Shown: piece after piece, positions 1 to 64,000 of the stretch | How the letters are laid out: each line of letters opens with the position of its first letter | Position numbering within the stretch: position 1 is the stretch's first letter | DNA from: Candidatus Oxydemutatoraceae bacterium | GTDB lineage: Bacteria > Pseudomonadota > Gammaproteobacteria > Poriferisulfidales > Oxydemutatoraceae | DNA length: 64,000 nucleotides | Reading direction: 5' to 3' | NCBI GenBank assembly: GCA_965220085.1 | Contig: CBDCOZ010000003.1 | Coordinates: forward strand, 992,001 to 1,056,000 | The notes under the pieces: generated by a model | What the model saw: only the letters and a program-made list of their open reading frames with translations | Told to the model about the DNA's origin: nothing | Databases searched by the model: none | Translations under genes and position numbers: made by a program

Positions 1-1
1 C

Positions 2-166
2 GCATCGCGGTTGGGCATCGATGCGCGACAGTTGGAGGAGCGGGCATCGCCGCGTCGGGCGGGAAGCAAACGTTTGAGCAACCGCAAGTTATTGCGGGCT
101 GGCTACCGCTTTCGCTACCCGACATACCGCGATGGTTACGGGCAAGCGGCGGCTCGGCGCGAATAA
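2..166 (+). CDS. 3' end (partial) of an SDR/NAD-dependent epimerase family protein (YeeZ-like)
   Basis: Frame 2 reads ...GSKRLSNRKLLRAGYRFRYPTYRDGYGQAAARRE*, resembling the C-terminal motif of this family; 5' part lies outside the window. Confidence 0.6.
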   Translation, partial: ASRLGIDARQLEERASPRRAGSKRLSNRKLLRAGYRFRYPTYRDGYGQAAARRE

Positions 167-758
167 CGCCGGAAACATTGCGGATTCCCGGCATCGACAC
201 GGGTTGTCATGAATCATGCCGGAAGCATTGCGGACTCCCGGCATCAACACGGGTTGTCATGAATCATGCCGGAAGCATTGCGGACTCCCGGCATCAACAC
301 GGGTTGTCATGCATCGTGCCGGAAGCATTGCGGGCCCCCGGCATCAACGAAGGCCGACAGGCAATATCAGCACATCGGCAACGCCGCCGCAACCGCCCGC
401 CGGAGGCGGTCGCAGGGACTGAATAACGCCGGAAACATTGCGGACTGCCGGCATCGGCACGGGTTGCCGAATCATCCGGAAACATGCCGGACTCCTCGCA
501 TCGACACGGTTGCCGAATCATGCCGGAAACATTGCGGAGTCTTGGCATCGGCACGGGTTGCCGAATCATGCCGGAAACATTGCGGACTGCCGGCATCGAC
601 ACGGGTTGTCATGAATCATGCCGGAAATATTGCGGATTCCCGGCATCGACACGGGTTGTCATGAATCATGCCGGAAACATTGCGGAGTCTTGGCATCGGC
701 ACGGGTTGCCGAATAACGCCAGAAGCATTGCGGACTGCCGGCATCAAGCGGGCGTCAT
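161..758. repeat. Tandem array of about 11 degenerate ~46-50 bp units, each with an ATGCCGG...CCGGCAT inverted repeat; interrupted by a unique segment at 351-420
   Basis: Consensus GAATCATGCCGGAAACATTGCGGACTCCCGGCATCGACACGGGTTGTCAT; units start at 161, 211, 261, 311, 421, 469, 515, 563, 613, 663, 711. Confidence 0.9.
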
Positions 759-816
759 GCAAATTGCTTGGGCTATAATGTCTCTTCCGACGCTTCACAT
801 GTAATTTGGTAGTCAA

Positions 817-1803
817 TTGAAGAACGAACACGGCTGGCAGGTGACCGCTCCGGCGCGCCTGCACTTTGGGTTTATCAATCTGGATCATCGCGCGCCCCGT
901 CGTTTTGGCGGGCTCGGCGTGGCATTGGCGGCGCCGGTGTGTCGGGTCACATGGCAACCCGCTGCGCAGTTGACTATCGTCGGCGATGCGGAGGGCAAAC
1001 TGCGGGATTTGATCATGCGCTTTGATCGGCTGTACGGCGTGACAACCGCCGGTCGCGCAGAGTTGGCGGAATGTATCCCGCGTCACGCCGGGCTCGGCTC
1101 CGGCACACAGTTGGTCTTGGCTGTCGGTCACCTGCTGGCGCGCGCGCATGGTTTGCAACTGGATAGCAGGGATATTGCCGCACAGTTTCAGCGCGGTCTG
1201 CGCTCCGGCATCGGTGTCGCCGCTTTTGACCGCGGCAACTTTGTCGTTGACGGCGGCAAGAAGGAGGAGGCGCGACAGGCGCCGCCATTGCTGGCGAATC
1301 CGAAGTTTCCCGCCGAGTGGCGTATCGTGCTGGTGCTGGATTACCAAGCCGAAGGTTTGCATGGCAGCGATGAGCGCGCGGCATTTGATCTGCTGAAGCA
1401 ATCGTCGCCGCCGTGTGCGAAGGAGCTCAGTTACTTGGTACTGACAGGGATACTGCCGTCCTTGGTCGAGGGTGATTACGATGGCTTCGGCGATGCCTTC
1501 GGGCGGTTTCAGCGGATGATGGGCGACGGCTTCGCATCGTTTCAGGGAGGCGGGCGTTACAGCAGTCCGAATGTCGCAAAGGTCTTGGAATATTTATGCA
1601 AACAAGGTATAAAAGGCATCGGTCAGAGTTCCTGGGGGCCGAGCGCGTACGCCATCGCCAGAGACTCGGGCCACGCCGACGAGATAAAGCGATTGATTAA
1701 GCGTGTTGTCAAAGCCGATGCTGCGATAGCGGATGCGTCAATCGGCATACTTGAAACCCAAGCGAATCCGATCGGCGGCACGATCGAAAAACTTATTCTT
1801 TAG
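817..1803 (+). CDS. mptG: Beta-ribofuranosylaminobenzene 5'-phosphate synthase (GHMP-kinase fold)
   Basis: APARLHFGF, PRHAGLGSGTQL, RSGIG...GNFVVDGG and GQSSWGP motifs; first gene of the H4MPT cluster; TTG start. Confidence 0.9.
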   Translation: MKNEHGWQVTAPARLHFGFINLDHRAPRRFGGLGVALAAPVCRVTWQPAAQLTIVGDAEGKLRDLIMRFDRLYGVTTAGRAELAECIPRHAGLGSGTQLVLAVGHLLARAHGLQLDSRDIAAQFQRGLRSGIGVAAFDRGNFVVDGGKKEEARQAPPLLANPKFPAEWRIVLVLDYQAEGLHGSDERAAFDLLKQSSPPCAKELSYLVLTGILPSLVEGDYDGFGDAFGRFQRMMGDGFASFQGGGRYSSPNVAKVLEYLCKQGIKGIGQSSWGPSAYAIARDSGHADEIKRLIKRVVKADAAIADASIGILETQANPIGGTIEKLIL

Positions 1804-1823
1804 CAGCAGAGGAGATTACGGGA

Positions 1824-2732
1824 ATGGCTCAGAAACGATATATCTTGCACATGTTTACGCCGACAGCCAATGTCAGTCCGTTTGATGTCAATATGGCGGC
1901 GGATGCCGGTTGGGATACGGTTATGCCTTATACCGCGTTGGAGAGCGGGGATATTGCGCCGCTGACGCAGGATGCGATTTTTTCGCGCGGGCCGTCGGGC
2001 GTCAAACGCACCGGCATCTTTATCGGCGGCCGGGATATGCGCGGCGCGTTGGAGATGTTGGATGCCGCGCGCAAGGCTATGGTGCCGCCGTTTGAAGTGT
2101 CGGTGATGGCCGACCCCAGCGGGGCTTTTACAACGGCCGCGGGCATGATTGCCGCCGTCGGCGGCGCATTGGAAGCGGCCGGCGCGGGGTGGCAGTCGCG
2201 TCGGGTGTTGGTGCCGGGAGGCACCGGCCCGGTCGGGATGGCGGTCTCGGTGTTGGCGGCTCAACTCGGCGCCGAGGTCACTATTATGAGTCGGGCGCAG
2301 GAGAAGGCCGACAAAGCGGTTGCGATGTGCCAAAGTTTGGTTGATGGCAAAGGCAGTCTGAGCGGCAGCGGACAAGACCGCAAAGCGGAATTGTTGTCGC
2401 AGACAGAGGTGCTGCTGGCGACGGCTGCGGCGGGCATTGAAGTGATGAGCGCGGATGAAGTGACGGCGGCGGCCCGCCTCAAAGTGGCCGCCGATGTCAA
2501 TGCGGTGCCGCCGTCCGGAATCGCCGGACTGGATGTGATGAGTTCGGATACCGTCTTGCCCGCTTCGCCGTCTTCGGCGATCGGTGTCGGTGCGCTTGCC
2601 ATCGGCAATATCAAATACCAATCTCAGCATCGCCTCTTGAAGCAGATGCGCGAAAGCGACGCGCCGCTGTGCTTGCATTACGAAGATGCCTGTCGGGCGG
2701 CGCAGGAGTATGTCGCGGAAAAACAAGCCTGA
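1824..2732 (+). CDS. mtdB: NAD(P)-dependent methylene-H4MPT dehydrogenase
   Basis: NVSPFDVNMAADAG, DAIFSRGP, DPSGAFTTAA, GGTGPVG and ADVNAVPPSG motifs. Confidence 0.9.
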   Translation: MAQKRYILHMFTPTANVSPFDVNMAADAGWDTVMPYTALESGDIAPLTQDAIFSRGPSGVKRTGIFIGGRDMRGALEMLDAARKAMVPPFEVSVMADPSGAFTTAAGMIAAVGGALEAAGAGWQSRRVLVPGGTGPVGMAVSVLAAQLGAEVTIMSRAQEKADKAVAMCQSLVDGKGSLSGSGQDRKAELLSQTEVLLATAAAGIEVMSADEVTAAARLKVAADVNAVPPSGIAGLDVMSSDTVLPASPSSAIGVGALAIGNIKYQSQHRLLKQMRESDAPLCLHYEDACRAAQEYVAEKQA

Positions 2733-3813
2733 GACTTTAATCGTCTCCTCAAGCGGCCGCTGGTTGGCGGCGTCGGCTGCGCGCAAACAGCACAGCGTCG
2801 GCGTGATAGATATGTTTGCCGATACCGATGTGCGCCGGCATAGTGTGTTTTGCGAACGCGTGCCGCCCGCCGCCGCCGGCGGTTTTGATGCGCAGCGCTT
2901 GCGCAGCGCCTTTGCGCGTTGTGCCGCCGCTCACGATTCGCTGACCGGCTGGATTGCGGGCAGCGGTTTTGAAGCGGCGGCAGATTTGTTGCGCGAGATG
3001 GCGTCTTGCTTGCCTCTGATCGGCAATGATCCGCGGATATTTGAAACCTGCGCACAGCCCGGCGCGCTCAAGCGGCGGGCGGGGCGGCTGGGAATAAGCT
3101 GTGTGCCGCAGGACGATGACATGCCTTGCCTGCTCAAGCGTCCGACTGCCGGCGGCGGGTGGCATATCCGTTTGAATGCGGATGCGATGCCGTCTGATGT
3201 GCGCGAGACGTATCTGCCGGGTGTGGCGCTCTCGCATGTGTTTGTTGCCGCAGAAGGGCGGATATCCAGCATCGGTTTTGGCACCCAGTGGCATTCCCGT
3301 CACGACACGGAACGGCCTTTTGCTTATGGCGGCGCGATCAACCGCTGTCTGCTGAGCGCAGACGAACAACAAAAACTGATAGCGCGGAGCCGTTGTCTGA
3401 GCGCCGATCTGGGTTTGCGCGGATTGAATAACATAGACTATTTGTGGTGCGCGGGGGAGGTTTGCTTTCTTGAACTCAATCCGCGCCCGAGCGCGAGCAT
3501 GGCGGTGTATGATCCGGATTACCGCGACGGCCTGTTTGCCGCGCATCTGAACGCGTGTCGCGGTCGCTTGCTGCCGGCGAATCCGGTGTCGCGGGTCAGA
3601 GCCCACGCGGTGATTCACGCCCAATGTGATTTTGTCTTGCCCGATAATTTTGCGTGGCGGGAAGCGGCTTGCGATCGCCCGCGCCCGCGTTCGTTTGGCA
3701 AGGGGGAGCCGGTTTGCAGTTTGGTAGTACAATGTGCCACTGTCGAATCAACCTTGTCACTATTACAACAAGAAACACGCGAACTCATTGCCCGCTTTGC
3801 CCGCGCGGCCTAA
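2710..3813 (+). CDS. ATP-grasp domain protein (OrfY-like, H4MPT/methanofuran-linked)
   Basis: IDMFADTD, GSGFE, GLRGLNNIDY and LELNPRPSAS motifs; lies between mtdB and mch; RBS GGAG before the ATG at 2710. Confidence 0.8.
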   Translation: MSRKNKPETLIVSSSGRWLAASAARKQHSVGVIDMFADTDVRRHSVFCERVPPAAAGGFDAQRLRSAFARCAAAHDSLTGWIAGSGFEAAADLLREMASCLPLIGNDPRIFETCAQPGALKRRAGRLGISCVPQDDDMPCLLKRPTAGGGWHIRLNADAMPSDVRETYLPGVALSHVFVAAEGRISSIGFGTQWHSRHDTERPFAYGGAINRCLLSADEQQKLIARSRCLSADLGLRGLNNIDYLWCAGEVCFLELNPRPSASMAVYDPDYRDGLFAAHLNACRGRLLPANPVSRVRAHAVIHAQCDFVLPDNFAWREAACDRPRPRSFGKGEPVCSLVVQCATVESTLSLLQQETRELIARFARAA

Positions 3814-3858
3814 AACCCGGTTTAACAGCCCGTTAAAGAACATTTAAGGAAGCAATTT

Positions 3859-4830
3859 ATGAATGCCGATGAACTCAGTATCAATACGCTGACGATACCG
3901 CTGCTTGAATCGTTATGCGCCAGGGCTGTGCCTTTGCGGCTTGGTATCAAGCGTTGTGAGAGCGGTGCGCGGATTATCGATGCCGGAATTGCATCGGCAG
4001 GCGGCCTTGAAGCGGGGCGCGCGATCGCCGAGATTTGTCTCGGCGGATTGGGTCATGTGCGCTTGATGCACGATGGCGTAAGCGAAAGATGGCCGCTGAC
4101 GGTGCATGTGCACACATCCGATCCGGTCATCGCTTGCTTGGCATCGCAATATGCGGGCTGGAGTTTGTCGCACAAAGATGGCGGCGAATCTTTTCACGCG
4201 CTGGGTTCCGGGCCGGCGCGGGCGTTGTCACGGCGCGAACCGCTGTTTGCGGAGCTCGGTTACCGCGACAGTTGCGAGCGGGCGGCGCTCGTTTTGGAAG
4301 CGGATCAACCGCCGCCTCCGCCGTTAGTCGAAAAGATTGCCGGGCAGTGCGGCGTGGCTGCGGATAACTTGTCGCTGATTCTGACGCCGACGAGCAGCCT
4401 TGCGGGTTCTGCTCAAGTCGTTGCCAGAGTTTTGGAAGTGGCGCTGCACAAAGCGCATGCGCTGGGTTTTGATTTGAACCACATCGTCGATGGCGCCGGC
4501 AGTGCGCCGCTGGCGCCGCCGGCTTCCGATTTTCTCACGGCGATGGGGCGCACCAATGACGCGATTATGTTTGCCGGTCGGGCGCAACTGTTTGTGAATG
4601 GCACGGCGGAAAAGGCCGAAGCATTGGCACAAGCATTACCCAGCAATACATCGCGCGATTACGGCGAGCCTTTTGCAAGTATCTTTAAGCGCTACGAATA
4701 TGACTTCTTCAAGATCGATCCGATGCTGTTCAGCCCCGCCCAAGTGATGGTTTCGCATCTGCCGAGCGGGAAAACGTTCCGCGCCGGATCGCTGGATACC
4801 GAGTTGCTTGAGAAGTCTTTCGCCGCCTGA
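3859..4830 (+). CDS. mch: Methenyl-H4MPT cyclohydrolase
   Basis: ACLASQYAGW, LGSGPARAL, QVVARVLEVALHK, MGRTNDAI and FFKIDPMLFSPA motifs. Confidence 0.95.
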   Translation: MNADELSINTLTIPLLESLCARAVPLRLGIKRCESGARIIDAGIASAGGLEAGRAIAEICLGGLGHVRLMHDGVSERWPLTVHVHTSDPVIACLASQYAGWSLSHKDGGESFHALGSGPARALSRREPLFAELGYRDSCERAALVLEADQPPPPPLVEKIAGQCGVAADNLSLILTPTSSLAGSAQVVARVLEVALHKAHALGFDLNHIVDGAGSAPLAPPASDFLTAMGRTNDAIMFAGRAQLFVNGTAEKAEALAQALPSNTSRDYGEPFASIFKRYEYDFFKIDPMLFSPAQVMVSHLPSGKTFRAGSLDTELLEKSFAA

Positions 4831-4859
4831 GCCGGTCATCTGTTTGTTGTTTCCGGACA

Positions 4860-5777
4860 ATGGCCGCTGACAATATCGGGGATAGCACAATTTCCATCGC
4901 GCTGATAAGCGATGCACCCGGCTGGCACAGTGAGCAATTAATCAATTCTTTCTCCAAACGATCTTGCACGGTCAAAGTCGTGCCTCTGCAACAATGTCAT
5001 ATCACAAGCGATCGCGGCGCGGTGCGCTTGCCGGGCTTTGCAGACCGGTTGCCGCATGGCGTGTTTGTTCGCGGTATCCCGGCGGGCTCGCTTGACACGG
5101 TTACGTTTTATCTCGATGTGCTTCATGCGCTGGCGCATCTGGGGGTATTTGTTTATAACGATGCCGCGATGATAGAGCGCAGTGTGGATAAGAGTATGAC
5201 GAGCTTTTTACTGTCTCTGGGAGAGGTTGCGACGCCTTTGGCGTGGTCTTTTTCCGACTGGGATAAGGCTGCCGGGGTCGTTGAAGCGCAACTGCAAAAC
5301 AAAGCTTGCAAGCTGGTATTAAAGCCTGTTTTCGGTTCTCAAGGTAAAGGTCTGGAGTTGATTCAAAATCTGCAAGCTTGGCAAGTGGCGCATGCGCACA
5401 ACAAAGACAATGAATGTGTTTGCTATCTGCAATCGTTTGTTGAAAGCGGGGAGGGCGGCGATATGAGAACATTTGTCATCGGCGGCAAAGTTATCGCGGC
5501 GATGAAACGCATTGGCGAAGGTTGGATTAATAATGTTGCTCGCGGAGCAAAATGCGTCAGCGTTGATTGCACCGATGAGATGGCCGAGTTGTCACAGAAA
5601 GCAACGGCACAACTCGGCATTTTTTACGGCGGGGTTGATCTGATAAGAGATGCTGACGGTAAGTTGTGGGTAATCGAGGTGAACAGCATTCCGGCATGGA
5701 AGGGTTTGCAGGGCATTTCCGATATAAATATAGCCGATTGCCTGGCGGAGGATTTTCTTGACAAGATTGCCGTGTAG
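4860..5777 (+). CDS. RimK-family ATP-grasp glutamate ligase (Orf5/MptN-like)
   Basis: IERSVDKSMTSFLL, KPVFGSQGKG, NNVARG and IEVNSIPAWKGLQ motifs; follows mch. Confidence 0.85.
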   Translation: MAADNIGDSTISIALISDAPGWHSEQLINSFSKRSCTVKVVPLQQCHITSDRGAVRLPGFADRLPHGVFVRGIPAGSLDTVTFYLDVLHALAHLGVFVYNDAAMIERSVDKSMTSFLLSLGEVATPLAWSFSDWDKAAGVVEAQLQNKACKLVLKPVFGSQGKGLELIQNLQAWQVAHAHNKDNECVCYLQSFVESGEGGDMRTFVIGGKVIAAMKRIGEGWINNVARGAKCVSVDCTDEMAELSQKATAQLGIFYGGVDLIRDADGKLWVIEVNSIPAWKGLQGISDINIADCLAEDFLDKIAV

Positions 5778-5801
5778 CGGGCATTGTCGGAGGGTTTGCA
5801 G

Positions 5802-6665
5802 ATGGACAAGGTGAAGCGGTCGCGGCAGTTGACGGAGTTGTTTCATGCCGCGTGTGTCACTGACATTGAAGCGCTGAAGCCGGGCAATGTCGGCCTTCAC
5901 GATGCGGGACAGTCGCTGACATACCGGGACTTTGTTCGGAGTGCCGATTTGTGTGCCGGGCCGATTTGTGAGCCCGACCTGTCTCTTGGCAAAAGAGTTC
6001 TCAATGCCATTCGCGCGACCCGCGCGGGTGTGTCGCATAATACCAATCTCGGCATCGTGTTGTTGTGCGCGCCGTTGATACAAGCGGCTTATCAGAAACG
6101 GAGCGGACAGTCTTTGCGCGACGCGCTGGCCGGGGCGCTGGCGACAACGACAACGGACGATGCGGCGGATGTGTACGAGGCGATCCGCGTATCAGGCGCG
6201 GGCAATCTGGATACGGTGACAGAGGCGGATATCGCGGATACGCCTTCGGTAACCCTCTCTCAGGCGATGCATCTTGCGCGTGATCGGGATATGGTCGCAA
6301 GGCAGTATGTTAATGATTATGCAGATATATTTGACTTTGCTTTGCCTTGCCTGCTTGAATTTCGGGCGCGATGGGATTACAATGCTTGGCCCGTCACCGG
6401 CGTCTACTTGGCGCTGTTGGCGCGGTATCCGGACAGCCTGGTAGCTCGTAAGTTCGGTATGGATAAGGCGGAACGAATCCGCCGCGATGCCGAACTTCTC
6501 TATAGCGAGTTTTCCGGGAGTCAAGAGCCGGCGGCGTTCGCAGAACGCTTGCTGGCGATGGATGGGGGGCTCAAAAAAGATGGTCTCAATCCTGGCACAA
6601 CGGCTGATTTTGCAGTCGCCGCCGTGCTGGTCGCATCCATGAAATCTACGTTAAATGAAACATAG
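5802..6665 (+). CDS. CitG-family protein (Orf7 of H4MPT clusters)
   Basis: EALKPGNV, NTNLGIVLLCAPL, DSLVARKFG and LNPGTTAD motifs; start could instead be the TTG at 5784. Confidence 0.85.
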   Translation: MDKVKRSRQLTELFHAACVTDIEALKPGNVGLHDAGQSLTYRDFVRSADLCAGPICEPDLSLGKRVLNAIRATRAGVSHNTNLGIVLLCAPLIQAAYQKRSGQSLRDALAGALATTTTDDAADVYEAIRVSGAGNLDTVTEADIADTPSVTLSQAMHLARDRDMVARQYVNDYADIFDFALPCLLEFRARWDYNAWPVTGVYLALLARYPDSLVARKFGMDKAERIRRDAELLYSEFSGSQEPAAFAERLLAMDGGLKKDGLNPGTTADFAVAAVLVASMKSTLNET

Positions 6666-6674
6666 GAGAATAAA

Positions 6675-7199
6675 ATGTCAATTAACAAAGTAATGGTAGG
6701 GGAAGCCCTGGTAAACGACAATGACCCATCAGGCACTATGGCGGAGATCGCCCATATTGACTTGCTGATAGGCCCTCGCGGTTCGGCTGTTGAATCGGCT
6801 TTCTGCAATGGCTTGGTCAATAACAAAGACGGCTTTAGCTCTTTGCTGGCCGTGATTGCGCCCAACTTGCCTTGCAAGCCCAACACCATGATGTTCAACA
6901 AAGTGACCATCAAAGGCGAAAAGCAAGCAGTGCAAATGTTCGGCCCGGCCCAAGCCGCGGTAGCGAAAGCTGTTCAGGATTGCGTCGCCGATGGCGTGAT
7001 TTCGCAGGACGATGCGGACGATGTCTATATCTGTGTCGGCGTTTTCATTCACTGGCAAGCCGAAAGCAACGAAGCTATCTACGAGAACAACTACAAGGCT
7101 ACCAAGATGGCCATTGAGAATGCCGTCCAAGGCAAGCCCAGCGTTGCCGAGGCGACAGCACAGAAAGATTCCGCTGATCATCCGTTCAAAGGTTTCTAA
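6675..7199 (+). CDS. fae: Formaldehyde-activating enzyme
   Basis: [41 protein letters not shown] and GVFIHW motifs; ends HPFKGF; RBS AGGAG. Confidence 0.95.
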
Positions 7200-7245
7200 T
7201 CTGACTCAAACTACGGACAGCCCTGGTGCGCTGTGTTCGTCAAAG

Positions 7246-7782
7246 ATGACCGCAACACAGCCGCTCCAAGGGCTGCCTCCGTTGACCGACCCGACCGACC
7301 CGGCTCGCGCGCGGGTCTTAATTCTGGGTTCCATGCCGAGCGCGGCATCCATTGCCGGGCAGGCTTACTACGCCCACCCCCGCAATCATTTTTGGCCTTT
7401 GATGGGGGCCTTGTTCGGAATCGCCCGCGATGCGCCCTACCCGCGGCGTTGTCGGCGTCTGATCGCTTGCAACGTGGCGGTTTGGGATGCGTTGTCGCAA
7501 TGCTTGCGCGAGGGCAGTCTTGATTCTGCGATCGTGGAATCTTCTATCGTGCCCAACGATATCGGCGGGTTTTTGCGGCGACATCGGAAGATACGGCATG
7601 TCTTTTTTAACGGGCGCAAATCGCAGCAGATATTTAAGCGTTACATAGCCGATGAGGTATTGCAACTTGAGCGTGAGATGACGTACCGGCGCTTGCCATC
7701 AACCAGCCCGGCTAATGCTGCTTTGACTTTGGATGACAAGCTCAAAGTCTGGCAGATTGTTGCCGAGTGTGCCGGAACATAG
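7246..7782 (+). CDS. DNA-deoxyinosine glycosylase (uracil-DNA glycosylase superfamily)
   Basis: LILGSMP, YYAHPRNHFW, REGSLDSAI and LPSTSPANA motifs. Confidence 0.85.
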   Translation: MTATQPLQGLPPLTDPTDPARARVLILGSMPSAASIAGQAYYAHPRNHFWPLMGALFGIARDAPYPRRCRRLIACNVAVWDALSQCLREGSLDSAIVESSIVPNDIGGFLRRHRKIRHVFFNGRKSQQIFKRYIADEVLQLEREMTYRRLPSTSPANAALTLDDKLKVWQIVAECAGT

Positions 7783-7784
7783 AT

Positions 7785-8309
7785 TTATATTCCCGCTCGG
7801 CAGCGGGCAATAATAAATTCACAAATGGCATTGATGTCGTCGATATGCATCATCGGTATTTGAATATCTGCGGGCGGCTCAATATCGCTGACAAAAGCGA
7901 TGATGTTCGGGTCTTGCGGATACATCGGTTGGCGTCCGCAGGCCCCTCGGTGCAATTCAATCTTGTCAAAGTTCTCGCGTTTGAAGCCCTCGATCAGAAT
8001 CAGATCGATGTCGGGGCAGGTCATCGTTGCAATCAGTTCCTCCGGCGTTGCTTCCGCCTCGTCGGCGAGTTCGTGAATCAATGCCCAGCGCCGATTTGAT
8101 GCGACCAGCATTCTTTTCGCTCCCGCCTTGCGCAGTTCGTAGCTGTCCTTGCCGGGGCGGTCGGTGTCAAAGCTGTGATGCGCGTGCTTGATGATGCCGA
8201 CACGCATGTTTCTTGCCGCCAATGCCGGCAGCAGTTTGGTCAGCAGGGTGGTTTTGCCGGTGCCGCTGTATGCGCAAAAGCCTATGATCGGGGGTTTCTT
8301 GGTCGCCAT
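7785..8309 (-). CDS. mobB: Molybdopterin-guanine dinucleotide biosynthesis protein B
   Basis: AYSGTGKTTLL, IKHAHHSFDTDRPGKDSYELRKAGA and LIEGFK motifs. Confidence 0.95.
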   Translation of the reverse strand: MATKKPPIIGFCAYSGTGKTTLLTKLLPALAARNMRVGIIKHAHHSFDTDRPGKDSYELRKAGAKRMLVASNRRWALIHELADEAEATPEELIATMTCPDIDLILIEGFKRENFDKIELHRGACGRQPMYPQDPNIIAFVSDIEPPADIQIPMMHIDDINAICEFIIARCRAGI

Positions 8310-8312
8310 AAT

Positions 8313-8906
8313 CTATGCGTTAGAGCGGGTTTGAGATAAGTCTTGCGGCGTGTTGATGTTATGGAAAGCGTCGCGCTCATGCTCAAAATTGCAACGCGCC
8401 GCTTTGATCTTTTCAAACCAGCGGTCTATCTTGCGTTCGCCGCCGGCGAGTTGTTCGCGCAGGGAGTCGAGCAGGGAGGTTTTCATCAGGCAGAAAACAG
8501 GATGCATCCTGCGGCCGTCGTCGGCAACCGCCAAGTCGCTGTCAGTGTCGAGCAGCGCTTCGCTCAGTCGTTCGACGAGATCGGCGGGCGGGTTCGGGCT
8601 GTCGCACGGCACGGTTGCCAGATAGGGCGTGTGTGCGGCGCTCAGCGCGGTTTCCACGCCGGCGAGAGGGCCTTGAAAGTCGGGATGCTTGTCACGGATG
8701 ACCGGATAGCCGTAACTTTGATAAACCGGCAGATTGCGGTTGGCGTTGATCAGCAAAGTCGCAACCTGCGGATCGAATGCGGCGATGACGTGCTCTATCA
8801 GCGGTTTGCCGGCGAGTTCAATCAGGCCTTTGTCCTCTCCGTTCATGCGCATTCCTTTGCCGCCGGCCAGTATGACACCGGTTGTCATGTTTTTTATTTC
8901 TGTCAT
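8313..8906 (-). CDS. mobA: Molybdenum cofactor guanylyltransferase
   Basis: ILAGGKGMRMNGEDKGL, FQGPLAG, VPCDSP and FHNINTPQDL motifs. Confidence 0.95.
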   Translation of the reverse strand: MTEIKNMTTGVILAGGKGMRMNGEDKGLIELAGKPLIEHVIAAFDPQVATLLINANRNLPVYQSYGYPVIRDKHPDFQGPLAGVETALSAAHTPYLATVPCDSPNPPADLVERLSEALLDTDSDLAVADDGRRMHPVFCLMKTSLLDSLREQLAGGERKIDRWFEKIKAARCNFEHERDAFHNINTPQDLSQTRSNA

Positions 8907-8996
8907 GGGTAATGATGTTTCTCAAGGCAATCCTTCCATTCTATTTTATAATGGAAACTGTCACAGCGCAGTTTGAATATATGATAAGGAGGGAAT

Positions 8997-9293
8997 ATGT
9001 CCGGCGATGACAAACGATCCGCGATTGAAGCGGCGGTTTACCGACGGTTGGTGCGGCACCTGCAAGAAAAGACCGAAGTACAGAATATAGATTTGATGAA
9101 TCTTTCCGATTTTTGCCGCAACTGCCTTGCCAAATGGTATGTGGCGGCAGCCAAAGAGGAAGGCGCGGAGATCGATTACGAGCAGGCGCGCGAGGAGGTT
9201 TACGGCATGCCTTATGCCGAATGGAAACAGCGTTACCAGAAGCCTTTGACCGCAGAGCAGAAGCGGGCGATGAAAGCGCACGGCAATTCCTGA
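8997..9293 (+). CDS. DUF1244 family protein
   Basis: VQNIDLMNL..FCRNCLAKWY and VYGMPYAEWK motifs; RBS GGAGG. Confidence 0.85.
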   Translation: MSGDDKRSAIEAAVYRRLVRHLQEKTEVQNIDLMNLSDFCRNCLAKWYVAAAKEEGAEIDYEQAREEVYGMPYAEWKQRYQKPLTAEQKRAMKAHGNS

Positions 9294-9308
9294 CCGCCGT
9301 TCCCCGAT

Positions 9309-10058
9309 ATGCCGGATTCCGAAGACAAGCGATTGTTGCGTTACAGTCGCCATATCCTGTTGCCGCAGATCGGCGAGGAAGGGCAGGCGAAGCTCGCCGC
9401 ATCCGGCGTTCTCATCGTCGGTTTGGGCGGGCTGGGTTCGCCGGCGGCGATGTATCTCGCCGCCAGCGGCGTCGGTCGCTTGTTGATCGCCGATTACGAC
9501 ACGGTGGAGTTATCCAATTTGCAGAGACAGATATTGCATACGACAGCGCGCATCGGCGAGGCCAAAACCGACTCTGCGATTGCGTGTTTGAGGGAGTTGA
9601 ATCCGGATACGGAGCTCGTCGGATACGGCGAGCGGCTCGATCGGGAAACGCTTTCGGCCTTGGTCGCGGATGTCGATGCGGTCATCGATGCGTCCGATAA
9701 CTTCGCTACGCGCTATGCGATCAATGAGGTCTGTTGGCGGCAAACCACCCCGTTGGTGAGCGCCGCCGCGATACGGCTGGAGGCGCAAATCAGCGTATTT
9801 GACCCGACGGATGCCGCCAGTCCGTGTTATCAGTGCCTTTATCCGCCGGGGACGAATGTTGACGACAGTTGCGTGAATAATGGCGTCTTGGCGCCGCTGA
9901 CAGGCGCGATCGGCGCGATGCAGGCAATCGAAGCGATCAAGTTGCTGGTCGGTTTTGGCGAGGCGGCTTGCGGGCGGGTGTTGTTGTTTGATGCGGCGAC
10001 GATGGCATGGCGGCAGGTGAAACTTAATAAAGACCCGGAGTGTTCTGTTTGCAAATGA
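9309..10058 (+). CDS. moeB: MoeB/ThiF-family adenylyltransferase
   Basis: RYSRHILLPQIG, GLGGLGSP and SNLQRQILH motifs; Cys pairs CYQC and CSVC; near mobAB. Confidence 0.85.
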   Translation: MPDSEDKRLLRYSRHILLPQIGEEGQAKLAASGVLIVGLGGLGSPAAMYLAASGVGRLLIADYDTVELSNLQRQILHTTARIGEAKTDSAIACLRELNPDTELVGYGERLDRETLSALVADVDAVIDASDNFATRYAINEVCWRQTTPLVSAAAIRLEAQISVFDPTDAASPCYQCLYPPGTNVDDSCVNNGVLAPLTGAIGAMQAIEAIKLLVGFGEAACGRVLLFDAATMAWRQVKLNKDPECSVCK

Positions 10059-11275
10059 AAGATTCTATTCAATCAATTGTCGGCGACCAGCCGTTTGCTT
10101 CCCTGCGAGTCGGGGATACCCAAGTGGATATTATCGGCACCGCGCATGTATCCGTGTTGAGCCGCGATACGGTCGGCGCTCTGGTGCGACAAAAGTATTA
10201 CGATACCGTGGCGCTCGAGTTATGCGAGAGGCGACACGCGGCGCTGGAGGGCGTCGATCATCTGGCGGAAATGGATCTGTGGAGCGTCATCAAGCAAAAC
10301 AAGATGTTTTCGGTCATGGCCATGCTGGTGTTCGGAGCGTATCAGCGGCGTATCGGCGCGCAACTCGGGGTGGAGCCGGGGGCCGAGTTTAAGGAAGCCA
10401 TCGCGCGGTGCAAGGAATCGGATATTCCGATCGCATTGGTCGACCGTGATATCGGCGTCAGCTTGAAACGTTTCTACCGCAAGATGAAATGGTGGCATCG
10501 CCCCGTGTTGTTCTCCGCCCTGATAGCGAGCATGTTCGCCGATCACAGCATCAGCGAGCGCGAGTTGGAGAATATGAAAAAGGAAGGGGCGCTCTTCAGC
10601 GCGGTAGATCAGTTGTGGCCGGGCTCCGAGCAGTTAGTGCGCACACTTTTGACCGAGCGCGATCAATACATGGCGGCAAAGATTCGGCAGCATATCGCCG
10701 AGCATAAGCCATCGCGCATGCTGGTCGTCATCGGCGCCGGACACCTCAAAGGCATGCGCGAAATTTTGGAGCAAGGCATGGGAGAGCGCGAAGCAAACGA
10801 GAAGTTGATCGATGAATATTGCGAAGTGCCGCCGCGCGGCGCATATCTCAAATATTTTCCGTGGGCGTTGACGGCTTTGATCCTCAGCGGCTTTGTCATC
10901 GGTTTTTCGCGCGACACGGAAGTCGGCGCGGCGCTGGTCGTTTATTGGTTCCTCGCCAACGGGGTTCTGGCCGCGCTCGGGGCGACGCTGGTATTGGCGC
11001 ATCCGCTGACAGTCTTGGCGGCGTTTTTGGCGGCGCCGATAACTTCTTTGAACCCGCTGATCGGCGCGGGCATGGTGACGGCCGCCGTGCAATTTGTTCT
11101 GCGCAAACCGCATGTGTCCGACTTTGTGACGGTCAAAAGCGATATGATCAGCTTCGCGGGTTGGCGTCGCAACCGCTTTACCCATCTGTTTCTGGTGTTC
11201 TTATTCAGCAGCATAGGCTCCGTCGCCGGCACCTATATCGGCGGGATCTATATCTTTAGTGTCCTGTCAGGCTAG
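10055..11275 (+). CDS. TraB/GumN family (pheromone-shutdown-like) membrane protein
   Basis: IGTAHVS, VALELC, PGAEF, ERDQYMA and VIGAGH motifs; C-terminal TM helices; start overlaps the moeB stop. Confidence 0.85.
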   Translation: MKDSIQSIVGDQPFASLRVGDTQVDIIGTAHVSVLSRDTVGALVRQKYYDTVALELCERRHAALEGVDHLAEMDLWSVIKQNKMFSVMAMLVFGAYQRRIGAQLGVEPGAEFKEAIARCKESDIPIALVDRDIGVSLKRFYRKMKWWHRPVLFSALIASMFADHSISERELENMKKEGALFSAVDQLWPGSEQLVRTLLTERDQYMAAKIRQHIAEHKPSRMLVVIGAGHLKGMREILEQGMGEREANEKLIDEYCEVPPRGAYLKYFPWALTALILSGFVIGFSRDTEVGAALVVYWFLANGVLAALGATLVLAHPLTVLAAFLAAPITSLNPLIGAGMVTAAVQFVLRKPHVSDFVTVKSDMISFAGWRRNRFTHLFLVFLFSSIGSVAGTYIGGIYIFSVLSG

Positions 11276-12430
11276 GTCTTGCAGGCCTTTGACGAGACGG
11301 TCTATTCCCTGTTCCAACTTGTCGGCAGTCAGAGCGCCGTATGAAATGCGCAGCGCCGGTTGCCCGGTGTCGCCGAATGCCGAACCGGGCAAGACCGCAA
11401 CCCGGCGCTCATCGATGAGCCGGCATGCGATTTGCTTGTCCGGCGTGTCGGTGTTTAAGCGCACAAACAAATACATCGCCCCGGCGGCGGGAGGCGCGGA
11501 GATGATGCCTTGCTCTGCCAGCGGCGCCAGCTTTTCAAGGCATAGTTCGCGGTTTGCTTTTATCACGCGCAATTGTTCCGCGAGGTAAGGGCGTCCGTCG
11601 CGCAAGCAAGCGATCGCCGCATACTGTGAGATTGCCGGAGGGCAGATGAGGATGTTGTCTTGCACTTTGGTCAAAGCCTTGCCCAGTTGTTTGGGCACAA
11701 CCATATAACCGATGCGCCACGACGCAAAGCCGTAGCTTTTTGACATGGAAAACAGCGACAAGGTGTGCGCGCCCGCGCCGGCGATGCTCGCCGGAGAAAA
11801 GTGCGGCGTTTCGTAAGCGAAGTCTTCGTACGCTTCGTCGCTGATATGGTAGATATTATGTTCGGCGCACAGCGCGTTGATCGCGGTCAGCGTCTGCTCG
11901 GAGTAGACGCACCCGCTCGGGTTGTTTGGCGATACGGTGACGACGGCGCGGGTCTTGGGGCCGATAGCGTTTTTGATGTTTTCAAGCATCGGCTGAAAGC
12001 CGTCGTCGGTGCGCGCGCAACGCGCCTTGCAACCGCACATGACGGCGGTCATCTCGTGATTGAAGTAGTAAGGGAGGAGCAGTATGACTTCATCGCCGGG
12101 GGCGCAGCAGGCGAGCATCAGCGCGTTAAAAGCCATGTTGGCGCCGGCTGTGACAAATATCATCTGCCGCTCGTCGGGCTTGATATTATTGTCGGTGTCG
12201 AGCTTGTCTGCGAACGCTTCGCGAAGTTCCGGCAAGCCTTCTACGGGCCCGTAGAGGTGTTGGTTGCCGCGGCGGGACATCTGTTCCGTCGCGTATGCGA
12301 TGGCTTGCGGCGGCGGCGGGTAAAAGACAACCCCCTGACCGAGCGAGATGGTTCCCGGAGTTTCGGCAATGCGTCGGTTGATGAGCGGGATGATCGCCTC
12401 CTCTACCGCATCCATTCTGTTGTTTTGCAT
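11267..12430 (-). CDS. PLP-dependent aminotransferase class I/II
   Basis: ISLGQG, SPNNPSG, ISDEAYEDF and SMSKSYGFASWRIGY motifs; start uncertain. Confidence 0.9.
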   Translation of the reverse strand: MQNNRMDAVEEAIIPLINRRIAETPGTISLGQGVVFYPPPPQAIAYATEQMSRRGNQHLYGPVEGLPELREAFADKLDTDNNIKPDERQMIFVTAGANMAFNALMLACCAPGDEVILLLPYYFNHEMTAVMCGCKARCARTDDGFQPMLENIKNAIGPKTRAVVTVSPNNPSGCVYSEQTLTAINALCAEHNIYHISDEAYEDFAYETPHFSPASIAGAGAHTLSLFSMSKSYGFASWRIGYMVVPKQLGKALTKVQDNILICPPAISQYAAIACLRDGRPYLAEQLRVIKANRELCLEKLAPLAEQGIISAPPAAGAMYLFVRLNTDTPDKQIACRLIDERRVAVLPGSAFGDTGQPALRISYGALTADKLEQGIDRLVKGLQDLA

Positions 12431-12543
12431 GGCTTTATGTTTCGGCTTGTATCCCCGCCGCGCGGTCGCGACGATAAAATGCGTTCCTATTGTAATGTAG
12501 CGGGGCGGAATGCCATCGCGCCTGCGGCGCGCGACGGGCGGCG

Positions 12544-13245
12544 TCATTTTTGCGCTTTATCCCGCAACAGGCATTGTCGCGCCTGATTGATCATCGCCGC
12601 CAGATGCGGCGTGCCGCCTTGGTCCGGGTGCAGCCGTTGAATCAGGCGGCGATAAGCGGCGGTAATCTCGGCCTCGCTACAGCCGGGGCTTAGCCCCAAA
12701 ACCTGATGCGCCTCATCGGTCGTCATGTCGCTTTGCGCGGGCGCTTGTTCCCGCGTCCGCTGTGACGCGCCGCCTTGGCGCATCTCAAAATAACTTTTTA
12801 ACAAGGCGGCGGCGGGCGGGTCGTCGCGCGCAAACTGCTCCGCTAAGGTTTGCAATTCCTCTTGACTGAGAGTGTTCAGGCGTCTGCCCGCGAATTGACC
12901 GACCAGTATCTTGCCATCCGCCGTGCCTGTCAGGGGGTTCACTTCTATCACCAAACTGTCGCTCCGGAAGTTGGAGTAGTTCTGTTTGCCGAAACGAACA
13001 CCGTGCATAAGTCTGACCAGCAGAGGCGCGAAGCGCAACAGCGCGAAGAGTTTTGCCAGAAACGGCAGCGTTGCGGCGCCCGCTGCGATAATCCAGTTCA
13101 GTCTGCCGGTTAATGCAAGCCCGATGAGTATCGCCGCGATTGCAATGAGCAGCCATTGCAGGCGTGTTTTGCGCGGCTGGCGCTTCAGCCAGCGCAAGAA
13201 GAAAAAGGCCGCAACGATGGCGCCGATGATGAGTAATTGTTGCAT
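12544..13245 (-). CDS. Membrane protein with C-terminal DnaJ domain
   Basis: N-terminal TM segments; EAHQVLGL...AYRRLIQRLHPDQGG (HPD motif). Confidence 0.85.
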   Translation of the reverse strand: MQQLLIIGAIVAAFFFLRWLKRQPRKTRLQWLLIAIAAILIGLALTGRLNWIIAAGAATLPFLAKLFALLRFAPLLVRLMHGVRFGKQNYSNFRSDSLVIEVNPLTGTADGKILVGQFAGRRLNTLSQEELQTLAEQFARDDPPAAALLKSYFEMRQGGASQRTREQAPAQSDMTTDEAHQVLGLSPGCSEAEITAAYRRLIQRLHPDQGGTPHLAAMINQARQCLLRDKAQK

Positions 13246-13285
13246 GGTTATGATGATAATACAGGTTTGGTAGAATTTTACTGCG

Positions 13286-14140
13286 ATGGAGTGGATTAAC
13301 GTACTAGAAGTCCCGCTTGGTTCGGACATGCGGCAGTTGAATCTTGCCTTGAAGCACGACGGGGTGGCGCACCGCATCACCGAAAAGGGCGGCAAGCAGG
13401 TTTTGTCTTTGATGTATCCCAAAGACCGGGCATTGGCCGAGCGACGCATTGCCGAATGGCGCGATGATGCGTTGCCGTTGTTAGCCGAGCGCAAGCGACG
13501 AGCGGCGCCGCGTTCTGCTTTGCGCGCGTTACTCGGCGCGCCGATTGTTCTGATAACAGCGCTGCTCGGCGCGGCGGGAAGCGCGATCGTATGGTTTGAC
13601 CTGCCGTATTTGCTGGGGCTGTTGATCTTTCAATCGGTCGAGTCGGTCGGCGGCAATATGTATCCGCGGGCCGCTTGGGGCGCGCTGGCCGACGGGCAAT
13701 TATGGAAGTTGTGGTCGCCGATGTTTTTGCACTTCGGCATCTTTCACCTGATATTTAATTTGCTGTGGCTGTTTGAGTTCGGCGTCAGGATTGAGCGGTA
13801 TCAGTCCGGCGCAAGGTTGTTGCTCGTCATTTTGGCTTCCGGTCTGGTTTCCAATATCTGCCAATTTTTTGCCGAGCCGACGGTCATTTTTGGCGGTTTA
13901 TCGGGCGTTGTCTACGGTTTGTTCGGGTACTGCGCCCTGCACAGCCACCTGTACAAGTTCTCTTCTTTGGCGCCGCGTCCGGGCGTGACGGTGTTTTTGC
14001 TTGCATGGTTGTTGATCGGCATAAGCGGCATTGTCTCTATGCTTGGAATCGCAAATATCGCCAATGCGGCGCATATCGGAGGGTTGCTAACGGGTTTGTT
14101 GCTGGCTTTGTATCCGCGCGCAAAGCGCGGCAACCGTTGA
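13286..14140 (+). CDS. Rhomboid intramembrane serine protease (GlpG-like)
   Basis: FLHFGIFHLIFN, GGLSGVVYG and NAAHIGG motifs. Confidence 0.9.
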   Translation: MEWINVLEVPLGSDMRQLNLALKHDGVAHRITEKGGKQVLSLMYPKDRALAERRIAEWRDDALPLLAERKRRAAPRSALRALLGAPIVLITALLGAAGSAIVWFDLPYLLGLLIFQSVESVGGNMYPRAAWGALADGQLWKLWSPMFLHFGIFHLIFNLLWLFEFGVRIERYQSGARLLLVILASGLVSNICQFFAEPTVIFGGLSGVVYGLFGYCALHSHLYKFSSLAPRPGVTVFLLAWLLIGISGIVSMLGIANIANAAHIGGLLTGLLLALYPRAKRGNR

Positions 14141-14150
14141 GCTCGCGCGG

Positions 14151-15329
14151 CTAGTCGCGGCGCAACTTGTCGGTCAAGGCGATGGGCGACGGATAGCGGC
14201 TGACAATCAGGTAAGGCGAAATGATGAATGTCAGCATCATAGTCAGCTGAATCAGATGATTGACTTCCTGCCCGATAAGTCCTAACTGAAAGGCGAGCAC
14301 CGATATCAGCAGCGAGAATTCGCTGCCTTGCCCGAGCCGGATGCCGACTTCTTTGGCGCGGCTTTTTTCTTCCTCGTTGTGCCCGCGCAGGAGGAAGCGA
14401 AAGACGTACGGTTTCAGCAACAATATGATGGCCGCCAAAATAAGGCTCGGAATGATGACGTGTTCAAACACCTCGGGGTTGATGCCGCTGCCGAGCGTGA
14501 CAAAGAAGACAATCAGAAAGAAATCGCGCAAAGGCTTGAGCGAGTCGGCGACATACAGCGCGATAGGATTGAGGGCGACGATGACACCGGCGATGAAAGC
14601 GCCCATCTCATGCGACAGGCCGATCCATTCGGTGAGGTGGGCTATGCCCAGACACCAGCCGATCATCAGCAAAAAGATGTATTCCCGAATTTTACTGAAG
14701 CGGCGCAGCAAAGGGAGCAGCACATAACGCTGTGCCAGCCAAATCAGGGCGATTAAAAAGGGCAGCGATGCGAGCGTCAGCAAGGTGCCGCTCAACTCGC
14801 TTCCGATATCGCCGGTCGCCATAACGTGCAGCGTGAACAGCACGGCGATTGCCAGAATGTCTTGCAGCAGCAAGACGCTGATAATCACTTCGCCGGTGGG
14901 TTTGTGGTGCAGGACGGTAGTCGGCAGCAACTTCAGCCCGATGATGGTGCTGGAAAACATCAACGCTGCCGCGAGCACGATGGTCTCGACTGTTTCCAGT
15001 CGCATAAAGTAGCCGAAAGGCACGGCGATTGAGGTCAGAGCCAGACAACTCAATAGCGTCGGCAACGCGGTCGGCTTGAGCATTTTGAAAAGCTTGGCCG
15101 GAGACAGGTCGAGCCCCAAGAGAAAGAGCAGCAGGGTGATGCCTATCTGCGAAACCTGATTAATTTCTTGCGAGTCTTTTATCAGGTTAAAACCGACCGG
15201 GCCGAGCAACAGGCCGAGGAGCAGATACGCCGTCAGCATCGTCTGACGAAGGACTATCGCCAGTGTTGCGACAACCGCAGCGCCGGTGAATATCAGAACG
15301 AGGGTGAGCAACGCTTGATTTTCAATCAT
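14151..15329 (-). CDS. Cation:proton antiporter (CPA2/KefC-like, no KTN domain)
   Basis: LLFLLGL, FSSTII, LLLQDI, GAFIAG and GQGSEFS motifs; multi-TM. Confidence 0.85.
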   Translation of the reverse strand: MIENQALLTLVLIFTGAAVVATLAIVLRQTMLTAYLLLGLLLGPVGFNLIKDSQEINQVSQIGITLLLFLLGLDLSPAKLFKMLKPTALPTLLSCLALTSIAVPFGYFMRLETVETIVLAAALMFSSTIIGLKLLPTTVLHHKPTGEVIISVLLLQDILAIAVLFTLHVMATGDIGSELSGTLLTLASLPFLIALIWLAQRYVLLPLLRRFSKIREYIFLLMIGWCLGIAHLTEWIGLSHEMGAFIAGVIVALNPIALYVADSLKPLRDFFLIVFFVTLGSGINPEVFEHVIIPSLILAAIILLLKPYVFRFLLRGHNEEEKSRAKEVGIRLGQGSEFSLLISVLAFQLGLIGQEVNHLIQLTMMLTFIISPYLIVSRYPSPIALTDKLRRD

Positions 15330-15517
15330 CGTATGCGGCCTTTGAGCGTATGGAGGTTTGTCGGATTTTGCATGATATCAGCATATGGTTGAGACGGTTT
15401 TGTTTGTTTGTAAGCGAGTAAAATTATATGCATAAGCCCATAAGAGGCAAATAAAACAGGCAATGGTAAACTATGATTCCTATTGTAATTCCATTGCTTT
15501 TTATCGGGGTATGAATA

Positions 15518-15736
15518 ATGACAAGACTGACAGCCGCATGTATTTTGTGCTTCTGGCTCTTATCGGGGTGCGGCAATAGCCAAGAAGTCGATGCGTGCAT
15601 ACATGAATATATCTCCGACACAACGCTTTCTGACTGGTCGGACAAAGACCATTCCGATTGGGATGAAGAGAAAAAAGCAAAATACCATTACCTCTATGCG
15701 GAGGCGCATTGCCAGGATGAATATCCCGACGAATAG
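15518..15736 (+). CDS. Small putative lipoprotein
   Basis: Signal peptide with lipobox LSGC; lies in an AT-richer intergenic patch. Confidence 0.55.
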   Translation: MTRLTAACILCFWLLSGCGNSQEVDACIHEYISDTTLSDWSDKDHSDWDEEKKAKYHYLYAEAHCQDEYPDE

Positions 15737-15929
15737 GGATGCATTTTCCATATCTGAGCGATTTCTTTTATTTGCGCAAAAGCCATGCATGGGGCAGCCA
15801 AACCGTTTGACAGTCTGTTGTTTGGCGGCCGCAAGCCAAATAGCCGGATGGCAGCGGCTCCCCGCCCGGCGGGGTTTCCCCTCTGCGCATCGTTGCCTCC
15901 CCTTGCAATTCCGGCGCAGTCTCAGGATA

Positions 15930-18505
<2,576 letters not shown>

Positions 18506-18509
<4 letters not shown>

Positions 18510-19570
18510 GATTTGAGACCGATGATCTGAAAATTAAAGAGATGAAGGAGCTGATCGCTCCCGAGAGCCTGATTGAGAAATTTCCGATCAGCGACGAGGC
18601 ATCAAAGTGCGTGCATGATGCGCGCGAAGGCGTGAGCGGTATCATGCGCGGCGACGATGACCGCATCGTCGTCATCGTCGGCCCGTGTTCGGTGCACAAT
18701 CCCGCCTCGGCGATTGAGTACGCGACAAAGTTGCGGCCTTTGATTGCCGGCTATGCGGATTCTTTGCGCATTATCATGCGCGTGTATTTTGAGAAGCCGC
18801 GCACGACAGTCGGTTGGAAGGGTCTCATCAATGATCCCGATCTCGACGACAGTTTCCGCATCAACAAAGGGCTCGAGACGGCGCGCAAGTTGTTGCTGGA
18901 TCTCAACAATATGGGCGTGCCCGCCGGCACCGAATATCTGGACCTGATCAGCCCGCAGTATATCGCCGGTCTGATCAGTTGGGGCGCGATTGGCGCGCGC
19001 ACAACCGAGAGCCAGAGCCATCGCGAACTTGCATCGGGCTTGTCGTGCCCGGTCGGTTTTAAGAACGGCACCACCGGCAATATTCAGATTGCGATCGACG
19101 CGCTGAAGTCGGCGTCTCAGCCGCATCATTTTCTGTCGGTGACCAAACAAGGGCGGTCGGCGATTTTCTCCACGACGGGCAATCCCGATTGTCATATTAT
19201 CATGCGCGGCGGCAAGGAGACGAACTATGACGCGCAGAGCGTCGCCGCGGTGGCGGCAGCGCTCGCCGCCGGCAAACAGCGCGAGAAAATGATGATTGAC
19301 TTCAGCCACGCGAACAGCCGCAAGCAGTTCAAGCGACAGCTGGACGTCGGCAAAGCGGTTGCCGATCAGATACGAAACGGAGAGACCCGCATCATGGGAG
19401 CGATGATTGAGAGCAATCTGGTCGAAGGCCGGCAAGACCTCGAGCCCGGCAAGGAATTGACTTACGGGCAAAGCATCACCGATGCGTGTGTCGGTTGGGA
19501 TGACACATTGGTTCTGTTGGATATGCTGTCTGACGCGATCGGCGCGGCCAGGACCGCCCGCGCCGCATAA
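18506..19570 (+). CDS. aroG: DAHP synthase, type I-alpha
   Basis: GPCSVH, MRVYFEKPRTTVGWKG, GARTTESQ and GQSITDACVGW motifs; feedback isoform cannot be determined. Confidence 0.9.
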
Positions 19571-19572
19571 TA

Positions 19573-20886
19573 ATGCGACCATTGACGTTGCGGCGGCTGG
19601 ATTCGTCCGATCGCACATTTGATGCCGAACTGTCGCGCCTGATTCGTCAGAGCAAGACAGCGGATAGCGGCATTGTCGATACCGTTCGCGAAATCATCTC
19701 CGCAGTGCGACAGCGCGGCGACAGCGCGTTGCTGGAGTATGTCGCGCGGCACGATGGCATACAAGCCGATGACGCAGCATCGTTGCGGGTTACCGCGACG
19801 CAGATTTCGGCGCGAGCATCATTGGCCGAGCCGCGGCAAAGGCGGGCTTTGGAGCAAGCGGCGGCTCGCATCGAGGCATTCGCCCGCAAGCAAAAGATGA
19901 CCTCGTGGGAATTTGAACAAGACGGCGCGCGCCTCGGCCAGCATATCCGCGCGCTGGAGTCGGTCGGTATTTATATTCCGGGCGGCAAGGCATCGTACCC
20001 GTCATCGGTTTTAATGAATGCGATTCCGGCGATGATTGCGGGCGTTGAGCGCATTGTCGCGGTAACACCGGCGCATGACGGCGAATTGAATCCGTTGGTT
20101 GCCAGAGCGCTGCAACTTGCCGATGTCAACGAAGTCTATGCGATGGGCGGCGCACAGGCGATCGCGGCATTGGCGTACGGGACCGAGACGATAGCGGCGG
20201 TGAAAAAGATTACCGGCCCGGGCAATGCGTATGTGGCCGAAGCCAAGCGGCGGGTATACGGCGAGGTCGGCATCGACATGCCGGCCGGCCCTTCCGAGAT
20301 TTTGATTATCAGCGACGGCACGACGGACCCGGCGTGGATTGCCCGCGACTTGTTTTCGCAAGCGGAGCACGACGAAATGGCGCGCGCGATATTGCTGTGC
20401 GATGAGCCGGATTATTTTGACGAAGTGTCGGAGCGGATGGAGGCGTTGATCGGTCGCATGCCGCGGCGGGATATCATCGCCGCCGCGCTGAAAAACCACG
20501 GCGCGTTTATCAAAGTCACATCGCCGGATGAGGCGGTGGAAGTTGCCAATCGCATCGCCCCGGAGCATCTCGAGTTATCGGTGAAGGATGCCGAAAGCCT
20601 GTTGCCCAAGGTCAGGAATGCGGGCGCGGTTTTTCTCGGCTCCTATGCCAGCGAGGCGCTGGGCGATTATTGTGCCGGCCCCAATCATGTTCTGCCGACG
20701 AATGGCGCGGCGCATTTTTCATCGCCGCTCGGTGTCTATGACTTTCAAAAGCGCATCAACACCCTGCGTTGCTCGCCCGAGAGCGCCGCGCGGCTCGGCG
20801 AGATAGCCGAGTGTCTGGCACAAGCGGAAGGGCTTCCCGCCCATGCCGAAGCGGCGCGGGCGCGGATGGCCAAACCCAATCGCTGA
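19573..20886 (+). CDS. hisD: Histidinol dehydrogenase
   Basis: [33 protein letters not shown] and GPNHVLPT motifs. Confidence 0.97.
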
Positions 20887-20908
20887 TTCATCGACGGAGC
20901 GGACACAT

Positions 20909-21991
20909 ATGAAAGATTCGCCCGCATGTATCCGGTGGATTCGCGATGAGATTCGCGCCGCCGATGCGTATCGTCCGTCGGCGCTTGATGTGGGGATCAA
21001 GTTGGATGCGATGGAGAGCCCTTACGGTTTCAGCAAGGACTTGCGCATAGAGTGGTTGTTGCAGCTGAGCGATTGCGACTTGAACCGTTACCCCGACAAA
21101 CAGGACAAGTTGCGCGAGCGGCTGGTGTCGCACTTCAAGTTGCCGTCCGATTGCGCATTGCTGATGGGCAATGGCTCCGATGAGTTATTGCAGATCGTTG
21201 CGATGTCCGTATCGGGTCATTGTCTCTTGTCGGTGACGCCGGACTTCTCCATGTACCCGATCATCGCGCGCAATTGCGGGTTGCGGCATGTGGGTGTGCC
21301 GTTAGCGGATGGTTTCTCGTTGGACGCGCAGGCGGCGCTTGCGGCGATAGAGAAACACCGTCCGGCGGCGGTATGGTTGTCATGCCCGAATAACCCGACC
21401 GGCAAGGTTTGGGATGAGCGGCAACTTATGCGGATTATCCGCCATGCGCCGGGCATGGTGTTGATCGATGAGGCTTACGCAGCGTATAGCGATTCAAGTT
21501 ATTTGGATCGCTTGGCCGAGTTTGACAACTTGCTGATCATGCGGACTTTTTCCAAAGTCGGTTTGGCGGGCTTGCGCTTCGGCGTATTGCTCGGCAGAAA
21601 GGAGTTGATCGCCGAATTGGACAAATTGCGTCTGCCCTACAACATCAACGCGCTCACTCAAAGCAGCATGCGGTTTGCCCTTGAGCATATGGCGCATTTG
21701 AATGATGCGGCGGAGATTGTCAAAGAAGAGCGCAAGCGATTGTATCGGGGTTTGATAAAGACGCAAGGAGTGATTCCGATCGAGAGCCGCGCTAATTTCA
21801 TTTTGATGAAGTTCCCGACAAATGCGACGAAAATATACCGCAAACTATGCGAACACGATATATTGGCAAAGCATTTTCCGAATGATCCGGCGTTGCGGGA
21901 ATATTTGCGGGTCACGGTCGGAACGCCGGAAGAAAATGATATATTTATAGATACGCTGGCTGCCGTGATACAGCGGGTTGGCAGCGTGTGA
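20909..21991 (+). CDS. hisC: Histidinol-phosphate aminotransferase
   Basis: KLDAMESPY, NRYPD, GNGSDELL, PNNPTG and RTFSKVGLAGLR motifs. Confidence 0.93.
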   Translation: MKDSPACIRWIRDEIRAADAYRPSALDVGIKLDAMESPYGFSKDLRIEWLLQLSDCDLNRYPDKQDKLRERLVSHFKLPSDCALLMGNGSDELLQIVAMSVSGHCLLSVTPDFSMYPIIARNCGLRHVGVPLADGFSLDAQAALAAIEKHRPAAVWLSCPNNPTGKVWDERQLMRIIRHAPGMVLIDEAYAAYSDSSYLDRLAEFDNLLIMRTFSKVGLAGLRFGVLLGRKELIAELDKLRLPYNINALTQSSMRFALEHMAHLNDAAEIVKEERKRLYRGLIKTQGVIPIESRANFILMKFPTNATKIYRKLCEHDILAKHFPNDPALREYLRVTVGTPEENDIFIDTLAAVIQRVGSV

Positions 21992-22010
21992 TGTGCCATG
22001 AGAAAGTACG

Positions 22011-22769
22011 ATGACAACGATTTCTGACATTGCCGAATACGCAAACCGCTATTTGGACATTCGCCGATACCAAGATTATTGTCCGAACGGTTTGCAAGTC
22101 GAAGGCGACCGCGAAGTCAATCGCTTGGCGTGCGGGGTTACCGCCTGCCTCGATTTGATCGATGCGGCCGCGGATGCGCGCGCCGATGCGATACTCGTTC
22201 ATCACGGCTGCTTCTGGCGCGGCGAAGACGCGGCATTGACCGGGATGAAAGCCGGACGGATACGGCGTTTGTTTGAAACAGGGATAGGGCTTTTGGCCTA
22301 TCACTTGCCTTTGGATGCGCATCCCGAGGTCGGCAACAATGCGCAGCTTGCGCGCTTGCTCGATATGCGGGCGGAGGGCCCGTTGGAAGACGATGTGTCC
22401 GCGCCGATCGGATTATGTTGTCGCCTCGATGCGCCGCGCAGCGCCTCCGATTTTGCCGGACATATCGCCAATGTGCTAGAGCGCGAACCGACCTTGATCG
22501 CGCATGCGGACGCACAGATTGAGACAGTCGGCTTATGCACCGGCGCCGCGCAGGACTATATCAATTATGCCGTCCGACACAAACTGGATGCTTTTATCAG
22601 CGGGGAGATTTCCGAGCGCACAACCCATATCGCGCGGGAAGAGGGCGTTTGTTATTACGCCGCCGGTCACCATGCGACGGAGCGCTACGGCGTACAGGCG
22701 CTGGCGCAACACCTGTCGGAGCGCTTCGGTTTTGAAGCGCTCTTCATAGACATAGACAACCCGGTTTAA
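22011..22769 (+). CDS. Nif3-like dinuclear metal center protein (YbgI)
   Basis: DYCPNGLQVEG, YHLPLDAHPEVGNN and AGHHATERYG motifs. Confidence 0.93.
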   Translation: MTTISDIAEYANRYLDIRRYQDYCPNGLQVEGDREVNRLACGVTACLDLIDAAADARADAILVHHGCFWRGEDAALTGMKAGRIRRLFETGIGLLAYHLPLDAHPEVGNNAQLARLLDMRAEGPLEDDVSAPIGLCCRLDAPRSASDFAGHIANVLEREPTLIAHADAQIETVGLCTGAAQDYINYAVRHKLDAFISGEISERTTHIAREEGVCYYAAGHHATERYGVQALAQHLSERFGFEALFIDIDNPV

Positions 22770-25024
22770 TCTCGCCGCAACGATACACAGCGTCGGAAGA
22801 CGCGCAGAATGATCGCGGCGCACTTGAGGAGGCCCAATGCGCCGAGGGCTTTTTTGAGGGTGTCTTTGCCAAAACGGAAGGTCTTTTTCAGAATGTTTTT
22901 GCCGAGATAGCCGAGGTGAGTAATGTAGTAGTCGGGGTCGGTGGCGGCGACCTGCTTGAGTTGCGCGGATGAGGGGTGGATTTTGATCTTGGCATCGCGC
23001 ATGATGATTGTCTCAACAGCGAACACAGTGAACAGATCGCAAGTATTATTTCCGGCCTTCAAAAAAGGTTGCAGACTTTCAAAATCATCGGCGCTATATA
23101 CTCTGGCGAATTTACCGAGGGTGTGCCGGTACTTATCCAGCGCTGCATCGCCGATGACATAAAGTCGGATTTCTCTGTGATCATCCGTTTGTATTTCACC
23201 CAGAATGTGTCGGTATCTGCGCAGCACCAATGCCTGTGACGGCAGGTGCCGATGCGTAGCGAGCCACGATGCTTTGGGTGCGATATTTGGCAAGTGCATA
23301 CAGTGGTAGATGCCGTTGGAAAATTTGGTCTCTATCCAAGTGCGAGTCTCTAAAGCGTTATGTGTCGCCGGCAGACAGTTATTGCCGAGTTGGTATTGAA
23401 TGTCCTTGGCCAGTGTTTGAATGTGCTTAGCGGCGGGCAATACGGCGCGGTAGCGATGCGCGGCAGCGCGGTGTTCCTGCTCGCGGTTTTCAAAGCGGCG
23501 CACGATTAGCGTTGTGTCGTCGTCAACCGGGACCTCGGCGGCAATGATGCGGCGATCGTTGATGCCTGGGTCCAACTGTGTTTCCATGACCCATTGCGCC
23601 GCTACGCCTCGCTTGTCCGGGCCCGTGCCATAAACTTGCGCTTGCTCCAGATCAACGAAGTCGGCGGGGGAACGTTGTTGTGCTTGTCCCCGATTGTAGC
23701 GGGCGTCCAGATCCCACGGTGTGATGACAGCGACGCGTCCCAGCCGCACCGCTTCGCATAGTAATGTCGACAGCCGTTGTTTGTTGCGCAGCACACCGCC
23801 GGCTTCGGCGTATTCGTGAATCAGGTAATGTTTCCCATCGCAAGGGACGGGTTCGGGCAGTGGCGGTTCGGCAAGCGGTTGAGGTCGAGGTGTCGGCCCT
23901 GATTTCCTTTTAGTAATGTCGGCCAGATAGGGGTTATTCAGTGAGAAGCGGAAAGAATTCAGAAAATCGGTGTTGATGTGCGCGTAGGCGCTGTTGTAAA
24001 TAAGCTCCTCTACAGCATAGACGAAAGTATTATCGGGATCACCGGGAGTAGCGAGAGGGGATCGGGTTGTTTGCAGTGTTCGTCCTTGCAGGTCGGTGCC
24101 ACCGGGCAGGTACTCTTTGTATTCAATTTCTCTGGCGAGCAGATGTTCGTCGTCTGTGATGGCACCCGGCGGCGGCAAGCGGCGGTTCAATTCGGGGAAG
24201 TTGCGGGCGGTGAAGACGCGGTAGTGTTTTTTCAGTTCATCGTGGTATTCGGTGTCTTCCATATTGCTCATGATGTACAGCGGCGCGTTCGGCACCGGCA
24301 GGAAACGGCAGATCATTTTCAGCAATTTGTCAGGGCACACCCAGAATTTCCATTTGTCTTCATAGATGAGGCGATCGCCTAAGCGCAGATGCAAGCAGGC
24401 ATAGGCGCCCGGGGGCATCTGCCGTTGCTTGTCGACAGTTCTGCAGCGTGGCAGAAAGTCCTGATCCGGCGGCGGTGGCAGGCCGTCGCCGAGGACATCG
24501 ATGATGCTTGCCGCCGCTTTGCGGATTGGTGCGGTCGTTTTCAATACTACGTTGTAATCCTGCTTCGGCAGTTTCTTCAAGCCGATATTCTTATACACAT
24601 AATTTGAAGCATTTCCCCATTTGTCACCGAGCAAGGTCGAGGTGTCGCGGATAATCAGCGCGTAACGGAGGTCGCTTTCTTCGTCGATGAAGTGATTTTG
24701 TTCGGCGCCGATGACTTTGATTTCCCCGGCTTTGAAGGCCGCAAAATCCAGATCGTTCTTGTCAATCCAATCCGGCGCCTTGGGGGCGTTGCCCGACTCT
24801 AAAATGCGCGATGCGTCAAGGTCAATCATATCGCCGATTGGGCGCATTTGTCGTTTGCCGAAGTTGTGCATTGAAGCGATGCACAGAGGGTGGAGCACGG
24901 CGATGCGATTCAACAGATAGGCCTCTTTTAGCACCCCCTGAAGAAGATGACGCTGATGCTTGAGTCCGCTCCAGATCTTGGTCGGCTTGGAAACCACATC
25001 GTAATAGAGATAGCGTTTATCCAT
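22766..25024 (-). CDS. Two-domain putative GT-B glycosyltransferase (fucosyltransferase-like), 752 aa
   Basis: Two copies of a YL...EA..L.R.AV...(H/Y)N.G module joined by a Pro-rich linker; YACLHLRLGD and LYIMSN in domain 1. Confidence 0.55.
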   Translation of the reverse strand: MDKRYLYYDVVSKPTKIWSGLKHQRHLLQGVLKEAYLLNRIAVLHPLCIASMHNFGKRQMRPIGDMIDLDASRILESGNAPKAPDWIDKNDLDFAAFKAGEIKVIGAEQNHFIDEESDLRYALIIRDTSTLLGDKWGNASNYVYKNIGLKKLPKQDYNVVLKTTAPIRKAAASIIDVLGDGLPPPPDQDFLPRCRTVDKQRQMPPGAYACLHLRLGDRLIYEDKWKFWVCPDKLLKMICRFLPVPNAPLYIMSNMEDTEYHDELKKHYRVFTARNFPELNRRLPPPGAITDDEHLLAREIEYKEYLPGGTDLQGRTLQTTRSPLATPGDPDNTFVYAVEELIYNSAYAHINTDFLNSFRFSLNNPYLADITKRKSGPTPRPQPLAEPPLPEPVPCDGKHYLIHEYAEAGGVLRNKQRLSTLLCEAVRLGRVAVITPWDLDARYNRGQAQQRSPADFVDLEQAQVYGTGPDKRGVAAQWVMETQLDPGINDRRIIAAEVPVDDDTTLIVRRFENREQEHRAAAHRYRAVLPAAKHIQTLAKDIQYQLGNNCLPATHNALETRTWIETKFSNGIYHCMHLPNIAPKASWLATHRHLPSQALVLRRYRHILGEIQTDDHREIRLYVIGDAALDKYRHTLGKFARVYSADDFESLQPFLKAGNNTCDLFTVFAVETIIMRDAKIKIHPSSAQLKQVAATDPDYYITHLGYLGKNILKKTFRFGKDTLKKALGALGLLKCAAIILRVFRRCVSLRRD

Positions 25025-26078
25025 GTCGGCGGCTCTTGCGGGCTGTGATAATCTGTCTGCGCATGCGTGCGGCGAATATCTTTCCGCGCGCATGCAATAT
25101 GCGCCATTTTGGCATATAAGCTTCCGCGCCGAGCAACGAAAAATCATGACGCATCCGCGCGCGCGAATGGAACATGACACAGGCGTGAGCCATGATGAAA
25201 AACTCCGCGCAATCGATAATCCATGGCTGGCATTCGGCGGCTTCGCCTCGGGCCAGATAGGGTCGCAGTTCCTCAAAGTCATCGCGGGTGCGAATATCGT
25301 AATGGCGCTTGAGCAAATCCACGGCGCGATGCGCGGCGCCCGCGCCGTAACCGTTCGTGCGCACATAGAACGGGATGCGGCATTCGGGCACCAGTCGCGC
25401 GATCTTTTTCAAACAGCGGCGGGCGGCAAAGACGGAATTTGTTTGCCGGCGAAGATCCACCCAGACATGAGAAAACGTCGTCTCCCATTGCTTGGGGGCG
25501 AGGGGGGCGGGTCTTAACATGGGCCGCAGTTGATGCAAATTGGGCGTGTCAAATCCTTGCAGCTTGGCAATCGTACGGTGCGCGAGCTCTTCGATATCGG
25601 CGGCGACGGGCATTTGTACGCAATGCCCGCGCGGATTCGCCGCTTCAAAGCATTGCAACGAATCCGGCGATGCGCCGCCCAAATCCCGAATCAGCACATC
25701 GGCGGCGTTATCGTCCTCGCTGATACGGTGAGCGCGGCTTGCGTCGATGACTTTGGCGGCGGCTTCCTCAAGTCCTGTGACATCGGTGCGCAACGCCCAT
25801 TGCAGCGGCGCGCCGTCTTTGGGTTGGCCGGGCCCGTGCAGGCGGCACCGGTCCATGGCTATCAATTGATGCGGCGCTTTGTTCACGCAGCGCCCGTCAA
25901 CACCGCGCAACTGCAGATGGCTGACGACGGCGGTGCGCCCGAGCAGCGCCGCTTCGCGCAGCTGACACTCCAGCAACGACATTTCTCCGGCGATATCGGA
26001 GCAGTCTTCGGGGCGCCGCCGGTAGAGCAGGTAGCGCGAAGCTTTGCCGCCGCTTGTGTTTTTAGAACTCCCGTTCAT
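25017..26078 (-). CDS. Paralog of the fucosyltransferase-like family with a degenerate donor motif
   Basis: RYLLY...LREAALLGRTAVV start and IPFYVRTN; same architecture as both neighbours. Confidence 0.5.
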   Translation of the reverse strand: MNGSSKNTSGGKASRYLLYRRRPEDCSDIAGEMSLLECQLREAALLGRTAVVSHLQLRGVDGRCVNKAPHQLIAMDRCRLHGPGQPKDGAPLQWALRTDVTGLEEAAAKVIDASRAHRISEDDNAADVLIRDLGGASPDSLQCFEAANPRGHCVQMPVAADIEELAHRTIAKLQGFDTPNLHQLRPMLRPAPLAPKQWETTFSHVWVDLRRQTNSVFAARRCLKKIARLVPECRIPFYVRTNGYGAGAAHRAVDLLKRHYDIRTRDDFEELRPYLARGEAAECQPWIIDCAEFFIMAHACVMFHSRARMRHDFSLLGAEAYMPKWRILHARGKIFAARMRRQIITARKSRRHG

Positions 26079-26081
26079 GCT

Positions 26082-27053
26082 TCATGAACTGTCGGTCAGC
26101 GCAAATTCGGTTTGACTTTGCGCGTGGCTGTGGATGCGCACAGTGGCGCTCTGAAGAATCACACGCTCAATGGCGAACAAACTCAAGTTGTCCCCGATTC
26201 TGTCGCCGTCGGGATAAAAGGCTCGCAGTTGCGGAAAGTCGTCGGCGAACTTGGTCGGCCAATAGCGTTTGATTTCAGAGAAAAATTCTTGGTCCCGGAT
26301 ATTGGTCATCAAATACAGCGGGATATCGCGTCCGGGCAGGCTGCGCTTTAGATTCTTAAATACCATTTGCGGCGTAATACCGGCCTTAAACAACGGGATG
26401 ATTGTCGTTATATCGCCGCCTCGCACATGTGCGCAGGCGTAAGCTCCGGCCGGGGCCGGGCGCCTGTTCGGCGCAAAAACCTCGGGGTCGCGGAGGCGAT
26501 AAGCGAAATCCATATGGGATCTGTTTATGCCGCCCAAATCGGCGATGACGCTTTGCGCAATGTCAGCGATGCGTTGCGCCGGTTGAAACGTGACGCGGAC
26601 CGTCGCGCGGTCGCTGCGAAAATTATCCAGAGCGAGACGCCATATGCTGAGTCGGCCGACTTGGCGGATGATGACCGGATAATCCCGGTTGTCTTGTTCG
26701 CTGATATGCGTATTTTCTCCCGCTCCAATGCGCTTGATTTCGCTTTCTGAAAATGCCTCTATGTTGAAATCTTTCCGCTCCGAACAGTTCATGGCGAACG
26801 AGCGAATGCCGTTCTCGTCCCCGAGCAAGATGTCAACACGAGGCGATACGAGATCGCCGAAAGGCTTTTGTAGCAAACGCCCCCAGTTATGTCGAGGCGT
26901 CAGATCGAAGGGCTGTAGCACGGGGATACGATTGAGCATGACCGCCTCGGTGATTAAGGCGGCAAAGTTGCTTATCCAATTATTGAAACCCGATGCAAAA
27001 CCATGCTCGGGTTGATACAGCAAATAGCGGGCGGAATCAGAGGCGTCGGACAT
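26082..27053 (-). CDS. Putative GT-B fucosyltransferase-like protein
   Basis: SGFNN...EAVMLNRIPVL...HNWG, YACAHVRGGD, LYLMTN and LFAIERVI motifs. Confidence 0.6.
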   Translation of the reverse strand: MSDASDSARYLLYQPEHGFASGFNNWISNFAALITEAVMLNRIPVLQPFDLTPRHNWGRLLQKPFGDLVSPRVDILLGDENGIRSFAMNCSERKDFNIEAFSESEIKRIGAGENTHISEQDNRDYPVIIRQVGRLSIWRLALDNFRSDRATVRVTFQPAQRIADIAQSVIADLGGINRSHMDFAYRLRDPEVFAPNRRPAPAGAYACAHVRGGDITTIIPLFKAGITPQMVFKNLKRSLPGRDIPLYLMTNIRDQEFFSEIKRYWPTKFADDFPQLRAFYPDGDRIGDNLSLFAIERVILQSATVRIHSHAQSQTEFALTDSS

Positions 27054-27435
27054 CGGCGGTTTTCATGCGCAACGGCCGCGCATGCTCAAACTGCCGCCGC
27101 GAACAGCCGCGTTCGGGCAAGCGCAAAGACTTTGCCGGCCAATATCATACGTTACGCGCCGGATGTTTTCCATGCGGATTTCAGGCAAGTCAAGCATAAC
27201 GGCTCATTATACACTCGCGAGTTTGCGCAAGGCTTAGGCTTTGAAAATGCGCCTCATCATGCGCCGGTGCGCACTCCCCGCCGCCCTTTGTTTGGGTTCG
27301 GGCCGAAGCGCTTGGTCAGTGGCTTTGGCAAGTTATCCCTATAATTCTCTCTCTGGCGCTGTTCATCTGTGGTAGAATATGCGCTTCGCTGCCGTTCTGG
27401 GGTAGCCAGATTCTTTTGATTATGGGGGTAAACCA

Positions 27436-27969
27436 ATGATAAAACAAGTAATTATTTTCGTGCTCGCAGCGTGTGTTCTTGTCGGCGGCGTGGCTTTTTC
27501 AAAACATCACGGTCATCACCACGGTCATCACCACGGCCACGGCGAATGGATGAAAAAATACGATTTGAATGCCGACGGAATGTTACAAGCGGCGGAGCAC
27601 GATGTAAAAGTGTCGGATAAGTTCCGGAAGATGGATGATGACAGTAACGGAGCGCTGACAGCAGAAGAGCTATCCGGCCACCAAGGCAAGGGCAAGTATT
27701 GTAGCAGACACAAACACAAAGGCAAGAACCGGATGAGCGAGGCCGACGCCGACGGCGACGGGGAAATCACCCAACATGAATTCACGACGATGGCGCAAAA
27801 GCATTTTGAAGAAAAAGACGCCGATAACGACGGTGCCGTGAGTCGCGAAGAGATGAAAGCATGGCACAAAACCCGCCGCGAAGAGATGAGGGGCGAGAAG
27901 TTTTTGCATCTTGACAAAGACGGCGACGGAGCGATTAGCCGGGAAGAGTTTATGGACGGCAGAAAGTAA
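27436..27969 (+). CDS. Secreted EF-hand protein with a His-rich N-terminus
   Basis: Signal peptide; HHGHHHGHHHGH; five DxDxDG-type loops (DLNADG, DDDSNG, DADGDG, DADNDG, DKDGDG). Confidence 0.85.
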   Translation: MIKQVIIFVLAACVLVGGVAFSKHHGHHHGHHHGHGEWMKKYDLNADGMLQAAEHDVKVSDKFRKMDDDSNGALTAEELSGHQGKGKYCSRHKHKGKNRMSEADADGDGEITQHEFTTMAQKHFEEKDADNDGAVSREEMKAWHKTRREEMRGEKFLHLDKDGDGAISREEFMDGRK

Positions 27970-28042
27970 GTGCCGTTGTTCTGTTCATATTTGGTTGCGC
28001 CGTTTCGGCGCCCGGCTCAAATCATTTTTGGAGACAGTCCGA

Positions 28043-28660
28043 ATGTCGGAACCTAACCGCGAAGCGGACACGGGCAATATGCGCCGCCGATTCCTGACCG
28101 CCGGCTTAAGCATTCTCGGCGGCATCGGCGGCGTGTTTGCAAGTTGGCCGTTTATCAAGGCTATGAGTCCGAGCAGCCGGGCAAAGGCCGCGGGGGTGCC
28201 GGTTGAAGTGGACCTCTCTAAAATTGGCCCCGGCAAGATGGTGCGCGAGAAGTGGCGCGGCAAACCGGTATGGATCGTTCGTCGTACGCCGGATATGCTG
28301 GCCACACTGGAACGTACCGAGAAGGCGTTGCGCGATCCGGACTCAAACGACTCGGTGCAGCCCGACTATACAAAAAACCGCTATCGTTCCATTAAACCCG
28401 AATATCTCGTGTTGGTAGGCATCTGTACGCACCTTGGCTGTTCGCCGTCGTATCGCCCGGATTCGGGCAACAGCGATGCCGAAGAGGGCGATAACTGGCA
28501 AGGAGGGTTTTTCTGCGCTTGTCATGGTTCGCGTTTTGATTTTTCCGGCAGGGTGTATCGCAGTGTGCCGGCGCCCAAAAACCTCGAAGTGCCGCCGTAC
28601 CACTTTGCTGGCGATAGCAAACTGGTTATCGGCAAATCATCCGCCGGGGAGACTGTTTGA
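28043..28660 (+). CDS. petA: Ubiquinol-cytochrome c reductase Rieske subunit
   Basis: Tat motif RRRFL; CTHLGC and CACHGS motifs. Confidence 0.96.
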   Translation: MSEPNREADTGNMRRRFLTAGLSILGGIGGVFASWPFIKAMSPSSRAKAAGVPVEVDLSKIGPGKMVREKWRGKPVWIVRRTPDMLATLERTEKALRDPDSNDSVQPDYTKNRYRSIKPEYLVLVGICTHLGCSPSYRPDSGNSDAEEGDNWQGGFFCACHGSRFDFSGRVYRSVPAPKNLEVPPYHFAGDSKLVIGKSSAGETV

Positions 28661-30051
28661 TGAAAACAGACAACGGCGGCTTGCTTGCTTGGATAGACCG
28701 TCGGTTCCCGCTAAGCAAGTTGTGGCAGGACCATCTCGCCAACTATTACGCGCCGAAAAATTTTAACTTCTGGTATTTCTTCGGGTCGCTGGCATTGCTG
28801 GTGCTGGTCATGCAGATAGTGACCGGCATATTCCTGACGATGCACTATAAGCCGGATGCAAATCTGGCTTTTGAGTCGGTCGAATACATCATGCGCGATG
28901 TGGAGTGGGGGTGGCTGATTCGCTATATGCACTCGACCGGCGCGTCGGCTTTCTTCATCATTATTTACCTGCATATGTTCCGCGGAATAATGTATGGCTC
29001 GTTCAAAGAGCCGCGCGAGTTGCTCTGGATTATCGGCATGTTCATCTACCTGGCTCTGATGGCGGAGGCGTTTATGGGTTATCTTCTGCCTTGGGGGCAG
29101 ATGTCTTACTGGGGCGCGCAGGTCATTATCAACTTGTTCGGCGCGATTCCGTTTATCGGCCCCGATCTGGCCATATGGATTCGCGGCGACTATGTCGTCT
29201 CGGATGCGACCTTGAACCGCTTTTTTGCATTCCATGTCATCGCTTTCCCGTTGATTCTAATCGGTCTTGTTTTCATACACATCCTTGCCCTGCACGAGGT
29301 CGGTTCTAACAACCCCGACGGCGTTGAGATTAAAAAGCACAAAGACAACAAAGGCAACCCGATTGACGGGATTCCGTTCCACCCTTACTACACGGTGAAG
29401 GATATTTACGGGGCGGTCGTGTTTCTGCTGTTTTTCCTGATCGTGGTGTTTTATGCGCCGGAGATGGGCGGATATTTTCTGGAGCATAATAACTTTGTTC
29501 AGGCAAACTCTTTGCTGACGCCGGAACATATCTCGCCGCTATGGTATTTCACGCCGTTTTACACGGTGCTGCGGGCGATTCCGGACCCTTGGTACGGCGT
29601 ATTGGCGATGACCGCTTCTATCGTTATCTTGTTTTTCTTGCCGTGGATAGATCGCAATCCGGTTAAATCGATTCGTTATCGTTCGGTGTTGCATAGAATC
29701 AATCTGCTGGTATTCGTCGTTGCGTTTATTTATCTCGGTTATCTCGGAACTTTGTCTGTCAACACATTTCGCACCGAGATGGCGGTTCGTTTCAGCGAGA
29801 TTTATTTCCTGTTTTTCTTTGTGCTGTGGGCGCATAGCCGTCCGCGCTCAACAGGGTTCAATCTGGGCTGGTTGCTTGCGATTGTTGCCGTAATCACTTT
29901 CTATGATTTCGTGCGCGGCTATGACGAGATATGGAATCTCATCGCATGGGGATGGCTGATTCCGACGGGATACCTCGCATTCCAACTGGTGTTACCGACC
30001 TTCACAAGGCTTGCCGAGGACAAGCCCGAGCCCGACAGAGTCGTGTCATGA
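28660..30051 (+). CDS. petB: Cytochrome b
   Basis: YAPKNFNFWY, RYMHSTGAS, PWGQMSYWGAQVI and FHPYY motifs; PLWY at the PEWY position. Confidence 0.96.
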   Translation: MKTDNGGLLAWIDRRFPLSKLWQDHLANYYAPKNFNFWYFFGSLALLVLVMQIVTGIFLTMHYKPDANLAFESVEYIMRDVEWGWLIRYMHSTGASAFFIIIYLHMFRGIMYGSFKEPRELLWIIGMFIYLALMAEAFMGYLLPWGQMSYWGAQVIINLFGAIPFIGPDLAIWIRGDYVVSDATLNRFFAFHVIAFPLILIGLVFIHILALHEVGSNNPDGVEIKKHKDNKGNPIDGIPFHPYYTVKDIYGAVVFLLFFLIVVFYAPEMGGYFLEHNNFVQANSLLTPEHISPLWYFTPFYTVLRAIPDPWYGVLAMTASIVILFFLPWIDRNPVKSIRYRSVLHRINLLVFVVAFIYLGYLGTLSVNTFRTEMAVRFSEIYFLFFFVLWAHSRPRSTGFNLGWLLAIVAVITFYDFVRGYDEIWNLIAWGWLIPTGYLAFQLVLPTFTRLAEDKPEPDRVVS

Positions 30052-30779
30052 CAGTAAGAAATTTGCTCCTGGCCTCATTGCTTCTTGCCCTGTCCTTTCC
30101 GGCGGCGGCGGCGGGCGGCGCGCAAAACACGGAAAAAATTGAAGTCAGTATCGACAATACCGCGGCGTTGCAACGCGGCGCCAAATACTTTGTCAATTAT
30201 TGTTTGAGCTGTCACAGCTCGGGCTATGCGAGGTATCAGCGGGTCGGCCGTGATCTGGGTCTGACCGATGCGATGGTCAAGGAAAATATGATATTCACGG
30301 ACAAGAAGATCGGCGACTTAATGTCGGTGGTGATGCCCGAAGCGGATGCCGCCGAGTGGTTCGGAGCCGCGCCCCCGGATTTGACACTGGTCGCGCGCTC
30401 GCGCGGCGCCGATTGGCTTTATGGCTATCTAAAGTCGTTTTACTTGGACCCCAAGCGTCCTATGGGGGTTAATAATCTGGTCTTTCAAGGAACGGCGATG
30501 CCGCATATAATGTGGGAATTGCAGGGCTGGCAAGAGCTTGTTGAAACGACCGATGCCAATGGTCATACCGCGCGGGAATTGCGCTTGATCAAGCCGGGCA
30601 CCGCATCGGAGGAAGAGTTTGATAATATAGCGCGTGATATGGTTACTTTCCTGGTGTATCTTGCCGAGCCGGCCGCTTTGGAACGTCAGGCGGTTGGCAA
30701 ATGGGTTATTCTTTTCCTGTTGCTTCTGCTCGGTTTTAGTTATTTTCTGTATAAGGAGTATTGGAAAGATGCCCATTAG
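30048..30779 (+). CDS. petC: Cytochrome c1
   Basis: LQRGAKYFVNYCLSCH and PPDLTLVARSRGADW motifs; C-terminal TM helix. Confidence 0.95.
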   Translation: MTVRNLLLASLLLALSFPAAAAGGAQNTEKIEVSIDNTAALQRGAKYFVNYCLSCHSSGYARYQRVGRDLGLTDAMVKENMIFTDKKIGDLMSVVMPEADAAEWFGAAPPDLTLVARSRGADWLYGYLKSFYLDPKRPMGVNNLVFQGTAMPHIMWELQGWQELVETTDANGHTARELRLIKPGTASEEEFDNIARDMVTFLVYLAEPAALERQAVGKWVILFLLLLLGFSYFLYKEYWKDAH

Positions 30780-31413
30780 ACGCAATTCTTCTATCGACAG
30801 GCAAGTCTCAATGACATTGTTCTCCGGCCCCATGTGTTTGGAGAGCCATCGTGTGCGGATGACTTTGGCAGAGAAGAGTCTCAGTTTTGATACCGTCCTC
30901 GTCGCCGAAGGCGAGGTGTGCAGCGATTTGCAACATGTCAATCCTCATCACAGTGTGCCGACGCTTGTGGAGCGTGACGTAGCGCTGTATGACCCGCGCA
31001 TCATCATGGAATATTTGGATGAGCGCTTCCCGTATCCGTCTTTGATGCCGGCTGATCCGATCACCCGCGCCCAGTTGCGCTTATCCATGCACCATATTGA
31101 AAACGGCTGGTTTGCTCACTTTAAAGATACCGGTTTGCCCAACAGAAGGCATGCGACCAAAGCGGCCAGAGAGCTCAAAGAGATGATCATAGGCAGCGTT
31201 GATATCTTCAAGGCCAAGCACTATTTCATGCACGATGAATTCACTTTGCTAGACTGTTGTGTCGCATCGCTATTGTGGCGTGTGCAAGGATTGAAAGTCG
31301 TCAACCTGAGAGATTACGCGCCGATTATGCAATACATGCGCCGTATTTTTTCAAGGCCCACATTTCGCCGCAGTCTGACAGAAGACGAAGCCGAACTCGG
31401 GGTCATGCACTGA
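30769..31413 (+). CDS. sspA: Stringent starvation protein A (GST fold)
   Basis: SHRVRMTLAEK, VPTLVERD and IIMEYLDERFPYP motifs; follows petC; alternative start at 30811. Confidence 0.88.
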   Translation: MPIRRNSSIDRQVSMTLFSGPMCLESHRVRMTLAEKSLSFDTVLVAEGEVCSDLQHVNPHHSVPTLVERDVALYDPRIIMEYLDERFPYPSLMPADPITRAQLRLSMHHIENGWFAHFKDTGLPNRRHATKAARELKEMIIGSVDIFKAKHYFMHDEFTLLDCCVASLLWRVQGLKVVNLRDYAPIMQYMRRIFSRPTFRRSLTEDEAELGVMH

Positions 31414-31452
31414 CCCCCCATATTGAATCTCTGTCATGACCAGACTGTCGGC

Positions 31453-32007
31453 TTAAGCCCGCCGCCACTTGATAGAGCAACCGATACTCGGAACCTGCTC
31501 TTCGGGGCCGCGTCCGGTTCGCGCCACGCAGACCATCGCATGATATAAATCGCGCCTTGCTCCTTTGACGTGTCGCATCCCGCTTGCGTCAAGCCGTCCG
31601 CGATATTGCAATTTATACTTGTTGTTATAGCCGAAGAAATCCGGTGTGCAAACCGCGCCGTACGCTCTGGCCGCTTCTTGCGTCTCGTCATACAGATAAG
31701 GAAACGGGAACTTGTATTTTTTAGCGACCTTTTTCATATTGGACGGAGAGTCCTCGCTGTATTCGTTCGGGTCATTGGACATGATGGCGACAGAACGGAC
31801 GCCGTGAGATTCTAATTCTTTTGTGTCCCGCACAATCTTATCTATGACGGCTTTGACGTACGGGCAATGGTTGCAGATGAACATGACAAGCAGACCGTTT
31901 TCGCCCATTAAATCTTGCGGGCGGTAATCGCTTCCGTCCGTGTCGGGCAGGCAAAAGCCGGGGGCTTTTAATCCGAATTCGCATACGGGTGTTTTTGTTT
32001 CGGCCAT
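31453..32007 (-). CDS. Thioredoxin-like (AhpC/TSA family) protein
   Basis: MFICNHCPYV, AVCTPDFF and PSIGCSIKW motifs. Confidence 0.9.
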   Translation of the reverse strand: MAETKTPVCEFGLKAPGFCLPDTDGSDYRPQDLMGENGLLVMFICNHCPYVKAVIDKIVRDTKELESHGVRSVAIMSNDPNEYSEDSPSNMKKVAKKYKFPFPYLYDETQEAARAYGAVCTPDFFGYNNKYKLQYRGRLDASGMRHVKGARRDLYHAMVCVARTGRGPEEQVPSIGCSIKWRRA

Positions 32008-32182
32008 CGTTCGCTTGGTTTTGTTTGTAAGGTCGTATTCTACATCATCTTGTTTGACAGCGCTCCGAAAGCGCTTTTGGCGTTGTATCCGCCGCCGTCG
32101 GGTGTTTCCTATCGCGCGGTTTTGATATAGAATATATGGCTAATCCGCACACCAGTAACATGATGAGTACCCGATAAATCCA

Positions 32183-33334
32183 ATGGCCAAACTATTCACC
32201 TCGGAATCGGTGTCCGAAGGACATCCGGATAAAATTTGCGATCAAATATCAGACGCCATTTTAGATGCCGCGCTGCGGCGTCATGAGCGCAGTCGCGTCG
32301 CTTGCGAAGCCTTGGTCAAAGATGATCTGGTCGTCATTGCCGGTGAGATCACGATTCCGGGGCAGGATGCCGATCGGGTCATTGATTACGATGCGATCGT
32401 GCTCGATGTGATTCGCGGCTGCGGTTACAACGACGAGTTCTATGGTTTTGATATCGATAAGTGTCGCATTGAAAAACACATTAGCGCGCAATCCGGCGAT
32501 ATCGGCGGCGGTGTTGATCGGGAAGGGGCGGGCGATCAAGGCATGATGTTCGGCTACGCCACCGATGAGACCGATACGCTGATGCCGGCCCCGATACACT
32601 ATGCGCACCGACTGGTTAAGCGGCATGCGGAGTTGCGGCGCAGCGGCGGTTTTGAATGGTTGGGGCCGGACGCGAAAGGGCAGTTGACGTTTGAATATGA
32701 CGATGACAACCGCCCGCGCAAAGTCCGCGCGGTCGTTTTTTCAACCCAACACAGCGCGGGCAAAGAGCGGGAGGAAATCGCTTCCGTTGTCCGCCATGAA
32801 ATCGCAGAGGCGGTATTGCCAAAAGAATTGCTGGACGACGACACCCCGTTTCATATAAATCCGACAGGCAGTTTTGTCGCCGGCGGCCCGGCGGCGGATT
32901 GCGGCTTAACCGGGCGCAAAATTATCGTCGATACCTACGGCGGAATGGCGCGTCACGGCGGCGGCGCTTTTTCCGGCAAGGACCCGTCCAAGGTCGATCG
33001 CTCGGCGGCGTATGCGGCGCGCCATGTCGCCAAGAATGTCGTTGCGGCGGGTTTGGCAAGGCGCTGTGAGGTGCAGGTATCGTATGCCATCGGGGTGGCC
33101 GAACCGACCTCTGTCAGCGTCGATACTTTCGGTACCGGCGCGTTGCCCGATCGCGAGATCGATAAGCTGATTAGGCAGAATTTTGACTTGACGCCAAAGA
33201 GGATTATCGAAGGCTTGCGCCTGTTGCGACCCGTGTATCGCCAGACCGCCGCCTACGGTCATTTCGGCAGGGAAGGAGAAGACTTTACATGGGAGCATTA
33301 CGATAAGGCTGACGGACTTAAAAACGCAACATGA
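32183..33334 (+). CDS. metK: S-adenosylmethionine synthase
   Basis: [19 protein letters not shown] and [16 protein letters not shown] motifs. Confidence 0.97.
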
Positions 33335-33377
33335 AGCCGTCGCGAATTGCATACTATAAATAAGAGAGGTTATATAA

Positions 33378-34688
33378 ATGAGCGCCCCAATGCACAAAAT
33401 AGAATCGGACTATAAAGTCAAAGACATATCTCAGGCCGAGTGGGGCCGGCGGGAAATCGCTATTGCCGAAACAGAAATGCCGGGTTTGATGGCATTGCGC
33501 GAAAAGCACGCCGCCGAACAGCCGCTGCAAGGCGCTTGTATCGCGGGTTGTTTGCACATGACTATCCAGACAGCGGTGCTGATTGAGACCTTGCTTGCGC
33601 TCGGGGCCCGAGTAAGGTGGTCGTCGTGCAACATTTTTTCAACTCAGGATCACGCGGCGGCCGCCATGGCGACGGTCGGTGTGCCGGTGTTTGCATGGAA
33701 AGGCGAGAGCGAGTCGGACTACGACTGGTGCATCGAACAAACCATCATCGGGCCGGATTCGTGGACACCGAACCTATTGCTGGATGACGGCGGCGACTTG
33801 ACCAAAATGGTTCATAACCGCTTCCCGCAACTGTTTGAACACATACGCGGCCTGTCCGAGGAGACGACCACCGGCGTTAAGCGTCTCTATGAGATGATGG
33901 AGCGGGGAGAGCTCAAAACCGTCGCAATCAATGTTAACGACTCTGTCACCAAGTCCAAGTTTGACAACATATACGGTTGCCGCGAATCGCTGCTCGATGG
34001 CATCAAGCGGGCGACGGATACGATGATCGCGGGGAAAATCGCGGTGGTCTGCGGCTATGGCGATGTCGGCAAAGGGTGCGCGCAATCGCTTCGCGCACAA
34101 GGTTGCACGGTATTCATTACCGAGGTGGATCCTATCTGCGCCCTGCAAGCGTGTATGGAAGGTTACCGCGTTGTCACGGTTGAAGACATGGCGGAGCAGG
34201 CGGATATCTTTGTGACCGCAACCGGAAATTGCAATGTGATTACCCGCGACCATATGGCGAAGATGAAAAATCAGGCCATCGTTTGCAATATCGGGCACTT
34301 TGATAATGAGATCGATGTGGGCAGCTTGAGCGGCTGCGGCTGGGAAGAGATCAAGCCGCAAGCAGACCACGTCATCTTTCCCGACGGCAAGCGTATCATC
34401 TTGTTAGCCAAAGGGCGCTTGGTCAATTTGGGTTGCGCCACCGGTCATCCGAGTTTTGTCATGTCCAACTCGTTTACAAACCAGGTGTTGGCACAAATTG
34501 AACTGTGGCAAAATTCCGACCGCTATGGGATAGGCGTACATATTCTGGACAAGCGGTTGGACGAGGAAGTGGCGCGTTTGCACTTGGGCAAGATCGGCGC
34601 CCGCTTGACCAGACTGACACCCGAGCAGTCGGAGTATACCGGCACGCCGCAAGACGGGCCGTACAAGTCCTCCCATTACCGCTATTAA
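33378..34688 (+). CDS. ahcY: Adenosylhomocysteinase
   Basis: [34 protein letters not shown] and GHPSFVMS motifs. Confidence 0.97.
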
Positions 34689-34716
34689 GCGATAGCGCTC
34701 TTGCGACCGGAGCGCC

Positions 34717-35442
34717 GTGAGCAGAACGAACCGGGCATATTGCGAGCAAACTCTGCGCGTCGGCCGCGAGTTTGCGCTAAGCGGAGACGCCCATCACTAT
34801 TTGAGTCGCGTGCTCCGGCTGCGCGGCAAGGACGAGGTGTATTTCTTCAATCACGAAGGACGCGAATTTCTTTGCAAACTGATTGCGGCCGATCGCAAAA
34901 GCAGCGTATTCGCGTGCGAGCGCGAGGTCGATACGCTGGCGGAGGCCGCAATCGCAACCCGGCTCTATCTTGCCGTCTCAAAAAACGAGAGCATGGACTT
35001 TTCATTGCAAAAAGCGACCGAACTGGGCGTGAGCGCGGTACAGCCGTTATTGACCGCGCACAGCAGCCGCGCCGGCGATCGCCTCGGCCATTGGCGCGCG
35101 GTGGCGCGCAGCGCTTGTGAGCAGTGCGGTCGGGCAAAGTTACCCGAGATAAGAGAGCCGATTGCGATTGAGCGGATGGAGAAGGTTCCCGATCGCGTCG
35201 CCGCTTTTGTTTTGGATTTGCAATCCGACGGTGTTCTGGATGCGCAGTCGGAACATTCGCCGATGCCCGATGAAGTGCGTATTGCGGTCGGGCCCGAAGG
35301 CGATTGGCGGGATGACGAGGCGGCGATGCTGAACGAACTCGGTTTCAAATCGGTCTGTCTCGGCGCGCGTGTTTTGCGCTGCGATACGGCGGTTGTCGTT
35401 GCCTTGGGCATCGCGCAACACCAACTCGGCGCGCTGAAATAG
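34717..35442 (+). CDS. rsmE: 16S rRNA m3U1498 methyltransferase
   Basis: HYLSRVLRL, QKATELGV, ACEQCGR, VGPEGD and LGARVLRCDTA motifs. Confidence 0.92.
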   Translation: MSRTNRAYCEQTLRVGREFALSGDAHHYLSRVLRLRGKDEVYFFNHEGREFLCKLIAADRKSSVFACEREVDTLAEAAIATRLYLAVSKNESMDFSLQKATELGVSAVQPLLTAHSSRAGDRLGHWRAVARSACEQCGRAKLPEIREPIAIERMEKVPDRVAAFVLDLQSDGVLDAQSEHSPMPDEVRIAVGPEGDWRDDEAAMLNELGFKSVCLGARVLRCDTAVVVALGIAQHQLGALK

Positions 35443-35704
35443 GGGGTGATATCTGACTCCGCCCGCCCGACAGCGGAGGTCGTTGCAAGTTGCGACTACG
35501 ACGGCACAGTCTGCAACAGCCCGTATCGCCGCGCGTGTTTTACGCTGCGATACGGCGGTTGTCGTTGCCTTGGGCATCGCGCAACACCAACTCGGCGCGC
35601 TGAAATAGGGGATGATATTTGACTCCGCTCGCCCGACAACGGAAGCCGTTGCCAGCCGCGACCGCGACGGCACAGTCTCAAACAGCTTGTCTCGCCGCGC
35701 GTGT
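35364..35704 (+). repeat. 166-bp tandem duplication spanning the rsmE 3' end and downstream DNA
   Basis: Units start at 35364 and 35530; the 9-mer CGCGCGTGT occurs at 35364, 35530 and 35696. Confidence 0.95.
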
Positions 35705-35707
35705 CAC

Positions 35708-36940
35708 TCAATAGTTCTCGCTGACATATTTTTCCAGCAAGTCCTTAAAATCTTGCGCCAGCGTATCGCCCGACAAGGTGAGCGTATGTTTTCCATCGAC
35801 ATAGACCGGAGCGACAGGCTTCTCGCTGGTTCCCGGCAGGCTGATACCGATGTTTGCGTGGCGACTCTCTCCCGGGCCGTTGACGACGCATCCCATCACC
35901 GCCACTTTTATATCTTCGACTCCCCGATGATCTTTCTTCCATGCCGGCATTCGTTGACGAATGTAATCGCGCACTTCGGCGGTTAACACGCGGAAATAGT
36001 CGCTGTCGGTGCGACCGCATCCGGGGCAGGCGGTTATCGACGGCGCGAAAGATCGCAGGCCGAGGCTCTGCAAAATTTCTTGCGCAATGAACACCTCCTG
36101 CGTCCTGTCTTGCCCCGGTTCCGGCGTCAGGGATACGCGGATGGTATCGCCTATGCCTTCGTTGAGCAGGATGGCGATTGCGGCGCTCGATGCGACGGTT
36201 CCTTTGAGCCCCATGCCCGCTTCGGTCAGACCGAGGTGCAGCGGGTAATCGCATAAGCGCGCCAGTTTGCGATAGACCCGAATTAATTCTTGCACATCGC
36301 TGAGTTTGCACGATATGACAATCTGATCGTGTGCCAGACCGAGCTCTTCCGCCCGTTGCGCACTGCCGAGGGACGACTCGATCAGCGTTTCCCGGACAAT
36401 CGCCTCCAGCGAACGCGGTTGCTTCTGTTTTGCATTGCTGTCTAATCGCTTCTGTAGCAAGTCCTGATCCAAGCTGCCCCAATTGACGCCGATACGCACC
36501 GGCTTATTGAAACGGCATGCAATTTCAATCAGTTGGGCAAACTGTATGTCGTGTTTTGCCTTGCGCCCGACATTGCCGGGATTGATGCGCAGTTTGGAAA
36601 GCGCCTCGGCACACGCGGGGTTGTTGGCCAACAGCTTGTGTCCGTTGTAATGAAAGTCGCCGACTATCGGAACGGCAATGCCTCGCTGTGCGAGTTGCTC
36701 CGCAATATGCGGGACAGCCCGCGCGGCTTTCTCATTATTGACCGTCAGGCGCACTATTTCGGAACCGGCTTCGGCGAGAGCGGCGGTTTGCGCGACGGTC
36801 GCGCCGATATCCGCGGTATCCGTGCTGGTCATGGACTGCACCGCGACGGGCGTACCGCCGCCGATCGTCAGGCGCCCGATTTTTACCGCGACCGCATGGC
36901 GGCGGATTGGCAGGGATATTTCCGGTGGCATATTGGACAT
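35708..36940 (-). CDS. ispG: (E)-4-hydroxy-3-methylbut-2-enyl-diphosphate synthase
   Basis: [27 protein letters not shown] and [10 protein letters not shown] motifs. Confidence 0.96.
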
Positions 36941-36990
36941 AGCACTGATGACATTATAATACGAAGGGTATATCCGTTACGCATTGTTTG

Positions 36991-37395
36991 ATGATAATAA
37001 CTACGATTACCCGCCGCACAACCGGCAGGGGGCCACACGAATTAACGCAACAAGTCCGAGACTTGATCCCGCCGGATAGCCAAGGGATTTGCCACCTGTT
37101 TATCCGCCATACCAGCGCTTCGTTAATCATCACCGAGAATGCCGACCCCGATGTGCATAAAGACTTGGAGCGTTTTATGTCTGATCTGGCGCCGGACGGG
37201 GATTCCCGCTTTTGCCATGTCGCAGAAGGCGCCGACGACATGTCGGCGCATATCAGGTCGGTTTTGACGCAAACTTCCTTGGCCATTCCGGTCGCAGGCG
37301 GGCGGTTGCAACTCGGCGTGTGGCAGGGAATCTATTTGTGGGAACATCGGACTTCCCCGCGCGAACGAAAGGTTGTGTTCGGCCTTCTCACATAA
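36991..37395 (+). CDS. YjbQ/UPF0047 family protein
   Basis: HTSASLIITENADPDV and LGVWQGIYLWEHR motifs. Confidence 0.9.
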   Translation: MIITTITRRTTGRGPHELTQQVRDLIPPDSQGICHLFIRHTSASLIITENADPDVHKDLERFMSDLAPDGDSRFCHVAEGADDMSAHIRSVLTQTSLAIPVAGGRLQLGVWQGIYLWEHRTSPRERKVVFGLLT

Positions 37396-37414
37396 GCCGC
37401 CATACATCGCAAAT

Positions 37415-38497
37415 ATGTCCGACCGAAGAGCACATGTAGATTTCCATGACGTCAGCAAACGCTATGGCAATTCGTGTGTGGTGGACAATCTCTCGTTGCG
37501 CGTCTACGACAGCGAATTCCTGACGATATTGGGGCCGTCCGGATCGGGCAAAACCACATGCCTGATGATGCTGGCCGGTTTTGAGAATGTGAGCTCCGGA
37601 TCCATCGCAATCCATGGCCGACGGGCGAATGATATTCCGCCGCACAAACGGAATATCGGCTTTGTCTTTCAGCACTACGCGCTTTTCCCGCATATGACGG
37701 TGGCGGACAACTTGGCTTTCCCGCTACAGGTGCGCAAGACCGCCCGCGCGACGATAAAAGAGCGTGTCGCCGAGACCTTGGAGATGGTCAAGCTCGGGGA
37801 TTTTGCCAAGCGTTTTCCGGCGCAACTCTCGGGCGGGCAACAACAACGGGTCGCGCTTGCCCGCGCCTTGATATTCCGCCCCGATCTGGTTTTGATGGAT
37901 GAGCCGCTCGGCGCGTTGGATAAGCGGCTCAGAGAGCGGATGCAGTATGAGATGAAGCGCTTGCACGAAGAGCTTCGCTTCACCGCGCTTTATGTCACGC
38001 ACGATCAAAACGAAGCGCTGGTTATGTCGGATCGAATCGCGGTATTTAACGAAGGCAAGATACAACAGATCGATGAGCCGGATGTGCTGTACGAATCCCC
38101 CGCCAACGCTTTTTCCGCCGCTTTCATCGGCGAGAATAATATGCTGAACGGCAGGTTGCTGCGGACATCCGGCGACACATGCGCGGTTGAGTTAGACAAC
38201 GATAATCGCCTGCAAGGCACCCCGGTTAATTTGCCGCCGGGGGCTTCGCAGGTAGCGGCGGCTATCCGGCCCGAGCGGATACTGATAAATCCCGACGATG
38301 GCTGCCGTAATATCTTGTCGGCAAAGGTGCGCCAGTCGGTTTATTTCGGGGACTATATGCGCGTAGTCGTCGCTCTGTCGCAGGAACAGGAACTGGCGAT
38401 TAAGCTTCCCAATGACAGAAGCAAGGGCAATCCGGCAATCGGGCAACGGGTTAAAATAGGCTGGCACCCGGGAGACTGCCGCGTGTTTGCAATCTGA
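37415..38497 (+). CDS. PotA-like ABC transporter ATP-binding protein
   Basis: GPSGSGKTT, LSGGQQQRVALAR and DEPLGALD motifs; TOBE-like tail. Confidence 0.92.
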   Translation: MSDRRAHVDFHDVSKRYGNSCVVDNLSLRVYDSEFLTILGPSGSGKTTCLMMLAGFENVSSGSIAIHGRRANDIPPHKRNIGFVFQHYALFPHMTVADNLAFPLQVRKTARATIKERVAETLEMVKLGDFAKRFPAQLSGGQQQRVALARALIFRPDLVLMDEPLGALDKRLRERMQYEMKRLHEELRFTALYVTHDQNEALVMSDRIAVFNEGKIQQIDEPDVLYESPANAFSAAFIGENNMLNGRLLRTSGDTCAVELDNDNRLQGTPVNLPPGASQVAAAIRPERILINPDDGCRNILSAKVRQSVYFGDYMRVVVALSQEQELAIKLPNDRSKGNPAIGQRVKIGWHPGDCRVFAI

Positions 38498-38527
38498 ATG
38501 TATCATTTAATAATCTGAGTCAAGCCA

Positions 38528-39625
38528 ATGCGCCATAACAACCTCTTTCGCGAAACATCTTTTGTTTCTATGTTCTTAAGCTTATTGCTTTGCGGCGCTC
38601 TTGCCGGAGCCGGCGAAGCGCTGACTGTCACATCGTGGGGCGGCGCGTATTCGCATAGCCAGATCAAGGCTTACCACGAACCGTTCACCGCCAAAACCGG
38701 CATCCGCATCAACGCCGAGGATTACAACGGCGGCCTGGCGGAAGTGCGGGTGCAAGCGCAGTCCGGCAATGTCACCTGGGATGTGGTCGATATGTCTCTG
38801 TCTTCGGTCATCCGCGGGTGCGAAGAAGGGTTGCTCCACGAGTTGGATCTCGCCGCCTTCCCGCCGGCGCCCGACGGCGCGCCGGCCGAGGAAGACTTTT
38901 TGCCCGAGACCCTGGTGTCGGAGTGCGGCGCGCCGCTGATTATCTGGTCGACTATTTTTGCTTATGACAAGAGCAAATTCCCGCAGCGCAAACCGCAGCA
39001 TCTGGAAGATTTCTTTGACTTGGAAAAATTTCCGGGGCGCAGGGCATTGCGCAAGTCGCCGCGCTCCACCCTTGAGTTTGCATTGATGGCAAGCGGCGTC
39101 GCCGCGGCGGACGCATACGCCGTGCTATCGACCCCGCAGGGGCTCAAACGCGCGTTTGCAAAGCTCGACACGATCAAAGAGCATACGGTGTGGTGGGAGG
39201 CCGGCGCGCAGCCGCCGTTATTGTTGTCCGACGGCGAAGTGGCGATGGCGACGGCCTATAACGGCCGCATTTTCAACGCCTACAACAAAGAGAAAAAGCC
39301 GTTTGAAATTGTCTGGGACAGACAAATCTGGTATCGCAACTACTATGCCATCGTCAAAGGCACGCCGCGCTATAAACAGGCTCTGGAATACGTAAAATTT
39401 GCATCAGCCGCCAAACAACTGGCCAATCAGGCGCGGCATATCTCCTATGGGCCGGCGCGGCAATCGTCTATGGCGATGATTGCGACGCATGCCGAAACAG
39501 GAATTGATATGCGACCGCACATGCCGACCGAACACTTTGAAAACGTGTTGGAGAACGATTTTGAATGGTGGGCGGATTACGAAGACGAGATGACCGACCG
39601 CTTTAACACCTGGCTCGCCAAATAG
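38528..39625 (+). CDS. ABC transporter substrate-binding protein (PotD-like, polyamine/opine family)
   Basis: Signal peptide; LTVTSWGGAY, DFFDLEKFPGRR and VWWEAGAQPP motifs. Confidence 0.88.
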   Translation: MRHNNLFRETSFVSMFLSLLLCGALAGAGEALTVTSWGGAYSHSQIKAYHEPFTAKTGIRINAEDYNGGLAEVRVQAQSGNVTWDVVDMSLSSVIRGCEEGLLHELDLAAFPPAPDGAPAEEDFLPETLVSECGAPLIIWSTIFAYDKSKFPQRKPQHLEDFFDLEKFPGRRALRKSPRSTLEFALMASGVAAADAYAVLSTPQGLKRAFAKLDTIKEHTVWWEAGAQPPLLLSDGEVAMATAYNGRIFNAYNKEKKPFEIVWDRQIWYRNYYAIVKGTPRYKQALEYVKFASAAKQLANQARHISYGPARQSSMAMIATHAETGIDMRPHMPTEHFENVLENDFEWWADYEDEMTDRFNTWLAK

Positions 39626-39674
39626 GCCCCGCCGCTTGTGACGACGGGAACGATCGGGGCGGCGGCAAAAATCG

Positions 39675-40889
39675 GTGAAGCTGGCTAAATTCATAACAGA
39701 AACCTCAAGCATCCATCACCGGGGCATGGCTGTCGTACTGGTCCTGCCGCTGCTGTTATTCCTCGTATTCACTTATATCGTGCCTTTGGCCGATATTCTG
39801 TTCTATAGCGTAGACAACACGCCGCTGGCAAAACACATGCCGCGCGCCGCCGCCGCTCTGTCCGAGTGGGACGGTCTGGCGCTGCCCGATGATGACATGT
39901 TCAATACTGTCGGCGAAGACTTGGCGCGCGCTTACCGCAACCATTCAATCGGGCAAGTCGCAAACCACATCAACCATAAGCTGAGCGGCATGCGGAGCTT
40001 TTTGATCCGCACGGCGCGTCGTCTGGCAAAGTCGGAAGACACGCCTCATCGCTCCGCAATGATAGCGATCGACGAGCGCTGGGGCAAGCGCGAAACATGG
40101 GCGGCGTTGAAAGACGCCGCGCCGCGGCTGACCGCCGACAACTATTTGACAGCGCTTGATTTGCGCGCCGCCGACGGTGAGATCGTCCGGCAACCGGAAG
40201 ACAAAAGGATTTACCTGAAGATATTCTGGCGCACCTTGTGGGTCAGTTTTGTCGTCACATTAATCTGCCTCTTGCTGGGCTTTCCGGTCGCATATCTGAT
40301 GGCAAGCCTGCCGTTGCGCATCAGCAATTGGCTCATGATTATGGTCCTGTTGCCTTTTTGGACTTCGCTTTTGGTGCGGGCGGTGAGTTGGATCGTATTG
40401 CTGCAATCCAGCGGCGTACTCAACAGCATACTGGTATGGAGCGGTCTGATAGACGACAGCGAGCGGGTGCGGCTCATATTCAACCTCACAGGCACCGTGA
40501 TCGTGATGTCGTACGTCTTGTTGCCGTTTATGGTCTTGCCGCTATACAGCGTGATGAAGACGATTCCAAAGACAGTCGCGCGGGTCGCTATCTCGCTGGG
40601 CGCGCATCCGGTCACAGCGTTTTATCGCGCCTATTTGCCGCAGGCGGCGCCGGGCATCGCCGCCGGCAGTCTGCTGGTATTTATGCTGGCGGCGGGTTAC
40701 TACATCACGCCGGCGCTGGTCGGCGGTCAGAGCGGGCAGTTGATCAGCAACTTCATCGTCTATCACATCAAGACTTCGTTGAATTGGGGGCTCGCCGCCG
40801 CAATCGGAATCATCCTGCTTCTGGTCGTGCTGCTCGCATACAGAATCTACAATAAAGTTGCGGGTGTCGGCAAAGTGAAAATGATATGA
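39675..40889 (+). CDS. ABC transporter permease (PotB-like)
   Basis: LLPFWTSLLVR, LLPFMVLPLYSVM and GYYITPALVGG motifs; start could be the ATG at 39726. Confidence 0.88.
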   Translation: MKLAKFITETSSIHHRGMAVVLVLPLLLFLVFTYIVPLADILFYSVDNTPLAKHMPRAAAALSEWDGLALPDDDMFNTVGEDLARAYRNHSIGQVANHINHKLSGMRSFLIRTARRLAKSEDTPHRSAMIAIDERWGKRETWAALKDAAPRLTADNYLTALDLRAADGEIVRQPEDKRIYLKIFWRTLWVSFVVTLICLLLGFPVAYLMASLPLRISNWLMIMVLLPFWTSLLVRAVSWIVLLQSSGVLNSILVWSGLIDDSERVRLIFNLTGTVIVMSYVLLPFMVLPLYSVMKTIPKTVARVAISLGAHPVTAFYRAYLPQAAPGIAAGSLLVFMLAAGYYITPALVGGQSGQLISNFIVYHIKTSLNWGLAAAIGIILLLVVLLAYRIYNKVAGVGKVKMI

Positions 40890-41722
40890 GCGGCAAGGCC
40901 TGCAAGTTTGGCGCATCACTGGGACGGGGAATGTACCTGACATTTTGCGGTTTGGTTTTTGCTTTTCTGGTTCTGCCGCTGGCGGTTATCATCCCGCTTT
41001 CGTTCAATGCCGAACCATACTTCACGTTTACCCGCGAGATGCTGTCGCTTGAACCCGAAGCCTTCTCGTTGCGTTGGTATCGCGATATCGGCGTCAACCC
41101 GCAGTGGGGTTTGGCTTTTAAGAACAGCTTTATCATCGCGATAGCCGCCACCGTCTTATCCGTCGTCTTGGGAACGTGCGCCGCGCTGGGCCTGAACAAC
41201 CGCCATTTCCCGGCCCGGGCTTTCGTCATGAGCCTGCTTATCTCTCCCATCGTTGTCCCGATTATCATCTCCGCGGTCGGCATGTTCTTTTTTTACTCAT
41301 CGATTAACCTGTCCCAAACACTGACCGGGATCGTACTGGCGCACACCGTACTGGGTTCGCCGTTTGTCGTGATTACCGTGACAGCATCCTTGTCCCGTCT
41401 CAGCGAATCTCTGCCGTGTGCCGCTATGAGTTTGGGCGCTTCGCCGCCGCAGGCATTTTTCAAAGTCACTCTGCCGCAGATCACGCCGGGTATTTTTGCC
41501 GGAGGGTTATTCGCCTTTGCCACATCGTTTGACGAAGTGGTCGCGGTGTTGTTTTTGGCCGGCTTTGAACAACGCACGGTGCCGCGTCAGATGTGGGCCG
41601 GACTCAACGAGCAGATCAGCCCGACGATACTGGCGGTCGCGGTGTTATTGATCAGTGTTTCTATATTACTGATTATCGTAGCGGAGTTCCTGCGTCGGCG
41701 GGCACGGACAAGCGGCGACTAA
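40886..41722 (+). CDS. ABC transporter permease (PotC-like)
   Basis: FSLRWY, LAHTVLGSPFV and FATSFDEVV motifs. Confidence 0.9.
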   Translation: MSGKACKFGASLGRGMYLTFCGLVFAFLVLPLAVIIPLSFNAEPYFTFTREMLSLEPEAFSLRWYRDIGVNPQWGLAFKNSFIIAIAATVLSVVLGTCAALGLNNRHFPARAFVMSLLISPIVVPIIISAVGMFFFYSSINLSQTLTGIVLAHTVLGSPFVVITVTASLSRLSESLPCAAMSLGASPPQAFFKVTLPQITPGIFAGGLFAFATSFDEVVAVLFLAGFEQRTVPRQMWAGLNEQISPTILAVAVLLISVSILLIIVAEFLRRRARTSGD

Positions 41723-41735
41723 AGCGGCGAAACCG

Positions 41736-41809
41736 CGCTCCCGACAGGAGTCGAACCTGTGACATCCTTCTTAGGAGGAAGGCGCTCTATCCGGCTGAGC
41801 TACGGGAGC
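41736..41809 (-). tRNA. tRNA-Arg (anticodon CCT); CCA not encoded
   Basis: Minus strand GCTCCCGTAGCTCAGCCGGATAGAGCG CCTTC-CTCCTAA-GAAGG ATGTC ACAGGTTCGACTCCTGT CGGGAGCG forms a complete cloverleaf. Confidence 0.95.
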
Positions 41810-41856
41810 CATGCGGTTATTCCGTAATGATACCCGATTGCGGAAAATAAGGGCGA

Positions 41857-42231
41857 TCACCCCTGCTTTTCCCACCCGGCTTTTTTGTGCTCAATACGGG
41901 CGCTGGTTTGGATTCCGCCGCGGCGATTGAAATGCGCTTGCAAACACATATACCGCGGCGCGATCGCAGCGCACAGATGATCCAATATTTCATTGCTGAC
42001 CGCTTCGTGAAAAGCGCCGCGGTCTCTGAAAGTCCATATATAGTTTTTGAGGCTCTTGAGTTCTATGCACAACTTATCCGGAATATACTCTATTTTTATG
42101 CGGGCAAAATCCGGCTGCCCGGTCAGGGGGCAGAGACAGGTAAACTCAGGGATATCAATATAGATGGTATAATCTCTGCTATCCCTAGGGTTGTCAAAAG
42201 TCTCAATATTTTTATCCGGTCTGTTAGTCAT
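41857..42231 (-). CDS. queF: NADPH-dependent preQ0 reductase, short (type 1) form
   Basis: [25 protein letters not shown] and RRGGI motifs. Confidence 0.93.
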
Positions 42232-42297
42232 TTGGGCAATTCAATAATTGTAAAAATTCTTTGAGGCGATAGATTGTAACCCGATTCAAGCAATAAT

Positions 42298-45200
42298 ATG
42301 AAGGTCAAAAAGGTAAAACTGACTGGTTTTAAGTCTTTTGTAGATTCCACAACGATGGAAATCACATCGGGCATGACCGGCATCGTCGGCCCGAACGGCT
42401 GCGGAAAATCCAATATCATCGATGCGGTGCGCTGGCTGATGGGACAGTCCGCCCGCAATATTCGCGCAACCAACGTAGAAGATGTGATCTTCAACGGCAC
42501 CAGCGCGCGCAAGCCGGTCGGGCAGGCGTCGGTCGAACTGGTATTCGGCAATGAGGACGGCTCTTTTGGCGGGCGCTACGCATCCTTTGGCGAGATATCG
42601 GTCAAGCGCACCGCCGACCGGGCGCGGGATTCAAAGTACTTTATCAATAATGTCCGCTGTCGCCGGCGCGATGTCGCCGACCTGTTTCTGGGCACCGGTC
42701 TTGGCACGCACAGCTATGCGCTGGTCGAGCAGGGCATGATATCCAGAATCATCGAAGCGGACCCCAAAGAGATGCGGCGCTATGTCGAAGAAGCCGCCGG
42801 CATTTCAAAATATCACGAACGGCGGCGCGAGGCCGAGATACGCATACGCCACACGCGCGAAAACCTCGACCGCCTGCTTGATATCCGCGAAGAAGTGACA
42901 AAGCAGTTGGACAAACTCAAACGGCAGGCAAAGAGCGCGCAGAAGTTTAAGGAGTTGCGGCTTGAGAAAGACAAAATCTCGGCGACGATTGCGGCGCTGG
43001 AATTGCGCGCGCACAAGGAAAAATGCGACGACTGCGAACGTCAATTATCGGATTTGCGGGTTGAGGTCGAGCGCGAGCGGGCGCAGTTGCGCGGCAACGA
43101 AGCCGAGACGGAGGAGAAGCGTGTCGGCCAGACCGAATCAAACCGCAAGCTCAATGAAATACGCGAAGAATTTTACCGCCTCAATGCGAGCGTGGGAGGC
43201 GTGGAACAGGATATTGCGAATCGCCGCAAGAATGCGGAGCAGATCAAAGCGGAAGTGGCGGCGGTTGCCGAAGCGTTGCGCAAATGCGAAGAAAAAATAC
43301 GCGAACAGGAAAGCAAACATGCTCGGACAAAAACCAAACTCAGCGAGACCGAGGAGGAGGCGGCCGCTGCGAATAGCGAATTGGCGGAGATCGATAAGCG
43401 GTTAAAGGACGAGGAGGATGCCTTTGCCAAGGCGAGCCGCGAGTGGGAGCGCCAGCACAGCGACGCATCGGAGGCGAATGAGGCGCTTGAGGTCAGCGCG
43501 ATCAAAGCCGACTACTGCGACCGCGAATTGGAAGAGATAGCGCGCCAAGAGAAGGAGCTGAAGGAGAGCCGGGCGGGGTTGGATGCGGACGGTTTGAAGC
43601 GGCAAGTTGCGGACTTGTATGAATACCGCAACACGTGCCGCGCGGATATTGACAAGCGCGCGGAACAAATCAGCGACTTGCAAAATGCGGTGGCGGCCTG
43701 CCGCAAAGAGTTGAACGAGGCGGAGCAAGCGAGCGCGGATTCGCGGCAGAAACTGCACGAAGTGCGCGAGCAATTGGCGTCGCTCAAAGCCTTGCAAGAC
43801 GCCGACGGCGGCGAGGCTTTTTCCAAATGGCTGATGCGACACGATCTGGCCGAAGCGCCTCGTCTGGCGACCAAGTTGGAGTTGGATCAGAAATGGGCGA
43901 CGGCGGTTGAAACGGTGTTGGGCAATCTGCTGACTGCGGTGGAGGTCGATTCGCTGGAGCGTTATGCGAAGGACATCGGGCAATCGGATTTGGATATGCT
44001 CGTGATGTTTGAGAAGACAGAGGATGTAAAGGGCGAAGAGCGCTCTCTTGCGTCAAAGGTCAAAACCGACTGCGGCATTAACTCGTTGCTCGGGCAGATC
44101 GTGTTGGCGGACGATCTGGAACAGGCGCTCGCCATGCGCAAGGACTTTTCAAGCCGCCAGTCCGCCGTTACGCCGGACGGTTTCTGGGTCGGGCATAACT
44201 GGATTCGGGCGCATCGGCAGAGCGACAAGAAGAAGAGCATTCTGGCGCGCCAGCATATTATCGATGAGTTAAACGGGCAATACAAGGAACTCGGCGAGCA
44301 AGCCAAATCTTGCGAGGAAGAGGGGGGACGGGTCAAAGCGAAGTTAGCCGATAACGAAAACCGGCTTGAGCAAACGCAAAAGGAGCGGCTTGACTTGCTC
44401 GACCGGACATCGGCAGCGGAAGCGGATTGGCGGCGCGCGGAAGTGAAGCTGGATCACGCGCAGGATATGCTCGCTGAGCTCGATGACAAAGAGGTCCAAC
44501 TGAGCGAGTGGCGCAAGTCTATCGAAGCGCAACGCGCCGAACACGTGAAGTTGCGCGACGAGTTGATGGGTTCGGCGTCGGTTCAAAGCGCCAATCGCAG
44601 CACGATTAAAAATACCTATCTGGAATCCGAGAAAAAAGTTGCCGCGCTGAGAGAGAGTCTGCGTCTGGCCCAAGACACATTGCACAAAATTGAAATTGAA
44701 CGGCATTCGCTGACGACCTTGGCCGCGAGTCTGGGCGAGAGTTTGAACCACCTCCGCCATCAAAAAGAAGAGCTCAGCGCCCGCCGCCAATCGCTTGTCA
44801 ATACGGAGAAGGATTTCCATGATCCGATCGAATCCAAGCGCGGCGAATTGAAGCGGCTGATTGAACAGCGCCAGGAATGCGAGGAAAAAGTGCGGGAAAA
44901 GACCGCCGAACTGGACATGCTTCAGCGCGAGACAGACACGCTGGAAAGGCAGCGGCGCGACATAGAGACCTTGCACGGCGAGTTGTTGGAGAAGCGCGGC
45001 AAGATTCAAGTGGACTTGCGCGAAGGTCGCATGCGCAGCGAGGATGCCGAGGAGCGCATCAAAGCGCTGGACATGTCGGCTGATGAGATAGAAAAAGAAC
45101 TGACCGACGAAGACAGCCTCGACAGTCTGCAAGAGAAACTGACAAAAACAGAGCGGCGCATCGATCGCCTGGGCCCGATTAATCTGGTTGCCGATCAGGA

Positions 45201-45783
45201 ATTTTCCGACTTGGATGAGAGGAAGGAATACATTGACTCCCAGCACGCGGATCTGACCTCCGCTCTGGAGACCCTGGAAAAGGCGATGACCAAATTGGAT
45301 CGGGAAAGCAGAGAGCGGTTCAAAAACACATTCAATGATATCAACGCTCGCTTGGAAGAGCGGTTCGCCAAACTGTTCGGCGGCGGCAGCGCCCACCTTG
45401 AGTTGTTGGAAAACGATTGGCTGAAAAGCGGGGTCGCGGTGATGGTACGCCCGCCGGGCAAACGCCTGTCGTCCATCAAGTTATTGTCCGGCGGCGAAAA
45501 AGCGCTCGCTGCGATGGCGGTGGTCTTTACGATATTTGACCTCAACCCGGCTCCGTTTTGCATGCTGGATGAGGTCGATGCGCCGCTGGACGAAACCAAT
45601 GTCACGCGTTTTTGCGAAGTGGTGCGGGAGATGAGCCAGCGTGTGCAGTTTATTGTCATCACGCACAATCGCCTGACGATGGAGAGCATGTCGTGCTTGA
45701 TCGGCGTGACGATGGGAGAGCCCGGGGTCTCGCGCTTGGTATCGGTCAATGTGGACGAAGCGGCGGCGATGGTCGGCGAATGA
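42298..45783 (+). CDS. smc: Chromosome segregation protein SMC
   Basis: GFKSF, GPNGCGKSN, coiled coils with hinge, LSGGEK and LDEVDAPLD motifs. Confidence 0.97.
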   Translation: MKVKKVKLTGFKSFVDSTTMEITSGMTGIVGPNGCGKSNIIDAVRWLMGQSARNIRATNVEDVIFNGTSARKPVGQASVELVFGNEDGSFGGRYASFGEISVKRTADRARDSKYFINNVRCRRRDVADLFLGTGLGTHSYALVEQGMISRIIEADPKEMRRYVEEAAGISKYHERRREAEIRIRHTRENLDRLLDIREEVTKQLDKLKRQAKSAQKFKELRLEKDKISATIAALELRAHKEKCDDCERQLSDLRVEVERERAQLRGNEAETEEKRVGQTESNRKLNEIREEFYRLNASVGGVEQDIANRRKNAEQIKAEVAAVAEALRKCEEKIREQESKHARTKTKLSETEEEAAAANSELAEIDKRLKDEEDAFAKASREWERQHSDASEANEALEVSAIKADYCDRELEEIARQEKELKESRAGLDADGLKRQVADLYEYRNTCRADIDKRAEQISDLQNAVAACRKELNEAEQASADSRQKLHEVREQLASLKALQDADGGEAFSKWLMRHDLAEAPRLATKLELDQKWATAVETVLGNLLTAVEVDSLERYAKDIGQSDLDMLVMFEKTEDVKGEERSLASKVKTDCGINSLLGQIVLADDLEQALAMRKDFSSRQSAVTPDGFWVGHNWIRAHRQSDKKKSILARQHIIDELNGQYKELGEQAKSCEEEGGRVKAKLADNENRLEQTQKERLDLLDRTSAAEADWRRAEVKLDHAQDMLAELDDKEVQLSEWRKSIEAQRAEHVKLRDELMGSASVQSANRSTIKNTYLESEKKVAALRESLRLAQDTLHKIEIERHSLTTLAASLGESLNHLRHQKEELSARRQSLVNTEKDFHDPIESKRGELKRLIEQRQECEEKVREKTAELDMLQRETDTLERQRRDIETLHGELLEKRGKIQVDLREGRMRSEDAEERIKALDMSADEIEKELTDEDSLDSLQEKLTKTERRIDRLGPINLVADQEFSDLDERKEYIDSQHADLTSALETLEKAMTKLDRESRERFKNTFNDINARLEERFAKLFGGGSAHLELLENDWLKSGVAVMVRPPGKRLSSIKLLSGGEKALAAMAVVFTIFDLNPAPFCMLDEVDAPLDETNVTRFCEVVREMSQRVQFIVITHNRLTMESMSCLIGVTMGEPGVSRLVSVNVDEAAAMVGE

Positions 45784-46439
45784 TGAACGCTTTGCCTTGG
45801 ATATTGCTGTTCATCGGCGTGGCGATCGTGATTGCGGTCTATCTGCACGCGCGATACCAGAGCGCGCGCAAAGACGATGCAACGCCCGCCGCAAAGCGCG
45901 CCGCAAAGCGCGCCGATCGCGAGATTTCGGAGGTGGAAACACTGGCGGTCGATGTGCCGTCGCAACCGCATTCGCTTCCGGCTCTGATATCCGATGACGA
46001 CGATGAAAAGACCGCCCGAGAAGAGGTCTTCATAATCTTGCATATTCGCGCGCGCGCCAACGAAGAATGGAGCGGCGATAAGATCATCCAATGCGCGGTT
46101 CGCGCCGGCTTGGAGTGCGGCGATAAGAATGTGTTTGAATGCTACGGCGACAAGGACGAAGCGCGCGGTCGCAAGCCTGTTTTTTACATCGCCAATTTCG
46201 TAAACCCCGGAACCTTTGATTGGGAAAACATGTCGCAGTTCAAGACCAAGGGCATGAGTTTGTTCATGCGTTTGCCGGGTCCGTGCGCGGCTGCCGACGG
46301 CTTTGAGAAGATGCTTGCTTGTTGCGGCTACATGGCCGACAAACTGGGCGCCGACATACTCAACAGCGAACGGGCGCCGCTGACCGACGAGCGCTTGCAA
46401 GAGATGCGCAAAATTTGCAAAGACTTTGATACGGAATAA
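45780..46439 (+). CDS. zipA: Cell division protein ZipA-like
   Basis: N-terminal TM; FYIANFVNPGTFD and GMSLFMRLPGP in the C-terminal domain; smc-zipA-ligA order. Confidence 0.8.
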   Translation: MMNALPWILLFIGVAIVIAVYLHARYQSARKDDATPAAKRAAKRADREISEVETLAVDVPSQPHSLPALISDDDDEKTAREEVFIILHIRARANEEWSGDKIIQCAVRAGLECGDKNVFECYGDKDEARGRKPVFYIANFVNPGTFDWENMSQFKTKGMSLFMRLPGPCAAADGFEKMLACCGYMADKLGADILNSERAPLTDERLQEMRKICKDFDTE

Positions 46440-48873
<2,434 letters not shown>

Positions 48874-48884
48874 GGCGATAGCGG

Positions 48885-49751
48885 CTAGGATGCGCCGCCT
48901 ATCCGTCTTTGCATTTTCGCCGCCAGTATGGTGTTTCTTATCAGGCAAGCGACAGTCATCGGCCCGGTTCCGCCCGGCATCGGCGTGATCGCTCCGGCGA
49001 CTTTCGCGACCTCATCAAACAGCACATCGCCGTATATCTTGTCCCCCTTGCGCGTGATACCGACGTCAAAAACAGCGGCTCCGGGTTTGACATATTCGGC
49101 TGTCACAAGTTCGGGCATACCGCAGGCGGCGACGAGAATATCGGCGCGCCGGCAGACGTGAGGCAGTTGCTTCGTAGCCGAATGGCAGATCGTGACAGTG
49201 CAATCCGTTCCCTTGCGCCCCAGCAGCAGCGCCAGCGGAAGGCCGACCAAGTGCGAGCGCCCGATGACCGTCGCATTGCGCCCCTCGGTCGGTATGTCAT
49301 AGCGCTTGATCAGCTCCATCACCCCAAGCGGCGTGCAGGGCGACAAGCCGCCGCTATTGTTCAGCAAGCGTCCGAGGTTGTCGGCGCCAAGCCCGTCGAC
49401 ATCTTTGAGCGGCGGGATCAGATCAAGTATCGGCGCGACCTCAAGGTGTTTCGGCAACGGCAGTTGCAGCAAGATACCGTGCACGGTGTCATCGCGCGCC
49501 AGTTGCCGGATGGCATTTTCAACCGCATCTTGCGGCGCATCGTCGGGCAGTTCTATCAGGCGCGGTATCAGCCCTGTCTGCGCCGCCATTTTCAGTTTCA
49601 GGCCGATATAGACCCGGCTGGGAGGATAGTCGCCGACCAGAACAGTCGCCAGCGTTATCTCGCTATTGCCGCTGCGAGCGATATCGCTTGCTAATTCCGC
49701 GATGATCTTCTCTGCCGTACGTTTGCCGTCGAGCAGAATCGCCTCTTGCAT
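48885..49751 (-). CDS. folD: Methylene-THF dehydrogenase/cyclohydrolase
   Basis: GILLQLPLP, KDVDG, PCTPLG, GRSHLVG and TPMPGGTGPMTVA motifs. Confidence 0.95.
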   Translation of the reverse strand: MQEAILLDGKRTAEKIIAELASDIARSGNSEITLATVLVGDYPPSRVYIGLKLKMAAQTGLIPRLIELPDDAPQDAVENAIRQLARDDTVHGILLQLPLPKHLEVAPILDLIPPLKDVDGLGADNLGRLLNNSGGLSPCTPLGVMELIKRYDIPTEGRNATVIGRSHLVGLPLALLLGRKGTDCTVTICHSATKQLPHVCRRADILVAACGMPELVTAEYVKPGAAVFDVGITRKGDKIYGDVLFDEVAKVAGAITPMPGGTGPMTVACLIRNTILAAKMQRRIGGAS

Positions 49752-49757
49752 CGTCCG

Positions 49758-50684
49758 CTATTCGCTTGCCGGTTGCTTGTCGGGATGCAGGTAGATAAAG
49801 CTCTTGCCGAGCCGCCCGCCGTAATTGCCGGCTGATATCATCAGCAGGTCGGGCGTGTCTTTTGCCGCATGGATAGCCGCCTGCGTGGCTTCAATGATGC
49901 AATCTATGCCATGCCCGTTCATGATGATTTCCATCACCGAGCCGACCCCCTCGGGCAACCCTTTTTCAACGCTCGGATCATCCTGCAACATCGGGCAGAA
50001 CTTTTCATAGGTGCTGGCAATGGAGAATTCATATTTGCTGCCGGCCTTTGAGCCGCTGCTGGCGATTCCGCCGGGAAAGGCGCAGATGACGCCGGCGACC
50101 GGCGCGATCGCGTCGACGCCTTTTTCCGCGGCGGCCAACGCGGATGTGGCATCCTTGCCAAAGAACCACAGGTTGCCCCCCATCAGCCCTTCGCGATAAC
50201 CGAGGCGCCGCTCCATCACGAACTCGCCGCCCAAAGTCGGTATCTGCCACATTTTGCGCCCATACCGCTCTATGCGCTTCTGATAACCGTTGCCGAAATA
50301 GGCGACCTTGCGCCCCATCTGATAATACGTATCCGAATCTGCCGCATTGAAGCACGAGGCGGTAGGGCAGGTCAGAATGTTCTGACTGATGCGCACCAGA
50401 GCCACCCGTTCCAGTTTGGGCACACGGTCTTTCCAGAATCTCGGCACATGGAATTGAACCAGCGCGCCCGGGCGTCCGTCCGGAGTGGTCACGCTGGCAT
50501 CGCCGCCGGGGCCGACATAGCGATCCAAGCCCGCTTCGCAGTCGCACAGAATCGTGCTGGACGCATTGCCGGCGCACGCATGAATCGCATGGTCAAGCCA
50601 CTTCCTGTTGTCGGCGGTAATCAGAACCTCGGTGTAGAGGCTCTTAAAAGCTTCGGCATAAGTATCGTCTATGATCGCCGCCAT
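49758..50684 (-). CDS. Formylmethanofuran:H4MPT formyltransferase homolog (Ftr/FhcD family)
   Basis: IDDTYAEAF, CDCEAG, TPDGRPG, QNILTCPT, GGNLW, SGSKAGS and SAGNYGGRLG motifs; TGATG overlap with the upstream gene. Confidence 0.9.
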   Translation of the reverse strand: MAAIIDDTYAEAFKSLYTEVLITADNRKWLDHAIHACAGNASSTILCDCEAGLDRYVGPGGDASVTTPDGRPGALVQFHVPRFWKDRVPKLERVALVRISQNILTCPTASCFNAADSDTYYQMGRKVAYFGNGYQKRIERYGRKMWQIPTLGGEFVMERRLGYREGLMGGNLWFFGKDATSALAAAEKGVDAIAPVAGVICAFPGGIASSGSKAGSKYEFSIASTYEKFCPMLQDDPSVEKGLPEGVGSVMEIIMNGHGIDCIIEATQAAIHAAKDTPDLLMISAGNYGGRLGKSFIYLHPDKQPASE

Positions 50685-51316
50685 CAATCTCTCCCTTTGC
50701 CCTGATAGATTTCCTTTTCGGTGATCACTTTGTCCATGAAGACATCGTGCGGCCCGACCAGAATTTCCTCAAACAACTGGGCTTCGTAACAAATGGCAAT
50801 CAGCGGACAGTCGGGGCGGACTTTTTCCAACAAGCGGTCATAGTAGCCCTGACCGTTGCCCATCCGCCCGCCGGCGGGGTCAAAGCCGACGCCGGGGACC
50901 ATGACGATATCCAGCGCGGCCGGCTCGGCTTCCTTCTCCGGATTGCCCCACAGTTCGCGCGGCGGCTCCAGGATGCTCCACTTGCCGACGACCAACTCGT
51001 CAAAGTCTTCAAGCCGCCACAAACCCAGTTTGTTATCGCCGTTCTCGTCTTCGGTACAGTAAGGCACGATGATGGTTTTCTCGCCTTTCTCCACTTCCTG
51101 TCGCAGGTGTTTTTTCGTGCGGGTCTCGGAACGGCAATCTATGTACCACATCGCCACCTTGGCTTTTTGGTATTCGGGCAAGGCGATAAATTTTTCGCAA
51201 ATTCCCTCGCTGATGTTGTCTTTGTCTTCTTGCGCGGCGCGCGCATCATACGCTTTTCTGCGCATCGCATTTTTCTTTTCCATCAATTTTTCAAGTTCTT
51301 CGGGTGACAATGGCAT
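50684..51316 (-). CDS. 5-formyltetrahydrofolate cyclo-ligase family protein
   Basis: ILEP, VPGVGFD..GGRMGNGQGYYDRLL and HDVFMD motifs. Confidence 0.9.
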   Translation of the reverse strand: MPLSPEELEKLMEKKNAMRRKAYDARAAQEDKDNISEGICEKFIALPEYQKAKVAMWYIDCRSETRTKKHLRQEVEKGEKTIIVPYCTEDENGDNKLGLWRLEDFDELVVGKWSILEPPRELWGNPEKEAEPAALDIVMVPGVGFDPAGGRMGNGQGYYDRLLEKVRPDCPLIAICYEAQLFEEILVGPHDVFMDKVITEKEIYQGKGRD

Positions 51317-51489
51317 GGTTGCATACTCCTTATAAAAGTTATCTAAGTAATGGGGTGAAAAGTTTGGTCTGCGGATTATAGCAAATTTTCCGATTGCAAG
51401 TCGCGCTCATTTTTTCGCTCGCCGATGGCCGCATATCCGTTGCGCATAAGGCGAGCGACCGCCGAGCGAACAGCGGCAAAATCGCCTCG

Positions 51490-53163
51490 TCAATCGGTGA
51501 TGGCCCCCTCGGACGCCGAGCGCACCAGCCGCGCGTACTTAGCCAGCGCCCCGTTGCGATAACGCAACGGCGGCGGCTTCCACGCCTTGAGTCGGCGTTT
51601 TATCTCGGCCTGCGGCAGTTTCAAGTCTATCGTGCGCCGCAGCGCATCGATTGTAATCTGGTCGCCGTTGCGCACGATGGCAAGCGGTCCGCCGAGCGCC
51701 GCTTCGGGCGTGATATGCCCGACGACAAAGCCGTGGCTGCCGCCGGAAAAACGACCGTCTGTAATCAGCGCGACCTCGGCGCCGAGCCCAAGCCCCATGA
51801 CAGCCGACGTCGGCGCGAGCATCTCGCGCATGCCGGGCCCGCCTTTGGGGCCTTCGTAGCGAATGACGATCACATGCCCGGGTTTGATCTTGTTGCCCAA
51901 GATATCTTTGAGCGCGGCCTCCTCGGACGCAAACACGCGAGCGCTGCCCGCAAAGCGCTGGCCTTCCTTGCCGGTAATCTTGGCCACCGCGCCTTCGGGC
52001 GCCAAGTTGCCGCGCAAGATGACGAAATGCCCGTCTTTTTTAATCGGCCTGTTGAACGGGCGGATGATTTTTTGTGTGCGCGGATAGGGCCGCGCCGAGC
52101 GCAGACTGTCGGCGAGCGTCTCGCCCGTGACGGTCAGGCAATCGCCGTGCAAAAGTTTTTTGTCGAGCAACCGCTTCATCAGCGGGCGGATGCCGCCGAT
52201 GCGCACCAACTCGGACATGACATAGCGCCCGCTCGGTTTGAGGTCGGCCAACACCGGCGTGCGCCGTCCGATGCGTGAGAACGCATCCAAGCTTAGTTTG
52301 ATGCCGCAAGCGCGCGCCATCGCGATCAGATGCAAGACGGCGTTGGTAGACCCCCCCAATGCGGTGACAACGGTGATGGCATTTTCAAACGCTTTGCGCG
52401 TCATGATATCGCGCGGGCGGATATTTTTTTCTATCATTCGCGCGACGATCTTGCCTGCCGCCGCGCAGTCATTGATTTTTTGCTTTGAGACGGCGTTTTG
52501 CGCCGAACTGCCGGGCGGACTCATGCCCATCGCCTCGATGGCGGAAGCCATCGTGTTCGCGGTGTACATCCCGCCGCACGAGCCCGGCCCCGGAATCGCG
52601 CGCGACTCTATCTCGTGCAACTCGCCGGCATCAATTTCCCCGCGCGCCCGCGCCCCGACCGCTTCAAATACGCTGACGATATCCACCTTTTTCCGCCCGA
52701 TCTGTCCGGGCATGATCGTGCCGCCATAGACAAAGACCGCCGGTCGGTTGAGGCGGGCGATGGCCATCATGCACGCAGGCATGTTCTTGTCACATCCGCC
52801 GATTGTGACCAGACCGTCAAAACCTTCGCAGGCGGTGACCGCTTCGATGGAGTCGGCGATAATTTCGCGCGACACCAGCGAATATTTCATGCCTTCGGTG
52901 CCCATGGAGATGCCGTCGGATACCGTAATCGTATTGAACGTGACCGCCTTGCAGCCGTTGCGATCGACACTGCGCGCGGTTTCCTCGGCGAGCCGGTTGA
53001 TGTGCATATTGCACGGCGTCACCTCGCTCCAGGTCGAAGCGATGCCGACCTGCGGTTTGCCAAAATCCTTGTCGGCGAACCCGACCGCCCGCAACATCGC
53101 GCGGCTCGGCGCACGTTCATACCCGTCGACGACGGGTGAGGAGAATATACGTTCTTTTTTCAT
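51490..53163 (-). CDS. ilvD: Dihydroxy-acid dehydratase
   Basis: TPCNMH, SDGISMG, GGCDKN, GGSTNAVLH and TDGRFSGG motifs. Confidence 0.96.
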   Translation of the reverse strand: MKKERIFSSPVVDGYERAPSRAMLRAVGFADKDFGKPQVGIASTWSEVTPCNMHINRLAEETARSVDRNGCKAVTFNTITVSDGISMGTEGMKYSLVSREIIADSIEAVTACEGFDGLVTIGGCDKNMPACMMAIARLNRPAVFVYGGTIMPGQIGRKKVDIVSVFEAVGARARGEIDAGELHEIESRAIPGPGSCGGMYTANTMASAIEAMGMSPPGSSAQNAVSKQKINDCAAAGKIVARMIEKNIRPRDIMTRKAFENAITVVTALGGSTNAVLHLIAMARACGIKLSLDAFSRIGRRTPVLADLKPSGRYVMSELVRIGGIRPLMKRLLDKKLLHGDCLTVTGETLADSLRSARPYPRTQKIIRPFNRPIKKDGHFVILRGNLAPEGAVAKITGKEGQRFAGSARVFASEEAALKDILGNKIKPGHVIVIRYEGPKGGPGMREMLAPTSAVMGLGLGAEVALITDGRFSGGSHGFVVGHITPEAALGGPLAIVRNGDQITIDALRRTIDLKLPQAEIKRRLKAWKPPPLRYRNGALAKYARLVRSASEGAITD

Positions 53164-53179
53164 GGGGATGTATTTTACA

Positions 53180-54340
53180 TTATCGGTCAAAAGCGAGTCT
53201 GACGCCGGCGAATATATGCCGTTTTTCGCGCGTGTGAAAATTCCTAAAACTAATCCTGCGGCACTCCGCCTCGCTGAAGCGGCTGGCCCCGCGCAAAGCA
53301 TAGTGCTTGTCGTCAAAAGCGGGGATGGAATATTCGGGATAAGGGAAAGGGCGGAAGTCGGGGTAGGGGTGGAAGGTGTTGTCGCACCACTCCCAAACAC
53401 AGTGCATTTTCTCAAGTTGCCCCGTATGCGCCGCTATTTCCCACTCGTATTCGTGCGGCAGGCGCGCGTTCGCATAGGCGGCAAACGCGCGCGCCTCGTA
53501 ATGGCTTATGCCGTGCACCGGCTCATCGGGCGCCAACGGGCGGCTGCCGTCGCAATGCGTTTGATGCCAACTCCCCCGCGCATCGCAAAACCACCCGTCG
53601 GGGGCGCTCACCTTGGCGGCGGCCAGCCAGCGGCGGCCGTTGCGGTCCCAATGCTCCGTGTTCCGATAGCCGCCGGCGCGGATGAAGGCGAGGTACTGCG
53701 CGTTGGTCACCGGCGTCCGGTTGATCGCAAACGCCTTCGGCGCCACCTCCTGTTGCGGCAACTCATTGTCAAAAGACCAATTATCGTTGCCGCCGACACG
53801 GGTCTGTTGGTGGTTGCCAAAGCAAACCGGCGCGTGTGTGATCGCAGCGGCCTGTGTCAGCCCCTTGCCGGCGCGGCCGCCGCCCTTGCGCGCAAACATC
53901 TGCGTCTTGATCATGCGCATCGTTTCAATGTGTTGCGCGTGATGCTGAATCAGGAACTTGAGCAAATAGTCCTGTCGCATCAACTCGTGCCGCAACAGTT
54001 TTGACGGCGCGGCTTTGAACAAAGCGATATTGTCTTGTTGCTTTTTGCGAATCTGTCGCAGCGCGTCATTCTTCGGCGGCAACTGTCCGCCGCGCTCGGA
54101 GTGCGGGCAATTTTCCGGAATGTACAGCCCCGACAGCGCCGTATCCGCCGGTTGCGCCTCCAGCACGCGCTCGCGCAACCACAGATTCTCTACGAACAAA
54201 GTGTGTCCGACATGCCAGCCGAGCGGACTCAAATGGTCGTGATAGCGATTGCGATACTCATCGTCGCTGACCCCCCGCAGCATGCCGATGAGCGTCGCAT
54301 GGATGGCGCCCAAGCGCGCGGTCAGCCGGTCGCGGTTCAT
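53180..54340 (-). CDS. egtB: EgtB-like sulfoxide synthase (DinB plus FGE-sulfatase domains)
   Basis: SPLGWHVGH, QHHAQHIETM, RLPHEYEWE and FRNFH...HIFAGVRLA motifs; adjacent to egtC. Confidence 0.8.
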   Translation of the reverse strand: MNRDRLTARLGAIHATLIGMLRGVSDDEYRNRYHDHLSPLGWHVGHTLFVENLWLRERVLEAQPADTALSGLYIPENCPHSERGGQLPPKNDALRQIRKKQQDNIALFKAAPSKLLRHELMRQDYLLKFLIQHHAQHIETMRMIKTQMFARKGGGRAGKGLTQAAAITHAPVCFGNHQQTRVGGNDNWSFDNELPQQEVAPKAFAINRTPVTNAQYLAFIRAGGYRNTEHWDRNGRRWLAAAKVSAPDGWFCDARGSWHQTHCDGSRPLAPDEPVHGISHYEARAFAAYANARLPHEYEWEIAAHTGQLEKMHCVWEWCDNTFHPYPDFRPFPYPEYSIPAFDDKHYALRGASRFSEAECRRISFRNFHTREKRHIFAGVRLAFDR

Positions 54341-55101
54341 AGCTTTATGACCCGCGCGGGTCGGTTGCGCTCGGCAATGAGGATGCTGTCTTCCGGCACC
54401 GCCTCCCACGCGGCGGAATCCGTCATGCGCTCGGAGGCGACGGTATGCGCGCCGGCCTCGTAATGCGCATACATCGTCAGCGCCGGCCCGCCGACGGCGG
54501 CGCGCATCACAAACAGCCTGTCGGCCTCGCTGACAATAAAATTCAGAAACGCCTCGCGTGTGCCGCGGCTGCGCAGCCACCGCCACGCCTTTTGCAGGGC
54601 ATCGGCGACGGTGTCGCCGGGGGCCTCGCGCAGGCATTGCCGAATGAGCGCGACGAGGTATTCCGAGTCGGTCAAACCGCCGATGCCCGCCGCGATATCC
54701 GGCTCCAGTATCTTGAGTATCTCGTGGCGCAGGCTGCGGCGGAAATCCGTGACAAAGCCGTTGTGGACATAGAGCCTGCCGCGGTCGCAAAAAGGCTGGC
54801 TGTTCTGCAGGCTGTTGTCAAAGCCCTCGGTGGCGCTTCGCACCATCGCAACCCACAGGTCGCGCTCCAGAGCGCTTGCCAGCCCCGCGAGGTTGCTATC
54901 GCTCCAGATCGGCATGGGGTTGCGATATGTCGCCGGCGCGCCGTCGTCTTGGTACCAACCGAAACCGAAGCCGTCGGCATTGAGTTTGGCGTAGCGGAGC
55001 TCTTTGGGCGCCCACGACTGAAGGTAGAGGCTGTGCTCGGGGGCGATGAGAAAATCCTTGAGCGGCAAGGGGTTTCCCAGATATGCTGCGAGACGACACA
55101 T
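54337..55101 (-). CDS. egtC: EgtC-like class II glutamine amidotransferase (Ntn hydrolase)
   Basis: MCRLAAYLG, NADGFGFGWY, VRSAT, HNG and TDSE motifs. Confidence 0.85.
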   Translation of the reverse strand: MCRLAAYLGNPLPLKDFLIAPEHSLYLQSWAPKELRYAKLNADGFGFGWYQDDGAPATYRNPMPIWSDSNLAGLASALERDLWVAMVRSATEGFDNSLQNSQPFCDRGRLYVHNGFVTDFRRSLRHEILKILEPDIAAGIGGLTDSEYLVALIRQCLREAPGDTVADALQKAWRWLRSRGTREAFLNFIVSEADRLFVMRAAVGGPALTMYAHYEAGAHTVASERMTDSAAWEAVPEDSILIAERNRPARVIKL

Positions 55102-55174
55102 GGTTTGGCAAATCTGCGGAGTATGGAGTATGGGGAGTATGAAAAGAGTTATACCCGACTCGGAAGTGTGAGAA

Positions 55175-55200
55175 CCGACTCCCGCGCAAGGGAGCGCCGG
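55175..55200 (-). terminator. Hairpin just downstream of the adhesin-like gene
   Basis: CTCCC-gcgcaa-GGGAG stem; a paralogous CTCCC-tcgcg-GGGAG occurs near 59334-59348; no clear U-tract. Confidence 0.35.
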
Positions 55201-55210
55201 TCAGCGGATG

Positions 55211-56824
55211 CTATCGCAACGGCCCTTCCAAGAAGAGGCGCAGGCGCAAGCGTATATCAACCCCCAGGTGGATGGTCATCGTATAGGTTTCTGTGCTGTC
55301 TGCGGCGCCATCGTGTACTGTGAAGGTGAAACTGGCGAAGTCGGAGGCGGCGCGGGCGCCAGTCGGGGGATACCAAGTGAAAGTGCCATCCTCCAGATTG
55401 GCAGCGGTCACCGAGGCGCCGTTGGCCACTGCGGTACCGCCATTGCGCAAGGTGCCGGTGCCGGGTGCTATGGTCTCAATGATGGTGATCGCGACCAAGG
55501 CCGCGTTGTTATCATCATCCATGAACGGGAAGTCGGAGACCTTGAAGACGAAGGGCTCGGCTGAGGTTGTGGTTGTGGGCACCTTCACCGAATTGTCGGC
55601 GCTGGTAGGGGCATCGTTGACATTGGCGATGATGTTGCCTGTGGTGCAGCGTCGCTCGCTGTTGGGCGGCGTGAAGTTGTCCTCAAAGGATACGCACACC
55701 CGCACAAACTTGTCGACATGCGCCTGCAACGGCGTGAAAGTGGCGGCGGTGGCCCCGCCAATATCGGCGTAGTTGGGGGGCGCGTCATTGCCCGGAGGAT
55801 CAGCCTGTTGCCATTGCCAGGCGATGGTGGAGCGGTTAATACCAGCATTTCCGTCTGCGACAGTGCCGGTGGTTGCGGTGTGGGTCACATCCTCGTTCCA
55901 GACTGTGCTACCCGCGGGTACCTCCACAGCGGGCAGACCGATGGCCTCCACCTGCGTCGTCGGCCACACCAGGTCTATGGTGATGGTGGCGGAATTGGAA
56001 CTGTCACCAACATCAAGGAAAGTGCCAGCCCGCACAGTGCGCACTCTGAAATCAAAGCTAGTATAGTTGGCCATGGGTGCAGTGACATCATCGGGAAGGA
56101 GGTAGGTCAGGCCCCTGAAAGGGCCTGAAGTTGTCAGACCTGCCTTGGACACTACCGTGTTTGGGGCAAGTACCCTGCTTGATCCCGCATGCAGAGTGCC
56201 TCTGGCGGGTACAGTGGTCAGAGTTATGCGCTCCAGAGTAGCATTGCTATCTTCATCGCTAAAGAGGAAGACATCATCAAACGGGAGTATATAGTAACCA
56301 CCCGTTATAGGCACAGAGATGGTGTTGGGTAGCGCAACCGGGTCATCATTGACATTGGCCACAGCGGTGGCTATCTGCAGGCATCGCTCCTCCTCATTGG
56401 GGGTGGTGGCCATATCCATGAACGACGCGCAGACCTGCAGAAACTTGCCCACCTCATCATCGCCCGGAGTGAATGCGGCATTGGTCGCGCCGGCTATGTC
56501 GGTGTAAGTGCCGCCGTTGGTGTTGGCCGCACTCCATTGCCAGCTGAGGGTGCCCAGGCCATCGGGGTCGGCTATGGTGCCCTGAGCCGCGGTGATGGCG
56601 GAGTCCTCAGTGGGGGTGTTGCCACTGGCGTAGGTGACGGCGGGTGTGCCGGTGGCCGGGCTGTTGGTCTGCGCCTGGGCCGGGTTTGCATACGGCAATG
56701 CAATCAGGGCGAGCAACATCAGCGACCACAGACTCCCGCGGATTCGTGTTGCCCACCATTGCGCGGGAGTCATATCGAAAATTTGACAGATCATATCTAC
56801 GGTTTTAATAACGACATGTTTCAT
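55211..56824 (-). CDS. Secreted adhesin-like protein with two Ig-like plus cadherin-like modules and a C-terminal RLRLRLFLEGPLR tail
   Basis: Signal peptide ending AQA; repeated WQW...Y.DI.GAT.A.FTP...V.KF..VC.SF.D...RC...ANVND.P module; SFTFTVHDG. Confidence 0.7.
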   Translation of the reverse strand: MKHVVIKTVDMICQIFDMTPAQWWATRIRGSLWSLMLLALIALPYANPAQAQTNSPATGTPAVTYASGNTPTEDSAITAAQGTIADPDGLGTLSWQWSAANTNGGTYTDIAGATNAAFTPGDDEVGKFLQVCASFMDMATTPNEEERCLQIATAVANVNDDPVALPNTISVPITGGYYILPFDDVFLFSDEDSNATLERITLTTVPARGTLHAGSSRVLAPNTVVSKAGLTTSGPFRGLTYLLPDDVTAPMANYTSFDFRVRTVRAGTFLDVGDSSNSATITIDLVWPTTQVEAIGLPAVEVPAGSTVWNEDVTHTATTGTVADGNAGINRSTIAWQWQQADPPGNDAPPNYADIGGATAATFTPLQAHVDKFVRVCVSFEDNFTPPNSERRCTTGNIIANVNDAPTSADNSVKVPTTTTSAEPFVFKVSDFPFMDDDNNAALVAITIIETIAPGTGTLRNGGTAVANGASVTAANLEDGTFTWYPPTGARAASDFASFTFTVHDGAADSTETYTMTIHLGVDIRLRLRLFLEGPLR

Positions 56825-56960
56825 GCATGCACGATTAGTGCCCTACTATACCATAAAACGCGCGTCATCCGCTCATGTCTTTGTATCTTGCCGCATCCCT
56901 TGTGCGCACAGCACACGAACCCAATCGCCTTGGACCGCTCATGCCTTTGTATCCTGCCGC

Positions 56961-57080
56961 ATCCCTTGTGCCTCCCCCTGACATTCCCTTCTCCCTGCGG
57001 GATATTCGCAATCGCCGTTTTACAACAGTTTCCGCTGTCGGGCGGACGAGTCGCATACGCAAGCCCCTATTCCGATTATG
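56961..57080 (-). promoter_or_regulatory. Conserved ~120-nt upstream element, copy A (putative promoter plus structured leader)
   Basis: Near-identical to 60527-60645; the minus strand starts with CATAAT followed by hairpins. Confidence 0.55.
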
Positions 57081-57085
57081 CTTGA

Positions 57086-58013
57086 TGGCTGCTTGATACC
57101 ATGACATGTCGGACACCCAGAGCAATATTGCGAGCCTCACGACCGCTTGAAGCTGTGACATGTCGGACACCCAGAGCAATATTGCGAGCCTCACGACCGC
57201 TTGAAGCTGTGACATGTCGGACACCTAGAGCAATGTTGTGTGCCTCACGACCACTTGAAGCCACGACACATCGGACACCTAGAGCAATGTTGTGTGCCTC
57301 ACGACCGCTTGAAGCCACGACACATCGGACACCTAGAGCAGTATCGTGTGCCTCATGGTTGCATGAAGCCACGACACATCGGACACCCAGAGCAACATTG
57401 TGCGCCTCACGTCCGCTTGAAGTCACGACATGCCGGACACCTAGAGCAATATCGTGTGCCTCACGGTTGCTTGAAGCCACGACACATCGGACACCTAGAG
57501 CAATATTGCGAGCCTCACGGACGCTTGAAGCTGTGACATGTCAGACACCCAGAGCAACATTGTGCGCCTCACGTCCGCTTGAAGTCACGACATGCCGGAC
57601 ACCTAGAGCAAACATTGTGTGCCTCACGGTTGCTTGAAGCCACGACACATCGGACACCCAGAGCAACATTGTGCGCCTCACGACCACTTGAAGCCGCGAC
57701 ACATCGGACACCCAGAGCAAACATGTGCCTCATGGCCGCTTGAAGCCACGACACATCGGACACCTAGAACAATACCGTGTGCCTCACGGCTGCTTGATGC
57801 CACGACACATCGGACACCTAGAGCAGTATCGTGTGCCTCATGGTTGCATGAAGCCACGACACATCGGATACCTAGAGCAAACATGTGCCTCACGACTGCT
57901 TGAAGCCACGACACATCGGACACCCAGAGCAAATGCTGTATGCCTCACGACCACTTGATGCCACGACACATCGGACACCTAGAGCAAACATGTGCCTCAC
58001 GGCTACTTGATGC
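57086..58013. repeat. Tandem array of 17 degenerate 52-55 bp units (mode 54 bp)
   Basis: Anchor CGGACACC(C/T)AGAGCA or a close variant at 57110, 57164, 57218, 57272, 57326, 57380, 57434, 57488, 57542, 57596, 57651, 57705, 57757, 57811, 57865, 57917, 57972. Confidence 0.95.
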
Positions 58014-58061
58014 TTCGGTTCGCAGTGTGCTCCCTTCGTGGTGGTGTCAAACCATAACAGA

Positions 58062-58115
58062 ATTCATGACAACTCGTGTTGATGTCGGCAAACCAAAATG
58101 TTTCCGGCATCATTC
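58062..58115 (-). repeat. Solitary inverted copy of the 50-bp unit from the 161-758 array
   Basis: ATTCATGACAACTCGTGTTGATGTCGGCAAACCAAAATGTTTCCGGCATCATTC matches the reverse complement of the array consensus. Confidence 0.85.
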
Positions 58116-58283
58116 AGAAAAAATCACGCCGTGAATCGGCGCTATTAGACCGTTCGTCAGGCAATCAATGCCGCCTGTCTATGGGTTGATCGCGGTCGCC
58201 GAATGAGCGCTATTATCCGGCACGAAGGTTATTGACCATAACCTCTTAATTAGTATTATTATTACAACCCGGAGGGAATAATC

Positions 58284-59084
58284 ATGAAGAAACCAAAAAA
58301 TTTAAAAGCGGAAGATGCGGCGGTTGCTGCTTATGGCTCCGTCGAGAACTTGACCGACGCAGGCTTTGACAAGGAGAAAGCGCGCGCGATTGCCAGCGAT
58401 CTATCCGCACTGTTGCGCAGACACCTGAGCGCTCTGGCAACGAAAAGCGAATTTGCCGAGTTTGAATCAGCGATTAGAGAAAAAATTGCCGAGTTTGAAT
58501 CGGCGATTAGAGAAAAAATTGCCGAGTCTGAATCAGAGATTGGAGAAAAGTTTGCCGAGTTTAAATCAGAGATTGTAGAAAGACTTGCCGAGTTTGAATC
58601 AGCAATCAGAGAGGAACTTGCCCAGCATAGGTCGGAAATCAAAAAAGAAACAGATGAGTTGAAAGCAACAGTAACTAAGTTGCAAGTAACAGTAGCTGAG
58701 TTGAAAGTAATGATAGCCGAGTCCGGGGCAAAAACCCAAAAACAAATAGATGAGTTGAGAGTGCTGATAGCCGAGTCTGGGGCAAAAACACAAAAACAAA
58801 TAGATGAGTCCGGGGCAAAAACCCAAAAACAAATAGATGAGTTGAGAGTGCTGATAGCCGAGTCTGGGGCAAAAACACAAAAACAAATAGATGAGTTGAG
58901 AGTACTGATAGCCGAGTCCGGGGCAAAAACCCAAAAACAAATAGATGAGTCCGGGGCAAAAACACAAAAACAAATAGATGAGTTGAGAGTAATGATATCT
59001 GAGCACACAGCAAAAATCACAACTCTGTTCGTGATAGTCTCCCTTGGGTTAGCGGCTCTTGTTATTGCGGCGCTAACTATATAG
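58284..59084 (+). CDS. DUF1640/CCDC90-like membrane-anchored coiled-coil protein with 11- and 18-aa internal repeats
   Basis: Head LTDAGFDKEKARAI, neck LATKSE, repeats FAEFESAIREK and IAESGAKTQKQIDELRVL, C-terminal TM; RBS GGAGG; AT-rich. Confidence 0.7.
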   Translation: MKKPKNLKAEDAAVAAYGSVENLTDAGFDKEKARAIASDLSALLRRHLSALATKSEFAEFESAIREKIAEFESAIREKIAESESEIGEKFAEFKSEIVERLAEFESAIREELAQHRSEIKKETDELKATVTKLQVTVAELKVMIAESGAKTQKQIDELRVLIAESGAKTQKQIDESGAKTQKQIDELRVLIAESGAKTQKQIDELRVLIAESGAKTQKQIDESGAKTQKQIDELRVMISEHTAKITTLFVIVSLGLAALVIAALTI

Positions 59085-59222
59085 TCTCCCTTGGGTTAGC
59101 GGCTCTTGTTATTGCGGCGCTAACTATATAGTCTCCCTTGGGTTAGCGGCTCTTGTTATTGCGGCGCTAACTATATAGTCTCCCTTGGGTTAGCGGCTCT
59201 TGTTATTGCGATGCTATCTATA
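59034..59222 (+). repeat. Four tandem 47-bp copies of the 3' end of the coiled-coil gene
   Basis: ATAGTCTCCCTTGGGTTAGCGGCTCTTGTTATTGCGGCGCTAACTAT at 59034, 59081 and 59128, plus a variant at 59175. Confidence 0.95.
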
Positions 59223-59355
59223 TTTATTGCACTCTCCGCTTAGGCCTGTGCCGTATCTTGTTCGCGCCGACAGAGAGGGGGCATGTTTCACAGACAGCGC
59301 TCCCTCTCCGGCGTAGCGCAACTGCGCCGACTCTCCCTCGCGGGGAGCGCTCGCG

Positions 59356-59415
59356 CTATCGCAACGGGCATTCAAGGAAGAGGCGCAGCCGCAACTGTGC
59401 GGCGGATTTCAAGGT
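59356..59415 (-). pseudogene. Orphan 3' remnant of a paralog of the adhesin-like gene
   Basis: Minus strand reads TLKSAAQLRLRLFLECPLR*, versus ...DIRLRLRLFLEGPLR* at 55211; followed by a similar hairpin. Confidence 0.75.
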
Positions 59416-60314
59416 CTGCGTTCCCCGTCCATCCACGACAGATCCCGGGATATGACAAGTTCGGTCATGGTTGCGTGGCGGGTGTTTTTCATCGCCACGG
59501 GTCGGGATTCAAAGCCGTATTTGTCGACCAGTTGCCGCACCTCATCGGCATTGTTGTAGGTCATCACGAAGTCGCCGGGCAATTCGGCGCAGAGCGCGAA
59601 CAGCCTGTCATGGTCCAAGCTGTGGTGCGTATACAGGCGGCTACCGGCGTTTTTGCCGCCGACGGTGTATGGCGGGTCTGTGAAGAATGCCGCATCGCCA
59701 TCGCCCATATGGCGGCGGATGCAGGCCATGGCATCGCCATGCTCAAAGCGCAGGCAATGGCGCGCGCGGTCTATGGCGCACAGCCTTTTGGCCAGAGTCT
59801 GCGGATACCATCCGGACATCAGCCCTCTGCCGCCTTCGCCGGTTTTTATCAGCCCGGAGCCACCGGCCAATATGCCGCCGCGCAGGGTGCGATTGCGCAC
59901 TATGGTCTGGAAGGCGCGTTCCCTGACGGAGCCGGGTTGTGCGGATATGACTGCGGTGACCGCATCTCTGGACATCTCAAATGACAGTATGCGCCGGGCC
60001 AGCCATTCGGCATCGCCCGCCATCAGCGTCTGCCAGACCGCCGCTACCGCATCGTCCAGCTCCACCATCAGGGCGCGCCCGGTCAGGCCCTCAAACACCG
60101 CTGTCAGCGAGATGATGCCGCCCCCGGCAAAAGGTTCCACCAGCAATGCCGGCCGCGCCCGACGACCGCCCAGCCATTGCCGCAAGCGCGGCACAAACCA
60201 GGTCTTGCCGCCCGCATAGCGAAAGGGGCTGCGATGCGGCACAGATGCCACATTCACAGGATTGGCAGATACGGAATCCGCATGCGCACCGGCAAAAAGG
60301 GCGACTTGTTGCAT
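59409..60314 (-). CDS. Dam-like (D12 class) N6-adenine DNA methyltransferase
   Basis: SPFRYAGGKTW, LVEPFAGGG and FFTDPPY motifs. Confidence 0.9.
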   Translation of the reverse strand: MQQVALFAGAHADSVSANPVNVASVPHRSPFRYAGGKTWFVPRLRQWLGGRRARPALLVEPFAGGGIISLTAVFEGLTGRALMVELDDAVAAVWQTLMAGDAEWLARRILSFEMSRDAVTAVISAQPGSVRERAFQTIVRNRTLRGGILAGGSGLIKTGEGGRGLMSGWYPQTLAKRLCAIDRARHCLRFEHGDAMACIRRHMGDGDAAFFTDPPYTVGGKNAGSRLYTHHSLDHDRLFALCAELPGDFVMTYNNADEVRQLVDKYGFESRPVAMKNTRHATMTELVISRDLSWMDGERRP

Positions 60315-60316
60315 AG

Positions 60317-60490
60317 TTAATTGCCTCCCAGAGGGGAATCCATGCGCTTGTTCACAGGTTCGGCTTCCAACTTCTCGTCCGCTTTGGCTTGCAAGGTATC
60401 AACAAACACATCCATTTTGCCCACTTTTGGCCGGGTTATGCCACGCAGAGCGGCATCAAATTTTGTATACAGAATCATAAAGCGCGAGCC
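60317..60490 (-). pseudogene. Probable C-terminal fragment of the cognate restriction endonuclease (possibly NotI-like)
   Basis: LYTKFDAALRGITRPKVGKMDVFVDTLQAKADEKLEAEPVNK ends 2 nt before the methylase start; the rest of the ORF runs into the leader repeat; family call is from recollection only. Confidence 0.4.
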
Positions 60491-60526
60491 ATCCGCAATG
60501 TCTTGGGTATCCGGTCTCGCCCCTGT

Positions 60527-60645
60527 ATCCCTTGTATGCCCCCCGACATTCCCTTTCCGCCGGCGGGACATTCGCAATCGCCGTTTTACAACGGTTTCCG
60601 TTGTCGGCGGGCGGGGCGCGTACGCATGCCCCTCTTCCGATTATG
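60527..60645 (-). promoter_or_regulatory. Conserved ~120-nt upstream element, copy B
   Basis: Shares TTCGCAATCGCCGTTTTACAAC and TTCCGATTATG exactly with copy A. Confidence 0.55.
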
Positions 60646-60705
60646 TATCCGCGACCCTATCATGCTAATATAGAGGGCATATCATCCGACAGAAACCCTT
60701 CTCTC

Positions 60706-61710
60706 ATGACAGACAGCACTCAGCCGTCGCTTCATACGTTGCAGAATATCGATGCGGAAGCTTGCGCGCCTTCTTTGCGCGACGATGTGTTGCAAGGGCT
60801 TTTCGCCGATCAAAAAACGTTGCCGTCAAAATACTTCTATGACGAGAAGGGTATGCGGATATTCGCGCGGATTTGTCAGTCGGACGAATACTATCTGACC
60901 CGCGCCGAGAACCGAATGTTGAAGGAGAAGGCCGCGGCGATCATCGCTTCCGCACAACCTCAGAATATCATTGAGTTGGGCAGCGGCTCATCGGACAAGA
61001 TACGCTTTTTTCTGGACGCTTGCGGTCGGCGCAACATACGCTGCAAGTATTGGCCGTTGGATGTGTGTTCGGAAGCGCTGGCGACGATGACCGGCATCTT
61101 GGCGGCGGAGTACCCGTGGTTGCGTATCAACGCTTTGGTCGGAGATTACGGCAATGGCTTGGAGGCCGTCGGCCTGCCGCAAAACGAGCGCAATCTGGCG
61201 CTGTTTATGGGCAGTACGATCGGCAATCTGACCCATCCTCAGGCGGTTTCCTTTTTGCGCCGGATTCGGCTCTTGGTCGGCGCGCAAGGGCGGTTGTTGG
61301 TCGGCATGGATCGGGTGAAAGATGTCGCGACGCTGACCGCCGCGTATAACGACGCGCAGGGTTTGACCGCGCAATTCAACATGAACATTCTTGAAGTGCT
61401 GAATGGTCGCATGGGGGCGAACTTTGAAGCGGACAAGTTTGAGCACCGCGCGGTGTATAACGAATCGCAAAGCCGGATAGAGATGCACCTTGTTTCAAAG
61501 GAAGAGCAGAGCGTGTATTTTGAAAGTTTGGACAAGCGCCTCGCTCTGCGGCGGGACGAAACGATTCGCACCGAGATCAGTCGCAAATTTTGCGATGACG
61601 AAATTGAATCGTTGCTGAGCGAAAGCGGATTTGCGTTTGAGCGACACTATGTGTCCGATAACGGTTATTTTTCTTTGGCGCTGGCCAAGAATGCGGGGGA
61701 GGAGGCTTGA
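60706..61710 (+). CDS. egtD: L-histidine N-alpha-trimethyltransferase
   Basis: KTLPSKYFYD, EYYLTRAE, ELGSGS, FMGSTIGN, AYNDAQG, RIEMHL and TEISRKF motifs. Confidence 0.93.
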   Translation: MTDSTQPSLHTLQNIDAEACAPSLRDDVLQGLFADQKTLPSKYFYDEKGMRIFARICQSDEYYLTRAENRMLKEKAAAIIASAQPQNIIELGSGSSDKIRFFLDACGRRNIRCKYWPLDVCSEALATMTGILAAEYPWLRINALVGDYGNGLEAVGLPQNERNLALFMGSTIGNLTHPQAVSFLRRIRLLVGAQGRLLVGMDRVKDVATLTAAYNDAQGLTAQFNMNILEVLNGRMGANFEADKFEHRAVYNESQSRIEMHLVSKEEQSVYFESLDKRLALRRDETIRTEISRKFCDDEIESLLSESGFAFERHYVSDNGYFSLALAKNAGEEA

Positions 61711-61711
61711 G

Positions 61712-62410
61712 ATGGCCGAAGTGCTTGTCGTCGATGATGATCCGTCCATATGCGATATGCTTTGCTTCTTGTTGGGCAGCGAAGGGTATCGGGTGCGCAA
61801 GGCGTATGACGCTCGCGAGGCGTTGCGGCGCGTCGGAGAAAAGGTTCCGGATCTCGTGCTGGTCGATTGGATGATGCCCGGCATGAACGGGGTTGAGTTG
61901 ATTCGCTGTTTGCGCTCCGAGCCGACCACACGGCGGTTGCCGATCATCATGCTCACCGCCAAAGACAGCGAGAGCGACAAAGTCGAAGGGCTGGTCGTCG
62001 GCGCCGATGACTATATCCTGAAGCCGTTTTCCAATCGCGAACTGTGCGCGCGTGTCAAAGCCCTTTTGCGCCGCGCCAAGCCGCACAAGACGCAAGAGAA
62101 AGTCGTCTGCAAAGACATGACCCTGGACCCGCAGTTGCATAGCGTCAATATCAACGGGGAGGATATTGTCATCCCGGCGACAGAGTTTCGTTTGTTGCAC
62201 TTCTTGACCGCCCACGAAGGCCTGGTATTTTCCCGCCGCCAGTTGTTGGACGGCGTTTGGGGCACGGAGAGATTTGTCGAGGATCGCACGGTCGATGTGC
62301 AGGTCGGCAGGTTGCGCAAAACATTGGCGCAGAACGGCAAGCGGCATATCGCCCAAAAGGTTCGGACTATCAGGGGCATCGGTTACAGTTATCGCGGCGA
62401 TGGCGCTTGA
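61712..62410 (+). CDS. phoB: PhoB-like OmpR-family response regulator
   Basis: DWMMPG, PIIMLTAK, GADDYILKPFS, EFRLLHF and VEDRTVDVQVGRLRK motifs. Confidence 0.85.
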   Translation: MAEVLVVDDDPSICDMLCFLLGSEGYRVRKAYDAREALRRVGEKVPDLVLVDWMMPGMNGVELIRCLRSEPTTRRLPIIMLTAKDSESDKVEGLVVGADDYILKPFSNRELCARVKALLRRAKPHKTQEKVVCKDMTLDPQLHSVNINGEDIVIPATEFRLLHFLTAHEGLVFSRRQLLDGVWGTERFVEDRTVDVQVGRLRKTLAQNGKRHIAQKVRTIRGIGYSYRGDGA

Positions 62411-62460
62411 AGCAACGATGCCTCTTGCCAATCGGCTATGATGTTTGCCACCGCTTTGTT

Positions 62461-63564
62461 ATGAAAATTCTCTCGCATTTGCGGCAGCGGTTTGCATTGC
62501 CGTCGGAAGATGTTCCCGCCTCCGGCGGGCGGGATGCGGCGGCGCTTGATCGCGAGCTGTTATTGGTTGCCGGTCTTGAATCGGCGGGCGACGGTTGCGG
62601 CCTGATTCTGGTCAAAGACAAGGGCAACATCGTCTGGTTTAATGAGCCGAGTCGCCGCTGGTTTGCTTTGTCCCGGGCGCGGGATATAGGCGAGAACATT
62701 ACCCATCTGATTCGCAACCCGACATTCTTGGAACGCTTTAAGCAAGGAAACTTTGGCGAGATGATGATATTCAGAGAGATTAACCCCGGTCTGAGCGCGG
62801 GCATCAGCATCTTGCCGTGGAGCGCCGATTACCGGTTGATCATCGTCCATGATTTTTCTCAGCGGCAGAGGCTTGAGGACTCCGGTCGCGAGATCATGGC
62901 GAATCTGTCGCACGAGTTGCGTTCTCCGTTGACGGTGATCAAGGGCTATCTCGATACCCTGAGTACGATCTATGACAGCGGCAAAGACAAGGATATTTCC
63001 GCCGCGCTCCGCAACATGCTCAAGCAGTGCGTGCGGATGCAGCAGTTGGTCGAGGATACCTTGTTGCTCGGACGCTTGGAAACGAGCGAGGTGCGCGCGG
63101 ATGAACTTGAGACGGTGGACATTCCGCTGCTTGTCGACGGCCTGACCGGCGACTTGCAAGAAGTGTGGCCGGGGCGGGAGATTGAGATCAGCGGCGAGAG
63201 GCATAGCATGAATTGCATCCGCGCCGACATATACAGCGTGCTGAGCAATCTGCTGAGCAACGCGCTCAACTATTCTGGCGCCGACAGCACGGTGCGATTG
63301 GAGTGGCACACACGGGACGACGGTTTTTATTTTGCTGTGACGGATCGGGGAATCGGGATTGAGGCGACACATATCCCGTACCTGAGCGAGAGGTTTTACC
63401 GCGTGGACAAAGCGCGGTCAAACGCTACCGGCGGCGTCGGTCTGGGCTTGGCAATCGTCGCCCGCACCCTCGACCGTTACGGCGCTCGGCTCAGAATCGA
63501 CAGCGAATACGGCGTCGGCAGCACCTTCTCGTGCATCTTTCCGCGCGAGCATATCGTCCGCTGA
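62461..63564 (+). CDS. phoR: PhoR-like sensor histidine kinase (PAS-HisKA-HATPase)
   Basis: NLSHELRSPLTVIKGY, NLLSNALNY and ERFYRVDKARS..TGGVGLGLAIV motifs. Confidence 0.85.
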   Translation: MKILSHLRQRFALPSEDVPASGGRDAAALDRELLLVAGLESAGDGCGLILVKDKGNIVWFNEPSRRWFALSRARDIGENITHLIRNPTFLERFKQGNFGEMMIFREINPGLSAGISILPWSADYRLIIVHDFSQRQRLEDSGREIMANLSHELRSPLTVIKGYLDTLSTIYDSGKDKDISAALRNMLKQCVRMQQLVEDTLLLGRLETSEVRADELETVDIPLLVDGLTGDLQEVWPGREIEISGERHSMNCIRADIYSVLSNLLSNALNYSGADSTVRLEWHTRDDGFYFAVTDRGIGIEATHIPYLSERFYRVDKARSNATGGVGLGLAIVARTLDRYGARLRIDSEYGVGSTFSCIFPREHIVR

Positions 63565-64000
63565 CGGCGCATAGAATCGCCGGCGGCGTCGGTTTGCGCT
63601 TGGCAATCGTCGCCCGCACCCTCGACCGCTACGGCGCTCGGCTCAGAATCGACAGCGAATACGGCGTCGGCAGCACCTTCTCGCGCATCTTTCCGCGCGA
63701 GCATATCGTCCGCTGACGGCGCATAGAATCGCCGGCGGCGTCGGTTTGGGCTTGGCAATCGTCGCCCGCACCCTCGACCGTTACGGCGCTCGGCTCAGAA
63801 TCGACAGCGAATACGGCGTCGGCAGCGCCTTCTCGCGCATCTTTCCGCGCGAGCATATCGTCCGCTGACGGCGCATAGAATCGCCGGCGGCGTCGGTCTG
63901 GGCTTGGCAATCGTCGCCCGAACCCTCGACCGCTACGGCGCTCGGCTCAGAATTGACAGCGAATACGGCGTCGGCAGCGCCTTCTCGCGCATCTTTCCGC
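63428..64000 (+). repeat. At least four tandem 152-bp copies of the phoR 3' end including the stop codon (runs off the window)
   Basis: Units start at 63428, 63580, 63732 and 63884; TGA stops end at 63564, 63716 and 63868. Confidence 0.97.

Follow-up and report, generated by a model that had tools for sequence, protein, structure and literature searches.

Results

Tandem copies of gene ends at four loci

The window, i.e. the whole 64,000-nt stretch of DNA that was analysed, lies in a genome of 2.49 Mb and contains four genes associated with tandem arrays at their 3′ ends: an rsmE-type 16S rRNA methyltransferase gene, ligA, a coiled-coil, tail-anchored "DUF1640-like" gene and a phoR-like gene (Table 1). 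Genes were called with our own ORF scorer, which is crude and takes the longest ORF as the choice of start, and arrays were collected with a tandem-repeat finder (TRF). All four arrays described in the initial annotation were recovered by TRF and are real members of a genome-wide pattern. Their shared plus strand, to which that annotation had drawn attention, carries no signal, as 90 of the 132 genes in the 1000–1200 kb interval of contig C3 are on the plus strand. Conversely, the convergent arrangement reported for three of the genes applies to all four (facing ispG, folD, a D12-methyltransferase-like ORF and pstB, respectively).

Table 1. Genes and tandem arrays in the window (window coordinates)
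Feature	Position	Strand	Remarks
rsmE-type 16S rRNA methyltransferase gene	34717..35442	+	PF04452, 130 bits; PUA_4; start is the longest-ORF choice
166-bp array at rsmE	35360..35704	+	TRF: 2.1 copies, 89% matches
rsmE array, unit 1	35360-35525		83 nt of gene end with stop codon plus 83 nt non-coding
rsmE array, unit 2	35526-35691		silent
rsmE array, partial third copy	35692-35704		13 nt; presumed founding short repeat
ispG (GcpE)	35708..36940	-	PF04551, 379 bits; convergent to rsmE
ligA, NAD-dependent DNA ligase	46464..48470	+	nine Pfam families
99-bp array at ligA	48379..48873	+	TRF: 5.0 copies, 96% matches
ligA array, unit 1	48379-48477	+	expressed
ligA array, units 2-5	start 48478, 48577, 48676, 48775		silent; TGA kept in each
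folD	48885..49751	-	convergent to ligA
54-bp array	57091..58001		TRF: 16.9 copies, 83% matches; upstream of the DUF1640-like gene, not a gene-end copy
DUF1640-like gene	58284..59084	+	CCDC90-like match, 27.1 bits, below the 33.5 cut-off
47-bp array	59034..59223	+	TRF: 4.0 copies, 97%; fourth unit diverged
D12-class methyltransferase-like ORF	59409..60314	-	PF02086, 32 bits; convergent to the DUF1640-like gene
phoR-like histidine kinase gene	62257..63564	+	HisKA and HATPase_c; name putative; convergent neighbour pstB
152-bp array at phoR	63428..64000 (window end)	+	continues in the genome to window coordinate 64199

When the rsmE units are aligned in frame with a 165-nt registration, variable columns number 2 among the 81 that are coding and 16 among the 85 that are not. 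Within the silent unit the coding stretch is thus far better kept than its non-coding counterpart, and simple decay predicts otherwise. The phoR-like gene contributes its final 137 nt to the first unit of its array, which runs through five full units to 64187 and closes at 64188-64199 with 12 nt of a further, partial copy, ccggcggcgtcg, so that 2 nt remain ahead of the pstB stop codon. This 12-nt stretch and the 13-nt partial copy at rsmE are candidate founding repeats.

The ligA product matches, among other families, adenylation, OB-fold, helix-hairpin-helix and BRCT domains, and the final 92 nt of the gene fall in unit 1 of the array. Units 2 and 3 do not differ over the 90-nt coding part that was compared, and unit 4 is mosaic. 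The stops of ligA and folD, some 18 nt apart before the duplication, are now separated by 414 nt. The junction between units 1 and 2 was found in read-derived contigs of run X1, possibly the source sample of the assembly, and k-mer contigs from this run break inside the array, leaving the junction only. A unit junction is likewise crossed by a 129-nt record from run X2, another sample from the study. Compared with unit 4, this record has changes at 48729 and 48734, in each case towards the state of units 2, 3 and 5; consequently, unit variants differ between the samples.

At the DUF1640-like locus the first 47-bp unit had been taken for the real gene end. Instead, the array is an out-of-frame duplication inside an ancestral ORF whose old stop lies outside it. 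The 47-nt shift puts a TAG of unit 2 (59082-59084) in frame, and this is the present stop. In paralogues with a single tail the end comes six residues further on, and the ancestral stop is found at 59241-59243, just past the diverged last unit. The gene carries internal repeats of 33, 54, 87 and 141 bp and belongs to a family of at least five copies in the genome; a paralogous locus that shares 97.8% identity along 748 nt has an array of three units rather than four. The convergent methyltransferase-like ORF has an 85% identical copy on contig C2.

Arrays across the genome

TRF detected 511 tandem arrays covering 7.3% of the genome, of which the 310 with units of at least 30 bp were analysed, while 100 kb of E. 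coli K-12 treated with the same settings gave 3 arrays and 0.37% of bases. The median unit is ~100 bp, with units reaching ~400 bp, and the base composition of the arrays is that of the genome. Only 10 of the 310 are perfect, the median match being 94% for arrays outside gene interiors. In about half of 87 clean arrays the remainder past whole copies clusters at 0–16 nt. The view that a process rather than one mobile repeat is responsible held: 89 of 105 gene-end arrays have no sequence in common with any other array, and 171 of the 310 are sequence singletons. These include the rsmE, ligA and phoR arrays, whose units are, as originally stated, unrelated to those of other loci, matching no other array among the 310; the sole match of the 47-bp unit is the array of the paralogous gene.

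Of these arrays, 86 overlap a stop codon and 42 a start codon, whereas 102 are intergenic and 103 lie inside genes. Unit length is divisible by three in 101 of the 103 gene-internal arrays (30 of 31 at ≥90% identity), compared with 74 of 207 (36%) elsewhere. For placement, the expected numbers came from random segments drawn on a genome with its arrays collapsed and were scaled to the 207 arrays outside gene interiors. Arrays with both ends at 3′ ends of convergent genes were 3.3-fold enriched (21 observed, 6.4 expected); those touching a 3′ end only numbered 42 (35.7 expected) and those touching no gene 102 (90 expected). Arrays at a 5′ end only were about half as common as expected (19 versus 40.2), arrays joining a 3′ and a 5′ end numbered 23 (31.2 expected) and divergent 5′ pairs were absent (0 versus 3.6), these 5′ classes being approximate because start codons are longest-ORF choices. 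Intergenic arrays were distributed over co-directional (62), convergent (19) and divergent (20) flanking genes, near the share of each class in intergenic bases. The anticipated enrichment at stop codons is thereby weak overall (86 versus 73 expected, ~1.2-fold relative to other harmless positions) and pronounced at convergent ends.

A corresponding architecture was observed in 900 kb of the single-contig genome of another genus (G009), where 129 arrays occupy 11.6% of bases, unit length is divisible by three in 40 of 41 internal arrays, and 33 arrays touch 3′ ends only versus 10 touching 5′ ends only.

Variation among units

Variable columns divide into synonymous and non-synonymous as 1/1 in rsmE, 4/3 in ligA and 4/4 in phoR when the whole phoR array is considered. 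The initial count of 9 synonymous sites in 15 hence becomes 9 of 17 columns, and the reported lack of nonsense changes and indels in these three arrays stands. The synonymous excess extends genome-wide, with 163 of 362 variable columns synonymous versus 115.9 expected from matched relocation (z 5.55), and is seen for silent copies alone (59 of 132 versus 41.0; z 3.54). It is specific to the real frame, as four of five wrong frames match expectation and the fifth has third-codon positions in common with the real one. Nonsense or stop-loss columns number 7 versus 19.4 expected, variable columns per site amount to 0.080 (synonymous), 0.050 (non-coding) and 0.022 (non-synonymous), and dN/dS among units is intermediate, ~0.5. 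The excess in arrays at 5′ ends (53 of 115; silent copies only, 22 of 43) is the same as at 3′ ends. In G009, 64 of 162 columns are synonymous versus 48.6 expected, and 19 of 37 versus 10.7 in silent copies.

The silent-copy excess is unevenly distributed. It is strong in arrays touching a 3′ end only (34 of 66 versus 20.3 expected), marginal in those joining a 3′ and a 5′ end (14 of 31 versus 9.9) and not seen where an array covers a pair of convergent ends (11 of 35 versus 10.8); bootstrapping over arrays gives an interval of 0.013 to 0.211, nearly touching zero. The four-gamete test was failed by 7 of 12 testable arrays, with 27 of 91 site pairs incompatible. Together, the silent-only excess and these failures fit the earlier proposal of an exchange between silent copies and the expressed position. 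Changes between units are strand-symmetric transitions and not adenine-specific.

Repair and recombination genes

No gene for RecQ, RecJ, ExoI or RecC was detectable in the genome, and an AddA-like enzyme is present. In 100-kb samples of 12 relatives, array density did not cleanly track the presence of recQ or recJ. The genome encodes two reverse transcriptases, both of retron types (VI and IX); a diversity-generating retroelement was not seen. No dedicated machinery was seen either, and with changes that are not adenine-specific the suggestion of a dedicated mechanism at the ends of genes or transcripts finds no support.

Discussion

Origin of the arrays

The observations are best explained, with a probability of about two in three, by frequent duplication seeded by short repeats, a filter of selection and ordinary unequal recombination with the expressed end, the four arrays being ordinary members of a population of recent tandem duplications that extends across the genome and the lineage. 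Judging from array anatomy, a segment of ~30–400 bp between chance direct repeats of ~4–16 nt would be duplicated, via slipped mispairing or template switching during replication. Frame-breaking duplications, and most of those disturbing a start, would then be removed by selection, a step that the counts demonstrate statistically. The survivors would be in-frame internal, intergenic and gene-end-straddling repeats, with the safest spot between convergent stops. As duplications survive mainly where no gene is broken, silent tail copies follow many genes. Once two copies are present, unequal recombination or slippage could expand, contract and reshuffle the array, as suggested by copy numbers, mosaics and the one paralogue pair. 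The synonymous bias further points to sequence passing between the first unit, which is expressed, and the silent ones. Silent copies would thus mix selection-screened with fresh neutral changes, giving the intermediate dN/dS, and silent tails could replace the expressed tail, as a by-product and not a designed reservoir. Hypothetically, the high rate may be connected with the missing RecQ, RecJ and ExoI functions.

The null model of the initial annotation, slippage with survival, accordingly accounts for the locations of the arrays and does not by itself account for the synonymous bias of silent copies. A simple harmless/harmful filter does not predict the 3.3-fold excess of arrays at convergent ends relative to purely intergenic positions; the process itself could prefer convergent ends. 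A reservoir of C-termini is not borne out, since copies of 5′ ends display an equal excess, 102 arrays are intergenic and 101 of 103 internal arrays are in frame. Taken together, the arrays seem to be a side effect of error-prone replication and recombination, not a purpose-built store of spare ends.

The arrays might be real while the differences between units are alleles of co-existing strains, introduced into any unit via homologous recombination with related cells or by an assembler or polisher mixing strain reads. Expressed gene-end alleles are mostly synonymous, which would generate the bias without cycling inside one lineage, and imported tracts would also yield mosaic units such as those in the seven arrays failing the four-gamete test. 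The X2 record, shifted from ligA unit 4 towards units 2, 3 and 5, and the presence of the bias in two metagenome-type assemblies point the same way. Still, the searches turned up no second strain or close relative: the closest LigA among 30 relatives is 58–59% identical, the nearest match in metagenome searches reaches 51%, LigA and RsmE clusters are singletons, and the paralogue pair already differs in copy number within one genome. The missing silent-copy bias at paired convergent ends is also left unexplained, and we regard this alternative as unlikely. Far less credible is an assembly artefact concatenating strain alleles: although copy numbers rest on the assembly and the X1 contigs break in the ligA array, an artefact would not respect reading frames, and the junction sequence in two runs, the equal architecture of G009 and the paralogous arrays of three and four units all speak against it.

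Somewhat less probable than strain alleles is that gene-end arrays are kept as useful, either as spacers or insulators between convergent genes with stops formerly only ~20–100 nt apart or as the reservoir of the initial annotation, replacing damaged or maladapted ends and possibly built by a dedicated mechanism at the ends of genes or transcripts. Fully intergenic arrays are nevertheless spread in proportion to intergenic bases, the genes involved do housekeeping work that does not evidently call for variable tails, and the bias is equal in 5′-end copies. Variation also leans synonymous instead of diversifying, opposite to known silent-cassette systems, with symmetric transitions and no diversity-generating retroelement seen. 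What usefulness would explain is the excess at convergent ends, found also in G009 (5 versus 0.4 raw, or ~0.8 scaled to the non-internal total, roughly 6-fold), and the surplus of 3′-end-only over 5′-end-only arrays (63 versus 19). The widened ligA–folD gap would suit a spacer, and the stop codons kept in silent copies, the scarcity of nonsense changes and the well-kept silent coding part of rsmE are in line with a function.

Comparison with known systems

In Neisseria pilE/pilS and Borrelia vlsE, silent-cassette conversion diversifies surface proteins by mainly amino-acid-changing variation, and diversity-generating retroelements need a reverse transcriptase and make adenine-specific changes. 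The present arrays similarly combine an expressed gene end with nearby unexpressed copies able to replace it; unlike in both systems, the genes are housekeeping ones and the changes synonymous-biased, strand-symmetric transitions. In rDNA and satellites, concerted evolution proceeds by unequal crossing-over and conversion, the process invoked here for the synonymous bias, and there, as in our arrays, units have a recent history in common, mosaics form and copy numbers drift. Unlike there, only the first unit is selected for its protein product, and the array therefore carries a purifying signal in diluted form.

Hanada 1997 and Ukita 1996, both cited in PMC11111574, reportedly describe how RecQ and exonuclease I hold back short-homology illegitimate recombination and tandem duplication in E. 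coli. Illegitimate recombination is very increased in an E. coli recB1080 recQ xonA mutant (PMC3375238). Duplication between short direct repeats, with RecQ, ExoI, RecJ and RecC undetected, resembles this case. Conversely, the E. coli results are laboratory reporter events and not a standing load of 7%, our genome encodes an AddA-like enzyme, and recQ or recJ presence is no clean guide to array density in the 12 relatives.

Borg elements of Methanoperedens are reported to carry pervasive locus-specific tandem repeats in one replicon, with perfect, A-rich units and flanking partial repeats; repeats inside ORFs are always divisible by three, intergenic ones in only 14–38%, and about half lie between genes or have their initial unit in a gene end (PMC9879509). 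Our arrays agree in being pervasive and locus-specific, in their flanking partial repeats and divisibility by three, and in that about half are intergenic or begin in a gene end. They differ in being mostly imperfect, in having the genome's composition, in unit length (median ~100 bp, up to ~400 bp) and in residing on a bacterial chromosome. In MIRU-VNTR loci of mycobacteria, the units are described as one mobile family that inserts at start codons (PMC12548453). Variable numbers of gene-boundary units that keep neighbouring genes working are common to both; unlike MIRUs, our units each copy the end of the local gene and are unrelated between loci, and most arrays of the finding sit between two convergent stops, a position that requires no translational coupling.

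If the duplication-and-filter reading favoured above is true, convergent stop codons would be the safest site for an array, and copies of gene ends would need no purpose-built system.

Tandem arrays at gene ends in the window

TRF recovered all four arrays where the initial annotation had placed them, at the ends of rsmE, ligA, a DUF1640-like gene and a phoR-like kinase gene. Pfam supports the assignments as an RsmE-type methyltransferase, LigA and a HisKA/HATPase_c kinase, and the DUF1640/CCDC90-like match scores under the family cut-off. All four genes face a convergent neighbour (rsmE–ispG, ligA–folD, the DUF1640-like gene–a D12-methyltransferase-like ORF, and phoR–pstB). In the rsmE, ligA and phoR arrays the units consist of the last 83-137 nt of the gene, the stop codon and 7-83 nt of downstream sequence, and the stop codon is retained in every silent unit, i.e. 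in every copy following the expressed gene end (unit 1). The non-coding half of the rsmE unit is ~81% identical between the two copies and the silent coding half 97.5%; a GC-rich stretch holding several of the non-coding changes might be a hairpin.

In the 47-bp array the present stop codon sits in unit 2, where it comes into frame solely because 47 is no multiple of three. The gene, which encodes a tail-anchored coiled-coil protein, belongs to a family of at least five copies, among which the stretch downstream is conserved. The frame-shifting array occurs in two of these copies (4 and 3 units), and three have a single tail that is six residues longer, terminating in ...LTIFVALSV or close variants as compared with ...AALTI in the window copy. 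This array is thus a duplication that shifted the frame and that lies just within the former ORF, as the stop in unit 2, reached via the 47-nt shift, and the longer single-tail paralogues show. Upstream of the same gene lies a 54-bp array, whose unit is divisible by three and which is crossed by open frames, in a stretch where the ORF scorer called no gene.

The common + strand of the four genes, noted initially, matches the bias of the local replichore and is not informative. Genome-wide, 52% of the genes with 3' arrays are on the leading strand versus 65% of the background, as expected since convergent pairs are included.

Coordinates of arrays and related loci (positions in the window unless a contig, C1 or C3, of the same genome is named)
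Feature	Location	Unit x copies	Remark
Array 3' of rsmE	35360-35704	166 bp x 2.1	TRF; part beyond the gene, 35443-35704
Array 3' of ligA		99 bp x 5.0	TRF
Array at DUF1640-like gene end		47 bp x 4.0	TRF
Array at phoR-like kinase gene end		152 bp	TRF; genome-wide view, five units + 12 nt
Stop codon TAG of DUF1640-like gene	59082-59084
Array upstream of DUF1640-like gene	57091-58001	54 bp x 16.9	83% matches
DUF1640-like family locus	58284-59260
DUF1640-like family locus	C3:1318155-1319423
DUF1640-like family locus	C3:858370-859316
DUF1640-like family locus	C3:1300486-1301022
DUF1640-like family locus	C3:1341988-1342469
Dispersed array family member	161-745		5 other loci
mutS 3'-end array	C3:1208323-1209495	147 bp x 8	outside the window
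Array	C3:838308-838852		3'+3' class
Retron reverse transcriptases, types VI and IX	C3:1925585-1926475 (L086), C1:169866-170891 (L087)		far from the window
Repeat-rich sample of G024, a same-order relative	G024:C1:500001-600000

Placement of arrays across the genome

The genome carrying the window (G000; 2.49 Mb, three contigs) contains 511 merged arrays, which according to TRF occupy 182,459 bases, or 7.3% of the sequence; 310 of them have units of at least 30 bp. With identical settings, 100 kb of E. coli K-12 yielded 3 arrays and 369 bases. Array classes rest on 1,924 genes called by a purpose-made codon-usage ORF scorer, and expectations were obtained by placing unit-sized segments at random, with every array collapsed to one unit, and scaling to the 207 non-internal arrays.

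Arrays with units of at least 30 bp by position relative to genes, in G000 and in 900 kb of G009, a relative from another genus
Class	G000 observed	G000 expected	G009 observed
Inside a gene	103/310		41
Intergenic	102/310	90 of 207 non-internal	32
One 3' end (3' only)	42	35.7	28
A 3' and a 5' end (3'+5')	23	31.2	13
Two convergent 3' ends (3'+3')	21	6.4	5
One 5' end (5' only)	19	40.2	10
Two divergent 5' ends (5'+5')	0	3.6	0

The non-internal arrays have a median unit length of 104 bp (5th-95th percentile, 37-282 bp) and a median copy number of 2.9. Their unit length is divisible by three in 74 of 207 cases, as compared with 101 of the 103 internal arrays. Placement of the 207 non-internal arrays departs from expectation (chi-square 53.7), and the class counts reveal tolerance wherever no gene is broken; arrays at gene starts fall short of expectation about two-fold, and those between convergent stops exceed it three-fold. 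Wholly intergenic arrays track the amount of intergenic DNA (62 in co-directional, 19 in convergent and 20 in divergent gaps). The enrichment at stop codons anticipated in the initial annotation was present as a count, 86 of 310 arrays overlapping a stop codon versus 26.7 of 310 in an unscaled random placement, but it does not single out stop codons: intergenic arrays are equally over-represented, and internal ones are depleted 2.3-fold.

All-against-all comparison of unit consensus sequences left 171 of the 310 arrays as singletons. The rsmE, ligA and phoR units matched no other among the 310 arrays, and the 47-bp unit matched only the array of a paralogue, so that the proposal of a process rather than one mobile repeat was borne out. 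Sequence is held in common with another array by 16 of 105 gene-end arrays, and 50 of the 102 intergenic arrays fall into dispersed families, for instance one with units of 50 bp (6 loci), one of 56-58 bp (6 gene 3' ends), one of 65 bp (4 loci) and one that includes units of 35-40 bp (13 loci). The dispersed families look like small mobile or REP-like elements, and those in intergenic DNA are a phenomenon apart from the local gene-end copies.

Synonymous excess in silent copies

Later copies were aligned unit by unit to the coding part of unit 1 for 98 gene-end/array pairs, 73 of them with at least two clean units; 176 clean silent copies were kept, and a further 21, non-terminal and either containing indels or matching only in part, were excluded. 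Across all units, the variable columns were synonymous in 163 cases, non-synonymous in 192 and nonsense or stop-loss in 7. Matched relocation, in which each observed change is moved to another same-base site within its segment, gave 115.9 synonymous columns (z 5.55), and nonsense or stop-loss columns were expected to number 19.4. Restricting the comparison to silent copies left 59 synonymous, 70 non-synonymous and 3 nonsense or stop-loss columns against 41.0 synonymous expected (z 3.54), i.e. a synonymous share of 0.447 versus 0.311, with a bootstrap interval for the excess, taken over arrays, of 0.013 to 0.211.

The neutral expectation was 0.29 for a symmetric spectrum, 0.329 for a directional one and 0.31-0.32 by matched relocation, and the excess survives both refinements. 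Reading in the +1, +2 and two antisense frames returned the expected synonymous share (0.25-0.30), with an echo of 0.38 in the antisense frame that has third positions in common. In 20 cleanly registered 3'-only arrays, variable columns per site amounted to 0.080 at synonymous, 0.050 at non-coding and 0.022 at non-synonymous sites. The silent-copy excess stems mainly from the 3'-only class (34/66 vs 20.3 expected), and convergent-pair arrays showed none (11/35 vs 10.8 expected). A reservoir specific to C-termini, as first suggested, finds no support in the 5'-end arrays (n=25), the copies of which display a like excess, with 53/115 synonymous overall and 22/43 in silent copies versus an expected share of ~0.29.

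Differences between units are strongly biased towards transitions, with 280 transitions versus 82 transversions in coding columns and 138 versus 20 in intergenic arrays of at least three units. These transitions are symmetric (A>G 31, G>A 38). The spectrum is reminiscent of weak mismatch repair, though mutS and mutL are present.

Probable exchange between units

Twelve arrays offered four or more clean units together with two or more informative sites; in 7 of them, site pairs showed all four allele combinations (27 of 91 pairs). Mosaic structure is visible in ligA unit 4 and in the phoR units. The mutS gene carries an array of its own 3' end, in which units 4 and 6 have a block of linked variants in common, showing that blocks of two units were copied jointly. 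In the paralogue of the 47-bp array, two synonymous changes separate the expressed unit from the silent ones.

A synonymous bias is expected in any comparison with unit 1, because unit 1 is under selection, and a star-shaped history of two to five units would by hand arithmetic give a synonymous share of roughly 0.37-0.47. Selection on unit 1 does not suffice to explain the excess among silent copies. Silent units may have been copied from the expressed unit at different times, or they may swap places with it; either route is what the usual expansion, contraction and conversion of a tandem array would produce. The cycling of silent copies through the expressed position put forward initially is thereby retained as a mechanism but not as a device or reservoir, since the signal is found also at 5' ends, the variation is conservative, the genes are housekeeping genes and placement follows a harm filter. 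The broader reading, that in a family of small-genome Gammaproteobacteria a very high, lineage-specific rate of 30-400-bp duplication combined with frequent exchange with the expressed gene ends provides ~150 genes with a pool of partly pre-screened N- and C-termini, is tentative, and we give it a probability of about 15%.

Probable origin of the arrays and alternative explanations

The arrays have the properties of duplications formed by slippage or illegitimate recombination: units are local and head-to-tail, borders carry short repeats and reading frames are respected. A 12-nt repeat (ccggcggcgtcg) flanks the phoR segment and a 13-nt repeat the rsmE segment, and the ligA borders share 0-3 nt at most. 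Among 87 arrays that lack indels and have matches of at least 95%, about half extend 0-16 nt past their last whole copy. Copy number differs between the 47-bp array of the window (4) and that of a paralogous locus 97.8% identical over 748 nt (3), in one case only.

Array copy numbers are as assembled, and read-derived contigs show junctions, not copy number. The contigs of run X1, which may be the source sample, stop at the ligA array; a 124-nt record nevertheless crosses the unit 1–unit 2 junction with no difference, and in X2, a second sample of the same study, a 129-nt record across a ligA unit junction contains two differences, both matching other units. A pure assembly artefact is strongly countered by the reading-frame filter, the recurrence in the second assembly (G009) and the paralogue pair. 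A diversity-generating retroelement was ruled out, as the two reverse transcriptases are of retron types VI and IX and far from the window, and between-unit changes are symmetric transitions, where such an element would leave adenine-specific differences between a template and a variable repeat beside its reverse transcriptase. The type VI enzyme adjoins a type III restriction endonuclease and the type IX enzyme an HTH partner. In cassette systems of the pilS/vls type, variation among silent copies is diversifying, mostly alters amino acids and concerns a surface protein; the arrays do not fit such a system, given the synonymous share of the silent copies (0.447 vs 0.311) and the genes concerned, rsmE, ligA and a histidine kinase. 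MIRUs are described as a single mobile family located at start codons (PMC12548453). Occurrence of the same unit at many loci, as in MIRU- or REP-like elements, is not seen for the four arrays but is found for other arrays of G000, including about half (50/102) of the intergenic ones. The nearest described case is that of the Borg tandem repeats, which have in common with the G000 arrays the divisible-by-three rule, partial repeats at the flanks and first units that lie within gene ends, but are perfect and A-rich (PMC9879509). The G000 arrays are neither, with 100% matches in 10 of 310, a median of 94% for non-internal arrays and an A content in the latter of 0.213 versus 0.217 for the genome. 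A search of the literature outside subscription journals and supplements returned no account of gene-end tandem arrays at such scale in a bacterial chromosome.

Repair and recombination genes

MutS, MutL, RecA, a UvrD/Rep-type helicase, an AddA-like enzyme, the ExoVII large subunit and three DEDD exonucleases are present in G000, which is 99% complete, and no RecJ, ExoI, RecQ or RecC was found there. The sole DHHA1 match above cut-off lies in an 878-residue open frame, which we take to be alanyl-tRNA synthetase, not RecJ. Within the family, recJ was not found in two other genera, nor recQ in three. An E. coli recB1080 recQ xonA mutant is described as having very increased illegitimate recombination (PMC3375238). 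Arrays of at least 30 bp at ≥90% identity were counted in 100-kb samples of 12 relatives, giving 1, 1, 5 and 0 in recQ-positive genomes, 3, 6, 3, 2, 0, 13 and 2 in recQ-negative ones, and 0 in one with a RecQ-like match only; the link of recQ/recJ to array density is a weak trend among relatives that are not independent. The high duplication rate might result from loss of the fork-processing functions RecQ, RecJ and ExoI, or the process might favour the ends of convergent transcripts as sites.

Arrays in relatives

G000 is alone in its genus, and the best LigA match among 30 relatives is 58-59% identical. No match was closer than 55% in a contig scan of genomes or 51% in two metagenome scans, and LigA and RsmE form singleton clusters in a protein cluster collection. 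TRF detected no array with units of at least 30 bp at eight of nine ligA loci of relatives; a 90-bp x 2.0 array lies beside ligA at locus L010. The family is repeat-rich, with 0-14 arrays of at least 30 bp per 100-kb sample in 12 relatives and coverage of 7-12% of chromosome sequence in two genera (G000 and 900 kb of G009). In G009, 129 such arrays make up 11.6% of bases, and 40 of the 41 internal ones are divisible by three. Synonymous columns number 64/162 (48.6 expected) overall and 19/37 (10.7 expected) in silent copies, and the shifted frames showed no synonymous excess. Tandem repeat accounts for 41% of one 100-kb sample of G024, in 4 arrays, probably a giant repeat-protein gene.

Implications

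In bacterial chromosomes, small tandem duplications tend to be infrequent and to persist only briefly. Here, hundreds of arrays in two genomes of different genera of one family allow the birth spectrum and the selective filter to be read directly from sequence. In these sequences, repeats that preserve the frame survive inside genes, gene starts show about half the tolerance of gene ends, and tolerance is highest at convergent ends. In annotation, many spurious mini-ORFs arise from such arrays, and a stop codon can be displaced by one, as the 47-bp array illustrates. The purifying signal, diluted as it is in the untranslated copies, offers a natural gauge of how frequently the units of an array trade places. 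If the link to the missing RecQ, RecJ and ExoI holds, the family would be a natural counterpart of E. coli illegitimate-recombination genetics, and, if the tentative broader reading given above is true, a standing pool of alternative termini would measurably shape the evolution of protein ends.

Follow-up and report, generated by a model that had tools for sequence, protein, structure and literature searches.

A 5.6-kb island between egtC and egtD, probably part of an expanded family of exported proteins that share a C-terminal peptide

Bacterial multigene surface-protein families such as Neisseria pilE/pilS, Anaplasma msp2 and Borrelia vlsE diversify by segmental gene conversion, and C-terminal sorting signals are recognized by LPXTG/sortase, PEP-CTERM/exosortase, GlyGly-CTERM/rhombosortase and T9SS CTD systems. 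The 64,000-nt window that we analyzed, from a Candidatus Oxydemutatoraceae genome, holds an island whose gene family resembles both. As in the gene-conversion families, a variable middle lies between conserved ends, members are mosaics of paralogs, and homology breakpoints cluster at the conserved end. However, we rejected an antigenic-variation locus of this type, which requires one expression site with promoterless, partial silent cassettes, whereas this family consists of 187 full-length ORFs and fills 19% of the genome of a sponge-associated symbiont lineage instead of a pathogen. As with sorting signals, one short signature is found on many otherwise unrelated secreted proteins of a single genome, although its 14 residues, alternating Leu/Arg and then FLEGPLR, include neither the hydrophobic helix nor the basic tail of the sortase, exosortase and rhombosortase signals. 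Tagged proteins end in ...LRLRLR[LIV]FLEGPLR with no hydrophobic stretch, so a tripartite sorting signal was discarded. A classical autotransporter was discarded as well because the PF03797 beta-barrel is absent from this genome; there were no matches at E <= 1e-5 here or in the 12 same-family genomes searched, while the domain occurs in another family of the order (f2, all four genomes searched) as well as in one of three genomes of a further family (f3). None of eight autotransporter loci examined had a tag-like motif at the passenger-barrel junction.

The island lies between egtC (54337..55101, minus strand; TIGR03442, E 7.3e-62) and egtD (60706..61710, plus strand; TIGR03438, E 1.7e-101; the ATG at 60706 was read from the sequence). 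Both genes are divergent and adjacent in 5 of 11 relatives' loci, where their aligned starts are 153-375 nt apart, compared with 5,673 nt in this genome, so the interval comparison proposed in an earlier note on this DNA does delimit an island. The two-slot layout described there also holds: the leaders are about 84% alike and the tails 88%, and a tandem array, a coiled-coil gene and a Dam-like methylase lie where they had been placed. PF00589, PF00665 and PF01797 had no match inside the window in a profile search, in agreement with the claim that no integrase or transposase is present. Taken jointly with the mechanism proposed below, we consider it likely that this 5.6-kb island is a piece of a greatly expanded family of Sec-exported surface or secreted proteins.

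The family is defined by its tail, a translated C-terminal peptide, ...LRLRLR[LIV]FLEGPLR-stop, which closes 216 frames in the 2.49-Mb genome. Exactly one residue separates the motif from the stop in 216 of 224 matches, and 187 of the tailed frames are ORFs of at least 100 aa, which total 159,270 aa and take up 19% of the genome; the tag would be on about 8% of genes under an assumed, uncounted total of roughly 2,400. The origin of the slot ends in a multicopy surface-protein family is thereby upheld on a far larger scale than the window showed, and such ends are not confined to this island. Many of the 187 ORFs have their own starts and, judged by eye, signal-peptide-like N-termini. Domains on tagged proteins include cadherin (21 times), subtilase with Calx-beta, He_PIG, PPC and InlB B-repeat, and 8 of 17 tagged representatives had no match in a Pfam search. 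In three proteins, the tail is near the N-terminus, right behind the signal peptide.

R-L-R-[LIV]-F-L-E-G-P-L-R is invariant among the tails, while every codon varies synonymously and all three stops (TAG, TAA, TGA) are used. A sister genus, g3, carries IRVRVKVFLEGPLR or LLRVKLFLEGPFR in codons that differ from those of this genome; the strict tail DNA pattern has 214 matches here and 0 in the reversed control, 16, 2, 2 and 1 in four g3 genomes, and 0 in 36 other relatives searched. Judged by its codons, the tail is under protein-level selection, which goes against its earlier description as a DNA arm. Nevertheless, 25% of the bodies' arginine codons are AGA or AGG, against 0 of 561 at the three invariant tail Arg positions checked, which counts against a purely protein-level account and means that some DNA-level homogenization or constraint acts on the tail too. 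Most likely, the peptide serves as a tag for surface docking or export, although a search for a cognate enzyme found none, and no paper with the motif was found in a literature search. One unreported C-terminal peptide on secreted proteins that take up a fifth of a small symbiont genome raises the testable question of a possible new surface-targeting signal.

Slot 1 contains gene A (55211..56824, minus strand), a 537-aa secreted, cadherin/ZirU-like family member that ends in ...DIRLRLRLFLEGPLR-stop, with tail A (55211..55255, minus strand) in frame as codons for IRLRLRLFLEGPLR plus a TAG stop. Gene A is a patchwork from at least four paralog sources: its 3' 800 nt are closest to contig C3:1578.4-1579.2k (80-100%), 56290-56700 to C3:787k, 901k and 1244k (90-96%), and the 5' end to C3:1580k, 1732k and 1943k (95-97%), while 56110-56290 has no close paralog in the genome. 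Upstream is a proximal 5' module (56825..56934, minus strand) with one copy of a 66-nt duplication and a putative extended -10 box (TGgTATAGT), a promoter call that comes from reading the sequence alone; part of this module (56826-56907) recurs at about seven further sites with 86-98% identity over about 64-84 aligned nt.

Farther upstream is the distal block of the 5' region, leader A (56935..57090, minus strand), and its counterpart in slot 2 is leader B (60473..60670, minus strand), homologous to the family 5' module up to a junction at 60472-60473. The two align at 56961-57041 with 60527-60607 (81 nt, 79%) and at 57041-57080 with 60606-60645 (40 nt, 85%), or 84.3% over 121 nt by BLAST, and homology extends both ways to roughly 57150-56860 and 60700-60480. 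Only four full-length leader copies exist in the genome, two before family genes, one before a core HIT gene that has no tail, and one in slot 2, so leaders and tails are not generally paired.

Inside slot 2 is a fragment of 1,048 bp (59425..60472, minus strand) from a type II restriction-modification module, identical at 893 of 1048 gapless positions (85%) to C2:118026-119073 on another contig, where the module matches PF12183 and PF02086. It comprises an intact D12 methylase (59409-60314, minus strand), full length with FAGGG and DPPY motifs and a Ka/Ks of 0.26, together with the final 51 codons (60320-60472, minus strand) of an endonuclease gene of the NotI family, the "short gene fragment" of the earlier note. 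With so little endonuclease left, we rejected a complete restriction-modification system in favor of an orphan methylase; the endonuclease gene is split in the C2 copy. Tail B (59352..59394, minus strand) is a degenerate, untranslated remnant, LRLRLFLECPLR-stop. It reads QLRLRLFLECPLR-stop in a frame other than that of the methylase, beyond the methylase's stop codon, and is preceded by only 42 open codons; 59355-59394 matches 55210-55249 of tail A over 40 nt (88%). A G-to-C change (giving ECPLR) is common to tail B and a copy at C3:1318155, and both tail B and its flank fall within a duplicated tail-coiled-coil-leader unit with a second copy at C3:1318155-1319581 (83-92%), which undercuts the pairing of leader and tail proposed for slot 2. 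Similarly, the idea that cargo is placed under the family leader is doubtful, as the fragment junction falls at the site of the family's putative extended -10 box.

The tails are preferred junctions of rearrangement, at which homology between copies breaks. Across the tail, 158 + 57 pairs of copies were discordant and 23 concordant, against 0 + 19 discordant and 116 concordant one 60-nt block farther upstream. Of 30 downstream-flank clusters, 27 have two or more unrelated gene ends attached to one and the same flank. Together with the mosaic gene A, these results substantiate recombination at the conserved family ends. The tail peptide, where rearrangements between family genes start and stop, offers a concrete entry point for studying surface construction and renewal in a sponge-associated bacterium.

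We propose three parts for a family gene: a 5' module made up of the upstream region and the signal peptide, a body that varies, and a translated C-terminal peptide of 14 residues, [LI]RLRLR[LIV]FLEGPLR, that is invariant. Slot 1 would be an intact mosaic member, whereas slot 2 would be the shell of a dead one, in which the upstream leader and a mutated, untranslated tail remain and the body was presumably replaced by the NotI-like/D12 fragment, leaving an orphan methylase; the sequence in which this happened is inferred. That both slots have this frame would stem from shared ancestry, from selection on the tail at the protein level, and from frequent ectopic recombination between roughly 200 scattered copies, with junctions falling preferentially in the tail. 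Thus, family recombination and decay probably explain the slots better than a dedicated gene-capture system, with constant ends around different cargo resulting from a protein tag, recombination between paralogs and a fortuitous insertion of one of the genome's 44 methylase genes. The island would be a cautionary case, since a pattern of constant ends and variable cargo is possible without dedicated capture machinery.

The methylases themselves are not enriched near tails. Of the 44 methylase loci in the genome, 7 lie within 1 kb of a tail and 11 within 2 kb, and random placement predicts 7.8 +/- 2.4 and 10.9 +/- 2.8. With this result, the four leader copies and the protein-level signal in the tail, the reading in the earlier note divides: the multicopy family and recombination at its conserved ends are supported, while cassette capture and expression under the leader are not. 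The analogy with an integrase-free cassette system fares no better. Variable content between recurring ends does recall integrons, but no IntI adjoins the island (PF00589 has three matches in the genome, the nearest at C3:972386, about 75 kb away), and the recurring end is a translated in-frame peptide instead of an attC-type fold, so an integron or gene-cassette system was rejected. Family genes have their own 5' modules, which may set them apart from promoterless cassettes read from one common promoter. The hairpins described in the earlier note follow both tails, at 55177-55197 and 59336-59357 (minus strand, CTCCC/GGGAG), but they are weak compared with shuffled sequences (z of -0.46 and -0.34), neither is followed by a T-run or called terminator-like, and the type occurs after 26 of 216 tails, against 51 of 5,000 random windows.

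A second restriction-modification module, DUF4928 with a C5 methylase (C3:587584-590114; we assume DUF4928 to be the endonuclease), also occupies the place where a family gene body would be. On either side of this 2.5-kb insert is a direct repeat of 147 bp and 97% identity (C3:587437/590115), which starts inside the tail and is preceded by about 60 nt from a different family gene's 3' end. Two modules in family-gene positions hint at something more regular than chance. Furuta et al. (2010, PMC2853133) describe restriction-modification units that insert with long direct repeats on either side, or that substitute for an allele, in the absence of any other mobility gene. An insertion of this type carries both R and M, is <20 kb, has a flanking duplication >30 bp and corresponds to an empty site in a related genome; the second module, with no mobility gene, may be one, and slot 2 resembles a part-module replacing resident DNA, although it lacks a flanking duplication and keeps just 51 endonuclease codons.

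These modules bear on two improbable alternatives. In a mechanistic version of the earlier note's model, tails and leaders could be homology arms at which circular or linear DNA bearing one arm integrates by homologous recombination of the Campbell type, giving a cassette economy without a recombinase in which foreign genes are captured and expressed. The 147-bp repeat is the footprint expected of such a single crossover, slot 2 does place a foreign fragment between leader and tail, tails are breakpoint hot spots, and 199 of 216 have at least one partner with at least 25 nt of exact identity. Yet 12 tails are orphans that lack family sequence upstream, and just two of these have a foreign module directly upstream; the proximity of methylases to tails equals the random expectation, and there are only four leaders, one of them beside a core gene. 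Leaders A and B match at only about 84%, the slot-2 insert has no flanking duplication, its junction removes the putative -10 box, and the tail is under selection at the protein level. A shade less probable still, the modules may be the active party, with later endonuclease-disarming deletions that also took the host gene body, as the published insertions, the 44 methylase loci and the truncated and split endonuclease genes would allow; against this, slot 2 has no target duplication, and the roughly 60 nt of another family gene before the 147-bp repeat fit a replaced tandem gene better than a pure target duplication. This alternative overlaps family recombination and decay and differs solely in the driving party. 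A double use is unlikely but somewhat easier to accept: the peptide would be a new helix-free docking or export tag, and the tail DNA and 5' modules would be portable homology arms. If so, the adhesin repertoire would be continually reshuffled and foreign genes occasionally taken in by single-crossover integration, and slot 2 and the repeat-flanked module would be footprints of a recombinase-free cassette economy.

Two further alternatives are very improbable. The tail could be a non-coding repeat of REP, MITE or terminator type at gene ends, with the peptide incidental, as its position-specific codon bias might suggest, along with tail copies that follow real gene ends in tandem with periods of 58-168 nt and a heptamer, CGCGAGC or CGCGAGT, immediately after the stop of 61 of 216 tails (the related TGCGAGT follows 18 more). 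We rejected a REP/MITE-type repeat because the tail closes 187 of 216 frames as an ORF in fixed register, varies synonymously, and is retained as a peptide in different DNA by g3; no Y1 (RAYT) transposase or Rfam match was found either. Least credible is a repeat-driven assembly artifact, even though the region is repeat-rich and short-read contigs break at tails. Both junctions of the slot-2 fragment lie within zero-difference contigs of sequencing run X1, one spanning 59252-59911 (tail B into the methylase) and the other 60439-61800 (endonuclease fragment, leader B and egtD), although X1 is possibly the source sample and these contigs would then not be independent support; a 151-nt piece from run X2 covers 60392-60542.

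Several repeated sequences lie between the slots. A 54-bp tandem array of 16.9 copies (57091..58001, unstranded) is an amplified 5'-most segment of the leader, and 13 of the 17 genome copies of its unit motif, GGTGTCCGAYRTRTC, are within it. The TM-anchored coiled-coil gene (58284-59084, plus strand; 58119..59084 with its conserved upstream region) has a weak CCDC90-like Pfam match and 13 family copies genome-wide, and is AT-rich (GC of 0.42-0.45 against about 0.6 in its surroundings). A 47-bp tandem repeat of four copies (59034..59223, unstranded) straddles its 3' end and is found again at C3:1318326-1318466, and the adjoining segment downstream of tail B (59224..59351, minus strand), which includes the hairpin continuing to 59357, is 80-90% identical to the corresponding sequence at other copies of the coiled-coil gene.

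The interval between egtC (54337-55101) and egtD (ATG at 60706) is a true island, since the two genes lie 5,673 nt apart in this genome, whereas in 5 of 11 relatives' loci they are divergent neighbours with aligned starts 153-375 nt apart. Read on the minus strand from the egtD side, slot 2 opens with leader B (about 60670-60473) and continues with an 86-codon ORF, a D12-class methylase of 301 aa (59409-60314), and the degenerate tail B (QLRLRLFLECPLR-stop, 59394-59352), after which comes a small hairpin. Four copies of a 47-bp repeat (59223-59034), a coiled-coil gene on the strand opposite to the slots (58284-59084), and an array with 16.9 copies of a 54-bp unit (58001-57091) separate it from slot 1, where leader A (57090-56935, minus) precedes gene A (56824-55211, minus; 537 aa, ending ...DIRLRLRLFLEGPLR-stop) and a second small hairpin. 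The frame of leader, tail, and hairpin that the earlier note had seen in both slots is indeed present, with leaders 79-85% alike across 120 nt and tails 88% alike across 40 nt. The CTCCC/GGGAG hairpins do follow both tails, but their folding is no stronger than that of shuffled sequences (z -0.46 and -0.34), and neither has a T-run. The integrase, rve, and Y1 transposase profiles had no match inside the window, and an Rfam search of 54500-61500 at E <= 1 returned no match.

The tail is a widespread C-terminal tag in this genome. A six-frame scan of the 2.49 Mb found its core motif 224 times, in 216 cases exactly one residue before a stop, and 187 of these 216 tails close ORFs of at least 100 aa (the longest of 15,185 aa), totaling 159,270 aa or 19% of the genome. 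All 187 tagged ORFs end R-L-R-[LIV]-F-L-E-G-P-L-R, with synonymous variation at every tail codon and with TAG, TAA, and TGA all in use as stops. A strict degenerate DNA pattern of the tail matched 214 times in this genome and never in a reversed control; four genomes from a sister genus gave counts of 16, 2, 2, and 1, and the 36 other relatives searched gave none. The sister-genus tail peptide is IRVRVKVFLEGPLR or LLRVKLFLEGPFR, and its codons are quite different. Taken together, the synonymous variation, the distribution of the strict pattern, and the different codons of the sister genus show that the tail peptide is under selection. Besides this, some DNA-level signal remains in the tail: AGA/AGG account for 25% of arginine codons in the bodies of tagged genes and for 0 of 561 codons at the three invariant tail arginines checked. 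Scanning one genome per prokaryote species for the tag gave six stretches, three of them in MAGs titled uncultured Candidatus Porisulfidus sp. and three single matches in unrelated MAGs, where the rough chance expectation was about eight. The strings FLEGPL, FLEGPLR, RLFLEGPLR, and LRLRLFLEGPL occurred in no paper in a literature string search.

The tail has 216 copies, the leader only four full-length ones in the genome. Leader A stands before gene A, and the copy at C3:1580222 (C1 to C3 are contigs of this genome) before a close gene A paralog, which is broken into two overlapping ORFs and has a tail at its end. Leader B is followed by the methylase fragment. The fourth copy, at C3:1319438, lies upstream of a HIT-family gene, on a strand that has no tail there; 16 of 18 relatives searched have homologues of this gene (54-76% identity). 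The leader is not a general partner of the tail. The proximal 5′ module (56826-56907) has about seven further occurrences at 86-98%, with about 64-84 nt aligned. A structured RNA was rejected for the leader, as folding was inconsistent (z +0.81 for leader A, -2.78 for leader B), and covariation analysis would need more than four copies. All four leaders have in common an inverted repeat of 7 bp around an AAA spacer (minus strand, 57017-57035 and 60582-60600), perfect in leader B (ACAACGG AAA CCGTTGT) and with G-T positions in the other three, possibly an operator or RNA hairpin. Upstream of gene A, a 66-nt segment is directly duplicated (56869-56971; 37 nt, 95%), and leader A therefore has two copies of the CACAAGGGATGCGGCA.GATACAAAG block.

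Gene A is a mosaic: over its last 800 nt (3′) it matches C3:1578-1579k at 80-100%, over 56290-56700 three other loci at 90-96%, and at its 5′ end still others at 95-97%, and no close relative was found for 56110-56290. When all tail pairs were compared in 60-nt blocks in register with the tail, 158 pairs were similar upstream only, 57 downstream only, and 23 on both sides, and the same three classes held 0, 19, and 116 pairs one 60-nt block further into the gene. As tail pairs are not independent, flank clustering was added, and in 27 of 30 downstream-flank clusters the flank occurs next to two or more unrelated gene ends. Exact identity of at least 25 nt is in the range sufficient for RecA-dependent exchange, and 199 of the 216 tails share such a stretch with at least one partner, with a mean pairwise identity among tails of 79%. 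Recombination at the conserved ends is real, and the proposal that these ends act as recombination arms finds support as a by-product of family structure.

The cargo of slot 2, window positions 60472-59425, aligns without gaps to C2:119073-118026 (893 of 1,048 identical), where a NotI-family endonuclease gene, split into two ORFs, is followed by a D12 methylase; slot 2 retains the whole methylase, with a Ka/Ks of 0.26 against the C2 paralog, and only the last 51 endonuclease codons. Run X1, possibly the source sample, has zero-difference short-read contigs that contain both junctions of the fragment; of two further runs, X2 is without the egt flanks and X3 yielded 3 reads. The left junction falls at the site of TGgTATAGT in leader A and its paralog, likely an extended -10 box as read from the sequence, so the family promoter in slot 2 is probably broken. 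On the other side, 30 nt separate the right junction from tail B, which belongs to a longer unit of downstream flank, 47-bp repeats, coiled-coil gene, and leader. A second copy of the whole unit is found at C3:1318155-1319581 (83-92% identity), and because the G-to-C change giving ECPLR is common to both copies, tail B appears to be an already dead remnant travelling with the coiled-coil unit rather than a functional arm paired with leader B. Synteny is uninformative on whether the C3:1318k unit is an insertion between ccmA and the HIT gene, since none of 11 relatives' loci has ccmA closer than 1.5 kb to HIT. The AT-rich coiled-coil gene, which has a C-terminal TM helix, belongs to a 13-copy family, with one copy in the window (58119-59350) and 12 elsewhere on C3; the copies extend from about 165 nt upstream to about 250 nt downstream of the gene, and several of them are tail-to-tail with a tagged gene.

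The earlier note suggested an integrase-free system that captures cargo and places it under the family leader. Of all 28 tails preceded by fewer than 100 open codons, 16 are tandem copies or belong to frameshifted family genes, and family sequence is absent upstream of the other 12, two of which have a restriction-modification module directly upstream: the fragment of slot 2, and a DUF4928 gene with a C5 methylase at C3:587584-590114. The latter lies between 147-bp direct repeats (97%) that start inside the tail and resembles the repeat-flanked restriction-modification insertions and substitutions described in PMC2853133, which keeps the capture idea alive at a modest probability. The genome carries about 44 DNA methyltransferase loci (PF01555, PF00145, PF02086, PF02384) in 2.49 Mb, an unusually dense restriction-modification load. 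Seven of the 44 have a tail within 1 kb, where random placement predicts 7.8 ± 2.4, and 11 have one within 2 kb, where it predicts 10.9 ± 2.8, so that adjacency is at chance level, both elements being so dense. There is no support for an organised system of capture and expression. The frame shared by the slots is instead the architecture of a secreted-protein superfamily (5′ module, variable body, and tag) and not a DNA cassette site. Slot 1 is an intact mosaic member of the family, and slot 2 a dead member whose body probably gave way to part of one of the many restriction-modification modules in this genome.

The N-termini of tagged proteins are signal-peptide-like as judged by eye, and their domains are very diverse, including 21 cadherin repeats, a subtilase plus Calx-beta, He_PIG, PPC, and InlB B-repeats; 8 of 17 representatives had no Pfam match. 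By way of an amphipathic Leu/Arg beta-strand, the tag may mediate docking or export. An autotransporter link was discarded, as PF03797 had no match in this genome or in 12 genomes of the same family and no tag was present at the passenger-barrel junctions of eight autotransporter loci. An extra Omp85 transporter as partner was likewise discarded, each of 21 genomes having a single PF01103 match. In three proteins (C1:36355-38001, C1:23865-25292, and C3:1171407-1173515), the tag (PLRLRLRVFLEGPLR, then GGSSS or GGSGC) is not C-terminal but lies about 25 residues past a shared signal peptide; two continue into PPC domains and one into a protease-like region. The latter protein had no Pfam match and no PDB sequence match, and "trypsin-like" is only our own reading of its ...AYHC... 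and GGSSGG motifs. At C3:629431, one tail has Q where the stop would be, and the frame stays open for 160 further codons, the last of them with a ferredoxin-like Cys motif. Tandem re-duplication of tails just past real gene ends has produced strings of orphan tails at C3:513746-514214, 908960-909464, 1303683-1303923, and 23797-23855, with periods of 156, 168, 117-123, and 58 nt. A gene-end tandem array also covers window 63428-64000, where a 152-bp unit over the 3′ end of a phoR-like histidine kinase gene is present in 3.8 copies (97% matches) and continues past the window end.
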